A stretch of 64,000 nt of DNA from an uncultured Candidatus Saccharibacteria bacterium (GTDB lineage: Bacteria; Patescibacteriota; Minisyncoccia; Phycocordibacterales; DATGWK01): NCBI GenBank assembly GCA_964356815.1, contig CAYHIR010000004.1, forward strand, positions 842-64,841. The letters are read 5' to 3'. Below the pieces are notes generated by a model. That model did no database searches and was not told the DNA's origin. It was given only the letters and a program-made list of their open reading frames with translations. The position numbers were made by a program, and so were the translations under genes. Positions 1 through 64,000 of the stretch are shown here, piece after piece. Numbering within the stretch: the stretch's first letter is position 1; the number at the start of each line of letters is the position of its first letter.

Positions 1-2004
1 TCAGATGTGACCCTCGCCGAAGCCGCGTATCTCGCTGCCCTACCAAAAGCGCCGACATTCTATTCTCCATACGGCAAAAATCGCGAGCGTTTGGAGACAC
101 GCAAAAATTTAGTTTTGAGCCAAATGCTCGAAAATAAATTCATCAGCCGCGCCGAATATGATGCCGCTATTGCCGAAAAAATAGAGTTCCAACCGCAATC
201 GCCGTTTGGTATTAAAGCGCCGCACTTTGTGCTTTTTGTTAAAGATCAACTGACCGAAAAATATGGCGCGAGTGTGCTCGAAGAAGGTGGTTTGAAGGTC
301 ATCACCACGCTCGATTACGATTTGCAGAAAAAAGTTGAGGACATTGCGCGCGACTACGCCAAAGAAAATGAGAAAAATTTTGACGCCGAAAACGTAGCCG
401 CCGTAGCCATCGATCCAAAAAGTGGCGACATTCTCACGCTTGTAGGCTCGCGCGATTATTTCGACGACGAAATAGAGGGCAACTTCAACGTCGCCACAGC
501 CGCGCGTCAGCCGGGTTCATCTTTCAAACCCTTCGCCTATGCCGAAGCTTTCATTAAAGGCTACACGCCTGAGACGGTCGTGTTCGATTTGCCGACAGAG
601 TTCTCCACCACCTGCAATCCAGACGGCACGCCGCGCTCCGCTAGCTCAAATTGCTACAGCCCCGTCAATTACGACTCTATTTTCCGCGGGCCGATTTCCA
701 TGCGCGAGGCTTTGGCACAGTCTATCAACGTCCCGTCTGTGAAAACTCTCTACCTCGCCGGCCTCAAAGACACTCTTCAGCTCGCAAAAAATATGGGCAT
801 CACTACCCTCACCGATATCAATCGCTACGGCCTCACACTCGTACTCGGAGGCGGTGAAGTTTCCCTTCTCGATCTCACCAGCGCCTACAGCGTTTTTGCA
901 AACGACGGCAACCGAAATGAGTACCGATCTATTTTAGAAATCCGCGATCAGGACGGCGATGTTATAGAAAAAACCGATCCATCTCCATACCGCGTTTTGC
1001 CGGAAGAAGTCGCAAGGCAAATTTCTAGCGTTCTCTCCGACGAAGATGCTCGTGCGCCAGCCTTTAGCTACGGCTCGCCGCTCAATTTCCCCGGCCGAAG
1101 CGTGGCCGCCAAAACTGGTACGACAAACGATTACCGAGACGCATGGGTCGTCGGCTATTCACCAAATGTGGCAGTGGGCGTCTGGGCCGGCAACAACGAC
1201 AATCGCGCGATGAAAAAACAAGTTGCTCGCTACATCGTCGCGCCATTTTGGAATCTCGTCATGAAAGAAGCCATTTCTAAAGTACCCGACGAAGATTTTA
1301 TTCCACCCCAAAGCACGGCCAACGACTATTCTCTAAAGCCCGTCCTCCGTGGTGAGTGGCTCGGCGGCGGCTCTGTCCTCATTGATTCAATTTCCAAAAA
1401 ACGCGCCACAGCCGACACACCTTTAGAACTTCTTGATGAAATCTTGATAGGCGGTGTGCATTCCATTCTCTACTGGGTCAACAAAAACGATCCGCGCGGC
1501 ATCGGCCCAGAAAATCCAGACGACGATTCTCAATTCTCCCACTGGGAATACGGCGTGCAAAAATGGGCACGCGGGCGCGGCTACGATGAACTCGACGAAG
1601 GCGACATCCCCACAGAGTTCGACGACACTCACGGCGCTGAATATGCCCCCCGAGTTTCCATCACTGCGCCAAACTCTGCTTCTTCCGGCGCGTCATACCG
1701 TGCCAACGATAAAATTTCTGTCGAGCTTCGCGCTTCTGCATCCGACAGAAATTCGATTTCTAAAATTGACTACTTTCTTGGTGAAGAATTTATCGGCAAT
1801 ATTACAAACACAGCGGGGCAAACATCGGCACAAGGCACCGATAGCAGTGGCAATCGAGCCGCGAGCCGCGAGCGTTCATTCACCTTTTCATTCGTCCCTG
1901 CCGATCTCCAATCTTTCTCCGAAGGCGAAAACAATTTGCGAGTTGTCGTCTACGATAATGTGCAGAATAAAACTGAGGAGAGGGTGACTATTTTGGTGAG
2001 GTAG
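1..2004 (+). CDS. Class A penicillin-binding protein (PBP1A-like), C-terminal part; 5' end lies outside the window
   Basis: Transpeptidase motifs SSFK (SxxK), SIN (SxN) and KTGT are present. The N-terminal stretch LAEAAYLAALPKAPTFYSPYG matches the PBP1A linker. The ORF is open to the window edge. Confidence 0.85.
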   Translation, partial: SDVTLAEAAYLAALPKAPTFYSPYGKNRERLETRKNLVLSQMLENKFISRAEYDAAIAEKIEFQPQSPFGIKAPHFVLFVKDQLTEKYGASVLEEGGLKVITTLDYDLQKKVEDIARDYAKENEKNFDAENVAAVAIDPKSGDILTLVGSRDYFDDEIEGNFNVATAARQPGSSFKPFAYAEAFIKGYTPETVVFDLPTEFSTTCNPDGTPRSASSNCYSPVNYDSIFRGPISMREALAQSINVPSVKTLYLAGLKDTLQLAKNMGITTLTDINRYGLTLVLGGGEVSLLDLTSAYSVFANDGNRNEYRSILEIRDQDGDVIEKTDPSPYRVLPEEVARQISSVLSDEDARAPAFSYGSPLNFPGRSVAAKTGTTNDYRDAWVVGYSPNVAVGVWAGNNDNRAMKKQVARYIVAPFWNLVMKEAISKVPDEDFIPPQSTANDYSLKPVLRGEWLGGGSVLIDSISKKRATADTPLELLDEILIGGVHSILYWVNKNDPRGIGPENPDDDSQFSHWEYGVQKWARGRGYDELDEGDIPTEFDDTHGAEYAPRVSITAPNSASSGASYRANDKISVELRASASDRNSISKIDYFLGEEFIGNITNTAGQTSAQGTDSSGNRAASRERSFTFSFVPADLQSFSEGENNLRVVVYDNVQNKTEERVTILVR

Positions 2005-2010
2005 AAATTT

Positions 2011-3018
2011 CTATTTCAACCAATTAGGACGCTTAGGACTAGGCAACTTATTCATTCTCTGGTGAACCGGAATGTCTACCGCAGATGTAACTTTTGGTGG
2101 ATTTTCAATTGCGTCACAAATCCCCTCCTCGAGCTTAATATTCGGCACGAAACCAACGTCTTTTTCCATTTTTTGCATGCTGTAGACATGAGGTAGAGTT
2201 GTCATTTCCCAACCCTTCTTTTCTTGCCAAATTTGATCCATGGAGACAGCTTCTATATTCGAAATTCCACCGACCTGTTTAGCGATCTCGGCATAATAAT
2301 CTTTTGCTAATACCGGCTTAGGATTTACCAAGTTATACGCTTGTTTGAAAGTGTTTGGATTACCGATAATTTTGTAAATCGCCCCGGCGATATCTTTCGG
2401 ATGAATACAATTTAAAAAGATACTCCCACCATTGCAGAGCCTTAGAATTTCGCCATTTTTTATTTTTTCAATAAGTTTTGGATCTCTATTATGCTCTGGA
2501 ATACAACCGAGTAGGGATTCGGCGCCAAGAATGTGATACGGCCTGATCAGTGTCCAATTTACATCGGTTGTCGATTGCCAAAACTTCTCAAGTTTTACTT
2601 TCCCATCTACATAGCCGCCAAAGTGTCCTTCAGGCGCAAGTGGAGTATTTTCAGAAATAGGATCTGTGCTTTCTGTTGTCCGATCGTAAACAAGCGTGGT
2701 GCTCAAAGTAATGATGTGTTCGGAACAATTTTTAAAGAGCGAGTGGGTAATCTCTGCACTTTCCGCATCGAAAGCCACGACATCAACGACAACATCCCAT
2801 AAACCGACTTCAGAATTCAGTTTTTGAATTAAATTTTTGTACTCACCAATCGTTCGATCTGCGATATGTTGTTTTACATTTGAAGAAAAGTCTGTTTTTT
2901 CAAGAGCAATAGAATACACATTGTACTCATTGTTTTTAATGAGTTGCATGACCGTAGGCTTTCCTATAATTCCAGTGCCACCGATAACTAACGCGTTTTT
3001 TAATTTACGATCTGACAT
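2011..3018 (-). CDS. NAD(P)-dependent epimerase/dehydratase family protein
   Basis: N-terminal Rossmann motif VIGGTGIIGKPTV. Size is ~335 aa. Confidence 0.65.
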   Translation of the reverse strand: MSDRKLKNALVIGGTGIIGKPTVMQLIKNNEYNVYSIALEKTDFSSNVKQHIADRTIGEYKNLIQKLNSEVGLWDVVVDVVAFDAESAEITHSLFKNCSEHIITLSTTLVYDRTTESTDPISENTPLAPEGHFGGYVDGKVKLEKFWQSTTDVNWTLIRPYHILGAESLLGCIPEHNRDPKLIEKIKNGEILRLCNGGSIFLNCIHPKDIAGAIYKIIGNPNTFKQAYNLVNPKPVLAKDYYAEIAKQVGGISNIEAVSMDQIWQEKKGWEMTTLPHVYSMQKMEKDVGFVPNIKLEEGICDAIENPPKVTSAVDIPVHQRMNKLPSPKRPNWLK

Positions 3019-3625
3019 AAATTTGTGTGATCGCGGCGCGAACGATTGGTTGGTCTTTGTAACTTGTAGAAAATGTAAATTTTGATTGACCTTTTAGAAT
3101 AAAACCTTGTGATCCAAAGAATTCAGACACCATTTCAGGTTTATGAAAATAAGTTTCTCCATCGTGTACATACGAGCCACTTTTTTCTTCACCATCGTGA
3201 TAAATCCAGCTGGTACAAACCGATTTAGCTATTGCGGCCACTGAAGACAAATAATTTTTCGCGCCTGTGGGATTAATTTGATGAAAATTCAGCCAATCCA
3301 ACACATTAGAATTTAAAAATTCTTCATTGTTTTTTAGATCTTCCGTGGGCAAAATTCTAAAATCAATATCAGGAAATGATTCTTTGGCTTGCTTTATGGC
3401 CTCTTCCGAAATATCTGTTCCAACAATTTTCTGAAAACCTTGTTTATATAAACAATCCACAGTCTCTCCACTGCCGCAACCAACAACCAAGAGTAGCTCT
3501 TTTTTATCCAATGAACTTAAATGCTCACCAACTTCGGCAGAAAAAGGAATCCCAACCCAGGGCAAAGTGCCAGATTTTGTTTTATAAACCTTATTCCATA
3601 TTTCAGATTGCTCAGCTTTTGACAT
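3005..3625 (-). CDS. Class I SAM-dependent methyltransferase
   Basis: Motif I LLVVGCGSGETV followed by an acidic D in the VGTDISEEAI stretch. Confidence 0.6.
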   Translation of the reverse strand: MSKAEQSEIWNKVYKTKSGTLPWVGIPFSAEVGEHLSSLDKKELLLVVGCGSGETVDCLYKQGFQKIVGTDISEEAIKQAKESFPDIDFRILPTEDLKNNEEFLNSNVLDWLNFHQINPTGAKNYLSSVAAIAKSVCTSWIYHDGEEKSGSYVHDGETYFHKPEMVSEFFGSQGFILKGQSKFTFSTSYKDQPIVRAAITQIYVRS

Positions 3626-3633
3626 AAAATGTT

Positions 3634-4302
3634 TTAAAACTCCCTCTCATCCCCCTCAATCATCGCCACAAATTCAATACCAGCTGATGGCAAAATTTTT
3701 GCTGGTAAAGCATGGGCCGTGCCAAATCGTAGGCCATCATGCACTGGAAAAGCGACTTTTGGCTTGAGTAAGAGCGCGTAGTCGATCGCTTCGCCAATTT
3801 TCATCCACGGACCAGACACAGGCAATGCAAGAATCTCCACTGGCCTTTCTGGATTTGTAAAAGCGTCGCCTGGATACCACAATCGACCATCTATAAAAAA
3901 GCCGAGGTTTGATGAAAGCGGAATTGAGCTATGCATCTCAGCGTGCTTTTCGCCAATACCCACCACAGAAACTTCGCCGAGCAGAATAGATTCTCCGTGG
4001 CTCACGAGCGTGTGCTTTATTCCCTCTTTTGTGAGCAATTCGCTCACTGAGCTATTGGCATACACAGCCGCCTGCGAATTTCTCGCGAGCAAAATCTTAA
4101 GTGATTCTAAATGATAATGGTCGGCGTGCTCGTGCGTGAAAAGAATAAAATCAATATTTTCGAGCTTTGAGTGGGCTTCCACTGTGTAACTCCCGGGATC
4201 AGTGAGAATTTTTTTACCTTTGGTTTCTATGAGAAGGCAGCAGTGGCCAAGTTTGGTGATTTTCATGATGTTTTTAAAATTAGTTACATTTACTAGTTGC
4301 AA
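3634..4302 (-). CDS. MBL-fold metallo-hydrolase
   Basis: FTHEHADHYH metal-binding motif (HxHxDH). Confidence 0.75.
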   Translation of the reverse strand: MQLVNVTNFKNIMKITKLGHCCLLIETKGKKILTDPGSYTVEAHSKLENIDFILFTHEHADHYHLESLKILLARNSQAAVYANSSVSELLTKEGIKHTLVSHGESILLGEVSVVGIGEKHAEMHSSIPLSSNLGFFIDGRLWYPGDAFTNPERPVEILALPVSGPWMKIGEAIDYALLLKPKVAFPVHDGLRFGTAHALPAKILPSAGIEFVAMIEGDEREF

Positions 4303-4435
4303 TAGTCACTATTTTGCCATTTAGTTATGTTAATCATAACCGTTAAAAATGTCTAAAAAACATCTTTTTTCACGGTTTTAGCCAAAAATAACGTAAATAT
4401 TAGGCTAAAACATGGTAAATTTACGTTTTTTACCA

Positions 4436-5428
4436 TTATTTAGCAACCAGATTTAGAATCAGTGCAACAACCTTATCTTTGTCTTTAGGATCACTACTAG
4501 CAACTAGAATCGTAAGTGCTGTGAGTGCAGAAGGAGTGAGTTTGGAAACATCTAGAATTTTAACTTGTTTCAAAAACCACACAAAAGCAAACGCTCCGCT
4601 TCTTTTATTTCCATCAGTAAACGGATGATTTTTTACCATAAAATATAAAAGGTGTGCCGCCTTTTCTTCAGCACTCTCATACACATCTTTACCACCAAAA
4701 GATTGCATTACGTTACCAACAATTCCTGCAACCGACCCCGCACTTCTTTCTTGGCCAAAAATTTCGGTTGCCTCCGACTTGCGAACTAATTCTGTTTTTA
4801 ACTGAACAAGACTGCTGGAAATTTTTTCTGTAGTTAATTCAACTTTCTTTTTTGTTAGCTTCCCTTTTGGTAACGCGTCTCTGTCATAGGCATCGAGAGA
4901 AAGCCAAGTATCCGCAAAAAGTGAAACGAGCTCAATTGCGTCTTCAGTTTTTAAATTTTCCGCAGTCAATCCAGACGGCAGAAGTTTTTTGATGTCTTCT
5001 ACAACGCTTAAAAACTGGGTGTAGTTTTTAGCAATACGGCTTTTGTTTATCGCATATCCATCAACGATATAAAAACGAAGTGTCTTTGTTGCCCATTGAC
5101 GAAAAAGTGTTGCTTTTTTGCTATTAACTCGGTAACCAACAGATAAAATCATGTCGAGGTTGTAGTGTTTTGCATCTCGATTAACACTCCTATTTCCTTC
5201 TTTTTGAACTATCCGGAATTCCCGGATAGTTGCCTTTTCATTCAACTCTTCAGTATTAAGAATATTTTGAATATGTTCATTAATGGTTCGTACGTTTACA
5301 TCAAAAGCTTCGGCAATTTGTGCCTGAGTAGCCCAAACAGTCTTATGAGAAAAATCCCCACGAAGCTCAATCGCTCCACTTTTTGCCTGATAAACAATTA
5401 TCTTATTATTATAATTTTGTCTTTTCAT
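4436..5428 (-). CDS. Fic/DOC family protein with RhuM-like N-terminal domain
   Basis: Fic core motif HPFTDGNKRSGAFAFVWFL (HPFx[DE]GNxR). The N-terminal segment IVYQAKSGAIELRGDFSHKTVWATQAQIAEAF is typical of RhuM-family proteins. Confidence 0.7.
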   Translation of the reverse strand: MKRQNYNNKIIVYQAKSGAIELRGDFSHKTVWATQAQIAEAFDVNVRTINEHIQNILNTEELNEKATIREFRIVQKEGNRSVNRDAKHYNLDMILSVGYRVNSKKATLFRQWATKTLRFYIVDGYAINKSRIAKNYTQFLSVVEDIKKLLPSGLTAENLKTEDAIELVSLFADTWLSLDAYDRDALPKGKLTKKKVELTTEKISSSLVQLKTELVRKSEATEIFGQERSAGSVAGIVGNVMQSFGGKDVYESAEEKAAHLLYFMVKNHPFTDGNKRSGAFAFVWFLKQVKILDVSKLTPSALTALTILVASSDPKDKDKVVALILNLVAK

Positions 5429-5450
5429 ATTCTTTATCTGTCCGACCTTT

Positions 5451-5705
5451 CTACCTCACCCCCCGAAACTTCTTCCCCAACCGCTTTTCCACCGCCTCCA
5501 TTATTTTTCCACGATTCATAAAAATTTTTGCGCGTAAGGCTGACGAGCCAAGCACGATTATATCGTCGTTCTTGATGTTTATTTCCTCCGCAAGTACCCT
5601 CACTCCAATTACCTCAGAAATAACGCTGGCGATAGCGTCACGCTCTTCCAGCGCGGAAGTCAGCACGTGTTTGAACTTCGCAAAAAGTGAATCGAGTTTT
5701 ATCAT
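5451..5705 (-). CDS. Small hypothetical protein downstream of dnaN (possible DUF721/DciA-like)
   Basis: 84 aa with a 4-nt overlap onto the dnaN stop. The position after dnaN and a weak similarity pattern suggest the family; assignment is tentative. Confidence 0.35.
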   Translation of the reverse strand: MIKLDSLFAKFKHVLTSALEERDAIASVISEVIGVRVLAEEINIKNDDIIVLGSSALRAKIFMNRGKIMEAVEKRLGKKFRGVR

Positions 5706-6802
5706 CTATTCATCGGCATAACCAAACAGAGAAACGACTTATCACCCACGCCGCGAATGACGAGCGGCCGGCTAGCACCGTTGAAAGAGAAGGAAATGCT
5801 ATCGGCGTCGATCGATTGGAAACTGTCGGTGATGTATTTGTGATTGAAATTGACCGAAATGTCTTCGCCGGTAAGCACTGCATCAATCTTATTCACACTT
5901 TCCCCAAGATCTGAGTTGGTAGTTTTAATTTCTAAAGTTTTTTCTTTCGGCGATGCGTGGATGTTGGCCTGATTGAATTTATCGGAGAAAATATTGGCCA
6001 CTTTGAGCGCCTGCACCAAATCTTGCTTGAGCATTGTGGCTTCTGTTGTGCCGCTTTCGGGAATAATCTGGCGATAATCTGGAAAAACGCCATCGATGAC
6101 GCGTGAGGTGAGATAAATACTTGGGTGAGAGAAAGAAATTTGGTTTTTTGTGACAAACATCGTCACCTCACCAGAAACATCGCCGAGCAAGCGCATTATT
6201 TCTGGCACATTTTTAAATGGTACAAGTAAATGATCGCGGATTTTGTTTTTAAAACGGATTTTCTTTTCTGTGAGTCGGAATGAGTCTGTGGCTGCAAAAA
6301 CTAAATGCTCGTCGTCGGAAGCAATATACACGCTCGAGAGCTCAGGCTTCACACTCGATACAGCGGCGCTGTAATACACCGCCTTCAAACCGCTCACGAA
6401 GTCGCCCGCTTGGATTTTTATAGGCTGATCTTCTGGCACTCTCGGAATACTTGGAAAATCTTCATGTGGAAGGGTTTTAACAGTCGTCTTAGTTTTATTA
6501 CTGGTGATTTTTAGAAGATTATTTTCCGTTGTCTCAAAAATTACACTGCTGTCGCCGGTTATGCTATTTAGAAGATTGTTTAAAATCGCGCCGTGCACCG
6601 CCACCTTCCCCTCTTCCATCACTTTTGTAGGAATATTAAGCTCGAGGCCAATATCAAGATTTGTCGCTCGTACGATGAGATTGTTTTTCTCGGCTTCCAA
6701 AAGCACACAACTTAAAATAGGTAGTGAAAGATTTTTTCCTGTCACCCTTTCGGCTTGTGATATAGCTTTGCTGATTTTTTCTTTTACACATTCTATCTTC
6801 AT
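5702..6802 (-). CDS. dnaN: DNA polymerase III beta subunit (sliding clamp)
   Basis: Characteristic N-terminus MKIECVKEKISKAISQAERVTGKNLSLPILSCVLLEA. Size is 366 aa and it sits directly downstream of dnaA. Confidence 0.93.
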   Translation of the reverse strand: MKIECVKEKISKAISQAERVTGKNLSLPILSCVLLEAEKNNLIVRATNLDIGLELNIPTKVMEEGKVAVHGAILNNLLNSITGDSSVIFETTENNLLKITSNKTKTTVKTLPHEDFPSIPRVPEDQPIKIQAGDFVSGLKAVYYSAAVSSVKPELSSVYIASDDEHLVFAATDSFRLTEKKIRFKNKIRDHLLVPFKNVPEIMRLLGDVSGEVTMFVTKNQISFSHPSIYLTSRVIDGVFPDYRQIIPESGTTEATMLKQDLVQALKVANIFSDKFNQANIHASPKEKTLEIKTTNSDLGESVNKIDAVLTGEDISVNFNHKYITDSFQSIDADSISFSFNGASRPLVIRGVGDKSFLCLVMPMNR

Positions 6803-7001
6803 GGTGTGTATTCTATTTATATATAAATACTATTACTACTATTAGCTCTGTGTATATCTTGATAACCCCTGTAAAAGCCAATATTTAAGCCTTTTTTGCC
6901 GATTTTCTGTCCACAGGCATATGTGGATGAGGTGGATTTCGAAGGATAACTTTTTGTTTGGTTCATGTCGATTGGGTTTTTTGACCCGACTTTTCCGATA
7001 C

Positions 7002-7052
7002 TTATCCCCACTGTACCCTGTCTTATCCCCACTTATCCTAGACTTATCAACA
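7002..7052. promoter_or_regulatory. oriC-like cluster of four tandem DnaA-box 9-mers: TTATCCCCA x2, TTATCCTAG, TTATCAACA
   Basis: Same-orientation 9-mers start at 7002, 7023, 7033 and 7044 with ~10-11 bp phasing. They lie in the dnaN-dnaA intergenic region next to the AT-rich stretch 6810..6845. The 13-mer CATGTTGATAAGT also occurs inverted at 8578..8590 upstream of dnaA. Confidence 0.6.
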
Positions 7053-7080
7053 TGTTTTTCCAGAGAAACGGCCGAGCCGG

Positions 7081-8520
7081 TCAAGAAATCATCGATCGAA
7101 TCTGACTAATTTCCTGCCCAAGCGCCGAATTGTTCTTTAGGTCGTTCTTGATTTTTTCACATGAATGAATGACGGTGGTATGATCTCGGCCACCCATCTT
7201 CTCGCCGATCGAAGGATAAGAGATGCTAAAGTCTTCGCGCAAAATGTACATGCTTATTTGCCGTGGCTTTATCACCTCCTTCTTTCGAGTCTTCTCATAT
7301 ATAGAGTCTTCTTCTATATTGTAGAAGTCGGCGACGATTTTTACCACCTCCTTTGGCGAAAGGACCTTTTTCATCGGTTTATTGGTGTTTTTGATGAGGT
7401 TTTTTACCTCTTGAAGGGTTGGTTCTTGGCCTTTCATTTGTGTCTGCATCACAATGGCGTTCAAAGCACCTTCAAGCTCGCGAATATTTGTGACTACAGA
7501 AGCGGCGAGAAAGTCGATTACCTCTGGTGAGACGGAAAGATTTTGAGACAAAAGCTTGTTTTTGAGAATGGCCACACGAGATTCATGATCTGGTGCTGGA
7601 ATATCGACAATCATACCCGCGTGAAAGCGTGAACGAAGACGATCCTCAAGATTTGGAATGTAATTTGGGTGCTTGTCTGATGAGAAAATGATTTGTTTGT
7701 TGTTGTCATGCAAATAATTGAACAGATGGAAAAGCTCCTCTTGGGTTTTCTCAGTTTTTGAGAGGAATTGAATGTCGTCCATGATTAAAACATCATATTT
7801 TCGGTATTTTTCCTTGAAATTGTTTACTTTATTGGAAATACCCTGCGCGCCTTGGCCAGAGTGAACAGAATTTATGTAGTCGGTGGCAAAACGCTCGGAA
7901 GTGACATAATGCACGCGCATTTCTGGGTACTGTTTTTTTATTTGATTGCCGATAGCTTGTATGAGATGGGTTTTGCCGTGGCCAGTGCTTCCATATATAA
8001 AGACCGGATTGTAGACAATACCAGGCTTTTTGATAACAGCCTGCGCGGCGGCGTGAGCCAGCTCGTTGAAAGGGCCAACGACGAAAGAATCGAAGGTGTA
8101 GCGCGGATTGAGGCCATCTTCTTTATTTATATAATGGTCGGCTAGAGGCAATTCCCCACTGGCAGATGTGGCGATATCTGAATTAATGTTTGAATTTAGG
8201 CCATTTATGCCACTTGAGCCGCCATGCGAAACCCCACTACCATATTGGTCTGTAGATGGTTTTCTTCGCACATCTTCTCGGCTGATTATGTATTCCACAG
8301 AACGAATGAGTGGCGACTGGTCTCGAAGGGATCGAAGGATGGACGAGTGGTACTTTTTAAGGAGCCAATCTTTGACGAAATTGTTGGGCACATTCACAAA
8401 CACCACTCCATCTTCTTGGTGGGATATGCCGGTGTCTTTAAACCAAGTGGCAAAGCTAGGCTTGGAAACGGAGAGCTCCATTTCTACCAACACACTATCC
8501 CAAAGTTTTTTAGTATCCAT
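7081..8520 (-). CDS. dnaA: Chromosomal replication initiator protein DnaA
   Basis: AAA+ Walker A GSTGHGKTHL. C-terminal DNA-binding region HTTVIHSCEKI. Size is 479 aa. Confidence 0.95.
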   Translation of the reverse strand: MDTKKLWDSVLVEMELSVSKPSFATWFKDTGISHQEDGVVFVNVPNNFVKDWLLKKYHSSILRSLRDQSPLIRSVEYIISREDVRRKPSTDQYGSGVSHGGSSGINGLNSNINSDIATSASGELPLADHYINKEDGLNPRYTFDSFVVGPFNELAHAAAQAVIKKPGIVYNPVFIYGSTGHGKTHLIQAIGNQIKKQYPEMRVHYVTSERFATDYINSVHSGQGAQGISNKVNNFKEKYRKYDVLIMDDIQFLSKTEKTQEELFHLFNYLHDNNKQIIFSSDKHPNYIPNLEDRLRSRFHAGMIVDIPAPDHESRVAILKNKLLSQNLSVSPEVIDFLAASVVTNIRELEGALNAIVMQTQMKGQEPTLQEVKNLIKNTNKPMKKVLSPKEVVKIVADFYNIEEDSIYEKTRKKEVIKPRQISMYILREDFSISYPSIGEKMGGRDHTTVIHSCEKIKNDLKNNSALGQEISQIRSMIS

Positions 8521-8677
8521 GAGTCGACAAATTATATACTTGTCTCAAAATTATAGTACTTGTGGAACACCTGTCCGCATGTTGATAAGTTGTGAATAGG
8601 TTGTTGAGAGCCGAAAGTCGTTCCGCGACACGCCACTTATTGAGTTTTTTTGCAATCTAATATAGTATGGCGAGACT

Positions 8678-8812
8678 ATGTCATTCACATATAAACCAAA
8701 AAAGAGAAAACGAGCCCGCTCACACGGCTTTTTGGGTCGCCAAAAGACTGTTGGTGGAGCCAATGTTATCAAGCGTCGCCGAGCCAAAGGCCGCCGCAAG
8801 CTCTCTGTATAA
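8678..8812 (+). CDS. rpmH: 50S ribosomal protein L34
   Basis: Manual translation gives [44 protein letters not shown] (44 aa). It is absent from the ORF track because it is under 60 aa. Confidence 0.9.
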
Positions 8813-8841
8813 TCGGTCTAATTAATCGGTCTAACCGACCC

Positions 8842-9207
8842 ATGCTTTCTAAAAGCGAACGCCTCACAAAAAAGCAGGTAGAAGCTGTCTTGGCATCTGG
8901 CCGTCGACACTCTTCCGCGTACTTTTTTGCCACCGTTTTGGCCGCTCCCGTTGAATCGGCTTCAATCCCCACCTTTGCCATTGTTGTCTCTAAGAAAACT
9001 GCCGACACAGCCGTCGAGAGAAACAAACTCCGCCGCCGTACGTACAGCGCTATTCGCCAAGTAAAAAAAATTATATCCGCGCGGCCAAATGGCAAAGTCC
9101 TCCCCTTTTATGTTGTTGTAGTAGTAAAACGCGAAGCGAAGCCCGCGAAACTTCCCGATTTGATTGATGATTTGGGCCGTTTGATGAAAATTTCTGGTGT
9201 GATTTAG
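8842..9207 (+). CDS. rnpA: Ribonuclease P protein component
   Basis: Lies immediately after rpmH. The sequence is basic and begins LSKSERLTKKQVEAVLASGRR. Confidence 0.8.
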   Translation: MLSKSERLTKKQVEAVLASGRRHSSAYFFATVLAAPVESASIPTFAIVVSKKTADTAVERNKLRRRTYSAIRQVKKIISARPNGKVLPFYVVVVVKREAKPAKLPDLIDDLGRLMKISGVI

Positions 9208-9229
9208 AAAATCCAGTACAATACTATAA

Positions 9230-10033
9230 ATGATAGCTTTCTATAATACATTCATTTTCCAACCCATGTACAACGGGTTGATTTTTTTGATCGACATTTT
9301 GCCTTGGGCCGATGCTGGTGTGGCGATTATCGTTTTTACACTCATTATTAAGCTCATTCTTTTTCCTCTGTCGAAAAAGGCTGTCTACACTCAGCTAAAG
9401 ATGAAGAAAGTTGAGCCACAACTCAGAGCGATAAAGGAAAAATATAGTGGCAAGGATCAGGCGCAAGAACAGGCTAAACAAACGATGGCCTTTTACAAAC
9501 GCGAAGGCATAAGGCCATTTGCGGGAATTTTACTCATATTTATTCAGTTGCCAATACTTTTTGCTTTATACAAAGCGTTTCTCCACCCTGGTTTGCCAAA
9601 TATTGATGTCACCCTCCTCTACTCTTTCGTCATTGCACCAATGTCTGAAAGTATAAACATGCATTTTCTCGGTTTGTTTGATATCGCTGGCAAAAGCATC
9701 GCACTGGCTCTCATCGCCGCAGTCTCTACATATTTTCAAGTGCGTTTTTCTATGCCACCACTACCGCCGAAGAAAGCCACTTCTTTCGATAAAGACGGCA
9801 AGCCTATTCGGCCAAATTTTCAGGAAGATTTTGCTCGCGGTATGAACATTCAGATGAGATATGTTTTTCCGGTGATTGCCTTTTTTATTTCCTGGAGTAT
9901 TTCTGGTGCCATCGCTCTCTATTGGATCACGAGCAATCTTTTCACCATCGCTCAAGAGTTAGTGATTCGAAAAAGTTTTGCGCGTAACGAGAGTCGCGCC
10001 GAAGCTAAGAAAAATTTAAATCCCGCTGTCTAA
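9230..10033 (+). CDS. yidC: YidC/Oxa1-family membrane protein insertase (short form)
   Basis: rpmH-rnpA-yidC synteny. Multiple TM helices. Region KEKYSGKDQAQEQAKQTMAFYKREGIRPFAG is typical of YidC. Confidence 0.85.
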   Translation: MIAFYNTFIFQPMYNGLIFLIDILPWADAGVAIIVFTLIIKLILFPLSKKAVYTQLKMKKVEPQLRAIKEKYSGKDQAQEQAKQTMAFYKREGIRPFAGILLIFIQLPILFALYKAFLHPGLPNIDVTLLYSFVIAPMSESINMHFLGLFDIAGKSIALALIAAVSTYFQVRFSMPPLPPKKATSFDKDGKPIRPNFQEDFARGMNIQMRYVFPVIAFFISWSISGAIALYWITSNLFTIAQELVIRKSFARNESRAEAKKNLNPAV

Positions 10034-11313
10034 AAGTCGAAACCCCAAAGGCTTGAGTCTTTTTTGTTTGTGAAAATGAGAATTTTTTCGCTGGCGTCGA
10101 GCGCGAGATTTGTGGCGTCGATTTCTTCATTTGAGGTTGAGAGTGAGCGGAGGTCGGCAATAACTTGGGCTTCCCCACTGCCGGTGTCGATGCTCCAGAT
10201 GGAATCGTTGAAAGAAATCTGACCGTCGTACCAATTGTCTGGATAGTTGGCGCCTGGAAGAGTTTTTGGCACAGCGCAAATTATTTTTATACTGTCTTTC
10301 ATCCAAATACATTTATCGGCGAGAGTTTTGGTTTGAGTGAGCTCGGTTTTGACGCCAGTTTTTACATCAAAAAGTTTTAAGTTGAGAGAACTGCCGGCGG
10401 CCTCTGAGTATAAAATCTTGGTCATGTTGGGCGCAGGAGCAACAGAAAGGCCAGCAATGCCACCCAATAGCTTTGAGAGTGCGCCAGTGGCTGGGCTCAT
10501 TGTGTATGAATAGCCGAAAGCCGCCGCGCTTGGCTTTGTGGTGATTACTATCGTTGCTTCGCGAGGCCAAGAAGCCGTCCATTCATTTATTGGCGATTCA
10601 AAAATCTTGGCTGGATTTTTGCCGTCTATTAAAGCTGTGTAGCCCACTCCGCTCGCGCCACCGTTTTTAAGCATATAGAAAATCCGATCTTTTGCCGTGA
10701 AGTGGGCAATGTTTGTGATGTTGCCCGGGAGAAATGCGCCGCTCAGCTCTTGGAGGTTTGCTTCGGTGCTAGTCGCGCTTTGCATTGGCGCGACTTTAGC
10801 GTGCATAGTTTGGATGACGCCTGCATCGTTCACGTATCGGAGGATGACACCTGCGCCATTGCCCTGCCACAAAGCCTCTTTGATTTTTGGAATTGTTGTA
10901 TTTGAAATTCTCACAGGGCCGAATGCGCTCGCGCCGCCAGTGCTTCCGCTCATGCTCGCTTGCAAGGCTTCCCTGTTGCTCACTTGGGCTTCGTAAACAT
11001 TGCCCATGGCACTGTCTATGAAACGAACAAATGTTTCGGTGCCTTGAGTGAACAGACCAGTGCCAGCTTGTGGTGCGCTAGAAATTTTCCAGAGGCGAGT
11101 AATTGGTGCTGGTGCGGAAATAATTGGCTCTGTGTCGGCTGGCGTTTCTGTGATTGGTGCGGTGCCGCCAGTGCCGAAAGGAAAGAAATCACCGATGCTA
11201 ATGTTCCCCATGCTCGGGCCGCCATTTTCCTGACGATCGAAAAACCAATATGCTCCGAGGCCGAGTGCCGCGGCGAGAACGATGATTATTAATGTCCAAA
11301 AGATTTTTTTCAT
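10030..11313 (-). CDS. Secreted/membrane-anchored hypothetical protein (T4SS-like cluster member)
   Basis: N-terminal TM/signal MKKIFWTLIIIVLAAALGLGAYWF. Last gene of the co-directional cluster. Confidence 0.45.
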   Translation of the reverse strand: MKKIFWTLIIIVLAAALGLGAYWFFDRQENGGPSMGNISIGDFFPFGTGGTAPITETPADTEPIISAPAPITRLWKISSAPQAGTGLFTQGTETFVRFIDSAMGNVYEAQVSNREALQASMSGSTGGASAFGPVRISNTTIPKIKEALWQGNGAGVILRYVNDAGVIQTMHAKVAPMQSATSTEANLQELSGAFLPGNITNIAHFTAKDRIFYMLKNGGASGVGYTALIDGKNPAKIFESPINEWTASWPREATIVITTKPSAAAFGYSYTMSPATGALSKLLGGIAGLSVAPAPNMTKILYSEAAGSSLNLKLFDVKTGVKTELTQTKTLADKCIWMKDSIKIICAVPKTLPGANYPDNWYDGQISFNDSIWSIDTGSGEAQVIADLRSLSTSNEEIDATNLALDASEKILIFTNKKDSSLWGFDF

Positions 11314-12768
11314 TTAATTATTTGTTGGCGGAGCGGGCGTCGTGCTCGGGTCGAGGGTTGTCGTCAAAATATTTGGATCAATTGTGTTTAAAATGAGCCA
11401 AGAGCCGATCGCGAGGAGCAAACCGATAATAGCCTGATTGATTTTTTCTTTGCCGGCGGATTTGTTGCTGATGACGTCTGTTGTCATGTATTCAAGACCG
11501 CCGATGATGATCATAATCACTGCCAATACTGCCGCCGCGCCGATGAGAAAACGAAACATGGCCATGACGTATGTAGAGAAATCACTAATTTTATAGTCGC
11601 CGGTGGCGGCATTAAACAGGCCTGGCAATGGCACGAGCGGCTCGTACTCAAGCTGGTTTCCTTGAGCCAAGGCTGTTTGAGCGCCTAAAAATTTGTTCAA
11701 ATAACTTTTCTCGGGCAACAAACTCGTCTCACCGCCAGCGTTTTCAGCCGATTTAAATTCAATCGTAAACGGCGCGTCTGCTCCTTGGAGGTAATTGGTT
11801 TTGTGGCGGGCACTCACGCGCACAGAAGCTGAGCCACCGCCCTCGGCTGGTGCTCGGAAGACCACTTCATTGCTCTTCTGCGCGGTCTTTACACTGTTTT
11901 GAGTCCATGAGAAGTCGATATTGTTTGTGTCGTTGTCGTTTGTGGCAGTAAAGAAAAACGGCATGGCGGTGAACGTTGCCTCTGAGCGATCTTCAAAAGA
12001 AAAACTCCGGCCGTTCAAAGCACGCTCCATGCGTAGGCCGTAAAGCGGGCTGTTTTCGTATACCAAAAGCTTCGGGGAGACTTCAGAGACGACGGTTTTG
12101 CCAACGCCGCTGTATTCCCCACCTGTAGAAGACACTTCCACCTCCACTTCTATCGGCTTAGAGAGGACAGAAGGCACGACAGAGAAAGTTTTTCGGCCAT
12201 AGCCAGACGCCGCTTGCACGAGTGTGCCGTTTTGTTTCCATTTATACACGAGATTGGCGGAGTTGACCCTCACACCTTGAGTGGTAAGGAAAAACGGCTC
12301 AGCGACGACAGTCACGCGATCTTGATTGGAATGGAGAGCCTTACCTTCATATAGAGGAGGCACATACGAGCTGGCTTGCCAAAGCATGTCTATTTCCGCA
12401 GGGCGGATAGGAACGGTCTGCGATACTCCATCTATTGAAACGGTGACGTCTGAGACAGTACCCAATGCACCGGTAGTGAAGCTGTAGGTCTTCAAGCCCA
12501 CACCTCTCGCCGCTACTCTTCCACCTTGCGACCAAGAAATGTTCAAACCATTTATGTCGCGGGCGAAATCTTCCACCGTAACGCTAACTTTTTCAAAAGC
12601 TTTTGGATAACGCGGCATTACAGTTACTCGCATCGCCTGGCCTTCGGTGGCGTCTATGAAATCGAATTGGGCCCTCGCTATTTGTGGACTAAATTGCGGC
12701 GCAAAAGTGGTAAAAGCGGCAAAAACTAGAGCAACGCCCACAATGCCCAATAGATTTCTATAAAACAT
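11314..12768 (-). CDS. Secreted protein with C-terminal two-helix, VirB2/TrbC pilin-like, membrane module
   Basis: N-terminal signal peptide. The C-terminus carries two hydrophobic helices (AMFRFLIGAAAVLAVIMIIIGGLEY and AIIGLLLAIGSWLILNTI) separated by a short polar loop. Confidence 0.45.
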   Translation of the reverse strand: MFYRNLLGIVGVALVFAAFTTFAPQFSPQIARAQFDFIDATEGQAMRVTVMPRYPKAFEKVSVTVEDFARDINGLNISWSQGGRVAARGVGLKTYSFTTGALGTVSDVTVSIDGVSQTVPIRPAEIDMLWQASSYVPPLYEGKALHSNQDRVTVVAEPFFLTTQGVRVNSANLVYKWKQNGTLVQAASGYGRKTFSVVPSVLSKPIEVEVEVSSTGGEYSGVGKTVVSEVSPKLLVYENSPLYGLRMERALNGRSFSFEDRSEATFTAMPFFFTATNDNDTNNIDFSWTQNSVKTAQKSNEVVFRAPAEGGGSASVRVSARHKTNYLQGADAPFTIEFKSAENAGGETSLLPEKSYLNKFLGAQTALAQGNQLEYEPLVPLPGLFNAATGDYKISDFSTYVMAMFRFLIGAAAVLAVIMIIIGGLEYMTTDVISNKSAGKEKINQAIIGLLLAIGSWLILNTIDPNILTTTLDPSTTPAPPTNN

Positions 12769-12827
12769 GGTCTAATCTTAACACAGAGAAAGTACGCGGC
12801 TGTGGATGTTTGTTCACTAAGAAAGTG

Positions 12828-13373
12828 TTATTTTATGTATTTTAGTATCCCGGCACCTCTCAATTCCTCCAAAGCCAAATTAAATAACCTAACAATTTTC
12901 TTTTCGTGATGGTGGGCCATAAGTACGAAAATGGTCGCGATTGGAAAGATCTTAAAAAATGGTATGAATTCTATAATTATGACTACGACATATCTTTTCC
13001 AAAGCCAACGAATTATATATTTTTTCCAAAAACGACCTTTCAATTTACCTAAGCACCAAATGAACATGGTAATTGCGAATATAAAGGAAAATATTGTAGT
13101 CAAAATAATGCCGACAATAGAAAGGTCTAGGGAATCTAATACATCTTTTAATATCGCCGCCATTAACATGAGATAAGGGAAGTTTGGTTCTTCTGGTGGA
13201 TCTTCGACGATTAGTTCTTCGTCACCGTCTTCAAAATTCTCACCCTTATCGTTAAATATTTCTCGTACTCTTCCTAATATTCTTTGAAGTTCTTGTGTTT
13301 TTATATTTCCAGGTGCACGATATGCCGGTACAGCGGATGCTACCTCCTCTCCATTTTGTAAGTTTTCATCCAT
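12828..13373 (-). CDS. Hypothetical membrane protein
   Basis: Acidic N-terminus followed by two to three TM helices. Confidence 0.4.
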   Translation of the reverse strand: MDENLQNGEEVASAVPAYRAPGNIKTQELQRILGRVREIFNDKGENFEDGDEELIVEDPPEEPNFPYLMLMAAILKDVLDSLDLSIVGIILTTIFSFIFAITMFIWCLGKLKGRFWKKYIIRWLWKRYVVVIIIEFIPFFKIFPIATIFVLMAHHHEKKIVRLFNLALEELRGAGILKYIK

Positions 13374-13376
13374 AAG

Positions 13377-14138
13377 TTAAAATTCGCCGTCAATTGCTCG
13401 ATTGGTTTTCTTGCCAAGTAAAACATGAGAAATAATGTTGCCAATAATATGGATCATAAACCCGAGTAAAATATAACTGATAAATCTGGCGATCATAAAG
13501 ATGACTATACCGCCATAAGTTTGTGGAACTGTTGTAGAAATAGAGCCGCCGAGCAAAGCCTCTAGTGTCCACAACATACCAAGAGGTATATTTTCAAAGT
13601 GTGGAGTGTTGTGTTCAAAAATATAAACAAGGGTGCCTAATATTATGACAGTAAAAATGAGGGTAAAAAGGTAAATTTGCAAATTAAGTCGGATAATTGC
13701 CATTTTGTCTTCCTCGGAATGTTTTTCTAAATGTTCAAAACGAACAACTTTAGCCAAGCGCATCATTCTTAAAAAGCGGAGTATTCTCAGAGCTCGGAGT
13801 GATTTTAATGGAGTAAGGTTGGAGACGGAAAGTAATGTTGGTGTTATCGATACAAGATCAATAAGGCCAAAGAAGCTAAAGATATAAGAACTTTTTTTTG
13901 AACTCCCTACTATTCGACAAATGTATTCAACAGAAAAAATGAGAGCCGCTACGTATTCTATGATTAAGAAAATTTGATGGTAATTAGAAAACTGAGATAC
14001 GGATTCAAAAATTATCGCTAGTATTGAAATAACAATAACGATCGACAAAAAATCGTTTGTAACAACAAAAAGTCTCGAATTTGTATCGTAGAATGCTTTC
14101 CTACAAAACAGAGAGAAAGAGTGGAATATGTTTTTCAT
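13377..14138 (-). CDS. Voltage-gated ion channel family protein (single 6-TM domain, BacNaV/NaChBac-like)
   Basis: S4 voltage sensor LRALRILRFLRMMRLAKVVR, with Arg at every third position. Pore-like WTLEALLGG resembles the BacNaV TLESW filter. Size is 253 aa. Confidence 0.55.
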   Translation of the reverse strand: MKNIFHSFSLFCRKAFYDTNSRLFVVTNDFLSIVIVISILAIIFESVSQFSNYHQIFLIIEYVAALIFSVEYICRIVGSSKKSSYIFSFFGLIDLVSITPTLLSVSNLTPLKSLRALRILRFLRMMRLAKVVRFEHLEKHSEEDKMAIIRLNLQIYLFTLIFTVIILGTLVYIFEHNTPHFENIPLGMLWTLEALLGGSISTTVPQTYGGIVIFMIARFISYILLGFMIHIIGNIISHVLLGKKTNRAIDGEF

Positions 14139-14143
14139 ACATT

Positions 14144-16060
14144 TTACCCTCCCGTCGCCTCAAGCTCTTCCCTCGCCTTTTGGATGGAGAGGATTTGTGA
14201 TGGGTCGGAGGTGATGATTTGATCTTCAGTGTAAGACGCGATGGTTTTTATGGCCACGTGTTTTAAGCCGGCAAAGAAAATACCTTCGCCGACGCCAGAT
14301 TCAAGCAAAAGATATTTTTCTTCATCAGTTAGATTAAAAACTTGTTGTAGCTTGTCGATAGATGTTGGCGATTGCTTCATGAGCATTTGGATGGAAGAGT
14401 TGGTGATGATCGGCAAACCGTATGGCGATTTCAAAAAGTCGTCAACGTCTTGAGTGATTGTGGCGAGACCGAGGAAATATTTGCGACCACGTTTGGCGAG
14501 TGAGAGTAAGAAAGAAGCAGTGTCTTCAGATTTCATCATCCACCAGGCTTCGTCGATCACGAACAAACGCTTTTTTAATTCTTTGCGAATTGTGTTCCAA
14601 ATATAGTGCGTGACGATGTACATCGCGATCGGTTTGAGTTCGTCTTCCATGTCGCGGAGAGAAAAGACGACAAGTTTTTTATTGATATCAATATTCGTCG
14701 GGCGATTTATAAATCCCGACCAAGTGCCTTTAGTGTATTTTGAGAGCCGTTGTGCAAGTGATTCCCCACCTTCCATACCGGATAGGACGAGTTCGAAGTC
14801 GGACATAAGTGGCGGCTCGATATTTTGAAAATCAGATTCGGCAGTGATGTCTTTCAAGGCGTACGTCTCGGTGATCGCGCGATCCATAATGGCATCTTCT
14901 TCTGGTGTGAGGCCGCCCATCATCAAGCGGAAAAGGCCGATGAGATTGATGATATTTGAACGAAGAACAGACGCCGCAGATTCATCTTTGCCGGGCGGCG
15001 CGAGATCAAATGGGTTGATATGATGCTCAGAATTGAGAGAGATTTTAAAATATCGGCCGCCGACAGTCTCTGCCAAATATTCATATTCCCTTTCTGGATC
15101 GAGCACAATAACTTCTGTGTCGAACATCAGCGTGCGAATGATTTCGAGCTTCGTGGCATAAGATTTTCCGGCGCCAGACTTGGCGAAAGTGATGGAATTG
15201 TAATTTTCCAAAGAGAAACGATCGAAAAGCACGAGGCTGGAATTGTGGCGATTGATGCCGTAAAGCACGCCTTTGTCTGACGTGAGATCGAAAGAAATAA
15301 ATGGAAAGAGGCTCGAGAGCGGCGAGGAATTGAGCTTTGAGTGCACTTCGAGAAGATCTGTAGCGATTGGCATGACGCTTTTGAATGCCTGCTCTTGCTG
15401 GAAAAGCGCCGGCTTCACATAGACAAGTTTCGACTCAAGGATCGATTTCATTTCCGACTCTATTTTATCGAGTTCGGTTTCGTTTTCAGCATAGAGTGTG
15501 ATGTAGAGGCCAACATCGAAAAGTTTTTCTTGCGCTTGCTGAAGATTGTCGCGCAAATTTTCCAAGTCTTGATATGCCGTGTCGAGCATCGGATCGCGCA
15601 CCATGCCCTTGGCTTCCCGCTCATGTATTTGACTCTGCACCTCAGCGACCTTTTTTTGAAATTGGCGAAGAACTTTCACTGTGTCTACTGGATGAACGAA
15701 AATGGAAACGTCAAACATTTTGTCGAGATTGATGATCGGCGCAAACCAACTTTCATTTAAAAAACGCGGATATGAAATAACGAAAAATGTACGGACGAGT
15801 TTGTCGCCAAGATTCAAATCACGCGGACCAATCTTCAACGCACTCGGCGCGATAATATCTTTGAGCTCAAGAGTCTCGGCCTCATACACTTCGCGTGGCA
15901 AAAATGGCGCGACAGGAATCGGCCCGCGCTCTTTCTTTTTGAAAATGTTACTGAAGAATGACATTGTTTTTCGCCGTTTTTTACTAAACCCCCGCCGGCT
16001 CGGCGAGCTGAATCGGTTTCTCCATTTCGCCTGGGTTGAACACTTTGTACAAAAGCTCAA
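14144..16060 (-). CDS. VirB4/TraE-family type IV secretion ATPase, ATPase portion (likely start at Met 15964)
   Basis: Walker A FAKSGAGKSYATK. Walker B VIDEAWWMM. Central motif GDKLVRTFFVISYPRF is typical of the VirB4 linker. Confidence 0.8.
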   Translation of the reverse strand: MSFCTKCSTQAKWRNRFSSPSRRGFSKKRRKTMSFFSNIFKKKERGPIPVAPFLPREVYEAETLELKDIIAPSALKIGPRDLNLGDKLVRTFFVISYPRFLNESWFAPIINLDKMFDVSIFVHPVDTVKVLRQFQKKVAEVQSQIHEREAKGMVRDPMLDTAYQDLENLRDNLQQAQEKLFDVGLYITLYAENETELDKIESEMKSILESKLVYVKPALFQQEQAFKSVMPIATDLLEVHSKLNSSPLSSLFPFISFDLTSDKGVLYGINRHNSSLVLFDRFSLENYNSITFAKSGAGKSYATKLEIIRTLMFDTEVIVLDPEREYEYLAETVGGRYFKISLNSEHHINPFDLAPPGKDESAASVLRSNIINLIGLFRLMMGGLTPEEDAIMDRAITETYALKDITAESDFQNIEPPLMSDFELVLSGMEGGESLAQRLSKYTKGTWSGFINRPTNIDINKKLVVFSLRDMEDELKPIAMYIVTHYIWNTIRKELKKRLFVIDEAWWMMKSEDTASFLLSLAKRGRKYFLGLATITQDVDDFLKSPYGLPIITNSSIQMLMKQSPTSIDKLQQVFNLTDEEKYLLLESGVGEGIFFAGLKHVAIKTIASYTEDQIITSDPSQILSIQKAREELEATGG

Positions 16061-16652
16061 TCACCTCTTCTGTGCCAAGCTCAATGACGCGCACGCCACA
16101 ACGCACCAAGCCTTGCTCCACCACCGAAATTCTTTGCTCAAGCTGAGTGCGATATTCCTCGAAAAGTTCTTCACTGGCTTTGTTTTTGCTTCCACCACCG
16201 CGACCTTTGAAAAGCTGGCCAAAATCAGGCAATTTGCTCCCCGACTTAGATTGGAGCATGGCTGGAGAATACGGGATGACGATGAAAAAGTGCTTCGTCA
16301 TAATGCTCGTGCTCTCAGTGAAATTTTTGATGAAGCCAATGTATTCTTCGACTTGAATTTTCATCAAATCGTTGACCTGCTTTTTGCGCTGTTGCTCAAG
16401 GAGCGCAAGATATGGCCGAATGTCGAGACGACGCGACTGAATGAAAATTTGCACAGAAAAATCGAGCGAATTGAGAAAATCTTGGAAGGAATAGAGAATG
16501 GCTTCGCGTTCGTCGTTGGATTTTAACGAGAAATTGAGAGATGAAGCAATGACAACAGCTCGAAGTGTACCGTCTTTGAGCACCACGATGCCATCGCGGA
16601 CCTCTTTTATCGGCACAAATTCTTGCGTTGCTCCAGCTTTAGTTGTCGCCAT
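15984..16652 (-). CDS. VirB4 N-terminal domain encoded as a separate ORF
   Basis: EFVPIKEVRDGIVVLKDGTLRAVVIASSLNFSLKSNDEREAILYSFQDFLNSLDFSVQIF matches the N-terminal domain of Gram-positive VirB4 homologues. It is in a different frame from the ATPase ORF. Confidence 0.55.
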   Translation of the reverse strand: MATTKAGATQEFVPIKEVRDGIVVLKDGTLRAVVIASSLNFSLKSNDEREAILYSFQDFLNSLDFSVQIFIQSRRLDIRPYLALLEQQRKKQVNDLMKIQVEEYIGFIKNFTESTSIMTKHFFIVIPYSPAMLQSKSGSKLPDFGQLFKGRGGGSKNKASEELFEEYRTQLEQRISVVEQGLVRCGVRVIELGTEEVIELLYKVFNPGEMEKPIQLAEPAGV

Positions 16653-16692
16653 TGTTTTTGTCGCTTTATTATATCAGAACCAGCTACAAGAC

Positions 16693-17406
16693 TTATTTTA
16701 ATACTGACATATAATTTTTGAGTAAAAAGATGACCTCTTTTCGCAGGTGATTTTTGACCCAAGCTTTTTCTTTTTCATTTGGTAAAAGTTCAGCTAATCC
16801 TCGCAATATTTCATTGTCTTTGACCGCTTCCACAACCGGAATGCAATCGGCCATGTATTCTTCGATAGTCTTGCCGGTTCGAGCCTTTATCACCTCGGCA
16901 TTAATGTCCCAGTGATTTGCACCAAAAAACCAAATATCATAAATATCCCGCATAGCTGTTTCGCTTCGGGTGGTCAGAGCCGCGAGCTTGCTGGCAAAGA
17001 GATAATCTTTCTTGCCAGTAAGCATCGAGATACCAAGATATTCTTTCATTTCGTAGTGTTCTTTGATGTCTGGTATGAGATTTCGCATGCTCAATTCAAC
17101 TTTGACATTGTGATCAGTGTCGCCATAGGAGAGCAGGAAAAAGATGGTATTTTGCTTTATATAATTATCTTTGTTCTCTCCATATTTTCGGAGCATTCTG
17201 CCGATTTTTTCGTATACCAATTTTTGTGTGGCTTCATCAGTAGAGAAGAGGTCGAAGTCTAAGTCGACAGAAAATCTAGTTAGGTCATAGAAAAAGTAGG
17301 CACAGGTGCCACCTTTGAATCCAATGAGAGATGAGATAGAAGTATCGGAATAGATATCCCTCAAGATCTGTCCCATGATGAGCTGGTGTTTTTCTTTATT
17401 GAGCAT
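16693..17406 (-). CDS. AbiEii/AbiGii nucleotidyltransferase toxin (type IV TA)
   Basis: Motif GFKGGTCAYFFYDLTRFSVDLDFDL, DUF1814-like. Overlaps the upstream gene by 11 nt. Confidence 0.7.
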   Translation of the reverse strand: MLNKEKHQLIMGQILRDIYSDTSISSLIGFKGGTCAYFFYDLTRFSVDLDFDLFSTDEATQKLVYEKIGRMLRKYGENKDNYIKQNTIFFLLSYGDTDHNVKVELSMRNLIPDIKEHYEMKEYLGISMLTGKKDYLFASKLAALTTRSETAMRDIYDIWFFGANHWDINAEVIKARTGKTIEEYMADCIPVVEAVKDNEILRGLAELLPNEKEKAWVKNHLRKEVIFLLKNYMSVLK

Positions 17407-17983
17407 GTTTTCGGTAGTTAGCCCGGTACTTTTTTAGGCGCTTTATTAATTGCTTATTATCGTAAATTTTTACAAGCTCGAAGCAGATCTCCCAGTTGAT
17501 AGATCGTAGGTTGTCAAAATAAAATTTAGGAGATAAATAAATAGTGTCGAGGAATGCTCGCTCTGGTGTGGCGATACTGTAATTCTTTTCATTTTTTATA
17601 CCAATTGCATTGTAGAGCACACCGTCTTTTAGTTTTCTGAAGGTAATCGTTTTATCGCCAACCTTTTTTGTTGTAGGATAGGGACCAGCTACGAAGATCG
17701 CAGTCTGATGTTGGAAAATAATTCCGGCTTCTCGGAGGACCGTTTCAAAGCTGATGTATGAAGGGGTATAAATACTTGTTGCGAGTTCTTTGACATCATA
17801 TTCCTTGTTCTTGGCAAAAACGCCACGAGTCAGACGGATCAGTGATCCTTGTTTGGCGTAGTATTTGATCTTTGAGAAAAGATTGACGGTATTGGTTTCC
17901 TCCCAAATTAAAGCTATATCCTTTACGGTCAAGATTGTCTTGGGGGATTCGTATAATTTGGCAATAAGGTTGTCTGCAGCCAT
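17396..17983 (-). CDS. AbiEi-family antitoxin (wHTH)
   Basis: Paired with the AbiEii gene. Motif SLIRLTRGVF is typical of AbiEi N-terminal domains. Confidence 0.6.
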   Translation of the reverse strand: MAADNLIAKLYESPKTILTVKDIALIWEETNTVNLFSKIKYYAKQGSLIRLTRGVFAKNKEYDVKELATSIYTPSYISFETVLREAGIIFQHQTAIFVAGPYPTTKKVGDKTITFRKLKDGVLYNAIGIKNEKNYSIATPERAFLDTIYLSPKFYFDNLRSINWEICFELVKIYDNKQLIKRLKKYRANYRKHAQ

Positions 17984-18076
17984 ATATTAGTATGTTTAAT
18001 GGAAAGGTGATATCTCCACCCCTCCATTGTATATTATGATGAAAATCATGTAAATATGGCTAATTTTTGATCGCTA

Positions 18077-18592
18077 TCATTCCCACCCCTCAAGCTTCGG
18101 TTTTACAAACTTGTCGCTGTTTATGTCGCTAAATTTTTTGAAGTCGTCGTCTTCATCTCGCGTCACTGGATTCAAACTTTCTTTAACGTCGAGTGTCCAT
18201 GAAAGATCGCGGAGCTTGCTCTCGGAAAGTTTTGGCACAAACACCGCATTTTTTTTCGACTCTTCCCTTTCAGCGAGCGGTTTCGGCTCATGTTTCCATA
18301 TATAGAGCTTGTCTTTCACCGCATAGTGTAGAAAAGATTCAACAGCTCGAATGAATGGCCGATTGTTTATCTTGTAAAATGCGAGCGCCGTACCAAAAAC
18401 GCCTAGCAAAATAATGAGTGGCACAGCGATGAGAAATGGCAAAAAAGTGTACGCAATGATACACGCACCAGCCGCACCAGCCAGGTATATAAATTGTTTG
18501 AAGGTCAACGGTCCGATGACCTTATCCTCGACATCAGTGAATTGTGGAACTTGGAATCGCATTTTGTTTTGCCGCGCTCCGCGGCGATGCAC
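18077..18592 (-). CDS. PrgI-family / VirB3-like small membrane protein
   Basis: FQVPQFTDVEDKVIGPLTFKQFIYLAGAAGACIIAY, then a second TM helix. This matches PrgI (the VirB3 analogue), which is normally encoded just before VirB4. Confidence 0.6.
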   Translation of the reverse strand: MHRRGARQNKMRFQVPQFTDVEDKVIGPLTFKQFIYLAGAAGACIIAYTFLPFLIAVPLIILLGVFGTALAFYKINNRPFIRAVESFLHYAVKDKLYIWKHEPKPLAEREESKKNAVFVPKLSESKLRDLSWTLDVKESLNPVTRDEDDDFKKFSDINSDKFVKPKLEGWE

Positions 18593-18599
18593 GTTTAAA

Positions 18600-19364
18600 T
18601 TATTTTATCGGCTCGCGATACGGATCGCCGCCATTGTAGGTATTTTTTCTTTTCTCATCCACCTCCGTCTTCACCTGGCTCTCATCACGCTCCGTGCGCA
18701 CGAGTTTACTCAACTTCTGATCCACTATCGAACTAAATTTTGGCGCGAGTGGTTGTGGTACAGGAACGCTGGTTGTTGGCTTAAACGAAGCAGGTGCCGG
18801 TGTCATGACAGGTGCGACTGCTACAGAAGGCGTGACGGGCGCGACCGACTTAGAAAGTGACGGTGTAGAGAAAGCGGTTTTTATCGGCATTTTATTGCCA
18901 CCTTCTTTTGGCATGAGAGTTTGGCTGTGTAGATGCGGTTCGCGAATCATTTCATGTGATGGGAGGAGGTGGTTGGATGCAAGCATTTTTTCGCTAAGAT
19001 CATCAGGCCTAGATTTAACAGGTCTAGATTCTGATATTGCGCGTAATTCCTCCTCCATTTCCTTTAGAAGGCCCATCACCGGATCAAATATTTCTTTGTT
19101 TGTGTCAGAAGATATTTTAATTGCCTGGTCGTAAGACACTCCGACTTTCTCCACTGCGTTCGCTCTAAACTTGCTCAATGGTTCTAATCCAAAAAGCACA
19201 AAAAATGTTTCATTTTCCAAGGAATATTTTTGGTCTGTTGTCAAATTATATTTTGTTCCAATGGAGATTATTTTATCCTTGGTCAATGGATTTATAATCG
19301 TATCCTGGACATCAGAAGGCAGAACTTCAAAGTTTTCTTTTAATGTTTTTAATGTTTCGTCCAT
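18600..19364 (-). CDS. Hypothetical protein with Pro/Ala/Val-rich C-terminus (cluster member)
   Basis: No recognisable domain. Co-directional within the cluster. Confidence 0.4.
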   Translation of the reverse strand: MDETLKTLKENFEVLPSDVQDTIINPLTKDKIISIGTKYNLTTDQKYSLENETFFVLFGLEPLSKFRANAVEKVGVSYDQAIKISSDTNKEIFDPVMGLLKEMEEELRAISESRPVKSRPDDLSEKMLASNHLLPSHEMIREPHLHSQTLMPKEGGNKMPIKTAFSTPSLSKSVAPVTPSVAVAPVMTPAPASFKPTTSVPVPQPLAPKFSSIVDQKLSKLVRTERDESQVKTEVDEKRKNTYNGGDPYREPIK

Positions 19365-19371
19365 ATTTTTT

Positions 19372-21768
19372 TTATTCTTTATCGCCTTCGTCGTCTGGTT
19401 TTTTGGCTGGTTTTTCTACCCCGTCAGTCTTCCCTTTCTTTACAGCTTCAAAAAGTTTTTCCCACTGCTGATCCTCTTTGCCTTTTGAAAACTCACTTCT
19501 AATTTTCTGTGCTTCGTTGTAGCGCGTATTGCTAAACATAGGCCGGTTTTCTCCTAAAGTTTTTGGATTTTTGTATAATCTGAATGCACTTCTCCACGGT
19601 CTTTCCACAGCCTTTGATGCATATTCGAACGCCCTCAACTTAGATGGACTCTCTGTTTTGTTCTCTCTCACATATCTCTCTTCTTCGTTCTTCATAAATT
19701 CCTTTATCTTTTCCTTATCTCCCGCAAACCTAGCCTCAGCTTCTCTTTGAGACACACTTTTTGCACCAGAGTTTCCAAAGCGTTTTTTAGCTTCGTCTTC
19801 GGATATGCCTTTTAGCTCGTCAACTTTTCCTTGAGCAGACTTTCTGTCTTCTATAACGACCTTAAGTTCCTCTCCTATCTTTCCCTCGATCTTGATTCTC
19901 TGGTCTCTAATTTTTCCTAATGGAATTGAATCAATCTGTAGTTTATTAGAAAGTGTATTAATTCCAGCGGCTCTATCTGAAATATTTTTCTGAATTTGTG
20001 CTTTAGCGGTGTCTGGGATTCTGGCGTCTTTTAGTCTTTCCATATCAGCCAACTGCTCCTTCTTCATGTCTTCAAGTTTTTTCTCTGAAGGAGCTAGGCT
20101 ATCTTTAAGAGTTTTCTCTTGGGCGGCGATTAATTCTAGTGGAGTTTTGTAGCTCTCTCGGATAGCTCGTTCCCTTTCTTTCGTCCTCTCGACAGCTTGT
20201 TGTGCCTGATCCACTTTCACCTTGCTTGGACCAAGATCTTTCGCTCTATCAAGGGCAAGTTTTTCGCGTTCCTCCACAAATTTATCGTAACCATCTTTTC
20301 CTCCAGCTTTGCCTAAGCCACCGATAGTGCCAGCGAGTTCGCCGCCAATCTTTGTTGCTCTAACATCAAAACTAGATTTTGCGATATCTTTAGATTTGCC
20401 TCTTACAACGCCAGCCAAAGCTCCTCTCCAACCACCACTTGCCTCAGCTTTTTTAAGTGCTTCAGAGTCGGCGATATTTCTTCCTGTCCATCCGACAGTT
20501 CTTCTTCCTGCGTATCCTAGAGCACCAGCCGTTGCTCCACCAAAGTATCCCTGTGCACCGACCCTCAGCTTCTTGCCGAACTTCATTAGCCCGCCAGCTC
20601 CATGCGCACCGGCTTCCTTTGCAATGATAAGCGCGGCGACAGTGAAAGCGATGATTATGAAGAAGTTCATGAAAATTGCACCGGCGCTTGCACCAGCTCC
20701 GGTCGCTCCGTTTCCAAGACTGGCGACCATTGATGCAATGTTTTGATTTGGATCAGGAGTTGCGACAATCACATCAAGCAGCTGCAGCACTATCCAAAGA
20801 AGAGCGATACAGACTGGCGCAAAGATTACTTGATCCCAAAGAGCACTGAACCAACGGCCAGAATATTTGTCATTCGGCAAAGCCATCGCTGCAAATGCCA
20901 GCGGTGAGAGTATGAAAAGAAAAATAATAATTACAAATCGAGATATGAAAAGAATCGACATGGCGAAAAATATAAAGGCTGCCGTGCCCATGAAGATCAT
21001 GCCCAAGAATCCTACCTCGAGCATTTTTATCCAGTCTCCACCGGTCGCTGTTGCTATTACATTGCCTGCCGTGCCTGTATTGTACCAACTAGTAAAACCA
21101 AATTTCTGCATGTAAGCATTTGCAATGTTGGCACCCTCGCCACTGACACTGGCGTTTATTTGATTGTAAAAGACGACTGTGAGAGTGTTCGAACCGTCAA
21201 TGATTAGCTTCGTGAAAAACAAACTGAAGTTTAAAAGAAGAGCGACGATTATCACTCGAGTCAACATTTTTTTCATGTCGACGTTGCCCAACCCAAGAAT
21301 TGTGCCGATGGCTACATATAGAAGAATAAATATGAACGCCATGTTGGCGAGATCGCGGAATGTTGTCCATGTCTTATTTATAATGTTGTATAGGTCTCCG
21401 TTGGCGCCAACATGAGCAGACATATTTACTATCGTATAAGCCATTACATTATTTAGAAGGACGCCCGATATACCAAGTATCAAACTGCCAATAGTCAGAA
21501 GTCCTACGGCGATGTTGTTGACCAAAAGCTTCATACACTGGATCGGTGAAGTAATTCCGCAAACGAAAGGATTCGGCGGGCCAACTGGCAATACAGCTGG
21601 GGTGTTATAAGTCGCCTCAAATTCATCTGCCGGTATTTCTGTGATGGTTTGTGCACGGGTCACATTTGCTGGCGCTGCTGTGACAAAAATTCCTAGAAAA
21701 ATTGTTGAAATAAAAACAACTGATAAAGTTATCATCCAAATCTTTTTCTTTTTCAAAAAATTAAACAT
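19372..21768 (-). CDS. VirB6/TrbL-like polytopic membrane protein with long charged C-terminal tail
   Basis: Signal/TM start, six or more TM helices in the middle, a Gly-rich segment, then a ~300 aa K/E-rich tail. Confidence 0.5.
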   Translation of the reverse strand: MFNFLKKKKIWMITLSVVFISTIFLGIFVTAAPANVTRAQTITEIPADEFEATYNTPAVLPVGPPNPFVCGITSPIQCMKLLVNNIAVGLLTIGSLILGISGVLLNNVMAYTIVNMSAHVGANGDLYNIINKTWTTFRDLANMAFIFILLYVAIGTILGLGNVDMKKMLTRVIIVALLLNFSLFFTKLIIDGSNTLTVVFYNQINASVSGEGANIANAYMQKFGFTSWYNTGTAGNVIATATGGDWIKMLEVGFLGMIFMGTAAFIFFAMSILFISRFVIIIFLFILSPLAFAAMALPNDKYSGRWFSALWDQVIFAPVCIALLWIVLQLLDVIVATPDPNQNIASMVASLGNGATGAGASAGAIFMNFFIIIAFTVAALIIAKEAGAHGAGGLMKFGKKLRVGAQGYFGGATAGALGYAGRRTVGWTGRNIADSEALKKAEASGGWRGALAGVVRGKSKDIAKSSFDVRATKIGGELAGTIGGLGKAGGKDGYDKFVEEREKLALDRAKDLGPSKVKVDQAQQAVERTKERERAIRESYKTPLELIAAQEKTLKDSLAPSEKKLEDMKKEQLADMERLKDARIPDTAKAQIQKNISDRAAGINTLSNKLQIDSIPLGKIRDQRIKIEGKIGEELKVVIEDRKSAQGKVDELKGISEDEAKKRFGNSGAKSVSQREAEARFAGDKEKIKEFMKNEEERYVRENKTESPSKLRAFEYASKAVERPWRSAFRLYKNPKTLGENRPMFSNTRYNEAQKIRSEFSKGKEDQQWEKLFEAVKKGKTDGVEKPAKKPDDEGDKE

Positions 21769-21770
21769 TT

Positions 21771-23012
21771 TTATATCGTTATCCCCTGCACCGTTACAGT
21801 ATCAGAGCAAGTGAATGTCTTTGTTCGACCGTTGGCAGTAACTCTGACCTGAGCATTTTTTTCGCCAACAGATGGGTAACCCACAACCAGAGAGTTGGCA
21901 TTACCGAAAGATGTTGTTGTGCTTGTCGCCAGCTCTATTGGTGTACTGCCGCTCCAAACAAAAGTAGTTCTGTTGGATCGGCTACCGTTTACATAAGTTG
22001 TCCAAGTGACCGGCTCATTTATTTCGGCAATGCCAGTATCAGCAAAACAGTAGCCTGTGAAATTATTTTGGTCGCTTCCACTGCCGCTACCACTTTGCGC
22101 ACCAGAGAAACCGCCAATCACCTGTCGTACAAAATATCCCGCCAAAGCACCAACAACTTCATTAAACTCATCAGCTATTTCTAGACGATCTAGATTTGTG
22201 CCTAAGACATTTTCGAGTTGTGTTTCCACGACAGCTCCTGGCGTTTGGATCTGACCATTTTCATCTTCCCAAGAGAAGAAGCCATTACCCCAATCGAGCT
22301 TTAAGAGTTCTATGTTTTGAGAACCGGCGATGCGGACGCTCAACTCAGTATTTGCTTTTGCATACGCGCCGTATGGATTGTTGTTGGCATTTTGCGTCAT
22401 GCTAAACCAGCCGTCCCAGCCGCCCTGATTAAAATCACCTTCGGTAAATTTGGCAAAATTTTCGGCGTTGGCTATTACATCAGATAAAGAACAGTTGATG
22501 CGAAAATCTGAAGAGTGACTGAAATTGAGTGCGCCTCTGATTTGTAATTGAAAAGGATCACACATAAAGCCCAGCTCTGTGCCGGCGATAAATTCTCCTG
22601 CTACCTGATCAGCTACTCCACTGAGAAATTGTTCAGGATTAGTGACGAAAGCTGGTCCGCCTTCGAAGCCGCGATTAATCCAATTGACTATAGAGTTTGT
22701 AACGTTGTCTATTAGAATGTTGCCTGCTTGCCAAGCAAAAGCGTCGAGCCCGAGGCCAAAAATTCCCTGCTCTTTTAAGTTGTTTGGAACATCGTTTGTT
22801 GGTACAAGTAGAGCTGCGCCGATCCCCTGAGCTTGAGCGTGCGCTTTATTTACTGTTTGCGGATAAAAAATTCCAGAAAAAAGTGACGCCGATGTGGCGG
22901 TGATTGTTATGGCGGAAAAAATCAGAATGGCTAAAAGTGCGACCGACAGACGAGCGGACGATTTTTTTGTGTATGTTAAAAAGTCCATTTTTTGGCTCTT
23001 TGTCTCAATCAT
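21771..23012 (-). CDS. Secreted hypothetical protein (N-terminal TM anchor)
   Basis: N-terminal hydrophobic segment LSVALLAILIFSAITITA. No domain recognised. Confidence 0.45.
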   Translation of the reverse strand: MIETKSQKMDFLTYTKKSSARLSVALLAILIFSAITITATSASLFSGIFYPQTVNKAHAQAQGIGAALLVPTNDVPNNLKEQGIFGLGLDAFAWQAGNILIDNVTNSIVNWINRGFEGGPAFVTNPEQFLSGVADQVAGEFIAGTELGFMCDPFQLQIRGALNFSHSSDFRINCSLSDVIANAENFAKFTEGDFNQGGWDGWFSMTQNANNNPYGAYAKANTELSVRIAGSQNIELLKLDWGNGFFSWEDENGQIQTPGAVVETQLENVLGTNLDRLEIADEFNEVVGALAGYFVRQVIGGFSGAQSGSGSGSDQNNFTGYCFADTGIAEINEPVTWTTYVNGSRSNRTTFVWSGSTPIELATSTTTSFGNANSLVVGYPSVGEKNAQVRVTANGRTKTFTCSDTVTVQGITI

Positions 23013-24001
23013 ATCGCATTTGTAAGGGCGTAACCATATTCTGACTGTGTAAAGGTTATGTTTTGTGTGGCGAAAATATTTTTGAGTTCATCAATTGCAG
23101 AATTTAGAGCGGCGGTGTCTTCTCCGTATTTTTTTATGCTCGCCAAACCAACGATCGGATCAGAAAACATTTTTTTAAATCCGGAAACGTCGCCTTTAAT
23201 TGCCTCAAAACTATTTACAACTTCCAAATGAGCGAGAGCGGCGGCGACCGGCACTCCAGTCAATCTCAAACCCAGCACAATCCCCTCATATCGAGCGATA
23301 GACGCGTCTAGTCTTTGTAAATCAGAGGCCGATTTATCGTTGAGTGCCACATTTAGTATCTCGTACTCATTATTATTGGCCGTTATTTGATTGTTTAGAA
23401 GGACAAGACCGACGGAATTGCCGTATTTCTTCATGTTCTCCTCGTTTTCTTCGTCATTTTTGCCTTCCGGAACGAGTTTGAGGTCGGAAATTGAGTATTT
23501 TTTGCTCTGACCGACGGAAATATTGGCACTCGCGAGACTTTCTATGAGCTCTTCTTGGTTTACGGTGCCTGTGCGCTTAGCTTCTATATACTTAGCAAAG
23601 AATTCACGGCTAAATTTCTCGGTTTCTGAGAGGTTTTCTTCTATTTCTGCGCCCGCACCTGCGCCACCGCTCACGCCAGATGAGCCGCCCGCCGAGCCAT
23701 TCACGCCACCGCTCGCCTCTAGGCCGACAAGTGTTTCCTCCCAGTTTTTTATGCCGTCACCGTCGTCGTCTAAGTCGGAAATTTTCTTCAAAAACTCTGA
23801 ATCGACGGCATTTGATGGGTTGTTGCTGTCTTTTGTGTCGAAAATGCCCGATTTTTGGCCATTTTCAGCACTTTTTGAGCCGTTTGCACCATTGGCGCTA
23901 CTTGTGGTGGAATATTGAGCGGCAAAAACCACTGTGCCGAGCGCTAAAAGGCAGGCAATAAAAACGAAAGCGACCCTTTTGCTTGGTCGGAGAGAAGTCA
24001 T
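23009..24001 (-). CDS. Secreted hypothetical protein with Gly/Ser-rich linker (first gene of cluster)
   Basis: Signal peptide VAFVFIACLLALGTVVFA. Low-complexity GGSSGVSGGAGAGA stretch. Confidence 0.4.
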   Translation of the reverse strand: MTSLRPSKRVAFVFIACLLALGTVVFAAQYSTTSSANGANGSKSAENGQKSGIFDTKDSNNPSNAVDSEFLKKISDLDDDGDGIKNWEETLVGLEASGGVNGSAGGSSGVSGGAGAGAEIEENLSETEKFSREFFAKYIEAKRTGTVNQEELIESLASANISVGQSKKYSISDLKLVPEGKNDEENEENMKKYGNSVGLVLLNNQITANNNEYEILNVALNDKSASDLQRLDASIARYEGIVLGLRLTGVPVAAALAHLEVVNSFEAIKGDVSGFKKMFSDPIVGLASIKKYGEDTAALNSAIDELKNIFATQNITFTQSEYGYALTNAI

Positions 24002-24075
24002 TCTTATAGTATATCAAAAGAAATAGATTCGAGTTAGAATAGCGAGACGGAATAATCGGTCGACAGTCAATTAAG

Positions 24076-24474
24076 ATGCATAAAAATTACCTAAAAAATC
24101 TCATTGCTGTCGTCGCTCTCTTCGTAATAATATTTGTTCTTTTTTCCACTCTTCCAATTCAGGCGCACGGGTTCAATTTGCCTTTCGGCGGCAAGGTGAT
24201 ACTACCGCCTTTTTGGTGTTCTTGTACCGGAGCATGGCTTCTTACCATTGGTCCACCGAAAGGCGGCGAGTTTTTGTTTTTTCCACCCTTTTCTCAAAAA
24301 GCCTACTTCCAACTCCCATCTCTCGGTCCAGGCTTCGGCTCTTGGACGCTTGGTCTTTATACTCCCGTCGTTGGTCGTTGCTCTTTTTATACAGGAGAAG
24401 ATTGCTCTACCCGCGCTGTTACTCAGGGTGTTATATTTCAGCCAATTGTTGGCTCATCTTACGCGAGTTTTTAA
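24076..24474 (+). CDS. Small hypothetical exported protein
   Basis: N-terminal TM helix. No homology recognised; could be spurious. Confidence 0.3.
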   Translation: MHKNYLKNLIAVVALFVIIFVLFSTLPIQAHGFNLPFGGKVILPPFWCSCTGAWLLTIGPPKGGEFLFFPPFSQKAYFQLPSLGPGFGSWTLGLYTPVVGRCSFYTGEDCSTRAVTQGVIFQPIVGSSYASF

Positions 24475-24544
24475 GTAAAAAACTTGCTTTTTTTTCTAGA
24501 TCTGCTAAGTTATAAGTGATCGTAAGATCGCTAAATCTAAAGCT

Positions 24545-24570
24545 GAGGGGCCCCGGTAAGGGGTCCTTTG
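24545..24570. terminator. GC-rich hairpin (GGGGCCCC..GGGG) between convergent genes
   Basis: CCCC-GGTAA-GGGG stem-loop followed by TCCTTTG on the plus strand. It sits between the ends of 24076..24474(+) and 24576..25202(-). Confidence 0.3.
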
Positions 24571-24575
24571 TGCTA

Positions 24576-25202
24576 TTAGGAGCTTAGTTTGTTGAGCTCC
24601 CTGAGCTCTCTATTCCAACAGACAAACTTTTCCAAATCTCTTATATCAAAAATAATAAGTCCCGTAGGCCGTAGGCTATTTAATTCTTTGGATATACGTC
24701 CAGCTGTTGCAAATAGTGCAACTCTTTTATTAGCACTAAGGAGTTGTTGTATGGGGTTTGCAAAATCACTATCACCACTCCACAGTACAAAAGTGTCGGC
24801 ATTGTTGTGCTCAAGATCAAGAAGCATATTTACTCCAATTTCAACATCAAAATTGCATTTTTTATCTCGTAGTTTTCGTATACCTTGTTGATTTAGGTTT
24901 TGCAAATGCTGATTGAGACCTTCTATTTGATCCAATGTCATGGTTTTGAGTAGTGGAGTGCGAATAAAATCTGTCAAAAGATCCGATGATTGCATTGACT
25001 GCAAACTCGTTGCATCAATTGATAATTCCATTATTTTTACTGGTTTAGTATGTAGCTCGTACCCTTGATCTTCAAGATCTTTTATATTTCTTTCCGACTC
25101 TTTGTCTCCCACCAATGTTCCTTGATAGAAGTGAATCTTTTTAATTAGCTCTGTTTGTTCATCAGCAATCATTTTTATTTTGTCTGTTTTTGGACTAAAC
25201 AT
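24576..25202 (-). CDS. NYN-domain (LabA/PIN-like) protein
   Basis: KKCNFDVEIGVNMLLDLEHNNADTFVLWSGDSDFANPIQQLLSANKRVALF is the NYN catalytic-core signature. Confidence 0.6.
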   Translation of the reverse strand: MFSPKTDKIKMIADEQTELIKKIHFYQGTLVGDKESERNIKDLEDQGYELHTKPVKIMELSIDATSLQSMQSSDLLTDFIRTPLLKTMTLDQIEGLNQHLQNLNQQGIRKLRDKKCNFDVEIGVNMLLDLEHNNADTFVLWSGDSDFANPIQQLLSANKRVALFATAGRISKELNSLRPTGLIIFDIRDLEKFVCWNRELRELNKLSS

Positions 25203-25271
25203 GACGCTTATCTTATAGTTAAGATGTTAAAGATAAGTTTAATTTTTTCTTATTTTGATATCGTTTTACCC

Positions 25272-25514
25272 ATGTTAAACAACAAATTATTCTTTAATTT
25301 GCCCGTCGTCATTACTAAGCAAAATAAGCATTTTGTGGCGTATACTCCTGCACTCGATATTTCCACTTCTGGTAAATCTGAAAAGGATGTCAAAAAAAGG
25401 TTTGTTGAGCTGGTGAATATTTTTTTAGAGGAAATTATTGAGAAAAAAACTGTCGACGGCGTGCTTTATGAGTTGGGTTGGGAAAAAGAATATCTAAAAG
25501 CTATCTCGAGGTAA
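25272..25514 (+). CDS. HicB-like (UPF0150) small protein, putative antitoxin
   Basis: The start was moved to an internal Met. HFVAYTPALDISTSGKSEKDVKKRFVELVNIFLEE resembles the HicB fold consensus. No HicA partner is seen. Confidence 0.3.
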   Translation: MLNNKLFFNLPVVITKQNKHFVAYTPALDISTSGKSEKDVKKRFVELVNIFLEEIIEKKTVDGVLYELGWEKEYLKAISR

Positions 25515-26360
25515 TTTTTCCAGTAAGAGTTTCCAATCATTAAGATTCAAATCTTCAGCACGAGAATTTTCGTCTAGTCCAGACTCAGTAAAGATTTTTT
25601 CCAAATTTTCTTTTGCCGCAATTTCTTCCAAATTTCTAATCAACTTTTTTCTTTTGTGGGCAAAGCCGGCATGAAGTATTTCGAAAAATTTTTCTTCTGT
25701 GCCCGTTGTGCTGCTTGCGCCGCCAAATTCAAAAAACTTTTTAGAGATGTCGGCGATGAGCAAAATTGCAGAGTCAACATTTGGTGCTGGAGAAAAATCT
25801 TCGCGCTTCACAATCGCTATACGTTTCGGCACTCCGTATGCGCGTACTGCGAGTGAGAGCAAACTTCCCTTTCCGTCATGAGCGACGATGCGATCGGCAA
25901 CTTCTCTTTGCACCAAAAGTACCGCGCGGGATGGCTGACAGTCGCCCGACAAAAAATTGCGAATGATTTGACCGGTGATGTAATACGGAATGTTGGCAAC
26001 GAGTTTGTAACGACCAGCTTCGAGTCCGAGTGTTTGCGGTTTGGTTTCTAAAATGTCGCCGCCGGTGAGCTCCAAACGACCGTTCGCAATTTCCGTCGAA
26101 AATTTTTGTCGCAAAAATTCTACGAGCTCACCGTCTTTTTCTACAGCCACCACTCGCGCACCAGCTTCGAGTAGAAATTGTGTGAGTGCACCTTTGCCTG
26201 GTCCGATTTCTAAAATTTTTTCGCCAATCTCGCCACCATTTTCTTCGCCAGTTGCCTGCCCTATCGGATTTATTTCAGCCGCTAAAATAATTTGTCGCAG
26301 AGCGCGTTTTGATTTCAAAAAATTTTGTCCGAGGGTTTTATTTGCTTTGTGCGGGCGCAT
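25494..26360 (-). CDS. rsmA: 16S rRNA (adenine1518/1519-N6)-dimethyltransferase
   Basis: GQNFL motif and SAM-binding ILEIGPGKGALT. Size is 288 aa. Confidence 0.9.
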   Translation of the reverse strand: MRPHKANKTLGQNFLKSKRALRQIILAAEINPIGQATGEENGGEIGEKILEIGPGKGALTQFLLEAGARVVAVEKDGELVEFLRQKFSTEIANGRLELTGGDILETKPQTLGLEAGRYKLVANIPYYITGQIIRNFLSGDCQPSRAVLLVQREVADRIVAHDGKGSLLSLAVRAYGVPKRIAIVKREDFSPAPNVDSAILLIADISKKFFEFGGASSTTGTEEKFFEILHAGFAHKRKKLIRNLEEIAAKENLEKIFTESGLDENSRAEDLNLNDWKLLLEKLPRDSF

Positions 26361-26393
26361 GTTTTTTTTGCGGCGAAAAATTTCGCCGGCGGT

Positions 26394-28361
26394 TTAAAAA
26401 TATATTGTCTTAAGCGGCCGGCCGCCATCGCGCGGCTTGGTCACAAATTCCATCTCAGTGTGCTCCGGCGGAACATCAGAAAGAAATCGTGAGGGCAGAG
26501 TGGTGCGGCGTTCGCCAAAGATCGTGCGCATCGTAGCATAAGAAAGGAAAACTTTGTGCCTCGCACGCGTGAGAGCGACGTAAAAAAGTCGGCGTTCTTC
26601 CTCGGCCTCTTGCGAGCTGTCGCCCCTTGAGCTCGAGCGTTCGTGCGGGAACAAACCCTCTTCGAGACCCGTCACAAAAACATAATCAAACTCTAATCCT
26701 TTGGCGGCATGAACGGTCATTAAGCGCACAGCATCTGAGGCTACTTCGCCCGGCGTTTCTTCGGCGGCGGCGAGTGATGCGTCGGCGATCAGGAGCTCGA
26801 TTCCCTCGCCGATTGGTTCGCGGTCGTATCTTTTTGCGAGGGTAAGAAGTTCGCGGGCATTTTCGAGTCGCTCTTTATCTTGTTCGCTTCCGTGCTCAAG
26901 CAAATTTTCCATACCGCTTTCTTTGAGTACGAAGCGAATTGTTTCTGTCGGTGTTTGTGTTTGCGCCACAACTTTTATTCTTTCAAGTAGAGCGTAAAAG
27001 TTCTCTACTTTGGCGCGAAGTGTCGCTGAAAGCGCGGCTGTTTGTCCGGCCCAAATTTTTTCTAAAGTTTTGTCGCCAATGCCACGCGGAGGCACGTTTA
27101 TAATGCGTTCAACATCTCCTGGTGCGCCGCCATTTAATGCCGCGCGAATAAATGCGAGCGTGTCTTTAATTTCTTTGCGTTCGAAAAATTTTGTACCGAC
27201 CATCGCGTATGGCAAACCTTCAGCCGCAAACGCTTCTTCGAGCACGCGCGATTGAAAATTTGCGCGGTACAAAACGCTCATCTCACGAAGCGCCACACCT
27301 TTTTTCTGCAACTCTTTCACTTTGTTGGTTACAAAAAAAGCTTCCTCGGCCTCACTCCAACCTTCAAATACACCGATTTTTTCGCCGGTCACATTTTTCG
27401 TAAAAAGATTTTTCTCAATACGCACTTTATTTTTTTTGATGACGCTGTTGGCCGCCGCGAGAATTGTTTGTGTCGAGCGATAATTTTCTTCGAGTAAAAT
27501 AATTGTCGACTCAGGGTAATCTTTTTCGAAACGCATCATGTTGCTCATGTCTGCACCGCGCCAACTGTAAATATTTTGGTCCGTGTCGCCCACCGCGCAG
27601 ATGTTGTGGTGTTTGTCGGCGAGCAAAGAAACAATTTTGTACTGCACAGAATTTATATCCTGATACTCATCGATGTGAATATATTGCCAACGTTTCTGAT
27701 AGTACTCGCGCACTTCTAAATTTTTTTCTAAAAGTTTGGCAGTGACCAAAAGCAAGTCGTCGAAGTCGACAGCTTTTTCTTCGCGCAGTCGTGCCTCATA
27801 TTTTGGCCAAATCTGCGCTACGAGTCGCGGGAAAAATTCATTATTTACTCGCGTCGCGTATTGATCGGCCGTTACACAATTGCCTTTTTCGCGAGAAATG
27901 AAATGGAGAATTTTCGCTGGGTCGTTTTGCTTCGGGTCGAGGCCAAGAGAATTTAGAATATCTTTAACAATTCTTTTGCCGTCACCTGTATCATAAATGC
28001 TGAAAAAGCGTGGTAGGCCAATGAGCTCGGCTTGTTGCCTCATTATATGAACGCCCAGAGCATGAAAAGTGCTGACGAACGGGACAGGATGATGGTGTCG
28101 TGCGCGATCCTCCTCCGGGATGGATTTGTCGACAAGCATCCCCTCGATTCGCTCTTTCATCTCCCTGGCGGCCTTATTTGTGAAGGTGATGGCGAGAATA
28201 TTTCCCGGCGAGACACCTTTTTTAATGAGATGGAACATGCGGTGTGTGAGTGTTTTGGTTTTGCCCGCACCTGCTCCGGCCACGATGAGCACTGGGCCGT
28301 CGGTAGCCAAAACTGCTTCGAGTTGTTTGTCGTTTAGGTTGTGGAGGTGGGGTTCGTTCAT
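26394..28361 (-). CDS. pcrA: ATP-dependent DNA helicase PcrA/UvrD family
   Basis: Walker A AGAGAGKTKTLTHR. UvrD helicase motifs throughout. Size is 655 aa. Confidence 0.9.
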   Translation of the reverse strand: MNEPHLHNLNDKQLEAVLATDGPVLIVAGAGAGKTKTLTHRMFHLIKKGVSPGNILAITFTNKAAREMKERIEGMLVDKSIPEEDRARHHHPVPFVSTFHALGVHIMRQQAELIGLPRFFSIYDTGDGKRIVKDILNSLGLDPKQNDPAKILHFISREKGNCVTADQYATRVNNEFFPRLVAQIWPKYEARLREEKAVDFDDLLLVTAKLLEKNLEVREYYQKRWQYIHIDEYQDINSVQYKIVSLLADKHHNICAVGDTDQNIYSWRGADMSNMMRFEKDYPESTIILLEENYRSTQTILAAANSVIKKNKVRIEKNLFTKNVTGEKIGVFEGWSEAEEAFFVTNKVKELQKKGVALREMSVLYRANFQSRVLEEAFAAEGLPYAMVGTKFFERKEIKDTLAFIRAALNGGAPGDVERIINVPPRGIGDKTLEKIWAGQTAALSATLRAKVENFYALLERIKVVAQTQTPTETIRFVLKESGMENLLEHGSEQDKERLENARELLTLAKRYDREPIGEGIELLIADASLAAAEETPGEVASDAVRLMTVHAAKGLEFDYVFVTGLEEGLFPHERSSSRGDSSQEAEEERRLFYVALTRARHKVFLSYATMRTIFGERRTTLPSRFLSDVPPEHTEMEFVTKPRDGGRPLKTIYF

Positions 28362-28480
28362 TAAAATTTCGGTGAAAATTTTGGCGAAATAGTCTTCAAA
28401 CTATATCACGCGGCACTGGTCGCCAAAAACGCCATATTTTGCAACATATTTTGGCTATCCACAAGGTCTGGCGGCCCTCA

Positions 28481-28508
28481 TTGACCGCTTTTGGGGTGGG
28501 GGTATAAT
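28481..28508 (+). promoter_or_regulatory. Sigma70-like promoter TTGACC-16 nt-TATAAT
   Basis: Near-consensus -35 and -10 hexamers with a 16 nt spacer, about 180 nt upstream of the LysM/M23 gene. Confidence 0.5.
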
Positions 28509-28688
28509 AGACGAACACCCGAAATACCGAAAGACAGAATGGCTCAACGAAGCCATATTTTTCTGAAAGACTGCTTCGAAAACCGTTTACTATTAAATTA
28601 AAATTGTATTTTATCTAGATTCCCTTGGGCCCGTTTCGGTAATGGTAGAAAGGGCAACAATTTAAAATTTTTTGCCGGTGCGCTGATT

Positions 28689-29681
28689 TTGGTCTGCGCT
28701 CTCGCCGCTTTTAGTATTTTCGCCGCCAACACTGCCCATGCGAGTGTTTTTTCTTTTATTTCCGACATTTTTAATCAAGGAAAAACCGAAGCCTCTGTCA
28801 TCGAATACAATTCTCAAAAATTGCCGATCCTTGCCGCAGTGGCCGCTTCCTCCCTTTCTGTGGGTGGTGGCGATGTGGAGATTGTCGACGAAATTGCTCT
28901 CGTTTCGCAAGACAGCTCTTCTGATGGCGATGTTTTTCAGCCAAACAATGGCGAGATTAGTGTCTATGTTGTCCGCGCCGGCGACACGCTTTCACAGATT
29001 GCCAATATGTACGATGTTTCGGTCAATACTATTAAATGGGCCAACAATTTAGAGAAAAATGTCATTTCTGAAGGTCAGACGCTGGCCATTTTGCCTGTAT
29101 CTGGCGTGAGTCATACTGTAAAAGCTGGCGATACAGTGGCTAGTTTGGCCAAAAAGTATTCCGCTGATGCTGGTGAAATCATTCAGTTCAACGATCTAGA
29201 TGGCTCAAATCCAAAGTTGGCCGTTGGTTCTAAAATAATTGTGCCGGATGCCACTATCTCTGCCCCAGCTTCTTCGAGCGGCTCGTCTTCCGGTTCTAGC
29301 TCGGCTATCAAAAAGTTTGCTAGCCTCCCAGCTTACGAAGGCTACTACACAAAGCCAGTGGCAGGTGCTCGCAAGACCCAAGGCATTCACGGCTACAACG
29401 GCATCGATCTCGGCGCACCTATCGGCACTCCGGTTCTCGCCGCCGCTTCGGGTAAGGTCATTATTAGTAAAGACGCTGGCTACAACGGTGGTTATGGAAA
29501 CTACATCGTCGTCTATCACACAAACGGCACTCAAACTCTTTACGCTCATTTGAGTCGCAACGCTGTCGCCCAAAATACTGATGTTACAAAAGGTCAGGTC
29601 ATCGGCTATGTTGGTTCAACAGGAAAATCTACCGGTCCTCATCTGCATTTCGAAGTTCGTGGTGCGAAGAATCCTTTTTAG
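28689..29681 (+). CDS. LysM-domain M23 family peptidoglycan endopeptidase
   Basis: Two LysM repeats (DTLSQIANMYDVSVNTIKWAN and DTVASLAKKYSADAGEIIQFN). M23 motifs HGYNGIDLGAP and GSTGKSTGPHLHFE. The start is non-ATG (TTG) and the signal peptide may begin upstream. Confidence 0.85.
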   Translation: MVCALAAFSIFAANTAHASVFSFISDIFNQGKTEASVIEYNSQKLPILAAVAASSLSVGGGDVEIVDEIALVSQDSSSDGDVFQPNNGEISVYVVRAGDTLSQIANMYDVSVNTIKWANNLEKNVISEGQTLAILPVSGVSHTVKAGDTVASLAKKYSADAGEIIQFNDLDGSNPKLAVGSKIIVPDATISAPASSSGSSSGSSSAIKKFASLPAYEGYYTKPVAGARKTQGIHGYNGIDLGAPIGTPVLAAASGKVIISKDAGYNGGYGNYIVVYHTNGTQTLYAHLSRNAVAQNTDVTKGQVIGYVGSTGKSTGPHLHFEVRGAKNPF

Positions 29682-29780
29682 GTCGGCCGGCAAAATTTAG
29701 TGCAATAAGTTATTTTTAGGTGTATTATTGCCGCAGATTTTTATAGGTAATTTTATTAGGGGTTTTGCATTAAAAAATTT

Positions 29781-30932
29781 ATGAACAACACCGTAAAACT
29801 GATCGGCGGAATTATCGTCTTGGTTTTGATTGTTTGGGGCATTACAGCGTTTACAAATCCATCAGGAGCGCCGGTTTCTGAAACTGGTCCGATTAAGATT
29901 GGATTTATTGGCCCGCTTTCTGGTGATGCGGCAGTTTACGGAGAAACAGAAAAAAACGCAGTGGAAATCGCTTTAGAAGAAATTAACCAGAGCGGAGAGC
30001 TAAAAAGAAGACTTGAGGTTATTTATGAAGACGGAAAATGCTCTGGCAAAGATGCGGTCACGGCGGCTCAAAAATTGATTAATATCGACAAAGTTAGCAT
30101 TATTTTTGGTGGAGTGTGCAGCTCTGAAACATTGGGGTTGGCTCCAGTAGTAGAGTCGAATAAAGTCGTACTTTTCTCTGCTTTTTCTAGTAGTCCACTG
30201 ATTAGTCAGTCTGGAGATTATGTATTCCGCAACTCACCTTCTGATTCTGATTTTGGTAAAGCAGACGCAGAATTGATTGCATCACAAGGGATAAAGCGTG
30301 TTGCTATGATTAGCGAAAACTCTGATTACTCGCAAGGAGTGCGCGGAGTGATGAAAAATATTTTGCAACAGAAAAATATCGAACTTGTATCTGATGAGGT
30401 ATTTAATTCCGGCACAAAAGATTTTCGTACCAATCTAACTAAAATTAAATCAGCAAACCCAGAGGCTATTTATGTTAATTCTGGGACATCACCGGCGATA
30501 GCTGGGTCCATTCCAAAACAGATTGGAGAGTTGGGAATTAAGAACGTAAAAATATTCGGCAATTTCATGTTGGGAGATAAAGAAGCTCTAAGTGTCGGTG
30601 GTCAGGCAATGGAAGGAGTAATATTTAGTGACGCTAGAGATTTAACACAATCTGCCGGCTCCCTAATTGAAAAATATAAATCAAAATTTCAAAAGGATCC
30701 TGCTCACAATTATCCTATGGCAGCAAGATATGATTCAGTTTACATTATAAAAGACGCAATCAAGAGTTGTGGGGGAGATGATAGTAATTGTATAAAAAAA
30801 TATCTGTACGGTATGCCAGAGTATAGCGGCACGATTGGAATTTACAGATTTGATTCAAATGGGGATTTGTCGAGCGATCAGTTTGCTGTCCATAAAAAAA
30901 TTGTAAATGGGAAAGCCGTGGAAATAAAATAG
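29781..30932 (+). CDS. ABC transporter substrate-binding protein, branched-chain amino acid family (Peripla_BP_6), paralog 1
   Basis: N-terminal TM anchor, then IKIGFIGPLSGDAAVYGETEKNAVEIALEEIN, typical of LivJ/LivK-type binding proteins. Confidence 0.8.
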   Translation: MNNTVKLIGGIIVLVLIVWGITAFTNPSGAPVSETGPIKIGFIGPLSGDAAVYGETEKNAVEIALEEINQSGELKRRLEVIYEDGKCSGKDAVTAAQKLINIDKVSIIFGGVCSSETLGLAPVVESNKVVLFSAFSSSPLISQSGDYVFRNSPSDSDFGKADAELIASQGIKRVAMISENSDYSQGVRGVMKNILQQKNIELVSDEVFNSGTKDFRTNLTKIKSANPEAIYVNSGTSPAIAGSIPKQIGELGIKNVKIFGNFMLGDKEALSVGGQAMEGVIFSDARDLTQSAGSLIEKYKSKFQKDPAHNYPMAARYDSVYIIKDAIKSCGGDDSNCIKKYLYGMPEYSGTIGIYRFDSNGDLSSDQFAVHKKIVNGKAVEIK

Positions 30933-30958
30933 GATTTATCCCACTCTATTCTGTCTAT

Positions 30959-31510
30959 ATGGAATTGTTATTTTCTCTACCACTGATCATCCTGTACTCC
31001 ATCGCATTTGGAGTGGCAATGAAAGTCGCGGATTTGTTTAATGAGCATGGACTGAAGGAGCGTTTTCATGGTAATTCAATGATGTTTGGTGTTTTGTGCG
31101 GCATTTTCGGTGGTTTAATTGTTTGGAGCGATATTTATTTGGCTAATGCCGCCATGGCTTTAATGCTGGGTTATATTTTCAGGTTAAGAATTGACCATAG
31201 AAATCACGCAGTTGCGGCCGTGATTATAATTACAGCTTTCCTTTTTCGTGGCACGATCGATTTACCGACAATCATCTTTTTCTTTCTAACCTTCGCCATC
31301 TTTGGTGGCATAAGAGATTATCTTGACGATACCTTGCACAGCAAATCCGGCATCCAAAAAATATTTGAGGCCGGCTGGTATTTAATCATTCCACCCCTGA
31401 TTTATTCGTATTTCACAGGTCACTGGCTGGTGTCTTTGTTCCTAATTTTATTCATTGTCTCTTATGATGTTGTAAAATATGTGTGGGAAAAACCGATGAT
31501 TAATGCTTAA
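30959..31510 (+). CDS. Hypothetical polytopic membrane protein
   Basis: About five TM helices. Embedded in the transporter operon. Confidence 0.4.
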   Translation: MELLFSLPLIILYSIAFGVAMKVADLFNEHGLKERFHGNSMMFGVLCGIFGGLIVWSDIYLANAAMALMLGYIFRLRIDHRNHAVAAVIIITAFLFRGTIDLPTIIFFFLTFAIFGGIRDYLDDTLHSKSGIQKIFEAGWYLIIPPLIYSYFTGHWLVSLFLILFIVSYDVVKYVWEKPMINA

Positions 31511-31565
31511 TAATTCTGTGTAGTATATTTAACCCATTCTTTGTTTTTGTGCCCAATGTGTTTTT

Positions 31566-32432
31566 ATGGAAATCATTCCCCAACTCATAGTCAACAGCAT
31601 TATTGCCGGCGCGATTTATATGATGATTGCGCTTGGGTTTAATCTCATTTTCAGCACGGTTAAGTTTTTCGACCTTGGCTTCGGTGCGCTTGCGGCTGTT
31701 GGTGGTTATACAACTTTTTATTTTTCCAATCGCCTTGGCTGGAATATTTTTGTGGCGGTGGCGCTTGGTGTGTTGGTTGCGGGGCTTATTGGTTTTCTTA
31801 TAAACAAATTCGTCTATACTCGCCTATCGAAAAATAAGGCGTCGTCGATGGTGATGCTCGTGGCTTCGCTTGGTGTGCTCACGGCGGTGCAGGCTGTGAT
31901 CGCCATGCTTTTCACGAGTCAGTTTCAGGTGCTTTCTTCGGTCTTGAGTGCCACAAAGGTCTACAACATTTACACTGCGGCTATCACTGAGATTCAGCTC
32001 ATTATTCTCGCGTCGGGTTTGATAATTGCCGCTGGTTTAGCTTTGCTTCTCAAGTGGACGAAATTTGGCCGAGCAGTGCGAGCAATTGGTGACGATCGTG
32101 AGGTGTCGGAAATCGTCGGTATTGATACGCGAAAAGTGATCGGCCGGATTTTTTTCATCGGTTCGGCTATTGCGGGTTTGGCTGGCGTGCTCTTTGGCTT
32201 AGACACAGGCATTGAGCCAACGATGGGCCTCTCGCTTCTCCTCAAAGGTGTCATCGCTTCGATCATTGGCGGTGTGGGCAATGTCTGGGGCGGTGTCGCC
32301 GGTGCATTTATTCTCGGCTTTGTGGAAAATTTTGGCATCTGGAAAATTTCCGGTGAATGGAAAGATGCGATCGCTTTTGGGGTGTTGATTGTTTTCTTGC
32401 TGTTTCGACCAAACGGGCTTTTCAGGAAGTGA
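31566..32432 (+). CDS. livH: Branched-chain amino acid ABC transporter permease
   Basis: LivH-like N-terminus IIPQLIVNSIIAGAIYMMIALGFNLIF. Confidence 0.85.
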   Translation: MEIIPQLIVNSIIAGAIYMMIALGFNLIFSTVKFFDLGFGALAAVGGYTTFYFSNRLGWNIFVAVALGVLVAGLIGFLINKFVYTRLSKNKASSMVMLVASLGVLTAVQAVIAMLFTSQFQVLSSVLSATKVYNIYTAAITEIQLIILASGLIIAAGLALLLKWTKFGRAVRAIGDDREVSEIVGIDTRKVIGRIFFIGSAIAGLAGVLFGLDTGIEPTMGLSLLLKGVIASIIGGVGNVWGGVAGAFILGFVENFGIWKISGEWKDAIAFGVLIVFLLFRPNGLFRK

Positions 32433-32454
32433 GTCGGCGATTAAAATTTAACAA

Positions 32455-33321
32455 ATGGAATACTTAATTCATCTCGCAATCCTCGTCGGAATATACGCGA
32501 TGCTTGGCATATCGCTCAATTTGGTTGTGGGTTTCACTGGCCTGCTTTCCATCACTCAGGCGGCTTTCTATGGCATTGGTGGCTATGCGACGGCGATTTT
32601 GCTCACTGGTCTCGGTATGAATTTCTTTCTATCTGTCATCGCTGGTATCGTAATAACCGTTATTCTTAGCCTTATAATTGGCTTTGTGCTGAGCCGTTTT
32701 CGTGGCGACTTTTTCGCTCTCGGCTCTTTTGGTTTCAACATCATCATCTATAGCGTCCTTCTAAACTGGCAATCACTCACCCGCGGTCCGCTTGGCATTC
32801 CAGGCATTCCGCGCCCGTCACTTTTCGGCTATGTTTTTTCGGAAAACTTAAGCTTCTTGGTGCTCGTGATAGTTTTTGCCGCTCTCACCTATTTGCTCGC
32901 CCACTTTGTCACCCGATCTTCTTTCGGTCGCGTACTCAAAGCCATTCGCGAGGATGAAGAAGCGGCGGCGGTTTTTGGTTACAACACGCTCGTCTATAAG
33001 CTCACAATTTTCGTCATCTCAGCGGCTATTGCATCGGTTGCTGGTTCCCTTTTTGCTTCCTACATCACTTTCATCGACCCCTCGACTTTTGTTTTAAACG
33101 AATCGATCTTTATTCTTTCAATAATTATTCTCGGCGGCCTTTCTAGCCTGCGCGGCTCGGTACTCGGCGCGATCATTCTCATTCTTTTGCCCGAAATCTT
33201 GCGTTTTGTCGGTTTTCCAAGCGACATTGCCGCTCAAATGCGTCAATTTGTCTACGGTCTGCTTTTGGTTATACTGATGATGTATCGCCCTCAGGGCTTG
33301 GTTGGGGAGTATAAGCTTTAG
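32455..33321 (+). CDS. livM: Branched-chain amino acid ABC transporter permease
   Basis: LivM-like polytopic protein adjacent to livH. Confidence 0.8.
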   Translation: MEYLIHLAILVGIYAMLGISLNLVVGFTGLLSITQAAFYGIGGYATAILLTGLGMNFFLSVIAGIVITVILSLIIGFVLSRFRGDFFALGSFGFNIIIYSVLLNWQSLTRGPLGIPGIPRPSLFGYVFSENLSFLVLVIVFAALTYLLAHFVTRSSFGRVLKAIREDEEAAAVFGYNTLVYKLTIFVISAAIASVAGSLFASYITFIDPSTFVLNESIFILSIIILGGLSSLRGSVLGAIILILLPEILRFVGFPSDIAAQMRQFVYGLLLVILMMYRPQGLVGEYKL

Positions 33322-33361
33322 GGGGGGGTTATTAAAAAAGGCGGTAAATAGGGCGAAAAAT

Positions 33362-34510
33362 ATGAAAAACACAATAATCTGGATAGTCGCAGCAGCAGTA
33401 ATTCTCGGCGGAATCTGGCTGTATCAGACGAAAAATGGTGATCAGGTTGGAACATTGGAAAATGGTGATCAGAAAACTCTCAATATTGGCGCACTTCTTC
33501 CTTTTAGCGGTCCAGCGGCATTTTATGGCGATCAGGCAAGAATGGGCGTTGAGCTTGCCAAAGAAGAAATGGCCGCAACGTATCCAAATCTAAATATCGT
33601 TGTCTCCTACGAGGATTCTTTCTTTACTCCGAAAGGTGGTGTTGATGGTTATAACAAATTGAAAAATACCAGCGGGCTTGATGCAGTTATTACTGGCGGT
33701 AGCCCGGTTTCTATGGCTGTAGCAGCACTGAGTAAGCAAGATGATTTGCTCCAGATGGGAATTTTTAGTGCCACCGATCTGTATACTTCGCCAGACGATT
33801 TAACTTTTCGAGTTACTACCAGAGTCTCTGTTGACCTAGAAAACACAATTGCTTTTTATCTTGAGAAAAAATTTAGTCGCTTGGCCATTGTTTATCTTAA
33901 TAATGATTTTGGTGCAAGTTTCCGAAATTCGCTGAAACAAAAAATCGATCAGGATAAATTGCCGATAAGTGTTGTGGCCGATGAGGGATTCCTTCTTGAT
34001 GCCAGCGATTTCCGCACGATTCTTCTGAAGGTAAAACAAAGCAATCCTGATGTGATTTTCATTGCTGGCACCACGCCACACAATGCCAAACTTCTTGTTC
34101 AGGCCAAAGAACTTGGAATCAAAACACAGATTACAAGCGTGCGAACTATCGAGGATCCAAATTTGTTCAAGACCGCAGGTAATGCCGCCGACGGAGTAAT
34201 CTTTACGGCTATCTTTGATGCTGATTCGGATCATCAGCCGACTAAAGATTTTATCAAAAGTTTTTTTGAAAGATACAACACAACACCTGACACTTATGCC
34301 GCTGAAGGCTACGAAGGTATGAAACTTACTGCACGGGCTTTGGCAAAATGTACCTCCGTTGACGCAGAATGTCTTAAAGAGGTGATGGCGGACCTAAGCG
34401 ACCACTCACCAATGTTCAAAGATTTTCATTTCGACCAAAACGGTGATCCGTTGTATGCGTTGTTCCTGAAGACAATTAAAAACGGGCAGTTCGTTAAATT
34501 AGAAAATTAA
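33362..34510 (+). CDS. ABC transporter substrate-binding protein (Peripla_BP_6), paralog 2
   Basis: LNIGALLPFSGPAAFYGDQARMGVELAKEE. Start moved to the internal Met 33362. Confidence 0.8.
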   Translation: MKNTIIWIVAAAVILGGIWLYQTKNGDQVGTLENGDQKTLNIGALLPFSGPAAFYGDQARMGVELAKEEMAATYPNLNIVVSYEDSFFTPKGGVDGYNKLKNTSGLDAVITGGSPVSMAVAALSKQDDLLQMGIFSATDLYTSPDDLTFRVTTRVSVDLENTIAFYLEKKFSRLAIVYLNNDFGASFRNSLKQKIDQDKLPISVVADEGFLLDASDFRTILLKVKQSNPDVIFIAGTTPHNAKLLVQAKELGIKTQITSVRTIEDPNLFKTAGNAADGVIFTAIFDADSDHQPTKDFIKSFFERYNTTPDTYAAEGYEGMKLTARALAKCTSVDAECLKEVMADLSDHSPMFKDFHFDQNGDPLYALFLKTIKNGQFVKLEN

Positions 34511-34520
34511 AATAATCACG

Positions 34521-35645
34521 ATGAATAAAAAAACAGCAATCTGGATAATCGTCGCAATCGTAGTCATCGGTGGAATCTGGTTCTATCAGACGAAAACTGG
34601 CAGTCAAACAGCAACACAAAATACTGAAGGTAAGATCCTAAAAATCGGCGCCATCTTGCCTCTTAGCGGACCAATCGCCAGCGCTGGTGGCTTCGCTAAA
34701 AATGGTATAGAAGAAGCTCTCGCTGATATTGCTGAAGACAAAAATCTAAACATCGAAGTTATTTTTGAGGACGGCCAATACGATGCCAAAACGTCTGTTT
34801 CGGCTTACAACAAATTAAAAACTGTCGATGGTGTTGATGCGCTGATTGTTTTTGGCACACCGTCTGTTATGTCTATTGCTCCGCTTGTGAATGCCGATCG
34901 TATTCCCCTTCTCGGTTTGCTAGCCGCGCCAAATTATTCTAGCCCCGATGACTTCACCTTCCGCATGATGGGTCACTCAGACACCGAAGCCAAATTTGCT
35001 TCAGATATTTTGGTAGACAAACTTGGTAAAAAGAAAATCGCGGTTATGTATTTAAACAACGATTACGGCACTGGCGCTTTGGCTTCATTTAAAAAATATG
35101 TTGCTGGCCGAGCAACTGTCGTAGCCGAAGAGGGTTCAGCCCCTGGTACAACCGATTATCGCGCTCAGCTCACAAAGATCAAAAATACTGCCCCAGACGC
35201 AATTTTCCTCGCTACTCTCTATAAAGAAGGTGGTCTGATCGTCAAACAAGCTAAGGAAATGGGCATTGCTGGGCCGTTTATGTGTGGCCAGCCATGTGAT
35301 GTGCCAGAGCTTATTACCACTGCCGGCGCGGCATCCGAAGGCCTTATTGTGGTTGCGCCTACAGACAAAAACGGTACTGGTTTCATCGACGAATATCAAA
35401 AAATCTATGGTGCCCGCCCAAGCTATCTTGCTCTTAGAACTTACGACGCCACAAACATTCTAAACTCAATCGCTCCAAACTGTGCGTCGAGCAATTTCTC
35501 TGGCGACTGTCTCAAAAAACAAATTGACGATCTAAACGGTTTCCCCGGTCTTTCCTACCCCATCAACTTCGATAATAATGGCGACATAAATGATCAGTTT
35601 GTGGTGAAGGTTATTAAAAATGGTAAATATGAGGCTTATGAATAA
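34521..35645 (+). CDS. ABC transporter substrate-binding protein (Peripla_BP_6), paralog 3
   Basis: LKIGAILPLSGPIASAGGFAKNGIEEALADI. Confidence 0.8.
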   Translation: MNKKTAIWIIVAIVVIGGIWFYQTKTGSQTATQNTEGKILKIGAILPLSGPIASAGGFAKNGIEEALADIAEDKNLNIEVIFEDGQYDAKTSVSAYNKLKTVDGVDALIVFGTPSVMSIAPLVNADRIPLLGLLAAPNYSSPDDFTFRMMGHSDTEAKFASDILVDKLGKKKIAVMYLNNDYGTGALASFKKYVAGRATVVAEEGSAPGTTDYRAQLTKIKNTAPDAIFLATLYKEGGLIVKQAKEMGIAGPFMCGQPCDVPELITTAGAASEGLIVVAPTDKNGTGFIDEYQKIYGARPSYLALRTYDATNILNSIAPNCASSNFSGDCLKKQIDDLNGFPGLSYPINFDNNGDINDQFVVKVIKNGKYEAYE

Positions 35646-36792
35646 AGCAATCTGGACGATAGTCGTTGTCATCATATTAGTTCTCGCACTTGGCTTCATT
35701 GCTAAAGACAAAACGAGAAATTCAGAGTCGTCTGGTGAGCCGATAAAGATAGGTAGTATATCGGCACTGACTGGCGTTGGTGTAGCCGTTGGAGAAGAAG
35801 AAAGAAGGGGCGCAGAGCTTGCGGTTGAAGAGATAAATGAAAATGGTGGTGTGATTGGACGACCGCTAAAACTTATAAGCGAAGATCTTTCGATTGATAA
35901 ATTAAAAAATGCCGGTTTGGTAACCAGTAAGCTTATAAATGTTGATAAGGTGGTTGGGATTATTGGTGCCCAATGGGATGAGCCGGCAGCTGCTGTTCTA
36001 CCTATTATCGAAAAAGCCATGATTCCGATGATTGGTCCCAACGTTACTGACTCCATTGAAACAAACAACCTCGGCGACTATCTTTTTTCGACCTGGTATG
36101 ACAATCGTGTTGGTATAAACACGATTTTAGAATATGCAAAGCAAAAAGAATTTAAAACTGGCACTATAATTCGCATTTTTGACGGTGGTTTCTGGAAATT
36201 TACATCGGATCTTGTTGCAAAAAATGCCCCAGCATACGGCATAAAAATTATTGATGACATAAACATAAATAATCCATTGTCGAATGATTTTCGAACTTTT
36301 ATCACCAAAGCTAAAGCGAAAAATCCCGATTTTATTTTCTTTGTAACGTCAGACCCGAGCCAATGCGTTTTCTTCAAACAAATGAAAGAGCAAAATTTTG
36401 ATGTGCCTGTTCTTACAACCGAAGCGGCTGGCAACAGCGCTTCTCTCGCGCAATGTCCTGAGGATTTGGCTAATTTGTACTTCAGTACTCCTTCGCCGAA
36501 ACATGATAGATACAAGGTTTTTGAAAAGTCGTTTATTGAAAAATATGGCAGAAAACCACTCTTCCCCTCGGCAGTTACCGCCTATGACGCAGTACGTATA
36601 ATGGCTTCTGCTTTGGAAAAAACCAATGGAAAAAGCGGCAAAGATTTGCAGATAGCTCTATCAGAAACCAAAGATTTTCTAGGGGCCTCCTTGCCAAATA
36701 TCACATTCAAAGAAAATGGTTTTGTGCTTACCCCTGATGATATTTTTGAGATGCAGACTGTACGCGGTGGCGAGTTTGTGAGGGTCGAGTAG
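35638..36792 (+). CDS. ABC transporter substrate-binding protein (Peripla_BP_6), paralog 4
   Basis: IKIGSISALTGVGVAVGEEERRGAELAVEEINENGG. Its start overlaps the stop of paralog 3. Confidence 0.8.
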   Translation: MNKAIWTIVVVIILVLALGFIAKDKTRNSESSGEPIKIGSISALTGVGVAVGEEERRGAELAVEEINENGGVIGRPLKLISEDLSIDKLKNAGLVTSKLINVDKVVGIIGAQWDEPAAAVLPIIEKAMIPMIGPNVTDSIETNNLGDYLFSTWYDNRVGINTILEYAKQKEFKTGTIIRIFDGGFWKFTSDLVAKNAPAYGIKIIDDININNPLSNDFRTFITKAKAKNPDFIFFVTSDPSQCVFFKQMKEQNFDVPVLTTEAAGNSASLAQCPEDLANLYFSTPSPKHDRYKVFEKSFIEKYGRKPLFPSAVTAYDAVRIMASALEKTNGKSGKDLQIALSETKDFLGASLPNITFKENGFVLTPDDIFEMQTVRGGEFVRVE

Positions 36793-36800
36793 AACAATCA

Positions 36801-37469
36801 ATGAAAAAAGTAAATCCGGTAACGACAAAAAATCTACTAAGGGAAATAAAGACTCAGAAGTCTAAAATCAAATTCGTTAACGGTCTTCGGATTAAGGTTT
36901 GTCGCGGTGTTTTCCCGCCGCAAAGTCGGTGGTCTCGATCATCTAAACCCATTCACGACCTACTTGTCGATGTGAGTGGTAAAAAGGTTTTGGATATTGG
37001 CACGGGCACTGGTGTCCAAGCAATACACTCGGCTAAAAGCGGTGCTGAGATGGTCGTCGCTACAGACATAAATCCCGAAGCTGTTGAATGTGCAAAATTT
37101 AATGTCTCTCTAAACGGTTTCGAAAATAAAATCACTGTTTTTAAAAGCGATCTGTTTAAAAGTGTGCCGAAAGAAAAATTTGATGTCATCATTGCAAATT
37201 TACCTATAACCGACTATCTAGCCAAAGGTATTGTGTCTGCAGCTCTGTACGATCCGGACTATAAAATTCATAAAAGATTTTTCAAAAATGCCGGCGTATA
37301 TCTAAAAGCAGATGGATACATTCTCATGTCCCACATCAATTTTAAGGGCAAGGATGATTTCGACGACTTTGAAAAAATGATTGCAAAACATGGTTATAAA
37401 GTTGATAAATATGCAGACAAAAAGGCGTTGGGGTATACTTGGAGGATATATAAGATAAGTCGCAAATAA
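36801..37469 (+). CDS. Class I SAM-dependent methyltransferase (MTS-type small domain)
   Basis: VLDIGTGTGVQAIH, then DIN, then DVIIANLP. Confidence 0.6.
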   Translation: MKKVNPVTTKNLLREIKTQKSKIKFVNGLRIKVCRGVFPPQSRWSRSSKPIHDLLVDVSGKKVLDIGTGTGVQAIHSAKSGAEMVVATDINPEAVECAKFNVSLNGFENKITVFKSDLFKSVPKEKFDVIIANLPITDYLAKGIVSAALYDPDYKIHKRFFKNAGVYLKADGYILMSHINFKGKDDFDDFEKMIAKHGYKVDKYADKKALGYTWRIYKISRK

Positions 37470-37476
37470 TTTAAAA

Positions 37477-38211
37477 ATGTCTATTCTCCAAACCAAAAAC
37501 CTTCTCAAACAATTCGACAGCATCAAGGCTGTTGATCATCTTTCGATTACTATTCCTAAAGGCAAAATTACGGGCATAATCGGGCCAAATGGCTCGGGCA
37601 AAAGTACGCTCATAAATTTGCTCACAGGCATCATTCCGCTCACTGGCGGCGCTGTTGTGCTTCACGAAAAAATTCATCTAAGCCGCATCAAGTCGCATGA
37701 AGTGCCGGCCTATGGCATGACGCGCACTTTCCAGGACGTTCGCCTCTTCGAGCAAATGCCGGTGCTCGACAACGTCCTTCTCGCGCTTACCGAAAGAAAT
37801 GTTTGGAGTGCGATTTTTGAACGTCACAAAAAATTTCACCTCGAGCGCGCTGAAGAAGTTTTGAAACGCGTCGGCTTGTGGGAAAAGCGTGCTGAGCTTG
37901 CCGTCAATCTTTCCTACGGCCAGCGTAAGCTCTTAGAAATCGCTCGCGCTCTCGCCATGAACGCTGAAATCTATCTTTTCGACGAGCCTTTCGCCGGCCT
38001 TTTTCCTGAAATGATCAAAATCGTCGTCTCTATCGTTAAAGAACTCCGCGCCGCAGGCAAAACCATCATCCTCATCGAGCACAACATGACTCTCATCCGC
38101 GAACTTTCCGATCATGTCATCGTCATGGACAGCGGCAAACTTCTCGCCGAAGGCGAACCAGAAAAAGTCCTCCGCGAAAAACAAGTGGTGGAGGCGTATT
38201 TGGGGGAGTAA
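37477..38211 (+). CDS. livG: Branched-chain amino acid ABC transporter ATP-binding protein
   Basis: Walker A GPNGSGKST. LSYGQRKLLEIARAL signature. Walker B LFDEP. Confidence 0.85.
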   Translation: MSILQTKNLLKQFDSIKAVDHLSITIPKGKITGIIGPNGSGKSTLINLLTGIIPLTGGAVVLHEKIHLSRIKSHEVPAYGMTRTFQDVRLFEQMPVLDNVLLALTERNVWSAIFERHKKFHLERAEEVLKRVGLWEKRAELAVNLSYGQRKLLEIARALAMNAEIYLFDEPFAGLFPEMIKIVVSIVKELRAAGKTIILIEHNMTLIRELSDHVIVMDSGKLLAEGEPEKVLREKQVVEAYLGE

Positions 38212-38212
38212 A

Positions 38213-38956
38213 TTATTCCGTCTTCTTCCACATAATTTCAAAAATCTGTCGGAATGTTTTTGTAACGTCTGGATTTTCTATAATGATCGCTTGCAGATAA
38301 TTGTTAATAAAAATTCGAACGAATGTATCGGCAACTTCTATAGATGTGTTTGATGAATAATCACTCACTGGTAATTTTTTAAATATTCTTCCGTACTCCG
38401 CGTCCTTTTCTCTCCATTCTGTAAGCACTTCGTCGTCTGGTGCAAGTCCACGTACCTTTATTCCTCCTTCCATCATCACTTTTTTATTCAATCGTCTAAA
38501 AAACGACAAAAGTTCTGCGGGCGTGCCTTCGTCTGGCTTTGCATAAAATCCGACAACTTCTTTTCCCCTCAATTCTTTTGCTCGATATCTGATCGCTTCT
38601 TCCATACCTTTCAAACCCTCGAAGTAAAGAGTTTTCACTTCCACCTTGCTCTCATCGGCGACGCGCTCAAGCTCAGGCAAAACTTTTTTTGCTTGGCGCA
38701 TACGCTCTTCGGCGATAGCAAATACTTCGTGTGGTGGCTTAGCAATGAAAAGCTGTTTTTTGACACGCGGAATTTTAAATACAAAGCCCTTTTTTATGAG
38801 TTCTCCTATAACCACATACGCTGTGGGCTTCTTCAGGCCAGATTTCTCCGCCACTCCATAAGCGGATCCCCTTCCAAGGCCGAGTAGAGCGACGTAAACG
38901 CGCGCTTCTTTGTCTGAAAGGCCAAGCGTAAATAGAGCATTTGTTATTTCATCCAT
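38213..38956 (-). CDS. TrmB-family transcriptional regulator
   Basis: N-terminal wHTH LGLSDKEARVYVALLGLGRGSAYGVAEKSGLKKPTAYVVIGELIKKGFV. Confidence 0.65.
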   Translation of the reverse strand: MDEITNALFTLGLSDKEARVYVALLGLGRGSAYGVAEKSGLKKPTAYVVIGELIKKGFVFKIPRVKKQLFIAKPPHEVFAIAEERMRQAKKVLPELERVADESKVEVKTLYFEGLKGMEEAIRYRAKELRGKEVVGFYAKPDEGTPAELLSFFRRLNKKVMMEGGIKVRGLAPDDEVLTEWREKDAEYGRIFKKLPVSDYSSNTSIEVADTFVRIFINNYLQAIIIENPDVTKTFRQIFEIMWKKTE

Positions 38957-39135
38957 AAATTGTTGCTTTTGCGTATATCCTTATACTAGTCAAAAATGCA
39001 ATTTAGTCAATAAAGTTGATGATTTATCATAGAACCTTAAAAAATCCTTTGTTTAATTCATAAAATAGGTATTTTGTACTCAATCTTTATGTACTTATTT
39101 GGCACATTTGACGGCATACTATAACATGTTGTCAT

Positions 39136-40296
39136 ATGAATAATACAAACAATACGAAAAAGATTCTGATTGGCGTCGTGGTGCTTGTTTTGATTATCGG
39201 TTTTGTTGCCTATTTTTCTGCCACACTCTCTGATTCACCGGAAAAAGTGGCAAAAGAGCTGAACATTGGCCTGATTTCCATTCTCAGCGGCGATTATGCG
39301 GCTTCTGGAGAAAACATAAAGAACGGAGTCGTCCTTGCTTCTGAGCAATACAATAAAATTCACCCAGAGAGCCCCATTCACCTTTTTATTGAAGACGATG
39401 GATTTAGTAGCCGCAAAGGTGTGAGTGCGTATCAAAAACTCACCTCTCTCAATCATATTGATGGACTCATTAATGTCTCTACACCGACAATCGATTCTAT
39501 TTATGAGTCCGTAGTAAAAGATGGTATGCCAGTTATCCAAGGTGGTGAGCAAGGCAGTAAGCCGCTTGCCGACAATGTATTTGGTATTTTTCCAGACAAT
39601 GTTGATTCTGAATATGATTACGGCGTTTATCTTAGAGAAAAAGGTGTCAAAGAAATGGTGGTGGTTTATACGAGAAATGATGCGATGATTCGGTTTGTCG
39701 AAGCGTTTAAGGCTGGTTTTCAGGGGAAAACGACGGATTTTGTAATAGACGGAGCAGAGAAAGATTTTAAAACACATGCGCTTAAAGTTTTTGCCGCTCA
39801 CCCATCAACTGTCGGCTTATTTATTTTTCCACAGCAAGGTGCATTGTTTATAGAAGAATATCTTGCGCTTGAAAAAAATAATTCGCAAAGCTCGGGTCAA
39901 AACTCAGGGCAAAGTGCGCCGCAAAATAAAGCGCAATTATTTTTTGACGCCAATTTCCAATCCGGTTTTGTAGACTACAAACGTATTCTCGGCGACACGA
40001 AAATTCTAGATGGTGCAATTGTCGGCACGATTGATCTGGCTTCCAGTGAAGAATTTAAAAAGCTCTACACAGAGCGCTTCGGCACAGAGCCACCTTTTCT
40101 CGCAGATATTGGCTACGACATGTTTAATGTTCTTGTCGAAACTCACTCTCCAGACAAAAAGGAGTGGGTTGAAAATATTCAAAATCTACACACAGCTGGT
40201 GCGAGCGGCGATATCGAATTTGGTCTGACCGGCAATCGCAAGCCAAAAACCAAAATGATGACTGTGAGAGGTGGGGAGATTGTCGATCCGCTTTAG
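39136..40296 (+). CDS. ABC transporter substrate-binding protein (Peripla_BP_6-like), paralog 5
   Basis: LNIGLISILSGDYAASGENIKNGVVLASEQYN. Confidence 0.7.
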   Translation: MNNTNNTKKILIGVVVLVLIIGFVAYFSATLSDSPEKVAKELNIGLISILSGDYAASGENIKNGVVLASEQYNKIHPESPIHLFIEDDGFSSRKGVSAYQKLTSLNHIDGLINVSTPTIDSIYESVVKDGMPVIQGGEQGSKPLADNVFGIFPDNVDSEYDYGVYLREKGVKEMVVVYTRNDAMIRFVEAFKAGFQGKTTDFVIDGAEKDFKTHALKVFAAHPSTVGLFIFPQQGALFIEEYLALEKNNSQSSGQNSGQSAPQNKAQLFFDANFQSGFVDYKRILGDTKILDGAIVGTIDLASSEEFKKLYTERFGTEPPFLADIGYDMFNVLVETHSPDKKEWVENIQNLHTAGASGDIEFGLTGNRKPKTKMMTVRGGEIVDPL

Positions 40297-40341
40297 TCAA
40301 AATTAAAAGAAAGTTTATCCTCTTTATGCATTATTCTACTA

Positions 40342-40809
40342 ATGCAAAAGGATTTTGATACTTGGAACAAGGAGAAAAAGATGGTCGATCAAAAAACGGT
40401 TAATCGAGATCTATTTTTTCATGCACGAGAAATTTGGTGGTGTAGCGCCGGACTTAATGTTGGTGTTGAGGTAGATGGTAAAAATGAAAACTTCGAGAGA
40501 CCAATGCTTATTATCAAAAAATTTAATGCCGATATGCTTTGGGTGTTGCCACTCACAACAAAAGAAAAACAAAATAAGTATTTTTATGAGTTAAAACACG
40601 AGTTTATAAAGTCTCGGGTCTTGTTGTCTCAAATTAAAACTATCAGTACTAAAAGACTGTTGCGCAAATTTGGAACTGTAACGGAGTCAGATTTTAAACA
40701 GATTATTTCTACGATCCGAGATATCCTGATAAACGAAAACCCCCTTTCGGGGGCCTTCGCGGAGGCCGAAGCCACTAATGCACAAAGTATAGACGAAAAT
40801 AAAAAATAA
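40342..40809 (+). CDS. MazF/PemK-like endoribonuclease toxin (solitary)
   Basis: REIWWCSAGLNVGVEVDGKNENFERPMLIIKKFNADMLWVLPLTTK and SRVLLSQIKTISTKRL fit the PemK/MazF consensus. No antitoxin ORF is nearby. Confidence 0.5.
   Translation: MQKDFDTWNKEKKMVDQKTVNRDLFFHAREIWWCSAGLNVGVEVDGKNENFERPMLIIKKFNADMLWVLPLTTKEKQNKYFYELKHEFIKSRVLLSQIKTISTKRLLRKFGTVTESDFKQIISTIRDILINENPLSGAFAEAEATNAQSIDENKK
40740..40773 (+). repeat. Tandem GC-rich hairpins (CCCCCTTTCGGGGG; CTTCGCGGAGGCCGAAG) inside the 3' end of the MazF-like ORF
   Basis: Two consecutive self-complementary GC-rich segments in an otherwise AT-rich gene tail. Confidence 0.4.
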
Positions 40810-40886
40810 GTCAAGTCTTCGGTCTCAAACTTGCCTTTTGGGCGTTAATTGATAACCTTTAACTGTATTATTAACAACAGACTTTA

Positions 40887-42074
40887 ATGAATAAAACTCT
40901 AAAAATAGTAATCGGATTGGTAATTCTTGTTGTAATTGTCTGGGCGGTCTCATATTTTAAAGATAAAAATTCTTCTAATACGGGTGCAGATTCTGGTGGT
41001 GTTATAAAGATCGGTATAATTGCTCCTCTTACTGGCACAGCTTCTTCTTACGGCGTGGAAGGCAAAAATTCAGTCGTACTAGCATTTGATGAAATCAATG
41101 CATCTGGAGGTATTGCTGGGAAGAAAATTGAATACACTGTAGAAGACGGTAAATGTGATGCAAAAGCGTCTATTGATGCTTGGACCAAATTGGTTAGCGT
41201 AAATAAAGTCAGTATGGTTTTTGGCGGGCATTGTAGCACTGAAACCATGGCCATTGCCCCTCTTTCGGCGCGAGACAATGTTCCAGTGTTTGCTGTCTTT
41301 ACTACTACCCCAGTTATTCCAAATGAAGGTGAATGGCTTTTCCGACATGTTTCTACAAATGAGTACTACGGAACAATCCTAGCTGGGCAAGCTTTCAAAA
41401 GTGGCCACAAAAAGGCGGCGGTTTTAACGGAAGTTAAGGATTTCCCGGTAACTTATTCAGACGCTTTCATCAAGGCTTACAAGGCTTTAGGTGGCGAAAT
41501 CGTTCTTGATGAGCGCTTTGACCCACAAACAAAAGACTATCGAACAATTGCTCTTAAACTTAAAGGACTCAACTACGATACGTTGTTTATAAACACACAA
41601 GGTGCGGATGTTGCGGGTCTAATTACAAATCAAATTAAAGAGCTGGGTCTCGGTAAGGCGTATCTATACAATCACGCTTTTGCACCAGCAAAATTCTTGG
41701 AAATAACTAAAGGTTATATGCCCGCTGACTATATAATCGTCAGTCCGTTTACTGACCCTAATACGCCAAAGGTGAAGGCATTTAATTCGGCTTACACAGA
41801 AAAATTCGGAGACATTTATAAATTCTCGACGTTCTTCGTCACTGCTGATTATGATTTAGTCCACCGTGTTAAAGACGCGGCCGATGCGTGCCAAGCTTCT
41901 GTTGGTTACAGCATCGATTGTGTTCGCGATCAGTTTAAAGCTGCCACATCTTACGCTGGTGTTGCCGGTAATGTGACTGTTAGTTCCCAATACTCTCCAA
42001 AAGGTGTTTTGACCCCTGTCGGTCTTCTAAAGGTTGGTGTTGGTGGTGCGACTACTATAGAGCCGGTGAAATAG
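40887..42074 (+). CDS. ABC transporter substrate-binding protein (Peripla_BP_6), paralog 6
   Basis: IKIGIIAPLTGTASSYGVEGKNSVVLAFDEINASGG. Confidence 0.8.
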   Translation: MNKTLKIVIGLVILVVIVWAVSYFKDKNSSNTGADSGGVIKIGIIAPLTGTASSYGVEGKNSVVLAFDEINASGGIAGKKIEYTVEDGKCDAKASIDAWTKLVSVNKVSMVFGGHCSTETMAIAPLSARDNVPVFAVFTTTPVIPNEGEWLFRHVSTNEYYGTILAGQAFKSGHKKAAVLTEVKDFPVTYSDAFIKAYKALGGEIVLDERFDPQTKDYRTIALKLKGLNYDTLFINTQGADVAGLITNQIKELGLGKAYLYNHAFAPAKFLEITKGYMPADYIIVSPFTDPNTPKVKAFNSAYTEKFGDIYKFSTFFVTADYDLVHRVKDAADACQASVGYSIDCVRDQFKAATSYAGVAGNVTVSSQYSPKGVLTPVGLLKVGVGGATTIEPVK

Positions 42075-42101
42075 TGCAATTAATATTTTTCTGCTCGATT
42101 T

Positions 42102-43118
42102 ATGAACAACACCACAAAAACCGTCATCGGAATTGTCGTCCTGGCGCTGATCGTTTGGGGAATTGCCGCTCTCACTAAGTCAAAAAATGATGCAGAAAAT
42201 TCAACAGAAGGGCAAAAAATAAAGGTTGGCCTTATTGCTCCCCTTTCTGGACCCGTTGCTGATTACGGAGAAGAAATAAGAAAGGGTGCAGTTGCTGGTG
42301 CTGTTGAGGGAGTTGAGCTTGTCATCGAAGATGAAAAATGTGATCCAAAAGAGGCCGTTTCGGCTTTTCAGAAGCTGACCGATTTCCAAGATATTCATTT
42401 CATTTTAGGTCCAGAGTGTGGTTCGCCACAGGAAGCAATCGTACCCCTGCTTAAAGGCAAAGAAATTATTTCTATGGTTTCGGCCGCCGCATCTTCGGAT
42501 TTGTTTGCGCAAAGTGGCGGCAATTTTTTCAACGTCCAATATTCCCTTCAAGACGAATCAAAATACGTTGCTGAGAAAATGTATGAATTAGGATATCGAA
42601 ATGTTGCGTTGGTAAGCTACGGCAATGCTTTTTCGCAGGCTCACACTGATAGTTTTAGAAAATCGTTCAAAGGAAAAATTATCTTCGATACTACAATAAT
42701 CGATCCAGCGAGCGATGTTTCGACAGAAGTTGCCAAGATAAAAGCGGCTAAAGTTGACGCTATTTATTCTCCAGACATTTCCTTTTTCTTCGCGAGTGGA
42801 GCCGCAAAGCTAGAGCAATATAAGGTCACTGCCCCTGTATTTTCTACTTACGTTGCTGAGCTTCCGGCGGTTCGCACGCTTGTCCCAAATGTCTATTACT
42901 CATTTCCAGGTGACATAACTGGCGATCAGGGCGCTGTCTACGAGCTTTCCAAACAAGCTTCTGCCATACTCACTGGCGCAGTGGTAGATTGTGACGGCGA
43001 ATATCAGTGTGTTAAAAATAAGCTCGTCTCGTCTGGTTTATTTAACGAAAATGGAGTCTACAAACGCTCTATTGTGTTGAAGCAGATAAAAGGTGGGGTG
43101 CCGGTTGATGTAAAATAA
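42102..43118 (+). CDS. ABC transporter substrate-binding protein (Peripla_BP_6), paralog 7
   Basis: IKVGLIAPLSGPVADYGEEIRKGA. Confidence 0.75.
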   Translation: MNNTTKTVIGIVVLALIVWGIAALTKSKNDAENSTEGQKIKVGLIAPLSGPVADYGEEIRKGAVAGAVEGVELVIEDEKCDPKEAVSAFQKLTDFQDIHFILGPECGSPQEAIVPLLKGKEIISMVSAAASSDLFAQSGGNFFNVQYSLQDESKYVAEKMYELGYRNVALVSYGNAFSQAHTDSFRKSFKGKIIFDTTIIDPASDVSTEVAKIKAAKVDAIYSPDISFFFASGAAKLEQYKVTAPVFSTYVAELPAVRTLVPNVYYSFPGDITGDQGAVYELSKQASAILTGAVVDCDGEYQCVKNKLVSSGLFNENGVYKRSIVLKQIKGGVPVDVK

Positions 43119-43122
43119 TGAA

Positions 43123-44229
43123 ATGAAGAAAACTTTTTGGGTTGTAGCACTACTTATCATTCTGGGCGCTATTTGGTTTGCAACAAAAAACGGTACTAAT
43201 GATGTTACTCAAACATCAATAAAAATTGGTGGTAATTATGCTCTTAGTGGTTTTGGCGCTGGTTGGGCCGAAAATCAATTAAAGGGCGCAATGCTTGCTG
43301 TGAAAGAGATCAATATGGCTGGCGGGGTATTGGATAAACAACTCGAGTTTATTGCTGAAGACAACCACAGTGAGGCAAAAGGTTCCGTTTCTGCCGCCAA
43401 TAAGCTCATATCTGTAGACAAGGTAAAATTCATGCTCACGGGCTGGAGTGATCAGACCGAGCCAGTGATTCCTATTATCGATCAAAACAAGATTGTAACT
43501 ATTACGACTTCAGCGGGTGCTAGTGATTTAGCAAAAAAAAGTGAATACCTATTTGCAACATGGCCTGTTGATAGAATTGCTGTTAAATCGCTTGCGGATT
43601 ATTCTTCAATGAAAGGATTTGGACGTGTTGCTATTGCCAACAGTATTGGACCTTGGGAAAATTCTCTAGCGGAGTCGTTTAAAGAATTTGCTGGAAAAAA
43701 AGGGTTCCAGGTACTTCTCCATGTTTCTTTTCAGTTAGATACTGTAGATTTTAAAACTCAAATAGCCCAATTGAAAGAACAGAAAATCGACGCTGTTTTT
43801 ATTCCGATGACCGATGCCACTGTGGATAGATTTCTAAAACAAGCTGGCGAACTTGGTCTAAATGCTACGATGCTATACCCGGTTGATGCTATATCCGTTG
43901 GTATAGATGAGCAACCTGCCGCTTATATAAAAAATCTAGTATACGCTATCTACGCACCCTCAAAAGAAAAATTTGTTATGGCATTTAGAAAGGAATACGG
44001 AATAGATCCGGGTGCTTCAGCTGATACAGCCTACGACGCTGTTTATATGATTGCTCAGGCCATTGAAAAAGCTGGCACTACCGAGACTGACAAGGTTATA
44101 AATTCTTTCACTCCGTTTGACGGTGCTTCAGGGAAAACTGTTTTCGATCAATACGGAGACAGATCAGATGCAGAGGTCATTCTCATGGGTTTTGATGGTG
44201 TGACTAGAGTACCGCAAAAGATTAGATAG
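43123..44229 (+). CDS. ABC transporter substrate-binding protein (Peripla_BP_6), paralog 8
   Basis: IKIGGNYALSGFGAGWAENQLKGAMLAVKEINMAGG. Confidence 0.75.
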   Translation: MKKTFWVVALLIILGAIWFATKNGTNDVTQTSIKIGGNYALSGFGAGWAENQLKGAMLAVKEINMAGGVLDKQLEFIAEDNHSEAKGSVSAANKLISVDKVKFMLTGWSDQTEPVIPIIDQNKIVTITTSAGASDLAKKSEYLFATWPVDRIAVKSLADYSSMKGFGRVAIANSIGPWENSLAESFKEFAGKKGFQVLLHVSFQLDTVDFKTQIAQLKEQKIDAVFIPMTDATVDRFLKQAGELGLNATMLYPVDAISVGIDEQPAAYIKNLVYAIYAPSKEKFVMAFRKEYGIDPGASADTAYDAVYMIAQAIEKAGTTETDKVINSFTPFDGASGKTVFDQYGDRSDAEVILMGFDGVTRVPQKIR

Positions 44230-44255
44230 GAGAATATAACATCTCAAAAAACTCG

Positions 44256-44993
44256 ATGCTAACCAAAGAAACCCTCCTCAAAACCCACAATCTTCACGTC
44301 CACTACGGTGGTGTACGAGCACTCGATGGTGCTTCAGTGGAAATAGATGAGGGTGAGATTGTGGCACTTATGGGGCCAAATGGTGCGGGCAAATCTACTG
44401 TTTTGAAGGCGATTTTTGGTATTGCGCCGGTTGCTTCGGGCGAGATTTTTTGGCATGGCAAGCCGATCAAGCCGGTGCCTCACGAGGTGGTCTCGCTAGG
44501 CATTTCTTTTGTGCCCCAAGGTCGCCGGGTTTTTAAGCATCTGACCGTCTACGAAAACATCGAAATCGGTGGCTGGGCGGTGCCGGAGCGACATGTGGTG
44601 AAAGAGCGGATTGCCGAAGTCCTCGACCTCTTCCCCGCTCTCAAGGCCAAGCTCAGCGCCAAGTCGGGCACTCTCTCTGGTGGCCAACAGCAAATGGTGG
44701 CTCTCGCCCGCGGCCTCATGACCGATCCCAAAGTTCTTCTTCTCGACGAGCCATCTCTCGGCCTCGCTCCAAAAATCGTCAAAGAAGTTTTCGAAAAAAT
44801 TCGAGAAATAAATGAACGACGCAAAACCGCAATTGTTGTCGTTGAGCACAATATTAAATCTCTTCTCGAATTCACCGACCGCGCTTATGTTTTAGACAAA
44901 GGAAAGGTTGTCGCTGTGGCTCCTGGTAAAGATTTTCTAACCAACGACACACTCGAAAAAGTTTTTATGGGGCGATTTGTGGGACAGGTTTAG
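44256..44993 (+). CDS. livF: Branched-chain amino acid ABC transporter ATP-binding protein
   Basis: Walker A GPNGAGKST. LSGGQQQMVALARGL signature. LLLDEP. Confidence 0.85.
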   Translation: MLTKETLLKTHNLHVHYGGVRALDGASVEIDEGEIVALMGPNGAGKSTVLKAIFGIAPVASGEIFWHGKPIKPVPHEVVSLGISFVPQGRRVFKHLTVYENIEIGGWAVPERHVVKERIAEVLDLFPALKAKLSAKSGTLSGGQQQMVALARGLMTDPKVLLLDEPSLGLAPKIVKEVFEKIREINERRKTAIVVVEHNIKSLLEFTDRAYVLDKGKVVAVAPGKDFLTNDTLEKVFMGRFVGQV

Positions 44994-45060
44994 AGGTGGC
45001 TGTATGGTTTTATGGGTATTACCGGTCTTAGTGTTTGGTTATAACGTTTGTAGTAAAGCT

Positions 45061-45255
45061 TCATAGAGCTCCAACATAGGAAGCTATTTTTTTCGGCATG
45101 TGAGTGAGAAGTGGTGTGTCAGAACTTTTTTTTCTTGCTTGCAACACAGCTTCGCGCACAGTTTTGCCTGCGCCAAGTACGGTTTGTTCGTCTTTGGCTA
45201 GGGCTACCCATAGACCTTTGTATTTTTTGTGTATTTTTGTCCAATTTATGCTCAT
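45061..45255 (-). CDS. Small DUF5678-like protein
   Basis: KYKGLWVALAKDEQTVLGAGKTVREAVLQARKK pattern. 64 aa. Confidence 0.3.
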   Translation of the reverse strand: MSINWTKIHKKYKGLWVALAKDEQTVLGAGKTVREAVLQARKKSSDTPLLTHMPKKIASYVGAL

Positions 45256-45325
45256 ATTGTCGCTATCATAGCATCCTTTTTATATTTTAATAATCGACCT
45301 TTGTTTTCGTCATTTTTCTTTCTTT

Positions 45326-46942
45326 TCACCCATCATCTTCCTCACCGCGAAACTGTAATGCCTCCAGAACATGCCGCTCTTTTATAAATTTCTCGTCGTC
45401 TAAATCAGCAATCGTGCGAGCCACGCGCCAAGTGCGATGAAAAGCGCGCATTGAAAGGCCGAGCTTGTCACCAAACTCAATTAGTTTTTCTTCGGCCACT
45501 TTTTCTATTGGTGCGAGCTTGGCCAAATCGCGGCCGGCGATGTAGGCGTTTATTTTTGATTGCCGGGCGAGCTGACGACCTCGAGCCGCAGCAATTCTTT
45601 CGCGTGCTTTCTGGGTTTCTGTTTTTGTGTCAGTATTTGTATTGACTTTTATTTTTCTAAAATCAATTTCTCCAACTTCAATGCGCAAATCTATGCGATC
45701 GAGAATCGGCCCAGAAATTTTTTTGGTATAACGCGATTTATCTTTTAATGTGCAGATACAATTTTTGTTTTCACTTTTTGCATAACCACACGGGCAAGGG
45801 TTCATTGCGGCGACAAGCATGAAGTATGCCGGAAAAACCACACTGCCTTTTATCCTCGAAATAGAAACTCGGTGCTCTTCAAGAGGCTCGCGCAAGGCTT
45901 CAATCACGCGTCTGTCAAACTCGGGAAATTCGTCAAGAAAAAGTATGCCGTGATGAGCGAGCGTCATTTCGCCAGGCTTTGGATGTGTGCCACCGCCAGC
46001 GATGGCAATGTATGAAGATGTATGATGTGGCGAACGAAATGGTCGGATGGTGAAAATCGGCGAGCGGTTTTGTCCGGTAAAATTTTCAGCATGCAAAAAG
46101 GCACCGGCCACAGAATGAATCGCTGTGACCTCTAAAGATTCTTCAAAAGAAAGTGGGGGTAGAATTGTTTTTAGTGTTTTGGCGAGCATCGTTTTGCCGG
46201 CCCCTGGCGGCCCAACAAATAAAATATTGTGACCTCCAGCCGCCGCAATTTCGAGCGCCCGCTTTGCACTCTCCTGCCCTTTTATTTCCTCCAAATATAT
46301 TTCGTCGCCCGAGTTTGTCGAGTCTGAATCCGTCGCTTCCAAAAGCGCGAGCGACTCTGCCGAAAGCGACGCTTCTTCTACAAGCCGCGCGCTATGTACT
46401 GGCCCACTTTTTTCGCGTGAAAATTCTTCATCTACATGCCCAATCACTTCCGCCAAGCTTTGTGCACCGAAAATTTTTACATCTTGAATAAGCGCCGCTT
46501 CGCGGGCGTTTTCTTTCGGCAGAAAAATTTCTCGGAAGCCCAGCCGCTTTGCTTCGGCGACGATTGCCAGCGCGCCACTTATTGGCCGCAAGCGGCCGTC
46601 GAGCGAAAGTTCGCCGAGAAAAAGTTTTTCACGCGCTGTGAAACGAATTTCTCCTGCCGCCAAAAGATAGCCAATAGCCATAGCCAAATCGAAAGCCGGT
46701 CCAGCTTTGCGAACATCAGCCGGGGCTAGTGAGATGACTACTTTTTGATTTTTATACTTCGGCGACCGAAACCCAGAATTTTTTATGGCTGCCGATATTC
46801 TGTCGCGAGCTTCCTCTATGGCTTTGTCTCCCAAACCAACAACCGAAAAAGCGTGTAGACCCCTTGAGAGATCTATTTCAATGTCGATTATTTGGCCAGC
46901 AAGAAAACGCGTTTGCCCGCTATGAACTTTGGCAAATCCCAT
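45326..46942 (-). CDS. comM: YifB/ComM-family Mg-chelatase-like AAA+ ATPase
   Basis: Characteristic N-terminal MGFAKVHS..GL. Walker A GPPGAGKTMLAK. C-terminal ComM domain. Confidence 0.9.
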   Translation of the reverse strand: MGFAKVHSGQTRFLAGQIIDIEIDLSRGLHAFSVVGLGDKAIEEARDRISAAIKNSGFRSPKYKNQKVVISLAPADVRKAGPAFDLAMAIGYLLAAGEIRFTAREKLFLGELSLDGRLRPISGALAIVAEAKRLGFREIFLPKENAREAALIQDVKIFGAQSLAEVIGHVDEEFSREKSGPVHSARLVEEASLSAESLALLEATDSDSTNSGDEIYLEEIKGQESAKRALEIAAAGGHNILFVGPPGAGKTMLAKTLKTILPPLSFEESLEVTAIHSVAGAFLHAENFTGQNRSPIFTIRPFRSPHHTSSYIAIAGGGTHPKPGEMTLAHHGILFLDEFPEFDRRVIEALREPLEEHRVSISRIKGSVVFPAYFMLVAAMNPCPCGYAKSENKNCICTLKDKSRYTKKISGPILDRIDLRIEVGEIDFRKIKVNTNTDTKTETQKARERIAAARGRQLARQSKINAYIAGRDLAKLAPIEKVAEEKLIEFGDKLGLSMRAFHRTWRVARTIADLDDEKFIKERHVLEALQFRGEEDDG

Positions 46943-47035
46943 ATTTATGAGTTCTGTGAAACACGGCTAATCTAATGCCGTATTGATGTAGCTAAACACA
47001 AGATAGATAAAGAAACCTTTAAGAAATGTTAAAGG

Positions 47036-47389
47036 TTACTCCATATGTTTCACACAGGTAGTGGCTGCTGGGTTGGCTTCGAGTCGCGCTTCTTCTATTT
47101 GTTCCCCTCCTGTCGTGCAGATACCGAACGAACCGTCTTCAATCCTTTTTAGAGCGTGTTTTATTTCGTTATATCTAATTTCTAGTTGTTTTAAAATGCC
47201 AGTGTTTGTTTCGTAGCCGTCTATCTTATCGGCCACTTCATCTTCGTCTAGTTTCCAAATGTCGTTGTCTGGCACGGCCTCCCAATCCGCAGGATTTTCG
47301 GGATTTTTTCGGCCCACAGTCATGAGCTCGCTTTCAACGAGCTTCAGCTCCTCAGTCAATTTTTCTTTGTATCGTTCTGTATTTTGCAC
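47036..47389 (-). CDS. DksA/TraR-family (short C4-type degenerate zinc finger) protein
   Basis: C-terminal GSFGICTTGGEQIEEARLEANPAATTCVKH. N-terminal coiled-coil. Confidence 0.5.
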   Translation of the reverse strand: MQNTERYKEKLTEELKLVESELMTVGRKNPENPADWEAVPDNDIWKLDEDEVADKIDGYETNTGILKQLEIRYNEIKHALKRIEDGSFGICTTGGEQIEEARLEANPAATTCVKHME

Positions 47390-47452
47390 GAGACTATTAT
47401 ACCAAATGTCTACTAAGTCACGCCAGTCTAGCCAAGGTTTGCGCGCCGTGGC

Positions 47453-48661
47453 TTAGCGCACCAGCCCTCTTGAGAGATATCGAGCGACGATTTCGCGGAA
47501 AGTTTCTTCGTGGGTGGCGATCACGAGGTGACCCGTGTCGATAAAAGAATAAAGGATTAAAATTTTGCCATTCGAATCTCGGAGTACGCGAGTGTCGCGA
47601 CTTTTTACGATCAGGTCTTCAAATTTGTCGCGAGGTACAGCGTTTGAAAATACGATTGCACCCGGTGAAGTTGTTTTAAAAATTTTGCCGATGTCGCCAA
47701 GAATTTTTGGTTCCCATGCAAGCATCGCACTGTACGCGCTGTCGAAAGTTTCGAGTTCAAAAATAACAAAAGGCTCATTTATAAAAGGATCAACTTTCGG
47801 CAAACTATAAAAACCGAGCAACCAATTTTCGCCAAGTGCGCGACCCAAAGCCGAAGGCGCACTTTTTGCTAGTGCTCCAAAAAATTCTTCTGGCGTTATC
47901 GGCTCAGCCTCGGCGAAAGTGTTTATCAGTCTTTCTTTTTTTAAATCGATCTGTGTGAGCGTGCCGTTGCCACCATTTTCTTGTGTGGCTTTTTGAACCA
48001 ATTCTTCCACAATTTCTTTAGATAAAGATGTGAGCACAACTTCTTTCGAATCATCAATAGAAATTATGGTTTGCATCTCTACCTTCGATGGTGCCACTTG
48101 TCGATTTTTAAAATAAAATGTCACAGCTAATGTGCCAAGTGCAGCGGCGATAAGAATGCCGCTCATTATAAAAAGCAAACTCCCTCTCGCTACTTTTTCA
48201 CTCGCACTTTGTTCGGCGGAGAAACCACCGCCTGCACCACCGCTTCGATTTTGTTCGAGCCGCCGTTTCTGCTCGGCAAGATTTATACTCATCGTCGTTT
48301 CGCCGGCGCGGATTGAGTCTGCCACATCGCGCTCGTATGTGCGAAGAGATTGGATTATTGAATTTGTGTTTTCTTTCGGAACCTCTTCCGCCAATGTTTC
48401 TTCTTGTGTAGTTTCCTCCGCTACTGTCGGTACGGTCGCCACCGTTTCCACTTTCGGTGTAAATTCTTCTGGTTCAGGTTTTGGAACTTCGCTAGTTTGA
48501 TTTTCAGAGGTGTCTATATCGCCCGCCACTTGCGGCATAATCTCTATTCCCACATTTGCCAAAGCGCCTTTGAATTCTTGCTCGCCCCCTTTCTGAAGCG
48601 CGCTACTTATTTTAGAAATTTTGTCGTCTTCAAGTGAAAGACCGTTTTGGTCGTCATTCAT
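47453..48661 (-). CDS. Hypothetical single-pass membrane protein
   Basis: Acidic N-terminal region, a central TM helix (LLFIMSGILIAAALGTLAVTFYF), and a C-terminal globular region. Confidence 0.45.
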   Translation of the reverse strand: MNDDQNGLSLEDDKISKISSALQKGGEQEFKGALANVGIEIMPQVAGDIDTSENQTSEVPKPEPEEFTPKVETVATVPTVAEETTQEETLAEEVPKENTNSIIQSLRTYERDVADSIRAGETTMSINLAEQKRRLEQNRSGGAGGGFSAEQSASEKVARGSLLFIMSGILIAAALGTLAVTFYFKNRQVAPSKVEMQTIISIDDSKEVVLTSLSKEIVEELVQKATQENGGNGTLTQIDLKKERLINTFAEAEPITPEEFFGALAKSAPSALGRALGENWLLGFYSLPKVDPFINEPFVIFELETFDSAYSAMLAWEPKILGDIGKIFKTTSPGAIVFSNAVPRDKFEDLIVKSRDTRVLRDSNGKILILYSFIDTGHLVIATHEETFREIVARYLSRGLVR

Positions 48662-48714
48662 GAAATTATTATATCACCGCCGCAGATAATTTTCGGCGCA
48701 CTATCGGCGCGAAT

Positions 48715-49263
48715 TTATTCTGCAGATTTATCTTCTCTCTTGTCGCCGCGATTTTTGCCGATCATGAGATAACGGCGTGGATTTGAGTCGAGGTCGATGA
48801 AGTCGTCGACAGCTTCGATGAGGCGTGAAGAAGAAGATTTTCCAAAAGCGATGGCTTCTACCTGGCAACCTTCATTTGTTTTTAAATATTCGACGAGAGG
48901 AATAAAATCGCCGTCACCAGAAACGATCACAACTGTGTCGAGTTTTGGTGCGAGCTTTACGGCATCGATAGCGAGGCCAACGTCCCAATCGGCTTTCTTT
49001 GCACCGCCGGAAAAAATTTGGAGATTTTTGGTTTTAGTTTCGATTCCAACTTTGCTCAAAGCTTCGAAAAAGTTTTTTTCATCGCCGCTTTCTGTGGTGA
49101 TGACATAAGCCACGGCGCGAATGAGTGAACGGCCAGCGACCGCATCTTTCACAATCTGACCAAAATTTACTTTAGAGTGATAAAGATTTTTGGCGCTGTG
49201 ATAAAGATTTTGCGTGTCAATGAAGATTCCAACTCGTTGATTTTTGTGTTTTACGACGGGCAT
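48715..49263 (-). CDS. NYN-domain (LabA-like) protein
   Basis: RVGIFIDTQNLY, then DTVVIVSGDGDFIPLVEYLK. Confidence 0.75.
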   Translation of the reverse strand: MPVVKHKNQRVGIFIDTQNLYHSAKNLYHSKVNFGQIVKDAVAGRSLIRAVAYVITTESGDEKNFFEALSKVGIETKTKNLQIFSGGAKKADWDVGLAIDAVKLAPKLDTVVIVSGDGDFIPLVEYLKTNEGCQVEAIAFGKSSSSRLIEAVDDFIDLDSNPRRYLMIGKNRGDKREDKSAE

Positions 49264-49331
49264 TTTTAAATGATTTAAATGAGCTATTTATTAAAATTTG
49301 GCGACTTTCCCGGTGCCGGCGACTCGTGGCC

Positions 49332-49604
49332 TTACCCCTTCTTTTTCAACTCCAGCTTCTTCACAAGTGCATTATAACGGCTAGCGCTCTTTTTCTGAAG
49401 ATATTTCATGTGCTTTTGACGATTGGCAACCATAGCTAAGAGGCCACGACGAGAATGTTTGTCGTTGGTGTTTTTCTTCAAATGACTAGCCAATTCTTCG
49501 ATTCGCTTGCTTATAATGGCAATTTGCACCTCCGGTGAGCCGGTATCGGTGTCGTGAATCTTGACTTCTTTGATAGTTCGTTGTTTTTTTGTCTTGGTTA
49601 ACAT
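49332..49604 (-). CDS. rpsO: 30S ribosomal protein S15
   Basis: GSPEVQIAIISKRIEELASHLKKNTNDKHSRRGLL is the S15 signature. Confidence 0.9.
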   Translation of the reverse strand: MLTKTKKQRTIKEVKIHDTDTGSPEVQIAIISKRIEELASHLKKNTNDKHSRRGLLAMVANRQKHMKYLQKKSASRYNALVKKLELKKKG

Positions 49605-49689
49605 TGCCGAGCAATCTTATCACAAAAGGTAAAAGTTGTAAACTGCGGCCAAAATTAAAGAGAAACCCCAGTGCCGATGGCTACTGGGG

Positions 49690-49884
49690 TCATTGGAGGC
49701 GTCTCACGAGGTGGAGCTTTTCGGCCAGTACCATTAGGATGGTGTATAGCAGGGCGAAGAGGAAAACAGCCAAAAAAGCTAGAGCAGCGATGTTGGAAAC
49801 GAGGAAGTTTTTGCCCGTGAGTGGCACATCGATGTCGCCTACCCGCTCGAAGGGTCTGGCGAGAGCTTTGCTGAGTCGGCTCAT
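49690..49884 (-). CDS. Small hydrophobic peptide (64 aa), second of a coupled pair
   Basis: Single TM helix. Start overlaps the stop of the upstream 50-aa ORF (ATGA). Confidence 0.3.
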   Translation of the reverse strand: MSRLSKALARPFERVGDIDVPLTGKNFLVSNIAALAFLAVFLFALLYTILMVLAEKLHLVRRLQ

Positions 49885-50033
49885 TTCTGAACTCCTTGTT
49901 TGTCACCCGCCCTTATTCCTGGCATAAGGGCATTCTTCACAAAAAAGGCCAGGCCAATCATGATGGACAGAAACAAGACAATTTCAAGCACCGATATTCT
50001 GGGGAACGACCAGCCGGTTCTATTTTTCGACAT
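49881..50033 (-). CDS. Small hydrophobic peptide (50 aa), first of a coupled pair
   Basis: Manual translation gives MSKNRTGWSFPRISVLEIVLFLSIMIGLAFFVKNALMPGIRAGDKQGVQK. Single TM helix; not in the ORF track. Confidence 0.25.
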   Translation of the reverse strand: MSKNRTGWSFPRISVLEIVLFLSIMIGLAFFVKNALMPGIRAGDKQGVQK

Positions 50034-50136
50034 ACAGCCAGTCCTTTCCTTGAGTCGTACGTTGCGGTGTGATTGGCGACATTCGCCTTTCTGTCTGCCA
50101 CAATTATCTAATTAAAAACAGCTCGTTGTCAATGGC

Positions 50137-51141
50137 GTGTCGCACAATGCTATAATTTTCGTAATGAAACTCTCGGAGCTCAAGCGTGAATTTTTGGAAT
50201 ATGTGGAAATTGAGCGTGGCCGTTCGCTCAAAACTGTCGAAAATTATGATCTCTATCTCACCCGCTTTCTTGAGTTTGCGAAAACGGAAAATCCTAAAGC
50301 TCTCACAGAAAATTTGCTCCGCGAATATCGCCTTTGGCTCAATCGACAGTCTGTGGGCGCACGCGGTGGTGCTGGCTCTAGCTCGGCTCGCGCGGCTGGT
50401 GGTGGCGCGCCCGCGACACTCAAAAAAAAGACGCAGAATTATTATCTCATCGCTCTGCGGGCGTTTCTAAAATATTTGGCAAAGCGTGGCGTTGTTTCCC
50501 TCTCGCCCGATAAAATAGAGCTCGCAAAAGTGCCAGAACGTTCGCTCGATCTCATTTCTCCGGAAGAATTAGAGCGACTTATGGCCGCGCCACAAGGCGA
50601 CGATTTGAAAACTTTGCGCGATCGCGCCATGCTCGAGCTCCTATTCTCTACCGGTCTGCGTGTCTCTGAGCTCTGCTCTCTCACTTGCGACATAAACTTA
50701 AAAAATGATGAGCTCTCGGTGCGCGGCAAGGGCGAAAAAATTCGCGTCGTTTTTATTTCTCCGTCTGCAAAAGAGGCTCTCAAAAAATATTTAGACAAAC
50801 GCACGGATATGGCCGAGCCGCTCTTTGTGCAATTTGGGAAAAATGGCGGCGACAAAGGCGGCGGTGAAAAATCTGCCGGAAAAAGTGGCGATGGCGCGCT
50901 CACTCCCCGTTCTGTGGAAAGAATCATTAAGCACTATGCGATAAAAGCCGGTATTACTAGAAAAGTCACGCCGCATGTTATTCGTCACAGCTTCGCCACA
51001 GACCTTCTCCGCAATGGCGCCGATCTTCGTTCTGTGCAAATGCTTCTCGGTCATGCAAATATCGGCACGACACAAATTTACACCCACATTACAGATAAAG
51101 AATTACGCGAGGTTCATAAAAAATTTCACAATAAAAATTGA
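50137..51141 (+). CDS. Tyrosine recombinase XerC/XerD family
   Basis: N-terminal SAM-like domain. C-terminal catalytic HVIRHSFAT..LLGHANIGTTQIYTH. Contains unusual Gly/Ala-rich insertions. Confidence 0.85.
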   Translation: MSHNAIIFVMKLSELKREFLEYVEIERGRSLKTVENYDLYLTRFLEFAKTENPKALTENLLREYRLWLNRQSVGARGGAGSSSARAAGGGAPATLKKKTQNYYLIALRAFLKYLAKRGVVSLSPDKIELAKVPERSLDLISPEELERLMAAPQGDDLKTLRDRAMLELLFSTGLRVSELCSLTCDINLKNDELSVRGKGEKIRVVFISPSAKEALKKYLDKRTDMAEPLFVQFGKNGGDKGGGEKSAGKSGDGALTPRSVERIIKHYAIKAGITRKVTPHVIRHSFATDLLRNGADLRSVQMLLGHANIGTTQIYTHITDKELREVHKKFHNKN

Positions 51142-51187
51142 AATGTGCTGATATGTTTAGCGCCATGTCCGCCGTGAAATTTTTGCA

Positions 51188-51230
51188 AGAAAAAAACCGG
51201 ATCGGCACTCAGAGAGCGCCAGATCCGGCT
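51188..51230 (-). terminator. Rho-independent terminator (GCCGGATC..GATCCGG hairpin + T7 on minus strand)
   Basis: Perfect 7-8 bp GC-rich stem followed by TTTTTTT on the minus strand. It is downstream of 51299..51874(-) and also between it and the xerC-family gene. Confidence 0.55.
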
Positions 51231-51298
51231 TCCGGGGGGCAAGATGAACTAAAGGAACTGACAGTATCCTAGCTCTAGGCTTAGGATTTGTCAACCGG

Positions 51299-51874
51299 TC
51301 AGCGGTCGCCAAGGTCACGTTTTGCCTGATCGTCGATGAACAGGTTGAGCTCTTCTCCCATTTTGGCGAGTAGCCTGATGTGCTCTGTCCCGCCATCTGA
51401 TAAGACAATCACTCCCTTTTCTCCGTACTCATCACCCCAGAAAGTTTCGATGCTTCCGGTCCAGCTCATAGCATCGAGCGTGCCGTCCTTCTCTTTGTGA
51501 ACCCAGAAGACTGTCTCGACATCGCCCGTCTTGTAGAAAAGGATGTCGTCGATCTTCACCCTCATCGCCAAGAGTCTTTTGCCGACATCGATCTTCCTCT
51601 GCTTCACCTGTTCGGTTTGTTGTTGCTGAAGACCCTCTAGCGTCACTCCTCCATCCCCTTCGAAGCCTTGGTGGAGTAGAGCGACGGCGAGAGCAACAGA
51701 AACGGCCACCGCTAACATCGTTATCGCCAATCCATCCCATGACCGTTTTTTGTGGACCGGCTGACCGAAGACTCCGTTGTTTGCGTAGGTATCGGTGCGG
51801 ACGCATTTGCAACGTCCGTCACAGCGACGACACCCATCGGTGATAGCGAAACTTCTTGACGAGCTCATACCCAC
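51299..51874 (-). CDS. Hypothetical membrane-anchored protein with N-terminal Cys cluster
   Basis: CRRCDGRCKC, then a TM helix LAITMLAVAVSVALAVALL. Locally GC-rich. Confidence 0.4.
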   Translation of the reverse strand: MGMSSSRSFAITDGCRRCDGRCKCVRTDTYANNGVFGQPVHKKRSWDGLAITMLAVAVSVALAVALLHQGFEGDGGVTLEGLQQQQTEQVKQRKIDVGKRLLAMRVKIDDILFYKTGDVETVFWVHKEKDGTLDAMSWTGSIETFWGDEYGEKGVIVLSDGGTEHIRLLAKMGEELNLFIDDQAKRDLGDR

Positions 51875-51984
51875 CTCCCATTCTCGTGTTTTCCCGTGTG
51901 CTTTTTTGGCTACTTACGTTCGCCAAATTTCACCAGACTTCGTCAATTCCAGCTTTAGGCTAACCTTTCTGTTACAATTTATCA

Positions 51985-52791
51985 ATGATTAAAATAATCT
52001 CCTGGAATGTAAACGGCATTCGCGCCATCCACAAAAAAGGCAAATGGGCGGAAATTTTAGCTGAAGACCCAGATATTCTTTGCCTCCAGGAAACCAAAGC
52101 CAATCCAGATCAACTCGGCGAAGACATTCTCCATCCGCCCGGCTACGAATCCTTTTTCGATTTTCCTAAAGTAAAAAAAGGTTATAGCGGCGTGGCTATT
52201 TATGTAAAAACGGGCAAAGTTGCCGCGACAAAAAAAATCCAGCCACAAAAAGTCGAATACATCATGGGCGTGCCGACTCTCGACGACGAGGGTCGTCTCA
52301 TCGCTGTCTATTTCGAAAATTTTTGCCTCATAAACGTCTATTTCCCTAATGGCGGTGGTGGCCCGGAGCGACTCAAATACAAGCTCGATTTTTATAAAGA
52401 ATTTCTAAAGTTTATCCAAAAAACCCGAAAAACCCAGCCAAATATAGTGTTTTGCGGCGACATAAACACGGCTCACAACGAAATCGACCTCGCTCGACCA
52501 AAAGAAAATTCAGAAAACACAGGCTTCTTGCCTATTGAGCGCGCGTGGCTCGATGAAGTTGTCGCCGCGGGCTATGTCGATACTTTTCGTTACTTCTTCC
52601 CCACTACAGCGAGTGCTTACACATATTGGGATATGAAAACTTTTGCTCGCGAAAGAAATGTTGGTTGGCGCATCGATTATTTTTTTGTTTCAAAAGAATT
52701 TTTGCCACACATCAAATCCACAAAAATTCACGAAGATTTTTTTGGCTCCGACCACTGCCCGATTTCTATCGAGGTAAATTTAGACAAATAA
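51985..52791 (+). CDS. xth: Exodeoxyribonuclease III (AP endonuclease)
   Basis: IISWNVNGIRA..CLQETK N-terminus. C-terminal SDHCPI. Confidence 0.9.
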   Translation: MIKIISWNVNGIRAIHKKGKWAEILAEDPDILCLQETKANPDQLGEDILHPPGYESFFDFPKVKKGYSGVAIYVKTGKVAATKKIQPQKVEYIMGVPTLDDEGRLIAVYFENFCLINVYFPNGGGGPERLKYKLDFYKEFLKFIQKTRKTQPNIVFCGDINTAHNEIDLARPKENSENTGFLPIERAWLDEVVAAGYVDTFRYFFPTTASAYTYWDMKTFARERNVGWRIDYFFVSKEFLPHIKSTKIHEDFFGSDHCPISIEVNLDK

Positions 52792-52823
52792 AGTCGTCAG
52801 CTTTTTCCGCGCTGCCGGTGCTT

Positions 52824-53038
52824 TATAAAGGACAAAGTTGACATAAAAAGACAAGTTATCCCCAACCGCGCAAGCAAAATGTCTTTTATTATTTTGCACC
52901 GGTGTTAGTATAAAGGACAGAGGTTCGGTTGGATGTCCCAGACTCTATCTCGGGCGGAATTCCGAACATTGGTTCTTTCGAAGAGTGGTGCACACTCACG
53001 AAAGGTTTTTCTGGTAAAGGACATAATTACGGGGTATG
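52824..53038. repeat. TATAAAGGACA motif copies in the xth-cca intergenic region (52824, 52909; variant GTAAAGGACAT 53024)
   Basis: Exact 11-mer TATAAAGGACA occurs twice plus one variant within a 215 bp stretch of a 500 bp non-coding gap. Confidence 0.45.
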
Positions 53039-53290
53039 TATATCTCTCAACCATATCCTTTATAAAAGAAGATATCGCTTCGATTATCTCTCTCACTGGA
53101 TGACGCTTTCACAACCGCCTGAGCCATCGCCTTTGGATTCGGGCGGTTTCTTTTTGCCAAAATTTTACTCGTTTTTTCTAAGGTTTCGTTAGTTGGATTT
53201 TGAGTCACTCTCGGAGGCCGACGGGCCGAGAGTGAGTGAAAATTTTAGCAAAAAATTTATCGCGGTGACGAAAAATGCAACTAACGAAAC

Positions 53291-54853
53291 CTATTCCACC
53301 CAGTGCCTTTTCCTTATTTCCCCCACAGCCTTATCCTCCTCCTCTTTCTTTTTAGCTTTTCCAGCGTCGCCAATTTTTTGGAGTTCGGTGTCGCTTAGGC
53401 CAGCGAATTCACCGGCGAGTTTTTCGAGTTTTTCGGCCTCGTTCAACTTTGGATCCTCGAGCACTTCCTCTAAGAGAGCGTGCAAAATATAGCCGATTCT
53501 CGGTCCTGGCTTCTCGTCGGCCACCTCGATGATTTTCGCACCGTTTATCTTGAGCATGGCGACAGAAATCGGGTCGCGCATCGCTTCGTCTACCATAGAG
53601 TGGTATTTGCGGAGGCGATATGGGCTCTCTTTCGGCCGGCCGGTGCCAATACGGTCGCAAATGCGTACATTCATAAGGTCCCAGACATTTTCAGGGCCAA
53701 CATTAGCCACCAAACGGCGCACGGCCGAAAGCGTGATCTTCTCTGTATCCGAGAAAAACATATGCCAACGCACCAGTTTCACTACCCTATCAATCAAATC
53801 ATTCGGATATTTGAGGTTTTTTAGCACCTGTTCGGCCACGCGTGCGCCCACCACATCGTGTCCGTGAAACGTCCAGTCTTTCTTTTCGTCAGACCAACGG
53901 CGCGTCTCAGGCTTGGAAATATCATGAAGCAGAGCCGCCAAACGAATATGCAAAGGCCAGCCTTTCTTGGCTGAGTGCTCCAGTGTCTTTAAGAGATGTG
54001 TCCATACATCAAATGAATGAGCCTGATTTTGTTTCACATCAATCGCGGCCGGTAGCTCAGGAATTATAAAGGACAAAATGCCGAGCTCTTGGCATAGCTC
54101 AATCGCCTCTTTTGGGTGTGGCGACATAATAATCCGCGAAAATTCCTCACGGACACGCTCTTTGGCAATGTGTTTGAGCAGACCAGCATGTTCTTTCATC
54201 GCCGCTTGGGTCGCCGGGTCTATAGAGAAGCCAAGCTCAGCATGAATACGTACGGCACGCAAAATACGAAGCGCGTCCTCACTAAATCGCTCTGTCGGCT
54301 CCCCCACTGCCCGCACAATCTTCTTGTCTAAATCTTTCAAACCATCAAAAAGGTCAACAATCTGGCCATTTTCTACATCGTAAGCCACAGCATTGAATGT
54401 GAAATCACGTCTTTTAAGATCGTCCTCAATTTTTTTGCTAAAGGACACTTTATCCGGCCGACGTTTGTCCGAATAACCAGATTCTACTCTGTACGGTGTG
54501 ACCTCAATGACTTTTAGAGACTCATCTATCGGCGCGGCCGTTACTTCATCGCCATCACCTGCGTCTTTCGCGGCCGCTCCTGTCTCCTCATTCACCACAC
54601 CCACCGTGCCGTAATCGTTTTCGTAAAAAGTCTTTGGGAATATGGCCACGATTTGCTCTGGAGTCGCATTGGTGGTGACATCCCAATCTTTTGGCGTTCT
54701 ACCAATAAACAGGTCGCGCACGCAGCCACCGACGATATAGGCCTCGTAGCCATGCTTTTTGAGCGTACTTGTGACTTGCGCAACTTCTTTTGGGATGGAG
54801 AAAGTGTCAGGACTGATTTTTGCGGTCGATTTCATTATCACAAATCTTATCAC
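53291..54853 (-). CDS. cca: CCA-adding tRNA nucleotidyltransferase with HD domain
   Basis: GGCVRDLFIG..DWDVTT polymerase-beta head. C-terminal HD domain (HDISK). Confidence 0.85.
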   Translation of the reverse strand: MIRFVIMKSTAKISPDTFSIPKEVAQVTSTLKKHGYEAYIVGGCVRDLFIGRTPKDWDVTTNATPEQIVAIFPKTFYENDYGTVGVVNEETGAAAKDAGDGDEVTAAPIDESLKVIEVTPYRVESGYSDKRRPDKVSFSKKIEDDLKRRDFTFNAVAYDVENGQIVDLFDGLKDLDKKIVRAVGEPTERFSEDALRILRAVRIHAELGFSIDPATQAAMKEHAGLLKHIAKERVREEFSRIIMSPHPKEAIELCQELGILSFIIPELPAAIDVKQNQAHSFDVWTHLLKTLEHSAKKGWPLHIRLAALLHDISKPETRRWSDEKKDWTFHGHDVVGARVAEQVLKNLKYPNDLIDRVVKLVRWHMFFSDTEKITLSAVRRLVANVGPENVWDLMNVRICDRIGTGRPKESPYRLRKYHSMVDEAMRDPISVAMLKINGAKIIEVADEKPGPRIGYILHALLEEVLEDPKLNEAEKLEKLAGEFAGLSDTELQKIGDAGKAKKKEEEDKAVGEIRKRHWVE

Positions 54854-54931
54854 CTCACAATTTTACTCACAAACTGAGATGATCGCTTGGCAAAAACTTT
54901 TGGTAGCGTATTATAACGAAGTGTAGGGTTT

Positions 54932-55003
54932 GCGCCCATGGTGAAATGGATATCACAAGCGACTTCGGATCGCTTATTGTGGGTTCGAGTCCTGCTGGGC
55001 GCA
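54932..55003 (+). tRNA. tRNA-Arg (anticodon TCG)
   Basis: Manual cloverleaf. Acceptor GCGCCCA/TGGGCGC, U8, D-arm, anticodon stem AGCGA/TCGCT, loop CTTCGGA, T-arm GTGGG-TTCGAGT-CCTGC. Confidence 0.7.
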
Positions 55004-55035
55004 CTGCGAAGACAGATATAAGACAAGTTTCATAC

Positions 55036-55106
55036 GCGGGTATGGTTTAGTGGTAGAATGCGTCCTTGCCAAGGACGAGACGAGAGTTCGATTCTCTCTA
55101 CCCGCA
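55036..55106 (+). tRNA. tRNA-Gly (anticodon GCC)
   Basis: Acceptor GCGGGTA/TACCCGC. Anticodon stem CGTCC/GGACG with loop TTGCCAA. T-loop GTTCGATTC. Confidence 0.85.
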
Positions 55107-55180
55107 CACTAAAGGACCATAGGGGTCAAAAGACAGTAAAAAGGCCAAAACTGTGGATAAGTCTGGGGACATGTGTATAA
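55098..55180. repeat. Further TAAAGGAC motif copies (CTAAAGGACCA 55100; TATAAAGGACAT 55166) directly after tRNA-Gly
   Basis: The same core recurs in the xth-cca gap and twice inside cca. Confidence 0.4.
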
Positions 55181-55265
55181 AGGACATTTTCGTAAAAGTC
55201 AGTGATTTTTTGTCCTATATCTATTAAATGGCTATAAACAAAGGTTTTTGAGAGTTTTCTCTGTG

Positions 55266-55385
55266 TTTCACGTGAAAAACGGTGCGTTTGAGACTGTTTT
55301 GGGGCAATTTTAGGCATATTTAAACGAAAAAGTGTTTCTTAAGAAACGTTTCGACCCTTCTCCTGGGGGGGTATTTCACGTGAAA
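55266..55385. repeat. Palindromic GTTTC-N4-GAAAC sites: TTTCACGTGAAA at 55266 and 55374; GTTTCTTAAGAAAC at 55333
   Basis: Three perfect 12-14 bp palindromes clustered within 180 bp upstream of the YraN-like gene start. Confidence 0.55.
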
Positions 55386-55445
55386 CGCCATCTTTAACCA
55401 TTCTTAAAGTTTTCTTTAGGGTGTTTATGCTAATTTTCTGTAATT

Positions 55446-56006
55446 ATGACCACAAAACAAATTTCAAAGAAGGTAAACGCTAGAAAATGGGCAATTATAA
55501 GGAATAAAAAGAAAAAGGAGGCATCTGGCGGATCTGAGAATCAAAAGCTAGGATTTGTAGGGGAACAGGTAACTAAGAAACATCTTTTGTCTAAAGGATT
55601 GGAGTTCGTTTCTTCCAATTTTCGCCGAAAATATGGCGAAATTGATCTAATAATGAAGGTTCCTGCTGGAGCTGGTGTGGCCGGTAGGGGCAGAGAAAGA
55701 CTGATGTTTTTCGAGGTCAAAACTGTTTCACGTGAAAGGTTCGATGGTTCTTTGGTGGGGAATCGGCCAGACATTTCACGTGAAACATCAAAAGGCCGCA
55801 CTTTTGGGGAGGGTTTTAATGATTATCGCCCCGAAGACAACGTTAGTGTCTCAAAAATTAGAAAGACTCGGAGGATTATAAAAATATGGCTGGAGGAGAA
55901 CAAAATGTCTGAATCGGCCGACTGGAGCTTTAATGTAGCGCTCGTGTATCTATCTAAGTCTGAAAAGAAGTTTTATATAAAGATTTTGTGGGATGTCATC
56001 CTCTGA
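55446..56006 (+). CDS. YraN-family (UPF0102) endonuclease-like protein with internal insertion
   Basis: LSKGLEFVSSNFRRKYGEIDLIM..LMFFEVKT matches the YraN core (GEIDLI..FVEVKTR). Two TTTCACGTGAAA palindromes lie inside the ORF. Confidence 0.5.
   Translation: MTTKQISKKVNARKWAIIRNKKKKEASGGSENQKLGFVGEQVTKKHLLSKGLEFVSSNFRRKYGEIDLIMKVPAGAGVAGRGRERLMFFEVKTVSRERFDGSLVGNRPDISRETSKGRTFGEGFNDYRPEDNVSVSKIRKTRRIIKIWLEENKMSESADWSFNVALVYLSKSEKKFYIKILWDVIL
55726..55785. repeat. Two more TTTCACGTGAAA palindromes (55726, 55774) inside the YraN-like coding sequence
   Basis: The identical 12-mer recurs 48 nt apart and flanks a ~16-codon segment that looks like an insertion. Confidence 0.5.
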
Positions 56007-56084
56007 TTTTCGATTTTCAATCTCCTATGCTACGATAGCCATTGTCCTTTAAGCGCAAAAACGCGCCGACGGCAACTAGCTAAA

Positions 56085-56156
56085 CGGGGCGTGGTGTAAC
56101 GGTAACATGCTTGACTTGGGATCAAGTGACTCCGGGTTCGAATCCCGGCGCCCCGA
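56085..56156 (+). tRNA. tRNA-Pro (anticodon TGG)
   Basis: Acceptor CGGGGCG/CGCCCCG, U8. Anticodon stem CTTGA/TCAAG with loop CTTGGGA. T-arm CCGGG-TTCGAAT-CCCGG. Confidence 0.85.
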
Positions 56157-56299
56157 AATCATATAGACCAGGGATTATTAAAACAAGGTTTTCCTTGACA
56201 TGGGCTGAAGGCTGTGATATTTTCTTTGAGTTATTGTATCAAAATGATAACCTCGCTACGGAGGGTCGTAGCAACAGTTCTTTCAAAAAGGAGGAAATC

Positions 56300-57064
56300 T
56301 TGGCTAGAATAAAATCAAAACAGACCACTCTCGCACCATTCTTGGTTGAGAGTGGGCAACGCGGCGGAAACATTTTTCGAGTCGTGTCTGTGGCTGATGG
56401 CGTAACTCGCGAGCAGATCGAAACGCTGCTTACGAAGTTACCGATCCGTTTTAAGATTCACAGGTTCCCGTCGTGTTATCAAGAGCACAGTATCAACGAG
56501 CCGCTCGAGGTTCATGTTGAAGGAAGTATCGTCTACATCTATCCAACTAAAGATCGGATCATCGCTTGCACGACGCTCGATTCGTGGGGATCTGCTGATG
56601 TGGTGAGTCAGATGCATGTCGACAACATGATGGACACGCTTAGTCCTGGCCGAGGACAGCTTCGAACGTGCATCCACTTCGACCCGAAAGTTCTCGGCAT
56701 TGAAGGTTGGCCAAACACCTCGGAGGCCACGGCTGAGCTTGAGGTCGATATCCATGTCTATTCGATTGGAAAGACGTTGGAGCCTCAGATGCGTCCGCCC
56801 CAACTCGACAAATTCCAGCTACGCGATCTTCTTCAACTGATCGCTGGAAAAGAGCGGTCAATCTCAGTCCGGCAATTTGATCGCTGGAGGGATCTGATCA
56901 TGTATTCCGTCGCACACATGCGATTTGTCTACGAAGGTATGCCGGGAGATGATCCTACCCGTGACTACTATGGAATGGTGTGGAGAGAGTTTGATGCGGC
57001 CACTGACAGCGAAGGTGTGGTTCGGGCACTGGATTCTCTTGTCAGTGCGATTAACTATCAGTGA
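56300..57064 (+). CDS. Hypothetical protein (TTG start with AAGGAGG RBS); the track ORF start at 56111 overlaps tRNA-Pro
   Basis: RBS AAGGAGG lies 5 nt before an in-frame TTG. GC content is higher than the flanks. No domain recognised. Confidence 0.4.
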   Translation: MARIKSKQTTLAPFLVESGQRGGNIFRVVSVADGVTREQIETLLTKLPIRFKIHRFPSCYQEHSINEPLEVHVEGSIVYIYPTKDRIIACTTLDSWGSADVVSQMHVDNMMDTLSPGRGQLRTCIHFDPKVLGIEGWPNTSEATAELEVDIHVYSIGKTLEPQMRPPQLDKFQLRDLLQLIAGKERSISVRQFDRWRDLIMYSVAHMRFVYEGMPGDDPTRDYYGMVWREFDAATDSEGVVRALDSLVSAINYQ

Positions 57065-57137
57065 CTCGTTTTGTTCGTTCTGCCAACTTCAAGAGCGCGT
57101 GTAGAGAAAAAAATCTATACGCGCCTTTTCATTTGAA

Positions 57138-57482
57138 GTGTTAAACTTAATAAACAATCTTATGTTCAAGAAAACCCGCGAAGATTTTAAGTGCGGCAAA
57201 TGTGGCCTGCCCATGGAAGGGGACGGTTTTACAAATCATTGCTCCGCGTGTTTGTGGAGCAAGCACGTTGATATTCATCCGGGCGATAGGGAAATGGTCG
57301 ACAAATGCGGTGGCTTTATGGAGCCGGTGCGCATCGAAGGTGGTACCGACGCGAAGGGTGATGTCACCAAATACACCATCGTGCATGTTTGTGAAAGTTG
57401 CGGCTTTGAGCGACGCAATAAGGTGTCGGAGCGTGACAATTTTGAAACTGTGCTTAATATAGTGGAAGAGGCGGCGAAATAG
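57138..57482 (+). CDS. Small Cys-rich zinc-ribbon protein (RNHCP-like)
   Basis: CGKCG..FTNHCSACLWSKHVD..CESCG Cys pairs. 114 aa. Confidence 0.4.
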   Translation: MLNLINNLMFKKTREDFKCGKCGLPMEGDGFTNHCSACLWSKHVDIHPGDREMVDKCGGFMEPVRIEGGTDAKGDVTKYTIVHVCESCGFERRNKVSERDNFETVLNIVEEAAK

Positions 57483-57500
57483 CTGTTGCCGCCGAAAATC

Positions 57501-57571
57501 GCGGGTATGGTTTAGTGGTAGAATGACTGCCTTCCAAGCAGTAGACGAGAGTTCGATTCTCTCTACCCGCA
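57501..57571 (+). tRNA. tRNA-Gly (anticodon TCC)
   Basis: Same acceptor, D and T arms as the GCC isoacceptor. Anticodon stem ACTGC/GCAGT with loop CTTCCAA. Confidence 0.85.
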
Positions 57572-57655
57572 CACTTTAGTTACAGAGATTGAGAGACTTT
57601 AAGTTGTTAGGTGGTTTTAATAAAGTATTTATTTAAGCTAGTATTGGAGGGATTT

Positions 57656-58507
57656 ATGATAAAGAAAGAATTCACAGATGTAGAGGATATTCTGGAGAAA
57701 CGCCTCAATGAGCAGGTTCAATCTGGCAAATTAGAAGGCGAACAATGGTTCAGAAATCCTCTCGGATGGCTTCTTGTGTGTTTCAATAATCCTCTGAATT
57801 TCAAGAATCCAAACGGAGAATTAGTGGTGCTTCAAAACAATCAGAATGAGATATCAAAATATATAAAGGGCTTAAACCAAATACACTACGGTGTTGGTGT
57901 AGGAGAAACAGAATTAGAAATTGTAAGATTTGAGTTAGAGCAATCGAAGGTGGTTTCATTGGAAGGGATTGATATAAACAAAACCTTTATCGAGCTTTTT
58001 GGAGAGAACCTTAAAGACAAAGAGTTTGAATTCGGGAAAAATTCTATCCAAGCAAAGCTCATCCAGGATTTATTCCAAAATTACCAGCCCTCATTTAACG
58101 GCAATACGTTGCATGTGTGCCTTGGGGGAACATTAGGAAACTTTGATGATTCAAGTAGCGAGCTCTGGAGTATTTTTCAAAAGAATTCAAAATCGGGAGA
58201 TTGCCTACTGGTTGGAGTAAAGATGGATAAATATGTAGATATAGATTTCAAGAAATATCAGACCAATTATTATTATCCAGCGTTTGTTTTGTCTCATATT
58301 AAGAACGTGGATGCATCACTTATCAAATGGCGAAAAGATGAGAATAATTATTTTAGGATGAGCTATGACGGTATTGAGGTTTTCAGAACAAGACGATTCA
58401 ATAAAGATAACCTTATAAAAGAAGCGGGTACTCATGGTTTCAAATTCGCAGATTCTTGGACATGCGAGTATGAACATTCATTAGTGGTGCTCTTTAAGAG
58501 AAACTAG
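57656..58507 (+). CDS. Hypothetical protein (AT-rich island)
   Basis: GGAGG RBS lies 6 nt before the ATG. Low GC. No recognisable domain. Confidence 0.45.
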   Translation: MIKKEFTDVEDILEKRLNEQVQSGKLEGEQWFRNPLGWLLVCFNNPLNFKNPNGELVVLQNNQNEISKYIKGLNQIHYGVGVGETELEIVRFELEQSKVVSLEGIDINKTFIELFGENLKDKEFEFGKNSIQAKLIQDLFQNYQPSFNGNTLHVCLGGTLGNFDDSSSELWSIFQKNSKSGDCLLVGVKMDKYVDIDFKKYQTNYYYPAFVLSHIKNVDASLIKWRKDENNYFRMSYDGIEVFRTRRFNKDNLIKEAGTHGFKFADSWTCEYEHSLVVLFKRN

Positions 58508-58534
58508 TTAGACCGAGGTGTTTCAGTTCGAGCT

Positions 58535-59203
58535 GTGAGCTATAATTTTCTCATGAAACATTTTGCCGAAGGTTTCCAATACAAAGTTTACGACATTGGG
58601 AACAACCGAGTTTTGAAGAAAACACAGTCGTATCTCTACACCTTCTTCAAAGTATTTGTTCTGGTAAGAGAGCGAGAAAACGCTTCTATTTTTAAAGCTT
58701 TCGTTGTCGCAGTAAATTCTAATAAAGAAAATAAAAGAGCCTTGCAAAAAATGAAAGAGAAAATGAAAGTAATTCCCCTAGATTTATTTGCTAACCCTGA
58801 ATTTATTGGAGACACCCTGAACTTTACTCAAGATAAAGTTACGCCAGTTGAGGATTATTTAATTCAAAGCAGTTTGGAAAATAATAAAAAAATTGTTGAT
58901 GGCTATATTGAATTGCAAAAATTATTTTGGTCATACGGTATTCACGATTCGGTGTATAAATTTCAACCAAATTATGGAGTTAATTCTCAGGGGAAAGTCG
59001 TTTGCATAGATTTCGGAGAATTTATATTTACAAAACTGGAGGCATTAAAGAATCTAGAAAAAGGGAAGTGGTTTTTCAGATTGTCTTACAAGAAATGGGC
59101 TGAGAGTGAAATAAAAACTTACTATACGGACGCAATGAAAAGAACCATGGTTAAAGATGTATTGCAGAAGTATTGGAATACAAAAATTCCTAACTCTGTT
59201 TAA
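58535..59203 (+). CDS. Hypothetical protein (AT-rich island)
   Basis: 222 aa. No recognisable domain. Confidence 0.45.
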   Translation: MSYNFLMKHFAEGFQYKVYDIGNNRVLKKTQSYLYTFFKVFVLVRERENASIFKAFVVAVNSNKENKRALQKMKEKMKVIPLDLFANPEFIGDTLNFTQDKVTPVEDYLIQSSLENNKKIVDGYIELQKLFWSYGIHDSVYKFQPNYGVNSQGKVVCIDFGEFIFTKLEALKNLEKGKWFFRLSYKKWAESEIKTYYTDAMKRTMVKDVLQKYWNTKIPNSV

Positions 59204-60195
59204 TTCTTTCTCATCTCAAACCACTCAATAGTTTTCTTTAATCCCTCTTCAAATTTTACTTTTGGTTTGTAGCCGAGAATTTTGTTGGCCTTGGAAATGT
59301 CGGCGTAAGAGTGGCGGACATCGCCGATACGTGTTGGGCGTTTTTCTAAATTGAGTTTTTTACCGGTGTGCGCCGTGAACCGCTCGATCATTTTCGCAGT
59401 TTGGTTGAGACTGATTCGACTGCCGCAGGCAATGTTGAAAGCCTCGCCACCGAGCCGTTTTTTTGATTTCATTGCGAGGATATTTGCCGAAACCACATTT
59501 TCGATAAAACAAAAATCACGGGTCTGATTGCCGTCGCCCTCGATGTAACCTCTAAGGAATTTTTTGTCGCCGCGGCTGGTTTTTGCGGGGAAGATTGTCT
59601 CGAGCCAAGCGGGGATTACTGCGGCGTAAGCAGTGCCGGCATATTGGCCAGGACCGAAGACGTTGAAATAGCGGAGACAGACTGTATCGAGTGATGAAAT
59701 TTCACTGGCAATGCGGCAGAAGATTTCACCGGCATATTTTTGGGCACCATACGGAGATTTTGGATTGGGAGCATTTTCCGATTCTTTGGTGGGCATTTTG
59801 GCTGCGCCGCCGTATACAGCAGATGAAGCGGAATAAATAAATCTTTTCACGTTGTGTTTTTGTGAGGTCTCAAGAAGGGCGACTGTTCCTATGGTGTTTA
59901 TCTCACTCGTTTCTCGTGGGTGTTCTATTGAGTAGGAAACGCGAGGTAGGGCGGCAAAATGAAAAATAAATTCCGGCTTGTGTTTGGCAAAAATTTTCTC
60001 AAGAAGTGCGGCGTCGAGAATTGATCCTCTGTAGAAGGTGATTGATGGCTCAATTGCACTGCGGCGGCCGGTTGAAAGATTGTCTATGCCGACTATTTCT
60101 GTGTTTGGAAATTCTTTTCTAAACTGTTTGCAGAAATTACCGCCAATAAAGCCGGCGCAACCGGTAACGAGGATGGATTTTGGTTTTGTCGACAC
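59200..60195 (-). CDS. NAD-dependent epimerase/dehydratase (UDP-sugar 4-epimerase-like)
   Basis: ILVTGCAGFIGGNF Rossmann motif and a YxxxK-type SDR fold. Size is 331 aa. Confidence 0.8.
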   Translation of the reverse strand: MSTKPKSILVTGCAGFIGGNFCKQFRKEFPNTEIVGIDNLSTGRRSAIEPSITFYRGSILDAALLEKIFAKHKPEFIFHFAALPRVSYSIEHPRETSEINTIGTVALLETSQKHNVKRFIYSASSAVYGGAAKMPTKESENAPNPKSPYGAQKYAGEIFCRIASEISSLDTVCLRYFNVFGPGQYAGTAYAAVIPAWLETIFPAKTSRGDKKFLRGYIEGDGNQTRDFCFIENVVSANILAMKSKKRLGGEAFNIACGSRISLNQTAKMIERFTAHTGKKLNLEKRPTRIGDVRHSYADISKANKILGYKPKVKFEEGLKKTIEWFEMRKN

Positions 60196-60198
60196 TTT

Positions 60199-60471
60199 TT
60201 ATTTCACCGAATCCTTGAGAGCTTTGGCGGCGCGGAATTTTGGCACGCGCATGGCTGGCACGCTGATTGCTTCGCCAGTGCGAGGATTGCGGGCTTGGCG
60301 GGCGGCGCGCATCTTGGTGGAGAAAATACCGAGACCAGCGATAGAAACCTCACCGCCACCCTTGAGAGTATCAACGATAGAGTTGATTATCATGTCAACA
60401 ACTTCTTCAGCTTGGACTTTCGTACCGCCGAGTTTTGTGTGCACAGCTTCTACGATTCCTTGTTTGTTCAT
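60199..60471 (-). CDS. hup: HU-family DNA-binding protein
   Basis: [59 protein letters not shown]. Confidence 0.9.
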   Translation of the reverse strand: [90 protein letters not shown]

Positions 60472-60616
60472 TTTTTTTGAGCTTAATTTTAAGGCTTCTT
60501 ATAATGTTTCGTAATGCTCTTTTCGCTTTAGATTATATTATAGGCCGTTTTTTAAGCAAGCGGCGACAGGATTGCCATAGAATATGGCTAATATAGGATT
60601 TTGCATCATCTGTACT

Positions 60617-61396
60617 CTAAAGTTTCCTCGCTGTGTTAAACATGTAGTCAAATATTTTTTCAAATGTTTCTCGCACACTTTCATTTTCAATAATTGTGGT
60701 AATTATGTTGTTTTTAAAGTCGATAATCGCCACCTTGTTACCATATATTGTTATCTGTGCGGGGACATCAAAATCGTCAACGATTCGCCGATCAACCAAA
60801 AACGAAGCGTCTTCTTTTCTCTGTATTTCAATGTCTGCTTCTTCTCTATTTTCACTTAAAGCGCCTGGTAATGCTCCAACAATTTTTGTTTTTAATCCAG
60901 CTGATACTCTAAGACCCCGCTGTTTTTTTATTAAAGCTTTGTTTTCAGGAAAGGTTCTGTCTAAGTGGGAACGAAACAGCTTTATGTCCTCCCCGCTCCT
61001 TATGATGTCCTGATGCAACTCTTCTAAACCGCTTAATCCCTCTCCAAAACGAACGCTAGGTTTGCCGATCGTAATGTTGTATGAAGAAATGGCGTTACCG
61101 ATTTCTGCCCTTATTTGATTGAATGAATTCTCAATAATCACCCGTTTCTCCTCTACCATATCGAGGATTCTCTGGGGGTGTTCGGCCCTGAAGATGGCAA
61201 TCTCTCCCTTATTTTCTATTTTTTGGGCGAGCTTGAGAGATGTAAGTTGATTTAAAATCTTATATACAAAACTCCTCTCCATCTCACAGAGCCTAGAAAT
61301 TCTACTTGCCGGCAAGCCTTTATTTTTAAGAAGAGCATCGTAAATTTTTGCTTGTTCTTCGGTCAATCCAGCTGATAAAAAGAGTTTTTGATACAT
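60617..61396 (-). CDS. TrmB-family transcriptional regulator
   Basis: N-terminal wHTH LTEEQAKIYDALLKNKGLPASRISRLCEMERSFVYKILNQL. Confidence 0.6.
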   Translation of the reverse strand: MYQKLFLSAGLTEEQAKIYDALLKNKGLPASRISRLCEMERSFVYKILNQLTSLKLAQKIENKGEIAIFRAEHPQRILDMVEEKRVIIENSFNQIRAEIGNAISSYNITIGKPSVRFGEGLSGLEELHQDIIRSGEDIKLFRSHLDRTFPENKALIKKQRGLRVSAGLKTKIVGALPGALSENREEADIEIQRKEDASFLVDRRIVDDFDVPAQITIYGNKVAIIDFKNNIITTIIENESVRETFEKIFDYMFNTARKL

Positions 61397-61566
61397 GGTC
61401 TTTATAAATTGTTATAGATTTGTAACAAATATATCGTATAGAAATAACGAAAAAAGTCAACATGTTATGGGTAATATAACACTAAAATTATAAAATGTTA
61501 TAAATACATTGACAAATTTAATGAATGTGATAGTGTATCTGCAGAAAGTTTTTATCTGCCTCCCTA

Positions 61567-61602
61567 AGGGGCTTCTACCCAGTAATATATCGTAGAAGCC
61601 CA
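61567..61602 (+). ncRNA. Long perfect hairpin GGGGCTTCTAC-N13-GTAGAAGCCC in the cassette leader (function unknown)
   Basis: 10 bp perfect stem, extended by CCCTAAGG/TTAAGGGG flanks. It sits where the other cassette units carry a hammerhead ribozyme. Confidence 0.4.
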
Positions 61603-61651
61603 TTAAGGGGGACGGATATGTGTTCTTTAAACCTTTTATAGGAGATTTGAA

Positions 61652-61756
61652 ATGGCCCAAGGAAAAGGTTTTGTGTTACGAATTGGCACAAGTTTAACAG
61701 TCGTCATCGTCTGTGGCCAAATGGTGAGCCTGGAAAAGCAGTGTTCCCGAAGTTGA
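61652..61756 (+). CDS. Tiny ORF (34 aa) behind the conserved GTGTTCTTT..AGGAGATTT leader
   Basis: The leader is near-identical to the one preceding ORF 62683. Manual translation gives MAQGKGFVLRIGTSLTVVIVCGQMVSLEKQCSRS. Confidence 0.3.
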   Translation: MAQGKGFVLRIGTSLTVVIVCGQMVSLEKQCSRS

Positions 61757-61775
61757 GAGCTTCGATGGAAACTCT

Positions 61776-61828
61776 CTCTGTCGCAAAGTGTGTACTTTGC
61801 CTGACGAGCTTGAAAGGGCGAAACAGAG
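61776..61828 (+). ncRNA. Type III hammerhead ribozyme (copy A)
   Basis: GUC cleavage triplet. Stem I hairpin GCAAAGU-GUGU-ACUUUGC. Core CUGACGA. Stem II GCUU-GAAA-GGGC. GAA. Stem III ACAGAG pairs with upstream CUCUGU, with an A15.1-U16.1 pair. Confidence 0.8.
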
Positions 61829-61863
61829 ATGTTCTTTCAAAAGAATTTAGCAGGAGTTCTACC

Positions 61864-62220
61864 ATGAAGGTATGCCATATCTGTGGAAACCATGGATCCG
61901 TGACCATCATTGAAATGGTCACTTGTTCCAAGGGTTGCTGCAAAGCAACTCGCAACCAATTTGGATTGAAGATCGTTGAAGGAGGAGACCCGAGCAAGTG
62001 TGGCGGTGCAGAAAAGCATGCCGCAGTCGGGATTTGTGGGAGGTGTGTTGAAGAAAAAACCTGCGGAAGATACAGTCATCTTCCAATTCCAGGAGGAAAA
62101 CAGGCACCACCCCCTGCTCTTCCACCTCGATCTTCTTCGAATTCGAAATCAGTTGTGTCTGACACATCTGATCTAGAACGACGGAGGAGAAATACTTCGG
62201 TTAGATTCCGGAGCGCTTGA
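61864..62220 (+). CDS. Cys-rich small protein (118 aa) downstream of hammerhead A
   Basis: RBS GCAGGAG then ATG. Multiple CxxC/CC pairs (CHICGN..CSKGCC..CGRCVEEKTC). The track ORF 61741 start would overlap the ribozyme. Confidence 0.5.
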   Translation: MKVCHICGNHGSVTIIEMVTCSKGCCKATRNQFGLKIVEGGDPSKCGGAEKHAAVGICGRCVEEKTCGRYSHLPIPGGKQAPPPALPPRSSSNSKSVVSDTSDLERRRRNTSVRFRSA

Positions 62221-62266
62221 TAAGCGAGTACTATCGGAAGTTTTGGGAGACTTCAAAAAAATCTCC

Positions 62267-62318
62267 CTCTGTCGTGAAGTGTGTACTTCACCTGATGAGT
62301 CTGAAAAGACGAAACAGA
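62267..62318 (+). ncRNA. Type III hammerhead ribozyme (copy B)
   Basis: GUC. Stem I GUGAAGU-GUGU-ACUUCAC. CUGAUGA. Stem II GUCU-GAAA-AGAC. GAA. Stem III ACAGA/UCUGU. Stems co-vary relative to copy A. Confidence 0.85.
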
Positions 62319-62359
62319 AAAAGTTCTTTGAATTTACACCACTGTATTGGGAGATAAAC

Positions 62360-62638
62360 ATGATGATCAAGAAGGATCAGGTTCATGCCGATTTTCTCAT
62401 TGGTGCGTGCATCCGGACAGGGTGGCCGACGGAAGAGGTGATCCCGCTTGTTTACGGGGCGTCTCAACCAGAGGTGGATCGCCTTGTCGAGCACTGTCTC
62501 GAGAGAAAAGAGTTCTCGTTGGCTTTCGACGCTACGTACCTTGGTGCGTCAGAGGCAATGAAGGACCGTGTGGTGACGGCTCACATTCAAAACCGCCGCC
62601 CATTCCCACCCGGACCACCGTCGTGGTTCCGGGAATAA
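62360..62638 (+). CDS. Small hypothetical protein (92 aa) downstream of hammerhead B
   Basis: RBS GGGAG then ATGATG. Higher-GC composition. Confidence 0.45.
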   Translation: MMIKKDQVHADFLIGACIRTGWPTEEVIPLVYGASQPEVDRLVEHCLERKEFSLAFDATYLGASEAMKDRVVTAHIQNRRPFPPGPPSWFRE

Positions 62639-62682
62639 AGACGAAACAGAAGTGTTCTTTTCACCACCACAGGAGATTTCAC

Positions 62683-62916
62683 ATGGAATTTGTCGTTATT
62701 GTGATCAAAAACACCGGTCCGGAAGGTTCGTTTGAGAGCCGTGTCAACGTCCTAGACAACACCCTCCAACCTCTCGGGTCCATTGTTTGTGTTCACCACC
62801 CCGACGATCCATCCGACCAGCGCCGGGTGCAGCTACACAACCCTTGGCATGCCGCGGATGTAGAGGAACACATCGCACGGCAAGGTTTCAAGGTGGTGAA
62901 GAGATATCGTGGTTAA
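62683..62916 (+). CDS. Small hypothetical protein (77 aa) behind a degenerate hammerhead 3' half
   Basis: Leader AGACGAAACAGAAGTGTTCTTT..AGGAGATTTCAC, then ATG. Confidence 0.45.
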   Translation: MEFVVIVIKNTGPEGSFESRVNVLDNTLQPLGSIVCVHHPDDPSDQRRVQLHNPWHAADVEEHIARQGFKVVKRYRG

Positions 62917-62957
62917 GTCCACAAACGTTTTCGGTTCACGTTAAGCAACCGAAGCCA

Positions 62958-62980
62958 CGATCAATTGATCGGGTTTTTTT
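62958..62980 (+). terminator. Rho-independent terminator (CGATCAATTGATCG hairpin + GGTTTTTTT)
   Basis: Perfect palindrome followed by a T7 run, right after the last cassette ORF. Confidence 0.55.
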
Positions 62981-63000
62981 ATTATATTTTTACCGAAAAA

Positions 63001-64000
63001 TTATCTGGCAAACTCAGTGGCCCTCATCTCGCGGATGACGTTGACCTTTATCTCGCCTGGGTATTTGAGCTCGTTTTCGACGCGTAAAGCTATATTTCTA
63101 GCCATTTCTTTGGCTTCGAGGTCGGAAACTTGGGCAGGGAATACGAAGACGCGGATTTCGCGGCCGGCTTGGAGAGCGTACGATTTTTCTACGCCGGCAA
63201 AGGAGCTGGCTACTGCCTCGAGCTCGGAAAGGCGCTTGAGATAGTTTTCAACGCTATCGCGGCGGGCGCCAGGGCGACTACCAGAGATGGCGTCGGCAGT
63301 TTGGACAATAATAGACTCAATAGTCTCATACGGATATTCTCCATGATGAGCCTGCATGGCTTTGATGATTTCTTCGCTGGCGCCAAATTTTTGCAAGATG
63401 CGGCGGCCGATTTCTACATGCGAGCCAGCCACTTCATGATCGACAGCTTTGCCGATATCGTGAAGAAGGGCGCCAGCTTTTGCCACGGCCACATTTGCGC
63501 CGAGCTCTTCAGCGAGCATGCCGGCGATATGTGTCATTTCTATAGAATGCTGAAGCACATTTTGTCCGTAGCTTGTGCGGAAATGAAGGCGGCCGACGAT
63601 AGAAACAATGCGCGGGTCTAAGTTGAACACTCCCGCTTCATAAACGGCTTGTTCACCTTTTTCTTTTATAATTTTGTCTATCTCTTGTTTGGCTTTTTCA
63701 ACCATCTCCTCAATTTTCGCAGGTTGAATACGTCCATCTTGAATGAGATTTTCGAGAGCAACGCGCGCTAGCTGGCGGCGTACTGGGTCGAAAGAGGAGA
63801 TAGTGATGGCGCCTGGTGTATCGTCGACAATTATTTCCACACCCGTAGCGCGCTCGAAGGCCTTGATGTTTCGTCCTTCTTTACCAATAATTTTGCCCTT
63901 CACTTCGTCTGAAGGAATCGGCACGATGGTCGTCATAATTTCCGAAGACACAGAAGTGGCAAGGCGTTGAATAGTGACAGCCAAAATATCTTTGGCGCGG
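63001..64000 (-). CDS. rny: Ribonuclease Y, C-terminal part; N-terminus lies outside the window
   Basis: KH domain (KGKIIGKEGRNIKAFERATGVEIIVDDTPGAITISSFDPVRRQLARVALENLIQDGRIQPAKIEEMVEKAK). HD domain (LLHDIGKAVDHE). Confidence 0.85.
   Translation of the reverse strand, partial: RAKDILAVTIQRLATSVSSEIMTTIVPIPSDEVKGKIIGKEGRNIKAFERATGVEIIVDDTPGAITISSFDPVRRQLARVALENLIQDGRIQPAKIEEMVEKAKQEIDKIIKEKGEQAVYEAGVFNLDPRIVSIVGRLHFRTSYGQNVLQHSIEMTHIAGMLAEELGANVAVAKAGALLHDIGKAVDHEVAGSHVEIGRRILQKFGASEEIIKAMQAHHGEYPYETIESIIVQTADAISGSRPGARRDSVENYLKRLSELEAVASSFAGVEKSYALQAGREIRVFVFPAQVSDLEAKEMARNIALRVENELKYPGEIKVNVIREMRATEFAR

Follow-up and report, generated by a model that had tools for sequence, protein, structure and literature searches.

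A probable Paceibacteria-type chromosomal type IV secretion system beside dnaA, with a separately encoded VirB4 N-terminal domain

The gene cluster at positions 10030-24001 (minus strand) of the window, that is, the whole 64-kb stretch of DNA analysed, is very probably the Paceibacteria version of the chromosomal type IV secretion system (T4SS) that ultrasmall Patescibacteria carry beside dnaA. On this reading, which includes the working model given at the end, the system derives from monoderm MPF-FATA conjugation machinery of the TrsC/D/E-like type. A VirB4 ATPase (g5) serves as its motor, with the N-terminal domain made as a protein of its own (g6). Six lineage-specific proteins are conserved with the T4SS core, namely the cytoplasmic g10, the membrane protein g3, and the extracellular or anchored g1, g2N (the secreted part of g2), g12 and g13. 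As described in the initial annotation, 13 minus-strand genes follow each other almost without gaps (-11 to +93 bp):

23009-24001 (-), g13: 330 aa, membrane-anchored or secreted, first gene of the conserved module
21771-23012 (-), g12: 413 aa, anchored; the central domain is helical and conserved, the C-terminal one a beta-sandwich
19372-21768 (-), g11: polytopic membrane protein of an extended VirB6/TrbL-like type (aa 1-440), followed by a charged tail (aa 441-798)
18600-19364 (-), g10: 254 aa, cytoplasmic accessory protein
18077-18562 (-), g9: PrgI/VirB3-like membrane protein, 161 aa from ATG
17396-17983 (-), AbiEi: PADLOC AbiEi, 3e-55
16693-17406 (-), AbiEii: PADLOC AbiEii, 2e-67; Pfam AbiEii, 60 bits
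15984-16652 (-), g6: TrsD-like, 222 aa, separately encoded VirB4 N-terminal domain
14144-15964 (-), g5: VirB4 ATPase of the monoderm (CD1110/TrsE) type, 606 aa from ATG
13377-14138 (-), g4: voltage-gated-type ion-channel protein, Pfam Ion_trans 72.9 bits
12828-13373 (-), g3: small polytopic membrane protein; its family is encoded directly downstream of virB4
11314-12768 (-), g2: 484-aa fusion of a secreted repeat part (aa ~40-340) and a VirB2-like T4SS pilin module (aa ~400-465)
10030-11313 (-), g1: 427 aa, anchored extracellular protein, last gene of the module

Ten of these 13 genes form a core module, which lies in the order uvrD-ksgA-[module]-yidC-dnaA-dnaN in every one of 44 related full-length Paceibacteria loci, each from a species-level genome; a wider tblastn set comprised 80 related loci. 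The initial annotation had proposed comparing synteny across relatives, and the full order uvrD-ksgA-g13-g12-g11-(g10)-prgI-g6-virB4-(g3)-g2N-(pilin)-g1-yidC-dnaA-dnaN is conserved in 44/44 loci. Because this order is shared by all of them, its recurrence exceeds chance. The two nearest relatives, L091 and L092, have a VirB4 that is 89% identical and share this layout. The core genes have a GC content of 0.43-0.50, and g1 shares its last 4 bp with the convergent yidC. Across the 44 loci, the median identity is 81% for VirB4, 59% for DnaA, 51% for DnaN and 47% for KsgA, the VirB4 value being inflated relative to the other genes by the selection of loci through VirB4 similarity. The extracellular parts reach only 25-35% in the same loci, a pattern that suggests a motor under constraint and surface parts evolving fast. 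Promoter and terminator scans of the cluster were uninformative.

The VirB4 identity of g5 is established by Pfam P-loop_TraG (90 bits), the solved VirB4 ATPase domain 4ag5 (3e-38) and NCBIfam NF045971 (374.5 bits, cut-off 325), and the Walker A (SGAGKS) and Walker B (VIDEAW) motifs can be read directly in the sequence. The protein aligns with PrgJ aa 225-772 (2e-43) and, over its whole length, with pSK41 TrsE (4e-28). It has more than 8000 homologues; those listed are about 605 aa long and 81-92% identical, and the length and source names of the nearest ones point to a place for the window VirB4 in the Patescibacteria group. Upstream, g6 ends in two stop codons (TAG TAA), 19 nt ahead of the VirB4 ATG. 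Its residues 6-126 correspond to positions 101-233 of the 894-position VirB4 model NF045975 (NCBIfam, 1.8e-10) and to positions 2-117 of NF045971 (NCBIfam, 1e-5), and it belongs to the precomputed Pfam family PF26593 TraC-like. The split VirB4 of the initial annotation is thus upheld, as the 222-aa product and the 606-aa product align with successive stretches of VirB4 models that describe a single chain. With g6 a separate gene in 44/44 loci (median identity 63%), the split is genuine and conserved, like TrsD/TrsE of pSK41. Homologues of g6 with about 30% identity lie between prgI and DUF87-type virB4 on Bacillales plasmids.

The profile searches proposed for VirB4, PrgI and TrbL/VirB6 gave matches that hold, for VirB6 via homologues only. 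The PrgI/VirB3-like assignment of g9 was confirmed by the Pfam PrgI model, on which it scores 45.5 bits (gathering score 27); the protein has a single hydrophobic stretch (aa 35-53) and is present in 44/44 loci with a median identity of 52%. No Pfam match was obtained for g11 itself. Its homologues, 32-40% identical, exceed the TrbL/VirB6 gathering score, and the best match of its confident AF2 model is TrwI/VirB6 (Foldseek E 3.7e-3, TM 0.48), which is of moderate strength. On the grounds of homologues and fold, rather than a direct profile match, g11 is classified as VirB6-like. K, E, R and D make up 41% of its tail (aa 441-798), in agreement with the VirB6/TrbL-like protein with a long K/E-rich tail described earlier. 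Members of the g3 family occupy the position downstream of virB4 in 52/56 loci. A family HMM from which the window g3 had been left out recognises it at 41 bits (E 1e-14), and the g3 alignment A8 carries the D and E-IP...LP-WT motifs; with a GC content of 0.352, g3 is a divergent, low-GC family member.

The secreted part of g2 consists of three homologous repeats of about 100 aa, whose profiles match each other with hhalign probabilities of 93-96%. The repeats are probably Ig-like beta-sandwiches; BiPBP_C and Ig_3 matches in a pooled family scan were attributed to g2N homologues. The g2 C-terminus scores 22-25.6 bits with T4SS_pilin, slightly below the gathering score of 26.6, and its L001 orthologue passes at 29.7 bits. 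A VirB2/TrbC-like pilin module is therefore present at this end, as originally claimed. The g2 gene itself is a local fusion, and relatives keep its two parts as distinct genes: the pilin is its own gene, with its own signal peptide, in 50/52 loci. An identical 484-aa product occurs on an independent assembly (L081).

Several secreted proteins had been described in the cluster, and g1, g2, g12 and g13 each have one N-terminal hydrophobic segment (a TM segment in g1; aa 10-28 in g13). For g13, homologues occur at the same position in 28/44 full loci by tblastn. It contains the acidic repeat DDDGDGIKNWEE of the Ca-binding type, and because of this motif the Pfam TSP3_bac matches of ten sequences, found in a pooled scan of four families, were attributed to g13 homologues; the window g13 has no Pfam or NCBIfam match. 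g12 is found in 43/44 full loci, and the C-termini of its family vary, with Bact_surface_Ig-like, F5_F8_type_C, fn3 or InlB B-repeat domains, all of adhesin type. Its low-confidence AF2 model (pLDDT 57) places helices at 88-298 and strands at 320-409, and the fold search returned weak Ig-like matches only. In g10, which has no detected TM segment, a conserved N-terminal domain of about 110 aa is followed by a linker rich in Pro, and the protein ends in the peptide DPYREP. Positional orthologues were found in 59/62 loci, of which 51 have DP[YF]RE at the C-terminus, and the family comprises 1514 cluster representatives (E<=1e-3), with the motif within the last 12 residues in 113 of the best 150. 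g1 is present in 44/44 loci with a median identity of 32%. It has no PDB sequence match; weak DPPIV_N and DUF5050 matches in 3/26 family members suggest that its fold is possibly a beta-propeller. The roles proposed for g1, g2N, g3, g10, g12 and g13 are drawn solely from position, topology and conservation.

Treating all 13 genes as one system, as the initial annotation did, is valid for the ten core genes and not for the AbiEi, AbiEii and Ion_trans genes, which are unrelated insertions specific to the window. The AbiE genes (GC 0.39) have no tblastn match in the 80 related loci and are absent from L091 and L092; they are a toxin-antitoxin/abortive-infection pair inserted in the operon and do not belong to the secretion system. 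The same absence from the 80 loci, L091 and L092 applies to g4, whose GC content is 0.343 compared with 0.43-0.50 in the core genes, and which is likewise an insertion. These insertions, together with the pilin fusion, could impair the operon in this genome.

The reading of the cluster as something other than a canonical conjugation module was well founded, since VirB3, VirB4, VirB6 and a pilin occur without relaxase, T4CP or VirB11 in the scanned ORFs (most window ORFs of at least 150 aa); genes for a relaxase or a coupling protein could lie beyond the 64-kb window. Within the module, neither a VirB8-like nor a VirB1-like protein was recognised. The reported absence of a lytic transglycosylase needs amending insofar as a wall-cutting enzyme with LysM and M23 domains neighbours the cluster at 28689-29681, 4.7 kb away.

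The apparatus is less obscure than originally described, as T4SSs of this kind, including the vicinity to dnaA and the lack of a relaxase, have been published (PMC10633639, PMC12102498, PMC12857230). They are widespread near dnaA and ksgA across Patescibacteria (Quinonero-Coronel 2025, PMC12102498) and were reviewed in 2025 (PMC12857230). The Paceibacteria systems in PMC12102498 share with the window TrsD, PrgI/VirB3, VirB6 and a VirB2-like pilin near virB4, the lack of a relaxase, and the location beside dnaA, dnaN, ksgA and rnpA. In contrast to that survey, which gives the other neighbours no assignment, g1, g2N, g3, g10, g12 and g13 are positionally conserved here, and this genome differs further in its AbiE and ion-channel insertions and in the g2N-pilin fusion. 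The T4SS of Southlakia epibionticum ML1 (SEML1_0006-0019), which has pilins and no relaxase, is essential for epibiotic growth (Wang 2023, PMC10633639). It is the only system of this type that has been studied by experiment, and Tn-seq showed it to be essential (PMC10633639). It is also chromosomal and combines monoderm-type subunits with pilins. Neither a relaxase nor a coupling protein can be recognised in its cluster. Compared by description, this Saccharimonadia system has an array of six divergent pilins and, beside virB4, genes for peptidase and lysozyme, whereas the window locus has a single fused pilin module and no hydrolase within the module.

Among conjugation systems, the pSK41/pGO1 Trs genes (TrsC-TrsD-TrsE) and the Bacillales PrgI/TrsD-like/DUF87-VirB4 modules likewise combine a VirB3-like protein, a separate N-domain protein of ~200-320 aa and a VirB4 of ~610-670 aa. 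These are, however, conjugative or plasmid-borne and have relaxase, T4CP, CHAP/M23 hydrolase and topoisomerase genes, and g6 scores only 23.6 bits (3.7e-5) on the TrsD model NF041427 (cut-off 200), with an hhalign E of 0.023 between its family and TrsD. With pCF10 Prg/Pcf (PrgH-PrgI-PrgJ), the locus shares the PrgI family, a VirB4 in the NCBIfam family of PrgJ (CD1110, 374.5 bits) and a weak alignment of PrgH with the g11 TM core (E 1.3e-3). Unlike the window motor, PrgJ is one 796-aa chain; nothing in g5 corresponds to its first ~224 aa, whose equivalent here is the separate g6, and pCF10 has the adhesins PrgA/B/C, PrgK, PrgL, a T4CP and a relaxase. The adjacent Mycoplasma ICE families Mbov_0395 (pilin-like), Mbov_0396 (TM protein) and Mbov_0397 (VirB4) are the best or only NCBIfam matches (g2 C-terminus 0.0085; g11 5.4e-5; g6 and g5 1.8e-10 and 1e-78), all far under the cut-offs, and the Mbov genes sit in mobile ICEs. 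R388 TrwI (VirB6) and Legionella DotA belong to diderm systems and are only 11-18% identical, and the 360-aa charged tail of g11 is not found in TrwI.

These homologies to genes for conjugation on Bacillota plasmids and in Mycoplasma ICEs, along with the mobile-type AbiE pair and low-GC genes inside the cluster, would also fit a decayed ICE or plasmid remnant that lies near dnaA by chance. This is highly improbable: the chromosomal context is identical in 44/44 species-level genomes, all ten core ORFs are intact, VirB4 conservation exceeds that of DnaA (in loci selected by VirB4 similarity), and no integrase, tRNA or repeat boundary was found beside the module. The inserted genes are absent from relatives and therefore arrived after the module, not with it. 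Unrelated neighbours that merely look like an operon in a compact genome would accord with the gene density of patescibacterial genomes, the three of 13 genes that are truly unrelated, and the uninformative promoter and terminator scans. Synteny refutes this idea, which retains practically no credibility, as the ten core genes keep order and orientation though housekeeping proteins are only ~50% identical, and four of them are from families that cooperate in known T4SSs.

A dedicated, competence-like DNA import machine, as ComB in Helicobacter or Ced in Sulfolobales, would feed an organism unable to make nucleotides. Conjugative DNA export is unlikely because relaxase and T4CP were not found among the scanned ORFs, and uptake of host DNA or other macromolecules has been proposed (PMC12102498). 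The weak match of VirB4 to the CedB DNA-import ATPase model (1.2e-7) is limited to the generic ATPase core (aa 427-510) and falls far below the cut-off (30.7 bits, cut-off 700), the module has no ComEC/ComF-type or DNA-binding gene, and the sequence gives no sign of substrate direction. In Southlakia, comEC is dispensable, and the T4SS is essential yet not required for transformation (PMC10633639, PMC12857230). Dedicated DNA import is accordingly considered unlikely.

Profiles and synteny support the core of the earlier proposal of a minimal VirB3/4/6 apparatus, perhaps for cell-cell interaction or uptake. In the working model of the Paceibacteria T4SS, PrgI and VirB6 would be the docking site of VirB4 and the TrsD-like domain at the cytoplasmic membrane, and VirB4 would power the building of a pilin-based tube through the wall. 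The fast-evolving extracellular proteins may form the wall-spanning or tip part that touches the host cell, possibly including g12, whose homologues bear the variable adhesin-type domains. Because no relaxase or coupling protein lies nearby, the system would move macromolecules between epibiont and host rather than conjugate DNA. New here are the higher conservation of VirB4 (81%) than of DnaA (59%) in loci selected by VirB4 similarity, the conserved set of lineage-specific accessory proteins, and its cytoplasmic member g10 with a near-invariant C-terminal DPYRE(P) peptide, in a T4SS that is thought to serve the life of Patescibacteria on host cells.

Thirteen minus-strand ORFs are located between yidC and ksgA, with intergenic gaps of -11 to +93 bp, and the initial annotation therefore correctly described thirteen co-directional, gap-poor genes. 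The window comes from the chromosome of a patescibacterium of the Paceibacteria/Parcubacteria type. The cluster and its flanking genes are arranged as follows.

5702-6802, dnaN, cluster flank
7081-8520, dnaA, cluster flank
9230-10033 (+), yidC, cluster flank
10030-11313 (-), g1, possible beta-propeller protein
11314-12768 (-), g2, three-repeat part (g2N) followed by a pilin-like module
12828-13373 (-), g3, small membrane protein
13377-14138 (-), Ion_trans (channel) gene
14144-15964 (-), g5, predicted VirB4
15984-16652 (-), g6, TrsD-like, putative VirB4 N-domain
16693-17406 (-), predicted AbiEii
17396-17983 (-), predicted AbiEi
18077-18562 (-), predicted PrgI/VirB3
18600-19364 (-), g10, with a C-terminal DPYRE(P) peptide
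19372-21768 (-), g11, VirB6-like
21771-23012 (-), g12, candidate surface protein
23009-24001 (-), g13, with one N-terminal hydrophobic segment
25494-26360, ksgA, cluster flank
26394-28361, UvrD/PcrA helicase, cluster flank

Related loci (80, from species-level genomes) were fetched by VirB4, and 44 of them have full flanks. The order uvrD-ksgA-g13-g12-g11-(g10)-prgI-g6-virB4-g2N-g1-yidC(opposite strand)-dnaA-dnaN is kept in 44/44, so that the grouping initially proposed holds across relatives for these genes. Members missed by tblastn (the g3 family, the pilin and g10) were instead identified from their position. In 52/56 loci, the gene immediately downstream of virB4 encodes a member of a small membrane-protein family; g3 is a member as well, with 41 bits on an HMM from which it had been left out. 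A g10-like ORF separates the VirB6-like gene from prgI in 59/62 loci. The core comprises eleven genes in relatives and ten ORFs in the window, because two are fused. In the same 44 loci, median identity is 63% for g6, 52% for PrgI and only 25-35% for g1, g2N, g10, g11, g12 and g13. For VirB4 it is 81%, compared with 59% for DnaA, 51% for DnaN, 52% for UvrD and 47% for KsgA; the loci were chosen by VirB4 similarity, which somewhat inflates the VirB4 value and makes part of its lead over these four proteins a selection bias. Even allowing for this bias, the motor is far more constrained than the fast-evolving surface parts.

The protein g5 is a VirB4-family ATPase, with Walker A (SGAGKS) and Walker B (VIDEAW) motifs readable in its sequence. 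It matches P-loop_TraG (90 bits) and AAA_10 in Pfam, the solved VirB4 ATPase domain (PDB 4ag5, 3e-38), and the NCBIfam model NF045971, "VirB4-like conjugal transfer ATPase, CD1110 family", at 374.5 bits (model cut-off 325). Its best curated NCBIfam model is a monoderm VirB4 family. More than 8000 homologues occur in a collection of 5.8 billion proteins; the 120 listed are about 605 aa long and 81-92% identical, and those listed with source names are called Patescibacteria, Paceibacterota or Parcubacteria. A VirB3-like membrane partner is encoded near virB4 by the PrgI gene, which reaches 45.5 bits on Pfam PrgI (gathering score 27) and adjoins g6 and virB4 in relatives. The VirB4 and PrgI assignments thus both withstood the profile searches.

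A split VirB4 had also been proposed, rightly, as g6 and g5 cover consecutive parts of VirB4 models in NCBIfam. On the 894-position Mycoplasma-ICE VirB4 model, g6 spans 101-233 (1.8e-10) and g5 spans 289-892, while on the 752-position CD1110 model they span 2-117 and 182-734, respectively. Since these profiles place both proteins on VirB4 models, they settle the identity of g6; hhalign of the g6 family with single sequences found nothing for PrgJ and gave E 0.023 for TrsD. The 222-aa g6 lies upstream of VirB4 and ends in TAG TAA, 19 nt ahead of the VirB4 ATG, which rules out a frameshift as the cause of the split. It matches the TrsD/TraD model at 3.7e-5 without reaching the 200-bit cut-off, and its precomputed Pfam family is PF26593 (TraC-like). 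It always adjoins virB4 in the loci compared and is a likely TrsD-like protein, of the kind encoded beside virB4 in Patescibacteria T4SSs. In pSK41, TrsE aligns end to end with g5 and a separate TrsD gene likewise lies upstream of TrsE. The same split was found in Bacillales plasmids, in the order PrgI, g6-like protein and DUF87-type VirB4, whereas in pCF10 PrgJ the g5 alignment starts only at residue 225. The g6/g5 split is the ancestral TrsD/TrsE arrangement.

No direct Pfam match was obtained for g11 (798 aa). Three homologues that share 32-40% identity with g11 score above the TrbL/VirB6 gathering threshold and align over nearly the whole profile. Residues 1-440 were modelled confidently with AlphaFold2 from 121 sequences (pLDDT 81, pTM 0.74), and the best Foldseek matches of this model among 350,542 PDB chains were R388 TrwI/VirB6 chains (chain identity checked); TrwI/VirB6 and DotA are matched best. 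Through its homologues, by transitivity, and through the modelled fold, g11 is a probable VirB6-like channel subunit. The tail (aa 441-798) contains 41% charged residues, and the early description of a VirB6/TrbL-like polytopic protein with a K/E-rich tail is supported. The g11-family profile was uninformative against PDB sequences, as the coiled-coil tail dominated the result. P0247 gave no match in the PDB, nor did tblastn of the g11 TM domain against plasmids. Matches in hhalign were weak, namely a Geobacillus 907-aa protein (E 1e-4) and PrgH (E 1.3e-3).

The C-terminal two-helix module of the 484-aa g2 reaches 22-25.6 bits on T4SS_pilin, just under the gathering score of 26.6, and its orthologue in one related locus (L001) passes with 29.7 bits. 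Orthology of the pilin is indicated by phmmer (1e-29 to 3e-30). The VirB2/TrbC-like two-helix module recognised earlier at the end of a protein is thereby confirmed, and a VirB2-like pilin is probably encoded near virB4. In relatives, the pilin is a separate protein of 200-430 aa that has a signal peptide of its own and, in most cases, a Cys-rich extension at the C-terminus; its gene, found by position, lies between g2N and g1 in 50/52 loci. The g2N of relatives is a secreted protein of about 335 aa. Its three segments of about 100 aa are mutually homologous (hhalign probability 93-96%), and BiPBP_C and Ig_3 matches in a pooled family scan were attributed to g2N homologues, which points to Ig-like domains. 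In the window, g2N and the pilin form one in-frame ORF, in which the pilin signal peptide is cut down to a short remnant (SYLNKFLGAQTALAQ) and the Cys-rich extension is absent. An identical 484-aa product is encoded on an independent assembly from another run (L081), and an assembly error as the source of the fusion is therefore ruled out. The fusion would have its N-terminal part outside and two TM helices after it, a topology compatible with pilin insertion.

The remaining conserved members are less readily assigned. A single N-terminal hydrophobic segment is present in each of g13, g12 and g1, and none in g10, g6 and g5. TSP3_bac matches in a pooled scan were assigned to homologues of g13, in which bacterial thrombospondin-type-3 Ca-binding repeats occur. 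A search with concatenated g12 and g1 gave 28 matches, all to g12, and the g12 alignment remained thin. Homologues of g12 share a central domain and vary in C-terminal Ig-like, discoidin (F5/8 type C), fn3 or InlB-B-repeat domains, a pattern that fits a host-binding surface protein; one matches DUF4141 at 1e-5. For g12 as a candidate VirB5-like tip protein, the model is of low confidence (pLDDT 57, pTM 0.30), helical at aa 88-298 and not reliable enough to assign a fold. Its Foldseek search gave no VirB5/TraC match, and only the Ig-like C-terminus was matched, weakly. Weak DPPIV_N and DUF5050 matches in 3/26 g1 homologues are consistent with a beta-propeller, which g1 may form. The g12- and g1-family profiles found nothing among PDB sequences.

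In g10, a conserved N-terminal domain of about 110 aa is joined by a variable, Pro-rich linker to a C-terminal DPYRE(P) peptide. This near-invariant peptide sits 3-5 residues ahead of the stop and occurs in 51/59 g10 positional orthologues between the VirB6-like gene and prgI of the 80 loci. The family comprises 1514 cluster representatives at E<=1e-3, and among the best 150 of these, 113 carry the motif. DPYRE occurs once across the six reading frames of the window, and a literature search on the motif found nothing relevant. The peptide may be a docking motif.

By analogy with what is established for VirB4, VirB3, VirB6 and VirB2 in other T4SSs, the split VirB4 motor would be seated at the membrane on PrgI and the VirB6-like protein, where it would energise assembly of a pilin tube, and the poorly conserved extracellular proteins would form the wall-crossing and host-contact part. 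A further reading, which we regard as rather unlikely, takes six proteins together as a conserved set that, in the Paceibacteria version of the system, replaces the missing VirB8, VirB1 and adhesin functions, with DPYRE(P) of g10 as a docking tag. Here, g1, g2N, g3, g10, g12 and g13 would build a structure, as yet undescribed, that spans the wall and contacts the host. Through the tag, g10 would be coupled to either the split VirB4 motor or the VirB6 tail and would recruit substrates in place of the absent coupling protein.

Most window ORFs of 150 aa or more were scanned for further T4SS components. Among these, across 64 kb, no relaxase, VirD4/TcpA, VirB11, VirB8 or lytic-transglycosylase domain was found, as the initial annotation had stated for all but VirB8. 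The combination of relaxase and type IV coupling protein (T4CP) that marks a conjugative element is missing within the 64-kb window, and the module occupies a chromosomal site near dnaA, dnaN and ksgA with neither of them close by. No mobile-element boundary or variable presence was detected: the nearest tRNA is 30 kb from the module, the sole integrase-family gene (50137-51141) is Xer-like, and the module lies at the same site in all 44 loci. The fixed position and the lack of DNA-processing genes among the scanned ORFs argue against conjugation, and the view that this is not a canonical conjugation module stands. Import of host DNA by the T4SS is one proposal and receives no specific support from the window. 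A LysM and Peptidase_M23 hydrolase gene (28689-29681, +) is divergent from uvrD, and at least seven relatives have a homologue in this position. Because two housekeeping genes lie between, assignment to the T4SS is not warranted; its product could be a VirB1 substitute for the system or an ordinary division hydrolase.

The Ion_trans gene, both AbiE genes and a nearby NYN gene are recent insertions. None of the 80 loci contains a counterpart of them, and they are also missing from the two closest relatives examined (VirB4 89% identical). The AbiE pair (16693-17983, -) lies within the T4SS operon, with prgI on one side and the TrsD-like gene on the other. Its PADLOC assignment is strong (AbiEi 3e-55, AbiEii 2e-67), and the two adjacent genes, which overlap by 11 bp, encode an AbiE abortive-infection/type IV toxin-antitoxin system. 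One close relative (L092) carries a different small gene, 23S_rRNA_IVP, between g10 and prgI, one junction from the AbiE site. With two different insertions there, the stretch around prgI therefore seems to tolerate them. GC content is 0.35 for g3, a divergent copy, and 0.34 for the adjacent Ion_trans gene (both within 12828-14138, -), compared with 0.43-0.50 for core genes, and g3 is closest to only a few members of its family. This suggests that g3 and the channel gene may have arrived together; the acquired pair may have replaced a resident g3. The g3 family showed no relation to PrgF, PrgG or TrsB. Two NYN-domain (LabA-like nuclease) genes are present, at 24576-25202 (-) and 48715-49263 (-), the first lying between the T4SS module and ksgA with a GC content of 0.356.

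Promoter and terminator scans gave counts at chance level, and a promoter-like site ahead of AbiEi (18054-18026) was not significant. Neither was a DnaA-box search (19 matches, 12.3 expected). Around 28362-28688, gene orientation flips from minus-strand genes on the left to plus-strand genes on the right, and cumulative GC skew is lowest at about 27.9 kb. Instead of adjoining dnaA, the replication origin may therefore be situated near 28.5 kb, some 20 kb away from that gene. Further loci include a RhuM and Fic/DOC protein just past dnaN (4436-5428, -), which matches the PADLOC candidate defence family PDC-S23 at 2e-109. A row of eight paralogous Peripla_BP_6 (Liv-type) solute-binding protein genes (29781-44993, +) is accompanied by genes for two permeases and two ATPases of an ABC transporter of the branched-chain-amino-acid type. 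The row is interspersed with genes for a methyltransferase, a PemK/MazF toxin (40342-40809) and, on the minus strand, a TrmB-type regulator.

An essential T4SS with pilins, without relaxase or coupling protein, was described in a Saccharibacterium (Wang et al. 2023, PMC10633639); a requirement for host-dependent growth is known only for Southlakia epibionticum, by Tn-seq (PMC10633639). A survey of Patescibacteria reported VirB4, TrsD, PrgI/VirB3, VirB6 and VirB2-like pilins near virB4, no relaxases, and a location near dnaA, dnaN, ksgA and rnpA, especially in Paceibacteria (Quinonero-Coronel et al. 2025, PMC12102498). A 2025 review lists these systems as a new branch of the T4SS superfamily (PMC12857230). 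The cluster is thus a further member of an already published kind. The secretion reading of the initial annotation is supported, but "poorly characterised" is not, as these publications already describe such systems.

Regarding monoderm systems, the best curated matches are to three adjacent Mycoplasma ICE families, namely Mbov_0395 (pilin-like) for the pilin module, Mbov_0396 for the VirB6-like protein and Mbov_0397 for the split VirB4; matches to these NCBIfam families are weak (pilin module 0.0085). TrsB of pSK41 (25115-25432 of that locus) is annotated as a CagC (VirB2-like) family protein. Monoderm T4SSs may therefore have had a pilin-like gene for longer than would be expected if it had been co-opted from diderm systems.

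The Patescibacteria T4SS is among the few machines kept by host-dependent ultrasmall bacteria despite genome reduction. The window adds one more instance. The local peculiarities, namely the insertions, the fusion, the defined accessory set and the DPYRE(P) tail, are modest additions. Of use to the field could be a defined ten-gene Paceibacteria core with conserved order, direct evidence that the TrsD-like protein and VirB4 represent one split VirB4, and a conserved cytoplasmic partner whose C-terminal DPYRE(P) is a possible docking motif. The insertions mark where the operon accepts foreign genes.

Follow-up and report, generated by a model that had tools for sequence, protein, structure and literature searches.

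An AbiE toxin-antitoxin pair between the PrgI and trsD genes of a chromosomal type IV secretion locus in a Patescibacteria bacterium from groundwater

The 64,000-nucleotide stretch of DNA analysed here (hereafter the window) contains a toxin-antitoxin (TA) pair lodged among the genes of a type IV secretion system (T4SS), and this raises the question of whether the pair has any working relationship with secretion or simply occupies a site that accepts it. We consider it very probable that the segment from approximately 18065 to 16693 is a self-contained AbiE cassette of a Patescibacteria-specific subfamily, horizontally acquired and inserted in the spacer between PrgI and trsD-virB4 of an origin-adjacent chromosomal T4SS locus, and its location probably reflects the tolerance of the site and not a functional tie to secretion.

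Both genes of the pair lie on the minus strand, and the coordinates and overlap assigned to them in the initial annotation proved exact. The first gene of the cassette, abiEi (17396..17983), encodes a 195-aa putative antitoxin of COG5340 type and probable autorepressor, and abiEii (16693..17406) encodes the putative toxin, a 237-aa DUF1814 nucleotidyltransferase (NTase); the two reading frames share 11 nt (17396-17406). The profile HMM searches that had been proposed as a check on an AbiEi/AbiEii assignment gave clear AbiE matches (PF08843; PADLOC models PDLC02324 and PDLC02255), and not the absence of AbiE hits named as the contrary outcome. AbiEii matches Pfam PF08843 with an E-value of 3.5e-16 (60.3 bits, cutoff 22.5) and PDLC02324 over its full length with an E-value of 2e-67, and 18 other AbiEii models also match. 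AbiEi matches PDLC02255 with an E-value of 3.2e-55 (residues 4-185 against the full length of a 186-position model) together with 10 further AbiEi models, while the NCBIfam model TAA_AbiEi matches its N-terminal part below cutoff (2.8e-7; 30.4 bits, cutoff 150). Searches of Pfam and, by sequence and by profile, of the PDB returned no match for AbiEi, and its AlphaFold model, built from a shallow alignment, has a pLDDT of 46.5, too low to serve as a check on the N-terminal winged helix-turn-helix expected of a COG5340-type antitoxin. Homologues of this protein are named "predicted transcriptional regulator of viral defense system" at JGI. In every one of approximately 90 loci AbiEi is found directly upstream of AbiEii, and a distant homologue on the Aliarcobacter plasmid pAFAEC likewise directly precedes an annotated AbiEii; it is on the basis of the PADLOC profiles and this conserved pairing that we identify the 195-aa protein as AbiEi. 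The bicistronic layout, with the antitoxin first and the genes overlapping, was found in all copies examined. The "type IV" label originally attached to the pair belongs to an older classification, AbiE having been reclassified as type VII in a 2026 preprint (Arrowsmith et al., 10.64898/2026.01.19.700257).

The NTase motifs of AbiEii are readily located as G32-G33, R44-x-S46-x-D48-x-D50, K140-x6-R147 and R153-D154-x-x-D157 (R153-D154-I-Y-D157), the peptide GGTCAYFFYDLTRFSVDLDFDL corresponding to residues 32-53 of the 237-aa protein, and in an alignment of 27 homologues each motif residue is either invariant or shared by at least 90% of the sequences. The sole solved structure to match AbiEii by sequence in our PDB searches is that of entries 4o8s / 4ok0, at low identity, with E-values of 3e-4 for the single protein and 1.2e-6 for the family profile over residues 9-168, motifs I-IV included. 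The depositors label these entries just "Putative"; we take the protein to be Helicobacter pylori JHP933, a DUF1814 NTase. By the definitions of Dy et al. 2014 (PMC3985639), in which motifs I-IV of AbiEii are hG[G/S], RxxxDhD, KLxAaxxR and +DxxD, all four are intact here. Related toxins have a phospho-acceptor Ser/Thr after the motif II Arg and ahead of the first Asp (T65 in Streptococcus agalactiae AbiEii, S78 in MenT3), and S46, within R44-F-S46-V-D48, is a candidate for this role; it has the spacing of R63-x-T65-x-D67 and is invariant in the homologue alignment.

In organization the pair resembles the AbiE systems of S. agalactiae and Lactococcus lactis (PMC3985639; 10.64898/2026.01.19.700257), which are likewise bicistronic with the antitoxin first and the genes overlapping, and whose toxin is a DUF1814 NTase that has motifs I-IV and, two positions ahead of the first catalytic Asp, a Ser/Thr (T65; here S46). 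Their antitoxin is a COG5340-type protein of approximately 200 aa, to which the 195-aa protein probably corresponds, and promoter inverted repeats are present in those systems and here. Sequence similarity to these systems is, however, remote: the toxin scores only 60 bits in Pfam, and Pfam does not recognise the antitoxin, which NCBIfam scores under its cutoff. The genes overlap by 11 nt, as against 4 nt in those systems. The candidate operator also differs, being one palindrome over the -10 box whose 12-nt arms are separated by 7 nt, whereas those systems have two 23-bp repeats or 11-bp arms separated by N27. The toxin superfamily is also shared with MenA-MenT of Mycobacterium tuberculosis (PMC7450476, PMC11375011), although a direct sequence match to AbiEii was not detectable in PDB searches. 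A MenA-MenT-like activity would be expected by analogy: AbiEii would add nucleotides to tRNA acceptor stems, and AbiEi would neutralise it by inducing its auto-phosphorylation. In keeping with what has been described for studied AbiE/MenAT homologues, AbiEi would repress abiEi-abiEii by binding the inverted repeat that lies across the -10 box and start site, and its C-terminal domain would neutralise AbiEii, probably via induced auto-phosphorylation of S46; AbiEii freed from this control would add nucleotides at tRNA 3' ends and arrest translation, and such an arrest could serve abortive-infection defence or an addiction-like persistence.

Upstream of abiEi, the top sigma-70-like site of the region (18026..18054, minus strand; 10 of 12 positions matching) comprises a -35 box TTTACA (18054-18049), a 17-nt spacer and a -10 box TACAAT (18031-18026), and the arrangement TTGACT-17-TACAAT is kept across 59 distinct cassette copies. 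The inverted repeat AATGGAGGGGTG-N7-CACCTTTCCATT (17998..18028, minus strand), in full the 31-bp sequence AATGGAGGGGTGGAGATATCACCTTTCCATT, overlaps both the -10 box and the site where transcription is expected to begin. Over the 59 distinct cassette promoters the two arms pair at 94.4% of their positions, compared with 39-59% when the partner arm is slid; two copies (L153 and L161) carry compensatory changes at three arm pairs, and the region as a whole is conserved far above the synonymous sites of abiEi and abiEii. From this pattern of conservation, the repeat is probably the AbiEi operator. An RNA hairpin in place of a DNA operator is unlikely, since the left arm lies upstream of the expected start site and shares positions with the -10 box. 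G-T "wobble" positions within the repeat are read as imperfect symmetry. For purposes of annotation, the cassette offers a candidate operator sequence and a defined subfamily whose antitoxin is missed by Pfam and NCBIfam.

The limits of the cassette can be placed closely. The left junction (18055..18076, minus strand) consists of the 22 nt from the PrgI stop codon to the cassette -35 box, and DNA homology with other cassette copies (approximately 80%) begins within it near 18065 (AATTAGCC), approximately 70 nt upstream of the abiEi ATG; the right edge of homology is the abiEii stop codon itself. What is shared is about 1.4 kb holding two genes only, with their own promoter and inverted repeat. 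The right junction (16653..16692, minus strand), 40 nt from the AbiEii stop codon to the trsD ATG, retains an extended -10-like box, TGATATAAT (16676-16668), as is found in relatives, and the intergenic region of L001 at this junction is GTGATATAATAAATCA. No terminator-like site was predicted between abiEii and trsD. We found no convincing flanking or terminal repeats at the cassette, and the occurrence of AGCGA(T)CAAAAA at both junctions, considered as a target-site duplication, was not significant. A local GC discontinuity, suggested as a further check, is present as a modest dip: the cassette has a GC fraction of 0.39 against a window mean of 0.44, which with a standard deviation of 0.045 among ORFs is a departure of approximately one standard deviation.

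The surrounding genes, all on the minus strand, form a recognizable T4SS locus. Upstream of the cassette is the gene for a PrgI/VirB3-like membrane protein (18077..18562; PF12666, E 1.1e-11), for which we take the ATG at 18562, giving 161 aa as called in L082, although a GTG at 18592 would give the longest ORF; PrgI is conserved in 79 related loci. Downstream are a 222-aa TrsD-like gene (15984..16652), a separately encoded homologue of the VirB4 N-terminal domain, and the 606-aa VirB4 ATPase (14144..15964), whose true start is the ATG at 15964 and not the TTG at 16060. In NCBIfam the TrsD-like protein aligns with the N-terminal regions of VirB4_plasma (1.8e-10) and conju_CD1110 as well as with TrsD/TraD (3.7e-5), and it carries a precomputed PF26593 TraC-like annotation; trsD is a separate gene in relatives as well, and TrsD is a standard component of the Patescibacteria T4SS according to PMC12102498. 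VirB4 matches NF045971 conju_CD1110 (374.6 bits, cutoff 325) and PF19044, is called at 606 aa in L081 and is 77-89% identical in 80 species. The locus has the VirB4, TrsD, PrgI/VirB3, VirB6-like and VirB2-like pilin complement given for the chromosomal MPF-FATA-like T4SS of Patescibacteria (Quinonero-Coronel et al. 2025, PMC12102498). It is flanked by dnaN, dnaA, yidC and ksgA, with dnaA/dnaN approximately 3-16 kb away, and a position near dnaA/dnaN and ksgA is described for Paceibacteria in the same work. The ORFs scanned from 7081 to 28361, several of which lack any family match, yielded no relaxase, T4CP, integrase or transposase family. The possibility that the T4SS locus is itself a mobile element was rejected, given these flanks and a gene order conserved in 80 species. 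The abiE pair is also found between PrgI and trsD in independent assemblies of the same organism (ENA/NCBI, Hainich H41 groundwater; Logan SRR32696712), and the arrangement is therefore not an assembly artefact.

The locus was compared with 80 related T4SS loci, one genome per species. All 80 keep the order VirB6-like, hypothetical, PrgI, TrsD, VirB4, pilin-like; PrgI and TrsD are adjacent in 78 Patescibacteria species, with a median gap of approximately 16 nt and a gap of no more than about 110 nt in approximately 70 of the 78, and AbiE is absent within 10 kb on either side in all 80. The initial annotation had described an insertion between the normally adjacent PrgI and VirB4 N-domain genes, and this description holds: the abiE pair is an insertion between PrgI and trsD. 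The closest insertion-free genomes are distant, with saturated synonymous sites, and the polarity of the event rests on parsimony for this reason; an empty site at strain level did not turn up. The main text of PMC12102498 mentions "toxin" three times, none of them concerning a TA module at the PrgI-TrsD junction, which here is interrupted by AbiE. The junction has received other small genes in seven relatives and is a recurrent landing site of small selfish genes. Directly upstream of trsD, a -10-like (TATAAT-like) box occurs in 59 of 77 relatives as against 15.8% of controls, with a peak at -12/-13, and an exact TATAAT in 31 of 77 as against 1.6% of random windows; the junction is therefore a transcription-unit boundary, and to speak of the pair as embedded in a secretion operon was too strong. 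Since the junction is such a boundary and no terminator follows abiEii, the insertion was probably neutral for T4SS expression. What emerges is a promoter-bearing boundary that has taken in small selfish genes again and again, although the Patescibacteria T4SS locus is otherwise rigidly conserved.

The same cassette occurs in at least 67 distinct, unrelated chromosomal contexts of other Patescibacteria, with diverse housekeeping genes as neighbours, and it has approximately 1,900 homologues. Its proteins are 80-91% identical across Patescibacteria classes, and those at 80-88% identity are named from Paceibacterota, Uhrbacteria, Magasanikbacteria, Kaiserbacteria, Nomurabacteria and Minisyncoccia. 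Judged from these sequence comparisons, the cassette has been dispersed horizontally and is of mobile origin. The earlier proposal of a mobile origin consequently stands for the cassette and fails for the secretion genes, as the T4SS locus is chromosomal, near dnaA/dnaN and syntenic across 80 species. A mechanism of mobility was not found: the dispersed copies showed no recombinase, plasmid or phage link, no cassette relatives were found in IMG/VR, plasmid matches reach at most 31% identity, and the cassette did not classify as an autonomous mobile element (insertion sequence, transposon, integron cassette, prophage or plasmid). Synonymous divergence is lower between cassette copies (pS 0.60-0.71) than between the host T4SS genes and their closest relatives (pS 0.78-0.94); a claim of recent transfer is unsupportable, however, because synonymous sites are near saturation in the former comparison and fully saturated in the latter. 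A general proximity of cassettes to dnaA was likewise rejected, dnaN being nearby only in L116. The cassette is a clean, delimited example of how a TA pair travels in ultra-small CPR bacteria, as a promoter, an operator and two genes without a recombinase.

It could be supposed that the AbiE pair and the T4SS work together, either because the autoregulated promoter of the pair reads through into trsD-virB4 and so couples expression of the T4SS ATPase to the state of the TA pair, or because the module stabilises or polices the locus. The lack of a terminator-like site after abiEii, the co-orientation of cassette and T4SS genes, and the presence of T4SS_pilin genes beside two other cassette copies speak for such integration. 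A general association with T4SS genes, hinted at by the first three contexts, was nevertheless rejected when all 67 contexts were considered, T4SS_pilin accounting for just 2 of 107 immediate neighbours and the rest being diverse; outside the source organism no other copy occupies a PrgI/TrsD/VirB4 locus, AbiE is absent from all 80 related loci, and trsD retains its own -10 box. Furthermore, the locus is chromosomal and is reported as essential (PMC12102498), and it therefore needs no addiction module. The "stabilisation of the locus" first envisaged therefore finds no support in a T4SS locus that is chromosomal, syntenic across 80 species and not mobile, and integration with secretion appears to us quite improbable.

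Selection on the cassette bears on a second alternative. The dN/dS values are 0.043 for AbiEii and 0.060 for AbiEi, and purifying selection of this order (approximately 0.05) argues for a retained function of the cassette. Defence systems are not usually conserved so strongly, and the pair could have some other role. The Patescibacteria AbiE clade might act mainly as a regulator of growth or translation, a reversible tRNA-modifying brake whose position here is incidental, and not as a defence or addiction module. Such a role would accord with the low dN/dS and the protein identity across classes, with a promoter and candidate operator conserved beyond synonymous sites, with the occurrence, in 18 of 56 cassette copies, of an exact DnaA-box core (TTATCCAC) that precedes the -35 box by a fixed distance, and with the lack of an anti-phage phenotype in the S. 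agalactiae system as assayed in the 2026 preprint (10.64898/2026.01.19.700257). The distribution of the pair is, however, patchy and its positions variable, which is what an accessory mobile gene pair would show, the window's own copy has no DnaA box, and AbiE is counted among the common defence families of groundwater bacteria; we regard a mainly regulatory role as quite improbable. The same low credence attaches to the broader conjecture that the Patescibacteria-wide clade could be a translation brake linked to replication or growth state which here may additionally drive or modulate trsD-virB4, tying the essential secretion ATPase of the epibiont to the state of the TA pair. The layout TTATCCAC-N13-TTGAC was also considered as a general Patescibacteria promoter layout and rejected, being found at 1 of 81 boxes in T4SS loci.

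That the pair is ancestral at the junction and lost from all other sampled lineages, or is an inactive remnant, can be given almost no weight: the comparison genomes are all distant and polarity is a matter of parsimony, but it would require loss in 78 of 79 species with the neighbouring genes staying adjacent, the homology between cassette copies takes in the promoter and stops with the abiEii stop codon, and the genes are full-length with invariant catalytic residues and a dN/dS near 0.05. The preferred reading, a horizontally acquired AbiE cassette, leaves the understanding of AbiE and T4SS function unchanged; the cassette is an ordinary member of a known family at an insertion-tolerant spot. 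As a separate observation on the window's T4SS locus, a second insertion is present downstream of virB4.

The gene pair read by the initial annotation as AbiEi and AbiEii is correctly named and exactly placed: abiEi (195 aa, 17396-17983, minus strand) and abiEii (237 aa, 16693-17406, minus strand) share 11 nt, and the peptide quoted in that annotation corresponds to residues 32-53 of AbiEii. The 237-aa protein matches the Pfam AbiEii family PF08843 (60.3 bits against a cutoff of 22.5, E 3.5e-16) and, at full length, the PADLOC AbiEii model PDLC02324 (E 2e-67). For the 195-aa protein, neither Pfam nor sequence searches of the PDB returned a match and the NCBIfam score lies below its cutoff; it does match the PADLOC AbiEi model PDLC02255 at full length (E 3.2e-55), as well as ten more PADLOC AbiEi models. 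Furthermore, an annotated AbiEii lies directly downstream of a distant plasmid homologue of this protein, which supports the cognate pairing, and independent assemblies of the same organism carry an identical gene arrangement.

The claim that this pair is inserted between the PrgI-like gene and the VirB4 N-domain gene of a type IV secretion system (T4SS) likewise held. Upstream of the cassette is a PrgI-family gene (E 1.1e-11); downstream is a 222-aa gene matching VirB4 models (N-terminal part) and TrsD/TraD, followed by the VirB4 ATPase (606 aa; NF045971, 374.6 bits against a cutoff of 325). We rejected the 222-aa gene as a broken VirB4, as it is the known TrsD component; virB4 starts at the ATG at 15964, and hence the two do not overlap. 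Scanning a single genome from each species gave 80 related loci with a VirB4 identity of 77-89%; every one belongs to the Patescibacteria (Paceibacteria, Zambryskibacteria, Taylorbacteria and "Parcubacteria" MAGs). In tblastn searches with the window proteins, gene order is the same in these relatives wherever the contig reaches, and neither AbiEi nor AbiEii occurs within 10 kb in any of the 80. The distance from PrgI stop to trsD start is at most ~110 nt in ~70 of 78 species (median near 16 nt), versus 1,424 nt in the window; by parsimony, PrgI-trsD adjacency is ancestral and the window state derived. The age of the insertion is not estimable, because the relatives are distant and synonymous sites of virB4 and trsD are saturated even against the closest (pS 0.78-0.94); no strain-level empty site was seen among relatives that are all this distant.

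The genes dnaN (5702-6802), dnaA (7081-8520), yidC, ksgA and a UvrD helicase gene lie around the T4SS genes (5702-10033 and 25494-28361), so this is the chromosomal, origin-proximal T4SS with VirB4, TrsD, PrgI/VirB3, VirB6-like and VirB2-like components described in Patescibacteria (Quinonero-Coronel et al. 2025, PMC12102498). The cassette is ~8 kb from dnaA. Near-consensus DnaA boxes cluster between dnaN and dnaA at 6922-7052, a probable oriC. The suggestion that the secretion locus itself is mobile, or is being stabilised, is thus unsupported, the locus being chromosomal and origin-proximal with its gene order kept in relatives.

In the 40 nt that precede the trsD ATG, 31 of 77 relatives have an exact TATAAT, versus 1.6% of random windows, and 59 of 77 have a match at five or more of the six positions, versus 15.8%. 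The box most often starts at -12/-13 relative to the ATG, indicating a very short or absent leader, and implies an internal promoter from which, in Paceibacteria, trsD-virB4 would be transcribed with no leader or almost none. As the box is kept in the window (TGATATAAT, 16676-16668, between cassette and trsD), PrgI|trsD appears to be a boundary between transcription units, with the cassette having landed upstream of the trsD promoter. Other small genes occupy this junction in seven relatives: loci L007, L021, L022, L040 and L044 have 23S-rRNA-IVP/bAvd-like four-helix proteins, L046 has a PDDEXK_3 protein, and L079 has a decayed PemK/MazF toxin. At the trsD|virB4 junction, too, some relatives have IVP-like genes or remnants of hairpins (gaps in L007, L061 and L080). 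The best explanation for the position of the cassette is therefore a tolerant site rather than a functional link to secretion, and PrgI|trsD can be recognised as a promoter-bearing insertion hotspot. No terminator was found between abiEii and trsD, so transcription from the AbiE promoter may run on into trsD-virB4. Small genes at the T4SS core junctions usually lie between long low-complexity inverted repeats, and the same junctions in other species hold hairpin-like remnants only.

DNA homology among cassette copies (~80%) sets in ~70 nt before the abiEi ATG and stops exactly at the abiEii stop codon, limits which point to a unit of ~1.4 kb comprising promoter, candidate operator and two genes. 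The best promoter-like site of the region, TTTACA-17-TACAAT (18054-18026), lies upstream of abiEi, and an inverted repeat, AATGGAGGGGTG-N7-CACCTTTCCATT (18028-17998), overlaps its -10 box. The layout hardly varies among 59 distinct cassette copies, in which 94.4% of arm positions are complementary versus 39-59% with the partner arm slid, and two divergent copies (L153 and L161) show compensatory changes at three pairs. Because the left arm sits over the -10 box, upstream of the expected start site, the repeat reads better as the DNA operator of a dimeric winged-helix repressor than as an RNA hairpin. S. agalactiae AbiEi likewise represses its own promoter via inverted repeats, although these differ in sequence and geometry (Dy et al. 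2014, PMC3985639).

An exact DnaA-box core, TTATCCAC, precedes abiEi at 18 of the 56 distinct cassette loci (e.g. L094, L096, L097, L101, L132, L135 and L156), the window copy being without it. It sits at a constant 13 nt before the -35 box of the cassette (expectation ~0.005 per sequence); at T4SS loci only 1 of 81 such boxes has TTGAC at that distance, so these genomes do not show the layout generally. In three loci (L135, L136 and L144), TTATCCAC-N13-TTGACTGG occurs a second time ~75 nt downstream of abiEii.

Every AbiEii residue essential in S. agalactiae has a counterpart in the window protein, invariant or nearly so across the family: G49 corresponds to G32, R63/D67/D69 to R44/D48/D50, K173/R180 to K140/R147, and motif IV (+DxxD) to R153-D154-x-x-D157, while the phospho-acceptor T65 corresponds to an invariant S46. 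By analogy with studied homologues, AbiEii would be a nucleotidyltransferase toxin that acts on tRNA 3' ends and is neutralised when the antitoxin induces its auto-phosphorylation, and AbiEi would repress its own promoter; on the basis of that mechanism, a 2026 preprint (10.64898/2026.01.19.700257) assigns AbiE to type VII instead of type IV. Against other copies, dN/dS of the window copy is 0.043 for AbiEii and 0.060 for AbiEi, with synonymous sites near saturation, and the promoter-operator region is far better conserved than these synonymous sites. Taken together, these values indicate strong purifying selection on the cassette.

The AbiE family has been studied in depth; it counts as one of the commonest defence families in groundwater bacteria and has been noted in a cultivated patescibacterium, and PADLOC models are already dedicated to the present subfamily. 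There are 1,933 AbiEii homologue clusters at E <= 1e-10, the best 120 of which are 80-100% identical and include named Paceibacterota, Uhrbacteria, Magasanikbacteria, Kaiserbacteria, Nomurabacteria and Minisyncoccia; AbiEi homologues follow the same pattern. The two genes are paired with the 11-nt overlap in all other genomes examined, in differing neighbourhoods. The genes next to the cassette in 67 distinct contexts are of many kinds (histidine kinases, ABC transporters, RadC, DprA, methyltransferases), and only two are T4SS pilin genes; among the copies examined, only the source organism holds the cassette in a PrgI/TrsD/VirB4 locus. We found no terminator, recombinase or terminal repeats within the cassette and no relatives of it in IMG/VR, and plasmid matches are at most 31% identical. 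The cassette is thus widely dispersed in Patescibacteria without a recognisable mobility gene; this, with the strong purifying selection upon it, its exact limits, its conserved promoter and candidate operator, and the PrgI|trsD hotspot, is what the analysis usefully adds. In several loci (L096, L098, L107, L113, L151, L152 and L172) a recurrent terminator-like hairpin, GGCACGTTT(N)CCC(T)AAAAACGTGCC with TTTTC after it, lies upstream of the cassette at a distance that differs between loci, and a downstream gene beginning ...KRYLKKFEIVETEVELPIQGQVRDP is common to ~ten loci; part of the family may therefore be at a conserved, vertically inherited site. An imperfect direct repeat flanks the insert (AGCGATCAAAAA at 18064-18075, AGCGACAAAAA at 16655-16665), and is unconvincing as a target-site duplication, since the window has many similar 11-mers (14 that differ at no more than one position).

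As to the local GC discontinuity, a dip is present but modest: cassette GC is 0.39 (GC3 0.42-0.45), versus a window mean of 0.44 (sd among ORFs 0.045) and 0.455-0.47 (GC3 0.49-0.53) in the flanking T4SS genes. Over 50 loci, cassette GC varies less than flank GC (sd 0.024 versus 0.052) and follows it only in part (r = 0.67), which fits a travelling module partially adapting to each host. A second insertion in the T4SS locus (12828-14138, minus strand) comprises an ion-transport-family gene (13377-14138, minus strand; PF00520, E 2.9e-20) and a 181-aa membrane protein without known family (12828-13373, minus strand), both absent from all 80 related loci; at GC 0.34-0.35 versus 0.44 for the window, its anomaly is much stronger than that of the cassette. 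This pair lies between virB4 and a gene for a 484-aa secreted or membrane protein (11314-12768, minus strand), which is conserved downstream of virB4 in nearly all relatives and whose C-terminal 60 residues resemble a T4SS pilin domain (a match to PF18895 below cutoff, E 1.5e-4).

Follow-up and report, generated by a model that had tools for sequence, protein, structure and literature searches.

Positions 29781-44993 of the window (the whole 64-kb stretch of DNA analysed here) encode one LivHMGF-type translocator together with eight substrate-binding proteins (SBPs), and comparison with relatives shows that the array of nutrient-receptor genes at this locus changes fast. We predict, with a probability of about 0.7, that it gives an auxotrophic groundwater member of the Patescibacteria a HAAT-family (LivHMGF-type) importer whose receptors, for amino acids and related small acids, are interchangeable. 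Docking of all eight SBPs on a single translocator is likewise a prediction; 64 kb of the genome were covered, and a second HAAT translocator may be encoded in the remainder. The ORF listing gives sixteen genes, in the order and on the strands of the initial annotation:

29781..30932, + strand: SBP1, LivJ-like, N-terminally anchored (Peripla_BP_6, E 7e-55)
30959..31510, + strand: polytopic membrane protein, 183 aa, about five hydrophobic segments, passenger
31566..32432, + strand: livH-type permease (BPD_transp_2, E 2e-40)
32455..33321, + strand: livM-type permease (BPD_transp_2, E 2.5e-48)
33362..34510, + strand: SBP2, accessory, gene call of 382 aa (Peripla_BP_6, E 3e-49)
34521..35645, + strand: SBP3, accessory (Peripla_BP_6, E 6e-46)
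35638..36792, + strand: SBP4, accessory (Peripla_BP_6, E 2e-45)
36801..37469, + strand: SAM-dependent methyltransferase, PrmA/HemK2-like (PrmA and MTS, E 1e-18)
37477..38211, + strand: livG-type ATPase (ABC_tran plus the LivG-type C-terminal motif BCA_ABC_TP_C)
38213..38956, - strand: TrmBL2-like transcription regulator, divergent to SBP5 (TrmB HTH, E 1.6e-14)
38957..39135: divergent intergenic region, 179 bp, presumed to carry the promoters and operator of trmB and SBP5-to-livF
39136..40296, + strand: SBP5, the most divergent SBP and cassette partner of the regulator (Peripla_BP_6, E 1.7e-20)
40342..40809, + strand: solitary MazF/PemK-like endoribonuclease toxin (PemK_toxin, E 2.9e-13)
40887..42074, + strand: SBP6, accessory, with a LivJ-like N-lobe signature (Peripla_BP_6, E 3e-50)
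42102..43118, + strand: SBP7, compact, 338 aa (Peripla_BP_6 profile covers the N-half only)
43123..44229, + strand: SBP8, accessory (Peripla_BP_6, E 5e-51)
44256..44993, + strand: livF-type ATPase (ABC_tran, E 1.7e-34)

The proposed Liv-type locus (eight SBPs, livHM, livG/livF and interleaved genes) was thus borne out gene by gene by ORFs and Pfam matches, as were the opposite-strand TrmB regulator, the MazF-like toxin and the methyltransferase, along with the small polytopic membrane protein (the last by its ORF). Gene prediction carried out independently on a contig of identical sequence places the likely start of SBP2 at ATG 33362 (382 aa) rather than at TTG 33302, the extent of the ORF, and that of SBP4 most likely at 35638 (384 aa).

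All eight SBPs match Peripla_BP_6 (E 1.7e-20 to 7e-55) above the cut-off of 31.7 bits, and their pairwise identities are only 24-35% over near-full length (35% for the neighbours SBP2 and SBP3). They are old paralogs that have long diverged. Neither a failure against this profile nor an origin as fragments of fewer genes, the two weaknesses raised by the initial annotation, was found, as these are eight distinct full-length genes. The reading of the expansion as an artefact, whether of gene fragments, recent tandem duplicates or chimeric assembly, is rejected on the basis of the Pfam matches, the low identities and the orthologs that every SBP type except SBP8 has in other genomes, and we give it almost no weight. 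One contig (L005) does depart from the window inside the first 90 nt of SBP8, but five further independent contigs match it at 99.9-100% identity over the locus plus flanks. Misassembly is unlikely because the locus recurs at this level of identity in independent assemblies from the same groundwater well. The matching contigs are from groundwater of Hainich well H41, and their proteins carry the NCBI label 'Patescibacteria group bacterium' (Paceibacteria-type).

Each SBP begins with a Lys-rich N-terminus and an uncharged, Cys-free hydrophobic stretch of 18-23 residues, after which comes a polar linker of 9-18 residues. A lipobox cysteine is absent from all eight. These features agree with the N-terminal membrane anchor that had been proposed for every SBP. 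Except for SBP5 (top PDB sequence match at E 7e-6 only), the nearest solved relatives are amino-acid-binding HAAT SBPs (E 1e-21 to 1e-34): 3TD9, 4N0Q and LivJ/LivK for SBP1 (amino-acid binders, E 1e-29 to 1e-34), 3TD9 and 4GNR for SBP3, 4GNR and 4NQR for SBP4, and 4GNR and 8TG1 for SBP8. None of the eight reaches the NCBIfam cut-offs for LivJ/K or UrtA (best score 155.7 versus 477 bits).

The suggested comparison of binding pockets showed that the residues at LivJ ligand-contact positions vary among the eight SBPs and are conserved inside each SBP orthogroup, which points to different ligands for different SBPs. SBP1 keeps Tyr18, the Cys53-Cys78 pair, Ser79, a Ser at 102 and Tyr150 of LivJ, and SBP6 retains Tyr18, Cys53-Cys78, Ser79 and Thr102. 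In SBP2, the disulfide of LivJ is missing and position 79 is occupied by Pro. Trp78, Asp79 and Phe150 occur in 7/7 members of the SBP4 orthogroup, and Gln is found at LivJ position 102 in all 25 members (17 loci) of the SBP5 cluster. The C-lobe pocket positions align poorly in this LivJ-based comparison, so 'amino acids' as the predicted ligands is a family-level guess.

The Pfam profile covers only half of SBP7, which falls in a populous, conserved subfamily of about 330 aa. Its model is a complete two-lobe SBP (pLDDT 92.9; TM 0.76-0.80 to 3TD9 and 4EVQ), in which residues 3-31 form a helix and then a disordered linker (AF2). It is improbable that some of the SBPs, SBP7 and SBP3 above all, instead activate penicillin-binding proteins in the manner of LpoA/LppC, or serve as surface sensors or adhesins with the same fold. 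Both have weak LppC matches in Pfam (E 7e-4 and 8.5e-3, respectively), several SBP7 homologs are named 'penicillin-binding protein activator' by NCBI, and SBP7 has Gly/Ala in place of LivJ Ser79/Thr102 (Gly79, Ala102 and Tyr226 in 7/7 orthogroup members). However, the LppC scores are 15-19 bits, under the cut-off of 28.8 bits, and ABC-transporter SBPs and LivJ-derived constructs account for nearly all of the top 50 fold matches of the SBP7 model; the rest belong to the related GABA-B receptor domain, and LpoA is absent. Moreover, homologs selected by similarity to SBP7 alone, without reference to liv, again lie in liv operons, between livG/TrmB and livF and beside the latter.

We compared 80 related liv loci, clustering their SBPs at 35% identity. 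The translocator is conserved (LivM identity 56-77% over the 80 loci; LivH 48-77% and LivF 52-74% in related Patescibacteria loci), while the number of SBPs per locus ranges from 0 to 11, and these SBPs represent at least 45 families (45 clusters). The minimal related locus consists of an SBP1-type gene and livHMGF. SBP1 and SBP6 share a 35%-identity cluster with members in 52/80 loci (Cys53-Cys78 and Ser79 in 62-65/79 members), the 40% cluster of SBP1 itself occurs in 41/80, and in cluster-bearing loci the SBP that best matches SBP1 is usually directly upstream of livH. SBP1 is the core LivJ-like receptor of the lineage. SBP8 is a clustering singleton, and none of the SBPs in the 80 loci exceeds 35% identity to it. 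In the close relative L091 (LivM 98%), a single different SBP replaces SBP2-4 and the methyltransferase, and TrmB plus SBP5 as well as SBP6 are missing.

A further alternative, which we consider unlikely, is that the accessory SBPs feed translocators elsewhere in the genome or are orphan receptors for several systems, in which case a single translocator would have fewer than eight receptors to itself. The genome was examined over 64 kb only, and orphan SBPs that use a distant membrane complex are known (e.g., BraC3; PMC2978685). Against this, all eight SBP genes are packed tightly among the four core genes or next to them (gaps of -8 to 77 nt inside each transcription unit), and core genes and SBPs are interleaved likewise in dozens of small genomes, one of them a 716-kb chromosome that has 11 SBPs inside 20 kb. 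Within the 64-kb window, no second liv gene set and no further liv or SBP genes were found beyond 29781-44993.

The sole long intergenic gap of the locus is the 179-nt region between trmB and SBP5. The regulator has an AF2 model at pLDDT 93, and its best fold match is TrmBL2 (5BPD; full length, E 1e-13), with a PLD-like C-terminal domain. This TrmBL2-type architecture lacks the sugar-binding subdomain of TrmB, so there is no evident effector. Homologs with 41-48% identity lie divergently beside SBP5-cluster genes in loci L009, L011, L025 and L031, and 78 of the 92 TrmB-like genes in the 80 related loci (85%) divergently adjoin an SBP gene, so in this lineage the regulator counts as a usual cassette partner. 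Of its homologs with long contigs, the three closest have neither SBP nor liv genes next to them. The sequence TAGTCAA(T/A)A (on the minus strand TTGACTA, -35-like) recurs in the equivalent regions of the same four loci, and no operator could be defined in 38957..39135. Promoter and terminator scans did not beat shuffled sequence, so the two-unit operon model is a reading of gene spacing alone. The regulator probably controls the second unit (SBP5, toxin, SBP6-8 and livF) from the 179-bp region.

The interleaved methyltransferase, regulator and toxin had been called atypical for liv operons. For the regulator this applies only relative to textbook operons, as it forms a regular cassette with an SBP in this lineage. 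The toxin and the 183-aa membrane protein are incidental passengers and not transporter parts. The latter has no match in Pfam or NCBIfam, belongs to an unannotated family of 131 representatives and was found in 0/80 related liv loci; a 47% homolog sits outside any liv locus. The methyltransferase is probably a passenger: it falls under every NCBIfam cut-off, and a homolog precedes livG in 1/80 related loci (L027). In an alignment of 39 toxin homologs, Arg53-Pro54 is invariant and Pro-Leu-Thr/Ser72 conserved.

Somewhat less improbable than the other alternatives, although still doubtful, is a selfish or hypervariable cassette array in which toxin-type genes act as addiction modules that stabilise accessory SBP cassettes against loss, a role that toxin-antitoxin cassettes have in chromosomal integrons. 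The toxin would then contribute to the working of the array instead of being a passenger. PemK-like genes do recur in related liv loci (L029, L031 (two), L042, L048, L091 and L142 (two)), the L141 liv locus contains DUF6922 plus AbiEii, RhuM and a bAvd-like gene, and close relatives differ in cassette content. However, no antitoxin gene is present at the locus (next to the toxin there is no ORF and no room for one), and homologs of the toxin are scattered over other contexts, with liv genes nearby in only 1/49 metagenomic loci and the closest homologs in a glycan-export ABC locus. A repeated boundary element between cassettes was looked for and not found. The GC3 of SBP and passenger genes (0.32-0.44) is below that of the core liv genes (0.51-0.57), but the genome-wide range is wide (0.28-0.62).

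In the proposed importer, each SBP would keep its N-terminal helix uncleaved and be tethered by it, through a short flexible linker, at the outer face of the membrane, where it would capture its own ligand. The LivJ-like SBP1 and SBP6 would take amino acids; the ligands of the remaining SBPs would be amino acids or related small organic acids. The loaded SBP would dock on LivHM, and uptake would be driven by ATP hydrolysis by LivGF. SBP2-8 are accessory cassettes inserted into the livM-livG and livG-livF intervals, and the TrmBL2-like regulator and SBP5 make up a conserved divergent cassette. The locus is recombination-prone, and its passengers are the toxin and the 183-aa membrane protein, with the methyltransferase as a probable third. 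The suggestion of an auxotrophic scavenger fits Patescibacteria MAGs from the Hainich site, which lack biosynthesis of most amino acids (PMC8672522). The transport mechanism itself is familiar; the receptor array could help reveal what these unculturable bacteria take up.

Among the closest known systems is LivJ/LivK-LivHMGF of E. coli (HAAT family, TC 3.A.1.4), which likewise has two BPD_transp_2 permeases, LivG with its C-terminal motif, LivF and more than one Peripla_BP_6 receptor per translocator (sharing being predicted here). SBP1 and SBP6 keep the N-lobe ligand signature of LivJ. Unlike the two soluble, periplasmic receptors of E. coli, the eight SBPs are membrane-anchored, share 24-35% identity, are interleaved among the core genes and stay below the LivJ/K family cut-off; LivM is short (288 aa). 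An experimental precedent for receptor sharing is BraDEFG of Rhizobium leguminosarum (HAAT), where BraC3, an additional SBP whose specificity differs, uses the same membrane complex as BraC (PMC2978685). That system differs in having two soluble periplasmic receptors, with the orphan encoded elsewhere, in a free-living organism with a large genome. Borrelia burgdorferi likewise combines extreme amino-acid auxotrophy with genome reduction and many binding proteins. Its Opp system has five differentially regulated OppA proteins with distinct predicted ligand ranges and shared permease/ATPase components, and three oppA genes are in tandem (PMC5736914). However, Opp belongs to the peptide/Opp ABC family, with cluster C SBPs, lipoprotein receptors and oligopeptide ligands, and its paralogs arose by within-genus duplication, whereas the Patescibacteria lineage has at least 45 SBP families. 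The regulator resembles TrmBL2 of Thermococcales (5BPD, 5BQT) in its full-length fold (winged HTH, coiled coil and PLD-like C-terminal domain), but with only 18-21% identity and an NCBIfam TrmBL2 score of 22.7 versus a cut-off of 530 bits; the archaeal protein is a chromatin-like global repressor, whereas this one is bacterial and locally paired with a receptor gene. Finally, the aromatic-acid HAAT SBPs of Rhodopseudomonas palustris (e.g., 4EVQ, 4EVS and 4EY3), which rank high among the fold matches to the modelled SBP7 at 16-18% identity, show that this fold can bind ligands besides amino acids.

The ORF listing and the profile searches agree exactly with the gene map of the initial annotation for the locus at 29781-44993, in which eight substrate-binding proteins (SBP1 to SBP8, numbered in gene order) accompany the genes of a single ABC importer.

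Genes of the locus (window coordinates, strand, description)
29781-30932, plus strand: SBP1, Peripla_BP_6
30959-31510, plus strand: 183-aa membrane protein
31566-32432, plus strand: livH, BPD_transp_2 (E 2.4e-40, whole profile covered)
32455-33321, plus strand: livM, BPD_transp_2 (E 2.5e-48, whole profile covered)
33362-36792, plus strand: SBP2, SBP3 and SBP4, Peripla_BP_6
36801-37469, plus strand: methyltransferase, generic SAM-methyltransferase domain
37477-38211, plus strand: livG, ABC_tran and BCA_ABC_TP_C (26.3 bits, cut-off 25.5)
38213-38956, minus strand: TrmB-family gene, PF01978 (E 1.6e-14)
39136-40296, plus strand: SBP5, Peripla_BP_6
40342-40809, plus strand: PemK/MazF-like gene, PemK_toxin (50.4 bits)
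40887-44229, plus strand: SBP6, SBP7 and SBP8, Peripla_BP_6
44256-44993, plus strand: livF, ABC_tran (E 1.7e-34)

All eight SBPs exceed the Pfam cut-off for Peripla_BP_6 (E 1.7e-20 to 7e-55). Together with the single livH/livM permease pair (two BPD_transp_2 proteins) and the single livG/livF ATPase pair (two ABC_tran proteins), both recovered by profile as originally described, they have the domain content of a HAAT-family importer of the LivHMGF type. No further liv or SBP genes occur within the 64-kb window. We predict from these domains that the locus takes up amino acids or related solutes by ATP-driven transport that depends on the SBPs.

The contig derives from groundwater of the Hainich observatory (well H41), and other assemblies of that site supply six contigs 99.9-100% identical to the window. 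On an identical contig, independent gene calling starts SBP2 at 33362 and SBP4 at 35638. One contig, L005 (Hain_H41_02um_R1_6833), follows the window until about 88 nt into the 5' end of SBP8 (window 43123-43211; L005 9388-9820) and then passes into unrelated sequence with a tRNA-synt_1b fragment, leaving a 345-aa SBP8 without an anchor; the break may reflect a strain variant, or else a chimeric join where anchor-coding sequence is repeated. NCBI labels the proteins 'Patescibacteria group bacterium', and the nearest relatives of LivM (56-77% identity) come almost all from Parcubacteria/Paceibacteria MAGs. Most amino-acid biosynthesis is missing from Patescibacteria MAGs of the Hainich site (PMC8672522). 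Elsewhere in the window, four tRNA genes (Arg-TCG, Gly-GCC, Pro-TGG and Gly-TCC) are loosely clustered at 54932-57572; apart from tRNAs, no Rfam family reached threshold across the window.

The mutual identity of the SBPs is only 24-35%, the closest pairs being SBP2/3, SBP1/6, SBP1/7 and SBP4/8, and SBP5 the outlier. SBP7 is short, and the Pfam profile matches it over the first half only. However, its subfamily (more than 120 clusters) consists nearly entirely of proteins of about 320-350 aa, and the AF2 prediction for it (pLDDT 92.9) shows both lobes of an SBP in full, with TM scores of 0.76-0.80 against Thermotoga LivK (3TD9) and R. palustris 4EVQ. The low mutual identity and the complete SBP7 model rule out that the SBPs are recent copies or, as the initial annotation had allowed, fragments of fewer genes. 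SBP5 carries a low-complexity Gln/Ser/Asn-rich insertion, NNSQSSGQNSGQSAPQNKAQ, at residues ~247-270 (window ~39870-39950), which the other SBPs do not have.

Each SBP begins with a hydrophobic N-terminal segment, as had been proposed. In all eight, a Lys-containing start is followed by 18-23 uncharged hydrophobic residues and a polar linker of 9-18 residues that leads into a first strand of the form [IL][KN][IV]G. Cys is absent from all eight N-terminal segments, and thus there is no lipobox. Residues 3-31 of the SBP7 model are helical and the linker is disordered. The length of the hydrophobic segment favours a retained rather than a cleaved anchor. The only long repeats of the locus are anchor-coding 5' ends, those of SBP1/SBP7 (29777-29857 and 42098-42178; 74% nucleotide identity over 81 nt) and SBP2/SBP3 (33365-33438 and 34527-34600; 78% over 74 nt); outside these ends the same pairs are far less alike (~35% protein identity). 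The likeness may reflect gene conversion or a common constraint on the anchor.

A LivM scan of one genome per species yielded 80 related loci, the ORFs of which were classified against the proteins of the window. In its simplest form, the liv locus consists of livH, livM, livG and livF behind an SBP1-type gene; additional SBP genes occupy the livM-livG and livG-livF intervals and also lie upstream. The number of SBPs within 10 kb of livM ranges from 0 to 11 per locus, with 11 on one 716-kb chromosome; at least 7 are present in 15 of the 80 loci, so the expansion extends to related genomes. Since these loci reach 11 SBPs, the eight of the window represent the high end of a common pattern and are not unique. 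Together the SBPs of the related loci form 45 clusters at 35% identity and 68 at 40%; SBP8 has no relative above 35% identity among them.

Among solved structures, SBP1, 3, 4, 6 and 8 are closest to HAAT proteins that bind amino acids (3TD9, 4GNR, 4NQR, 4N0Q and LivJ/K; E 1e-21 to 1e-34); the best match of SBP5 to a solved structure reaches only E 7e-6. All SBPs except SBP3 and SBP6 were scanned with the LivJ/LivK family model (NCBIfam NF011933, cut-off 477 bits). None of these six reached the curated LivJ/K or UrtA cut-off, SBP1 scoring best (155.7 bits), SBP2, 4, 7 and 8 scoring 57-108 bits, and SBP5 giving no match. We aligned the SBPs to LivJ, the sequence and numbering of which were checked against 1Z15, and take Tyr18, Ser79, Thr102, Tyr150, Tyr202 and Glu226 to be its ligand contacts. 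The N-lobe contacts are kept in SBP1 and SBP6 (Tyr18, Ser79 and Ser/Thr102, along with the Cys53-Cys78 pair), partly kept in SBP7 (the Tyr and the disulfide, but Gly79 and Ala102), and replaced in SBP2-5 and SBP8, which have no disulfide and other residues at the contact positions; C-lobe positions are not reliably aligned. Among 244 SBPs of related loci, each orthogroup keeps its own conserved signature at the LivJ-contact positions (the C-lobe alignment again being unreliable), which argues for distinct, selected specificities. The pocket comparison proposed in the initial annotation thus finds LivJ-equivalent N-lobe positions that differ among SBPs and are conserved within orthogroups.

The gene content of the locus differs even from that of a close relative. 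L091, from the same well, whose LivM is 98% identical at the protein level and 88% at the DNA level, has in common with the window the blocks with livM, livG, the toxin and SBP7. In place of SBP2-4 and the methyltransferase it has a single different SBP, at the site of trmB and SBP5 it has 37 nt, and at the site of SBP6 a toxin fragment. In the more distant relative L138, the LysM/M23 peptidase and ComM-like genes that flank the window locus (28689-29681 and 45326-46942) are adjacent, with no liv locus between (L138 12395-15285); thus the 15-kb locus, with a DUF5678 gene (45061-45255), is an insertion or deletion relative to L138. GC3 is 0.51-0.57 in the core liv genes and 0.32-0.42 in the SBPs, which is suggestive at best of a horizontal origin of the latter, given that genes of the window overall span 0.28-0.62. 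We rejected an integron-like cassette array, as there are neither recombination sites at the boundaries nor an adjacent integrase. No repeat family of the integron/attC kind was found at intergenic cassette boundaries, the repeats found being within coding regions, and a tyrosine recombinase (50164-51141), the nearest to the locus, lies 5 kb away and is syntenic in L138, which has no liv locus there.

Profile searches counted 92 TrmB-like genes in the 80 loci, of which 78 (85%) are head-to-head with an SBP gene. Such partners accompany 31% of all SBPs in these loci, across 15 SBP clusters. The initial view that a regulator is atypical for liv operons therefore does not hold in this lineage. 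Regulators beside SBP5-type genes are 41-48% identical to that of the window and others 20-29%, so regulator and receptor appear to diversify together. The family is not dedicated to SBPs, as three close homologs lie on long contigs without an SBP or liv neighbour. The window encodes one more TrmB-like protein, on the minus strand at 60617-61411, a distant paralog with 22% identity to the regulator of the locus.

The window regulator (247 aa) has its TrmB winged-helix domain at residues 10-75. Alignment to the TrmB/TrmBL1 models is confined to the N-terminal ~110 residues (21-27 bits; cut-offs 600-650), and by these full-length models the C-terminal sugar-binding subdomain of TrmB is absent; thus, no effector is evident. 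The AF2 model (pLDDT 93) matches archaeal TrmBL2 (5BPD, 5BQT and 5BOX) over the whole chain (Foldseek E 1e-13), with a winged HTH, a coiled coil and a PLD-like C-terminal domain that also matches PLD3 and F13. The sequence-level TrmBL2 equivalog cut-off was missed, so we consider the protein TrmBL2-like in architecture, not in orthology. The 179-nt gap between trmB and SBP5 is the only long intergenic gap of the locus, and on spacing alone the plus-strand genes therefore fall into two blocks, SBP1-livG and SBP5-livF. The second, in which an essential ATPase is encoded, is located downstream of the divergent region of the regulator. Scanning the locus for promoter and terminator consensus sequences was uninformative, the counts equalling those of shuffled sequence. 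No convincing shared palindrome or TrmB operator was found in the 179-bp region and its counterparts in four related loci (L009, L011, L025 and L031), where the only recurring motif is the -35-like TAGTCAA(T/A)A.

We read the MazF-like toxin and the 183-aa membrane protein as passengers, and the methyltransferase is probably another. The toxin matches PemK_toxin (cut-off 23.1 bits) over profile positions 4-109 of 109. Its Arg53, part of an Arg-Pro invariant in 39 homologs, aligns with Arg25 of B. subtilis MazF, which we take to be catalytic along with Thr48; its Thr72, in a conserved Pro-Leu-Thr, is Thr or Ser in 39 of 39 and meets Thr48 only with a one-residue shift. Lacking are an antitoxin ORF in the flanking gaps (45 and 77 nt), a conserved small neighbour gene across 44 homolog loci, and any PADLOC or PDB sequence match. 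A specific tie of the toxin to liv loci was rejected, as liv genes occur in one of 49 metagenomic homolog loci. The closest homologs (71-72% identity) lie between the ABC-2 permease and ATPase of a polysaccharide (glycan)-export locus (L096 9169-11839), and those in L088, L089 and L095 have the same placement, so that here too the gene sits within an operon for an ABC transporter.

Several related liv loci nonetheless contain toxin-type and other selfish genes, with PemK in L029, L031, L042, L048 and L142, and AbiEii, RhuM and bAvd-like genes in L141. In L029, L031 and L042 the PemK-like genes are at the livH-livM junction. A small four-helix-bundle protein is encoded directly upstream of livM in L008 (9514-9927), L021 (3012-3431), L075 (9587-9967) and L141 (1011-1400); in the first three it is within the livH-livF span, and in L141, where it is 23S_rRNA_IVP/bAvd-like, its position between livH and livM was confirmed. 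Proteins of the bAvd type are associated with diversity-generating retroelements. Insertions seem to favour the livH-livM junction, which in the window is a 22-nt gap with neither kind of gene.

The methyltransferase falls below all family cut-offs (PRK14968, 104 against 162 bits; hemK_rel_arch, 73 against 87; prmA, 58 against 183). Membership in HemK2/MTQ2 or PrmA is therefore not supported, only the generic domain being established. A homolog precedes livG in just one of the 80 related loci. The protein has Asn-Leu-Pro-Ile at the HemK-type NPPY site. It also matches PADLOC mad2 (E 3e-28, profile positions 279-426 of 492), probably through similarity of the generic methyltransferase domain, and is not adjoined by other defence genes. 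The 183-aa membrane protein was rejected as a transporter component, as none of the 80 related loci has it and its homolog is located elsewhere. Its family (~131 representatives) is unannotated, and some fusions (among P0147, P0149, P0156 and P0244) are to an 8xMP membrane domain or an AdoMet decarboxylase domain, partners that offer no functional lead.

Overall, the initial observation is confirmed and its interpretation supported with refinements. We tentatively propose, at a joint probability of roughly 0.4, that the liv locus of Paceibacteria is a hypervariable receptor-cassette array, in which a conserved LivHMGF translocator is combined with dozens of unrelated-looking SBP families, about one third of them paired with a TrmBL2-like regulator that diversifies along with them, and even close relatives exchange cassettes. 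If this is true, one could read from the SBP set of each organism which metabolites specific to its host or habitat it depends on. The transport mechanism itself is conventional. Almost none of the CPR/Patescibacteria can be grown, and their uptake from hosts or surroundings is thus a central open question. The locus and its relatives comprise a few dozen small soluble-domain receptors on one conserved engine, with ligands that can be screened in vitro, and offer a practical way to learn which nutrients uncultured CPR bacteria depend on. The presence of 8-11 receptor genes for one importer in genomes of ~0.7-1 Mb indicates where selection acts, and the regulator and receptor cassettes are rare candidates for specific gene regulation in reduced genomes. 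A literature search of limited coverage, and hence weak as evidence, found nothing linking TrmB regulators with Patescibacteria and no SBP expansion at liv loci of CPR.

Sharing of a translocator by several receptors is established for LivJ/LivK. BraC and BraC3 share the BraDEFG complex (PMC2978685), and five binding proteins belong to the Opp system of Borrelia, an amino-acid auxotroph (PMC5736914). The window locus is like these systems in that it would work in the same way. It is unlike them in the number and diversity of its receptors, the interleaving of these among the core genes and their membrane anchors, and further in its paired TrmBL2-like regulators and rapid turnover of cassettes.
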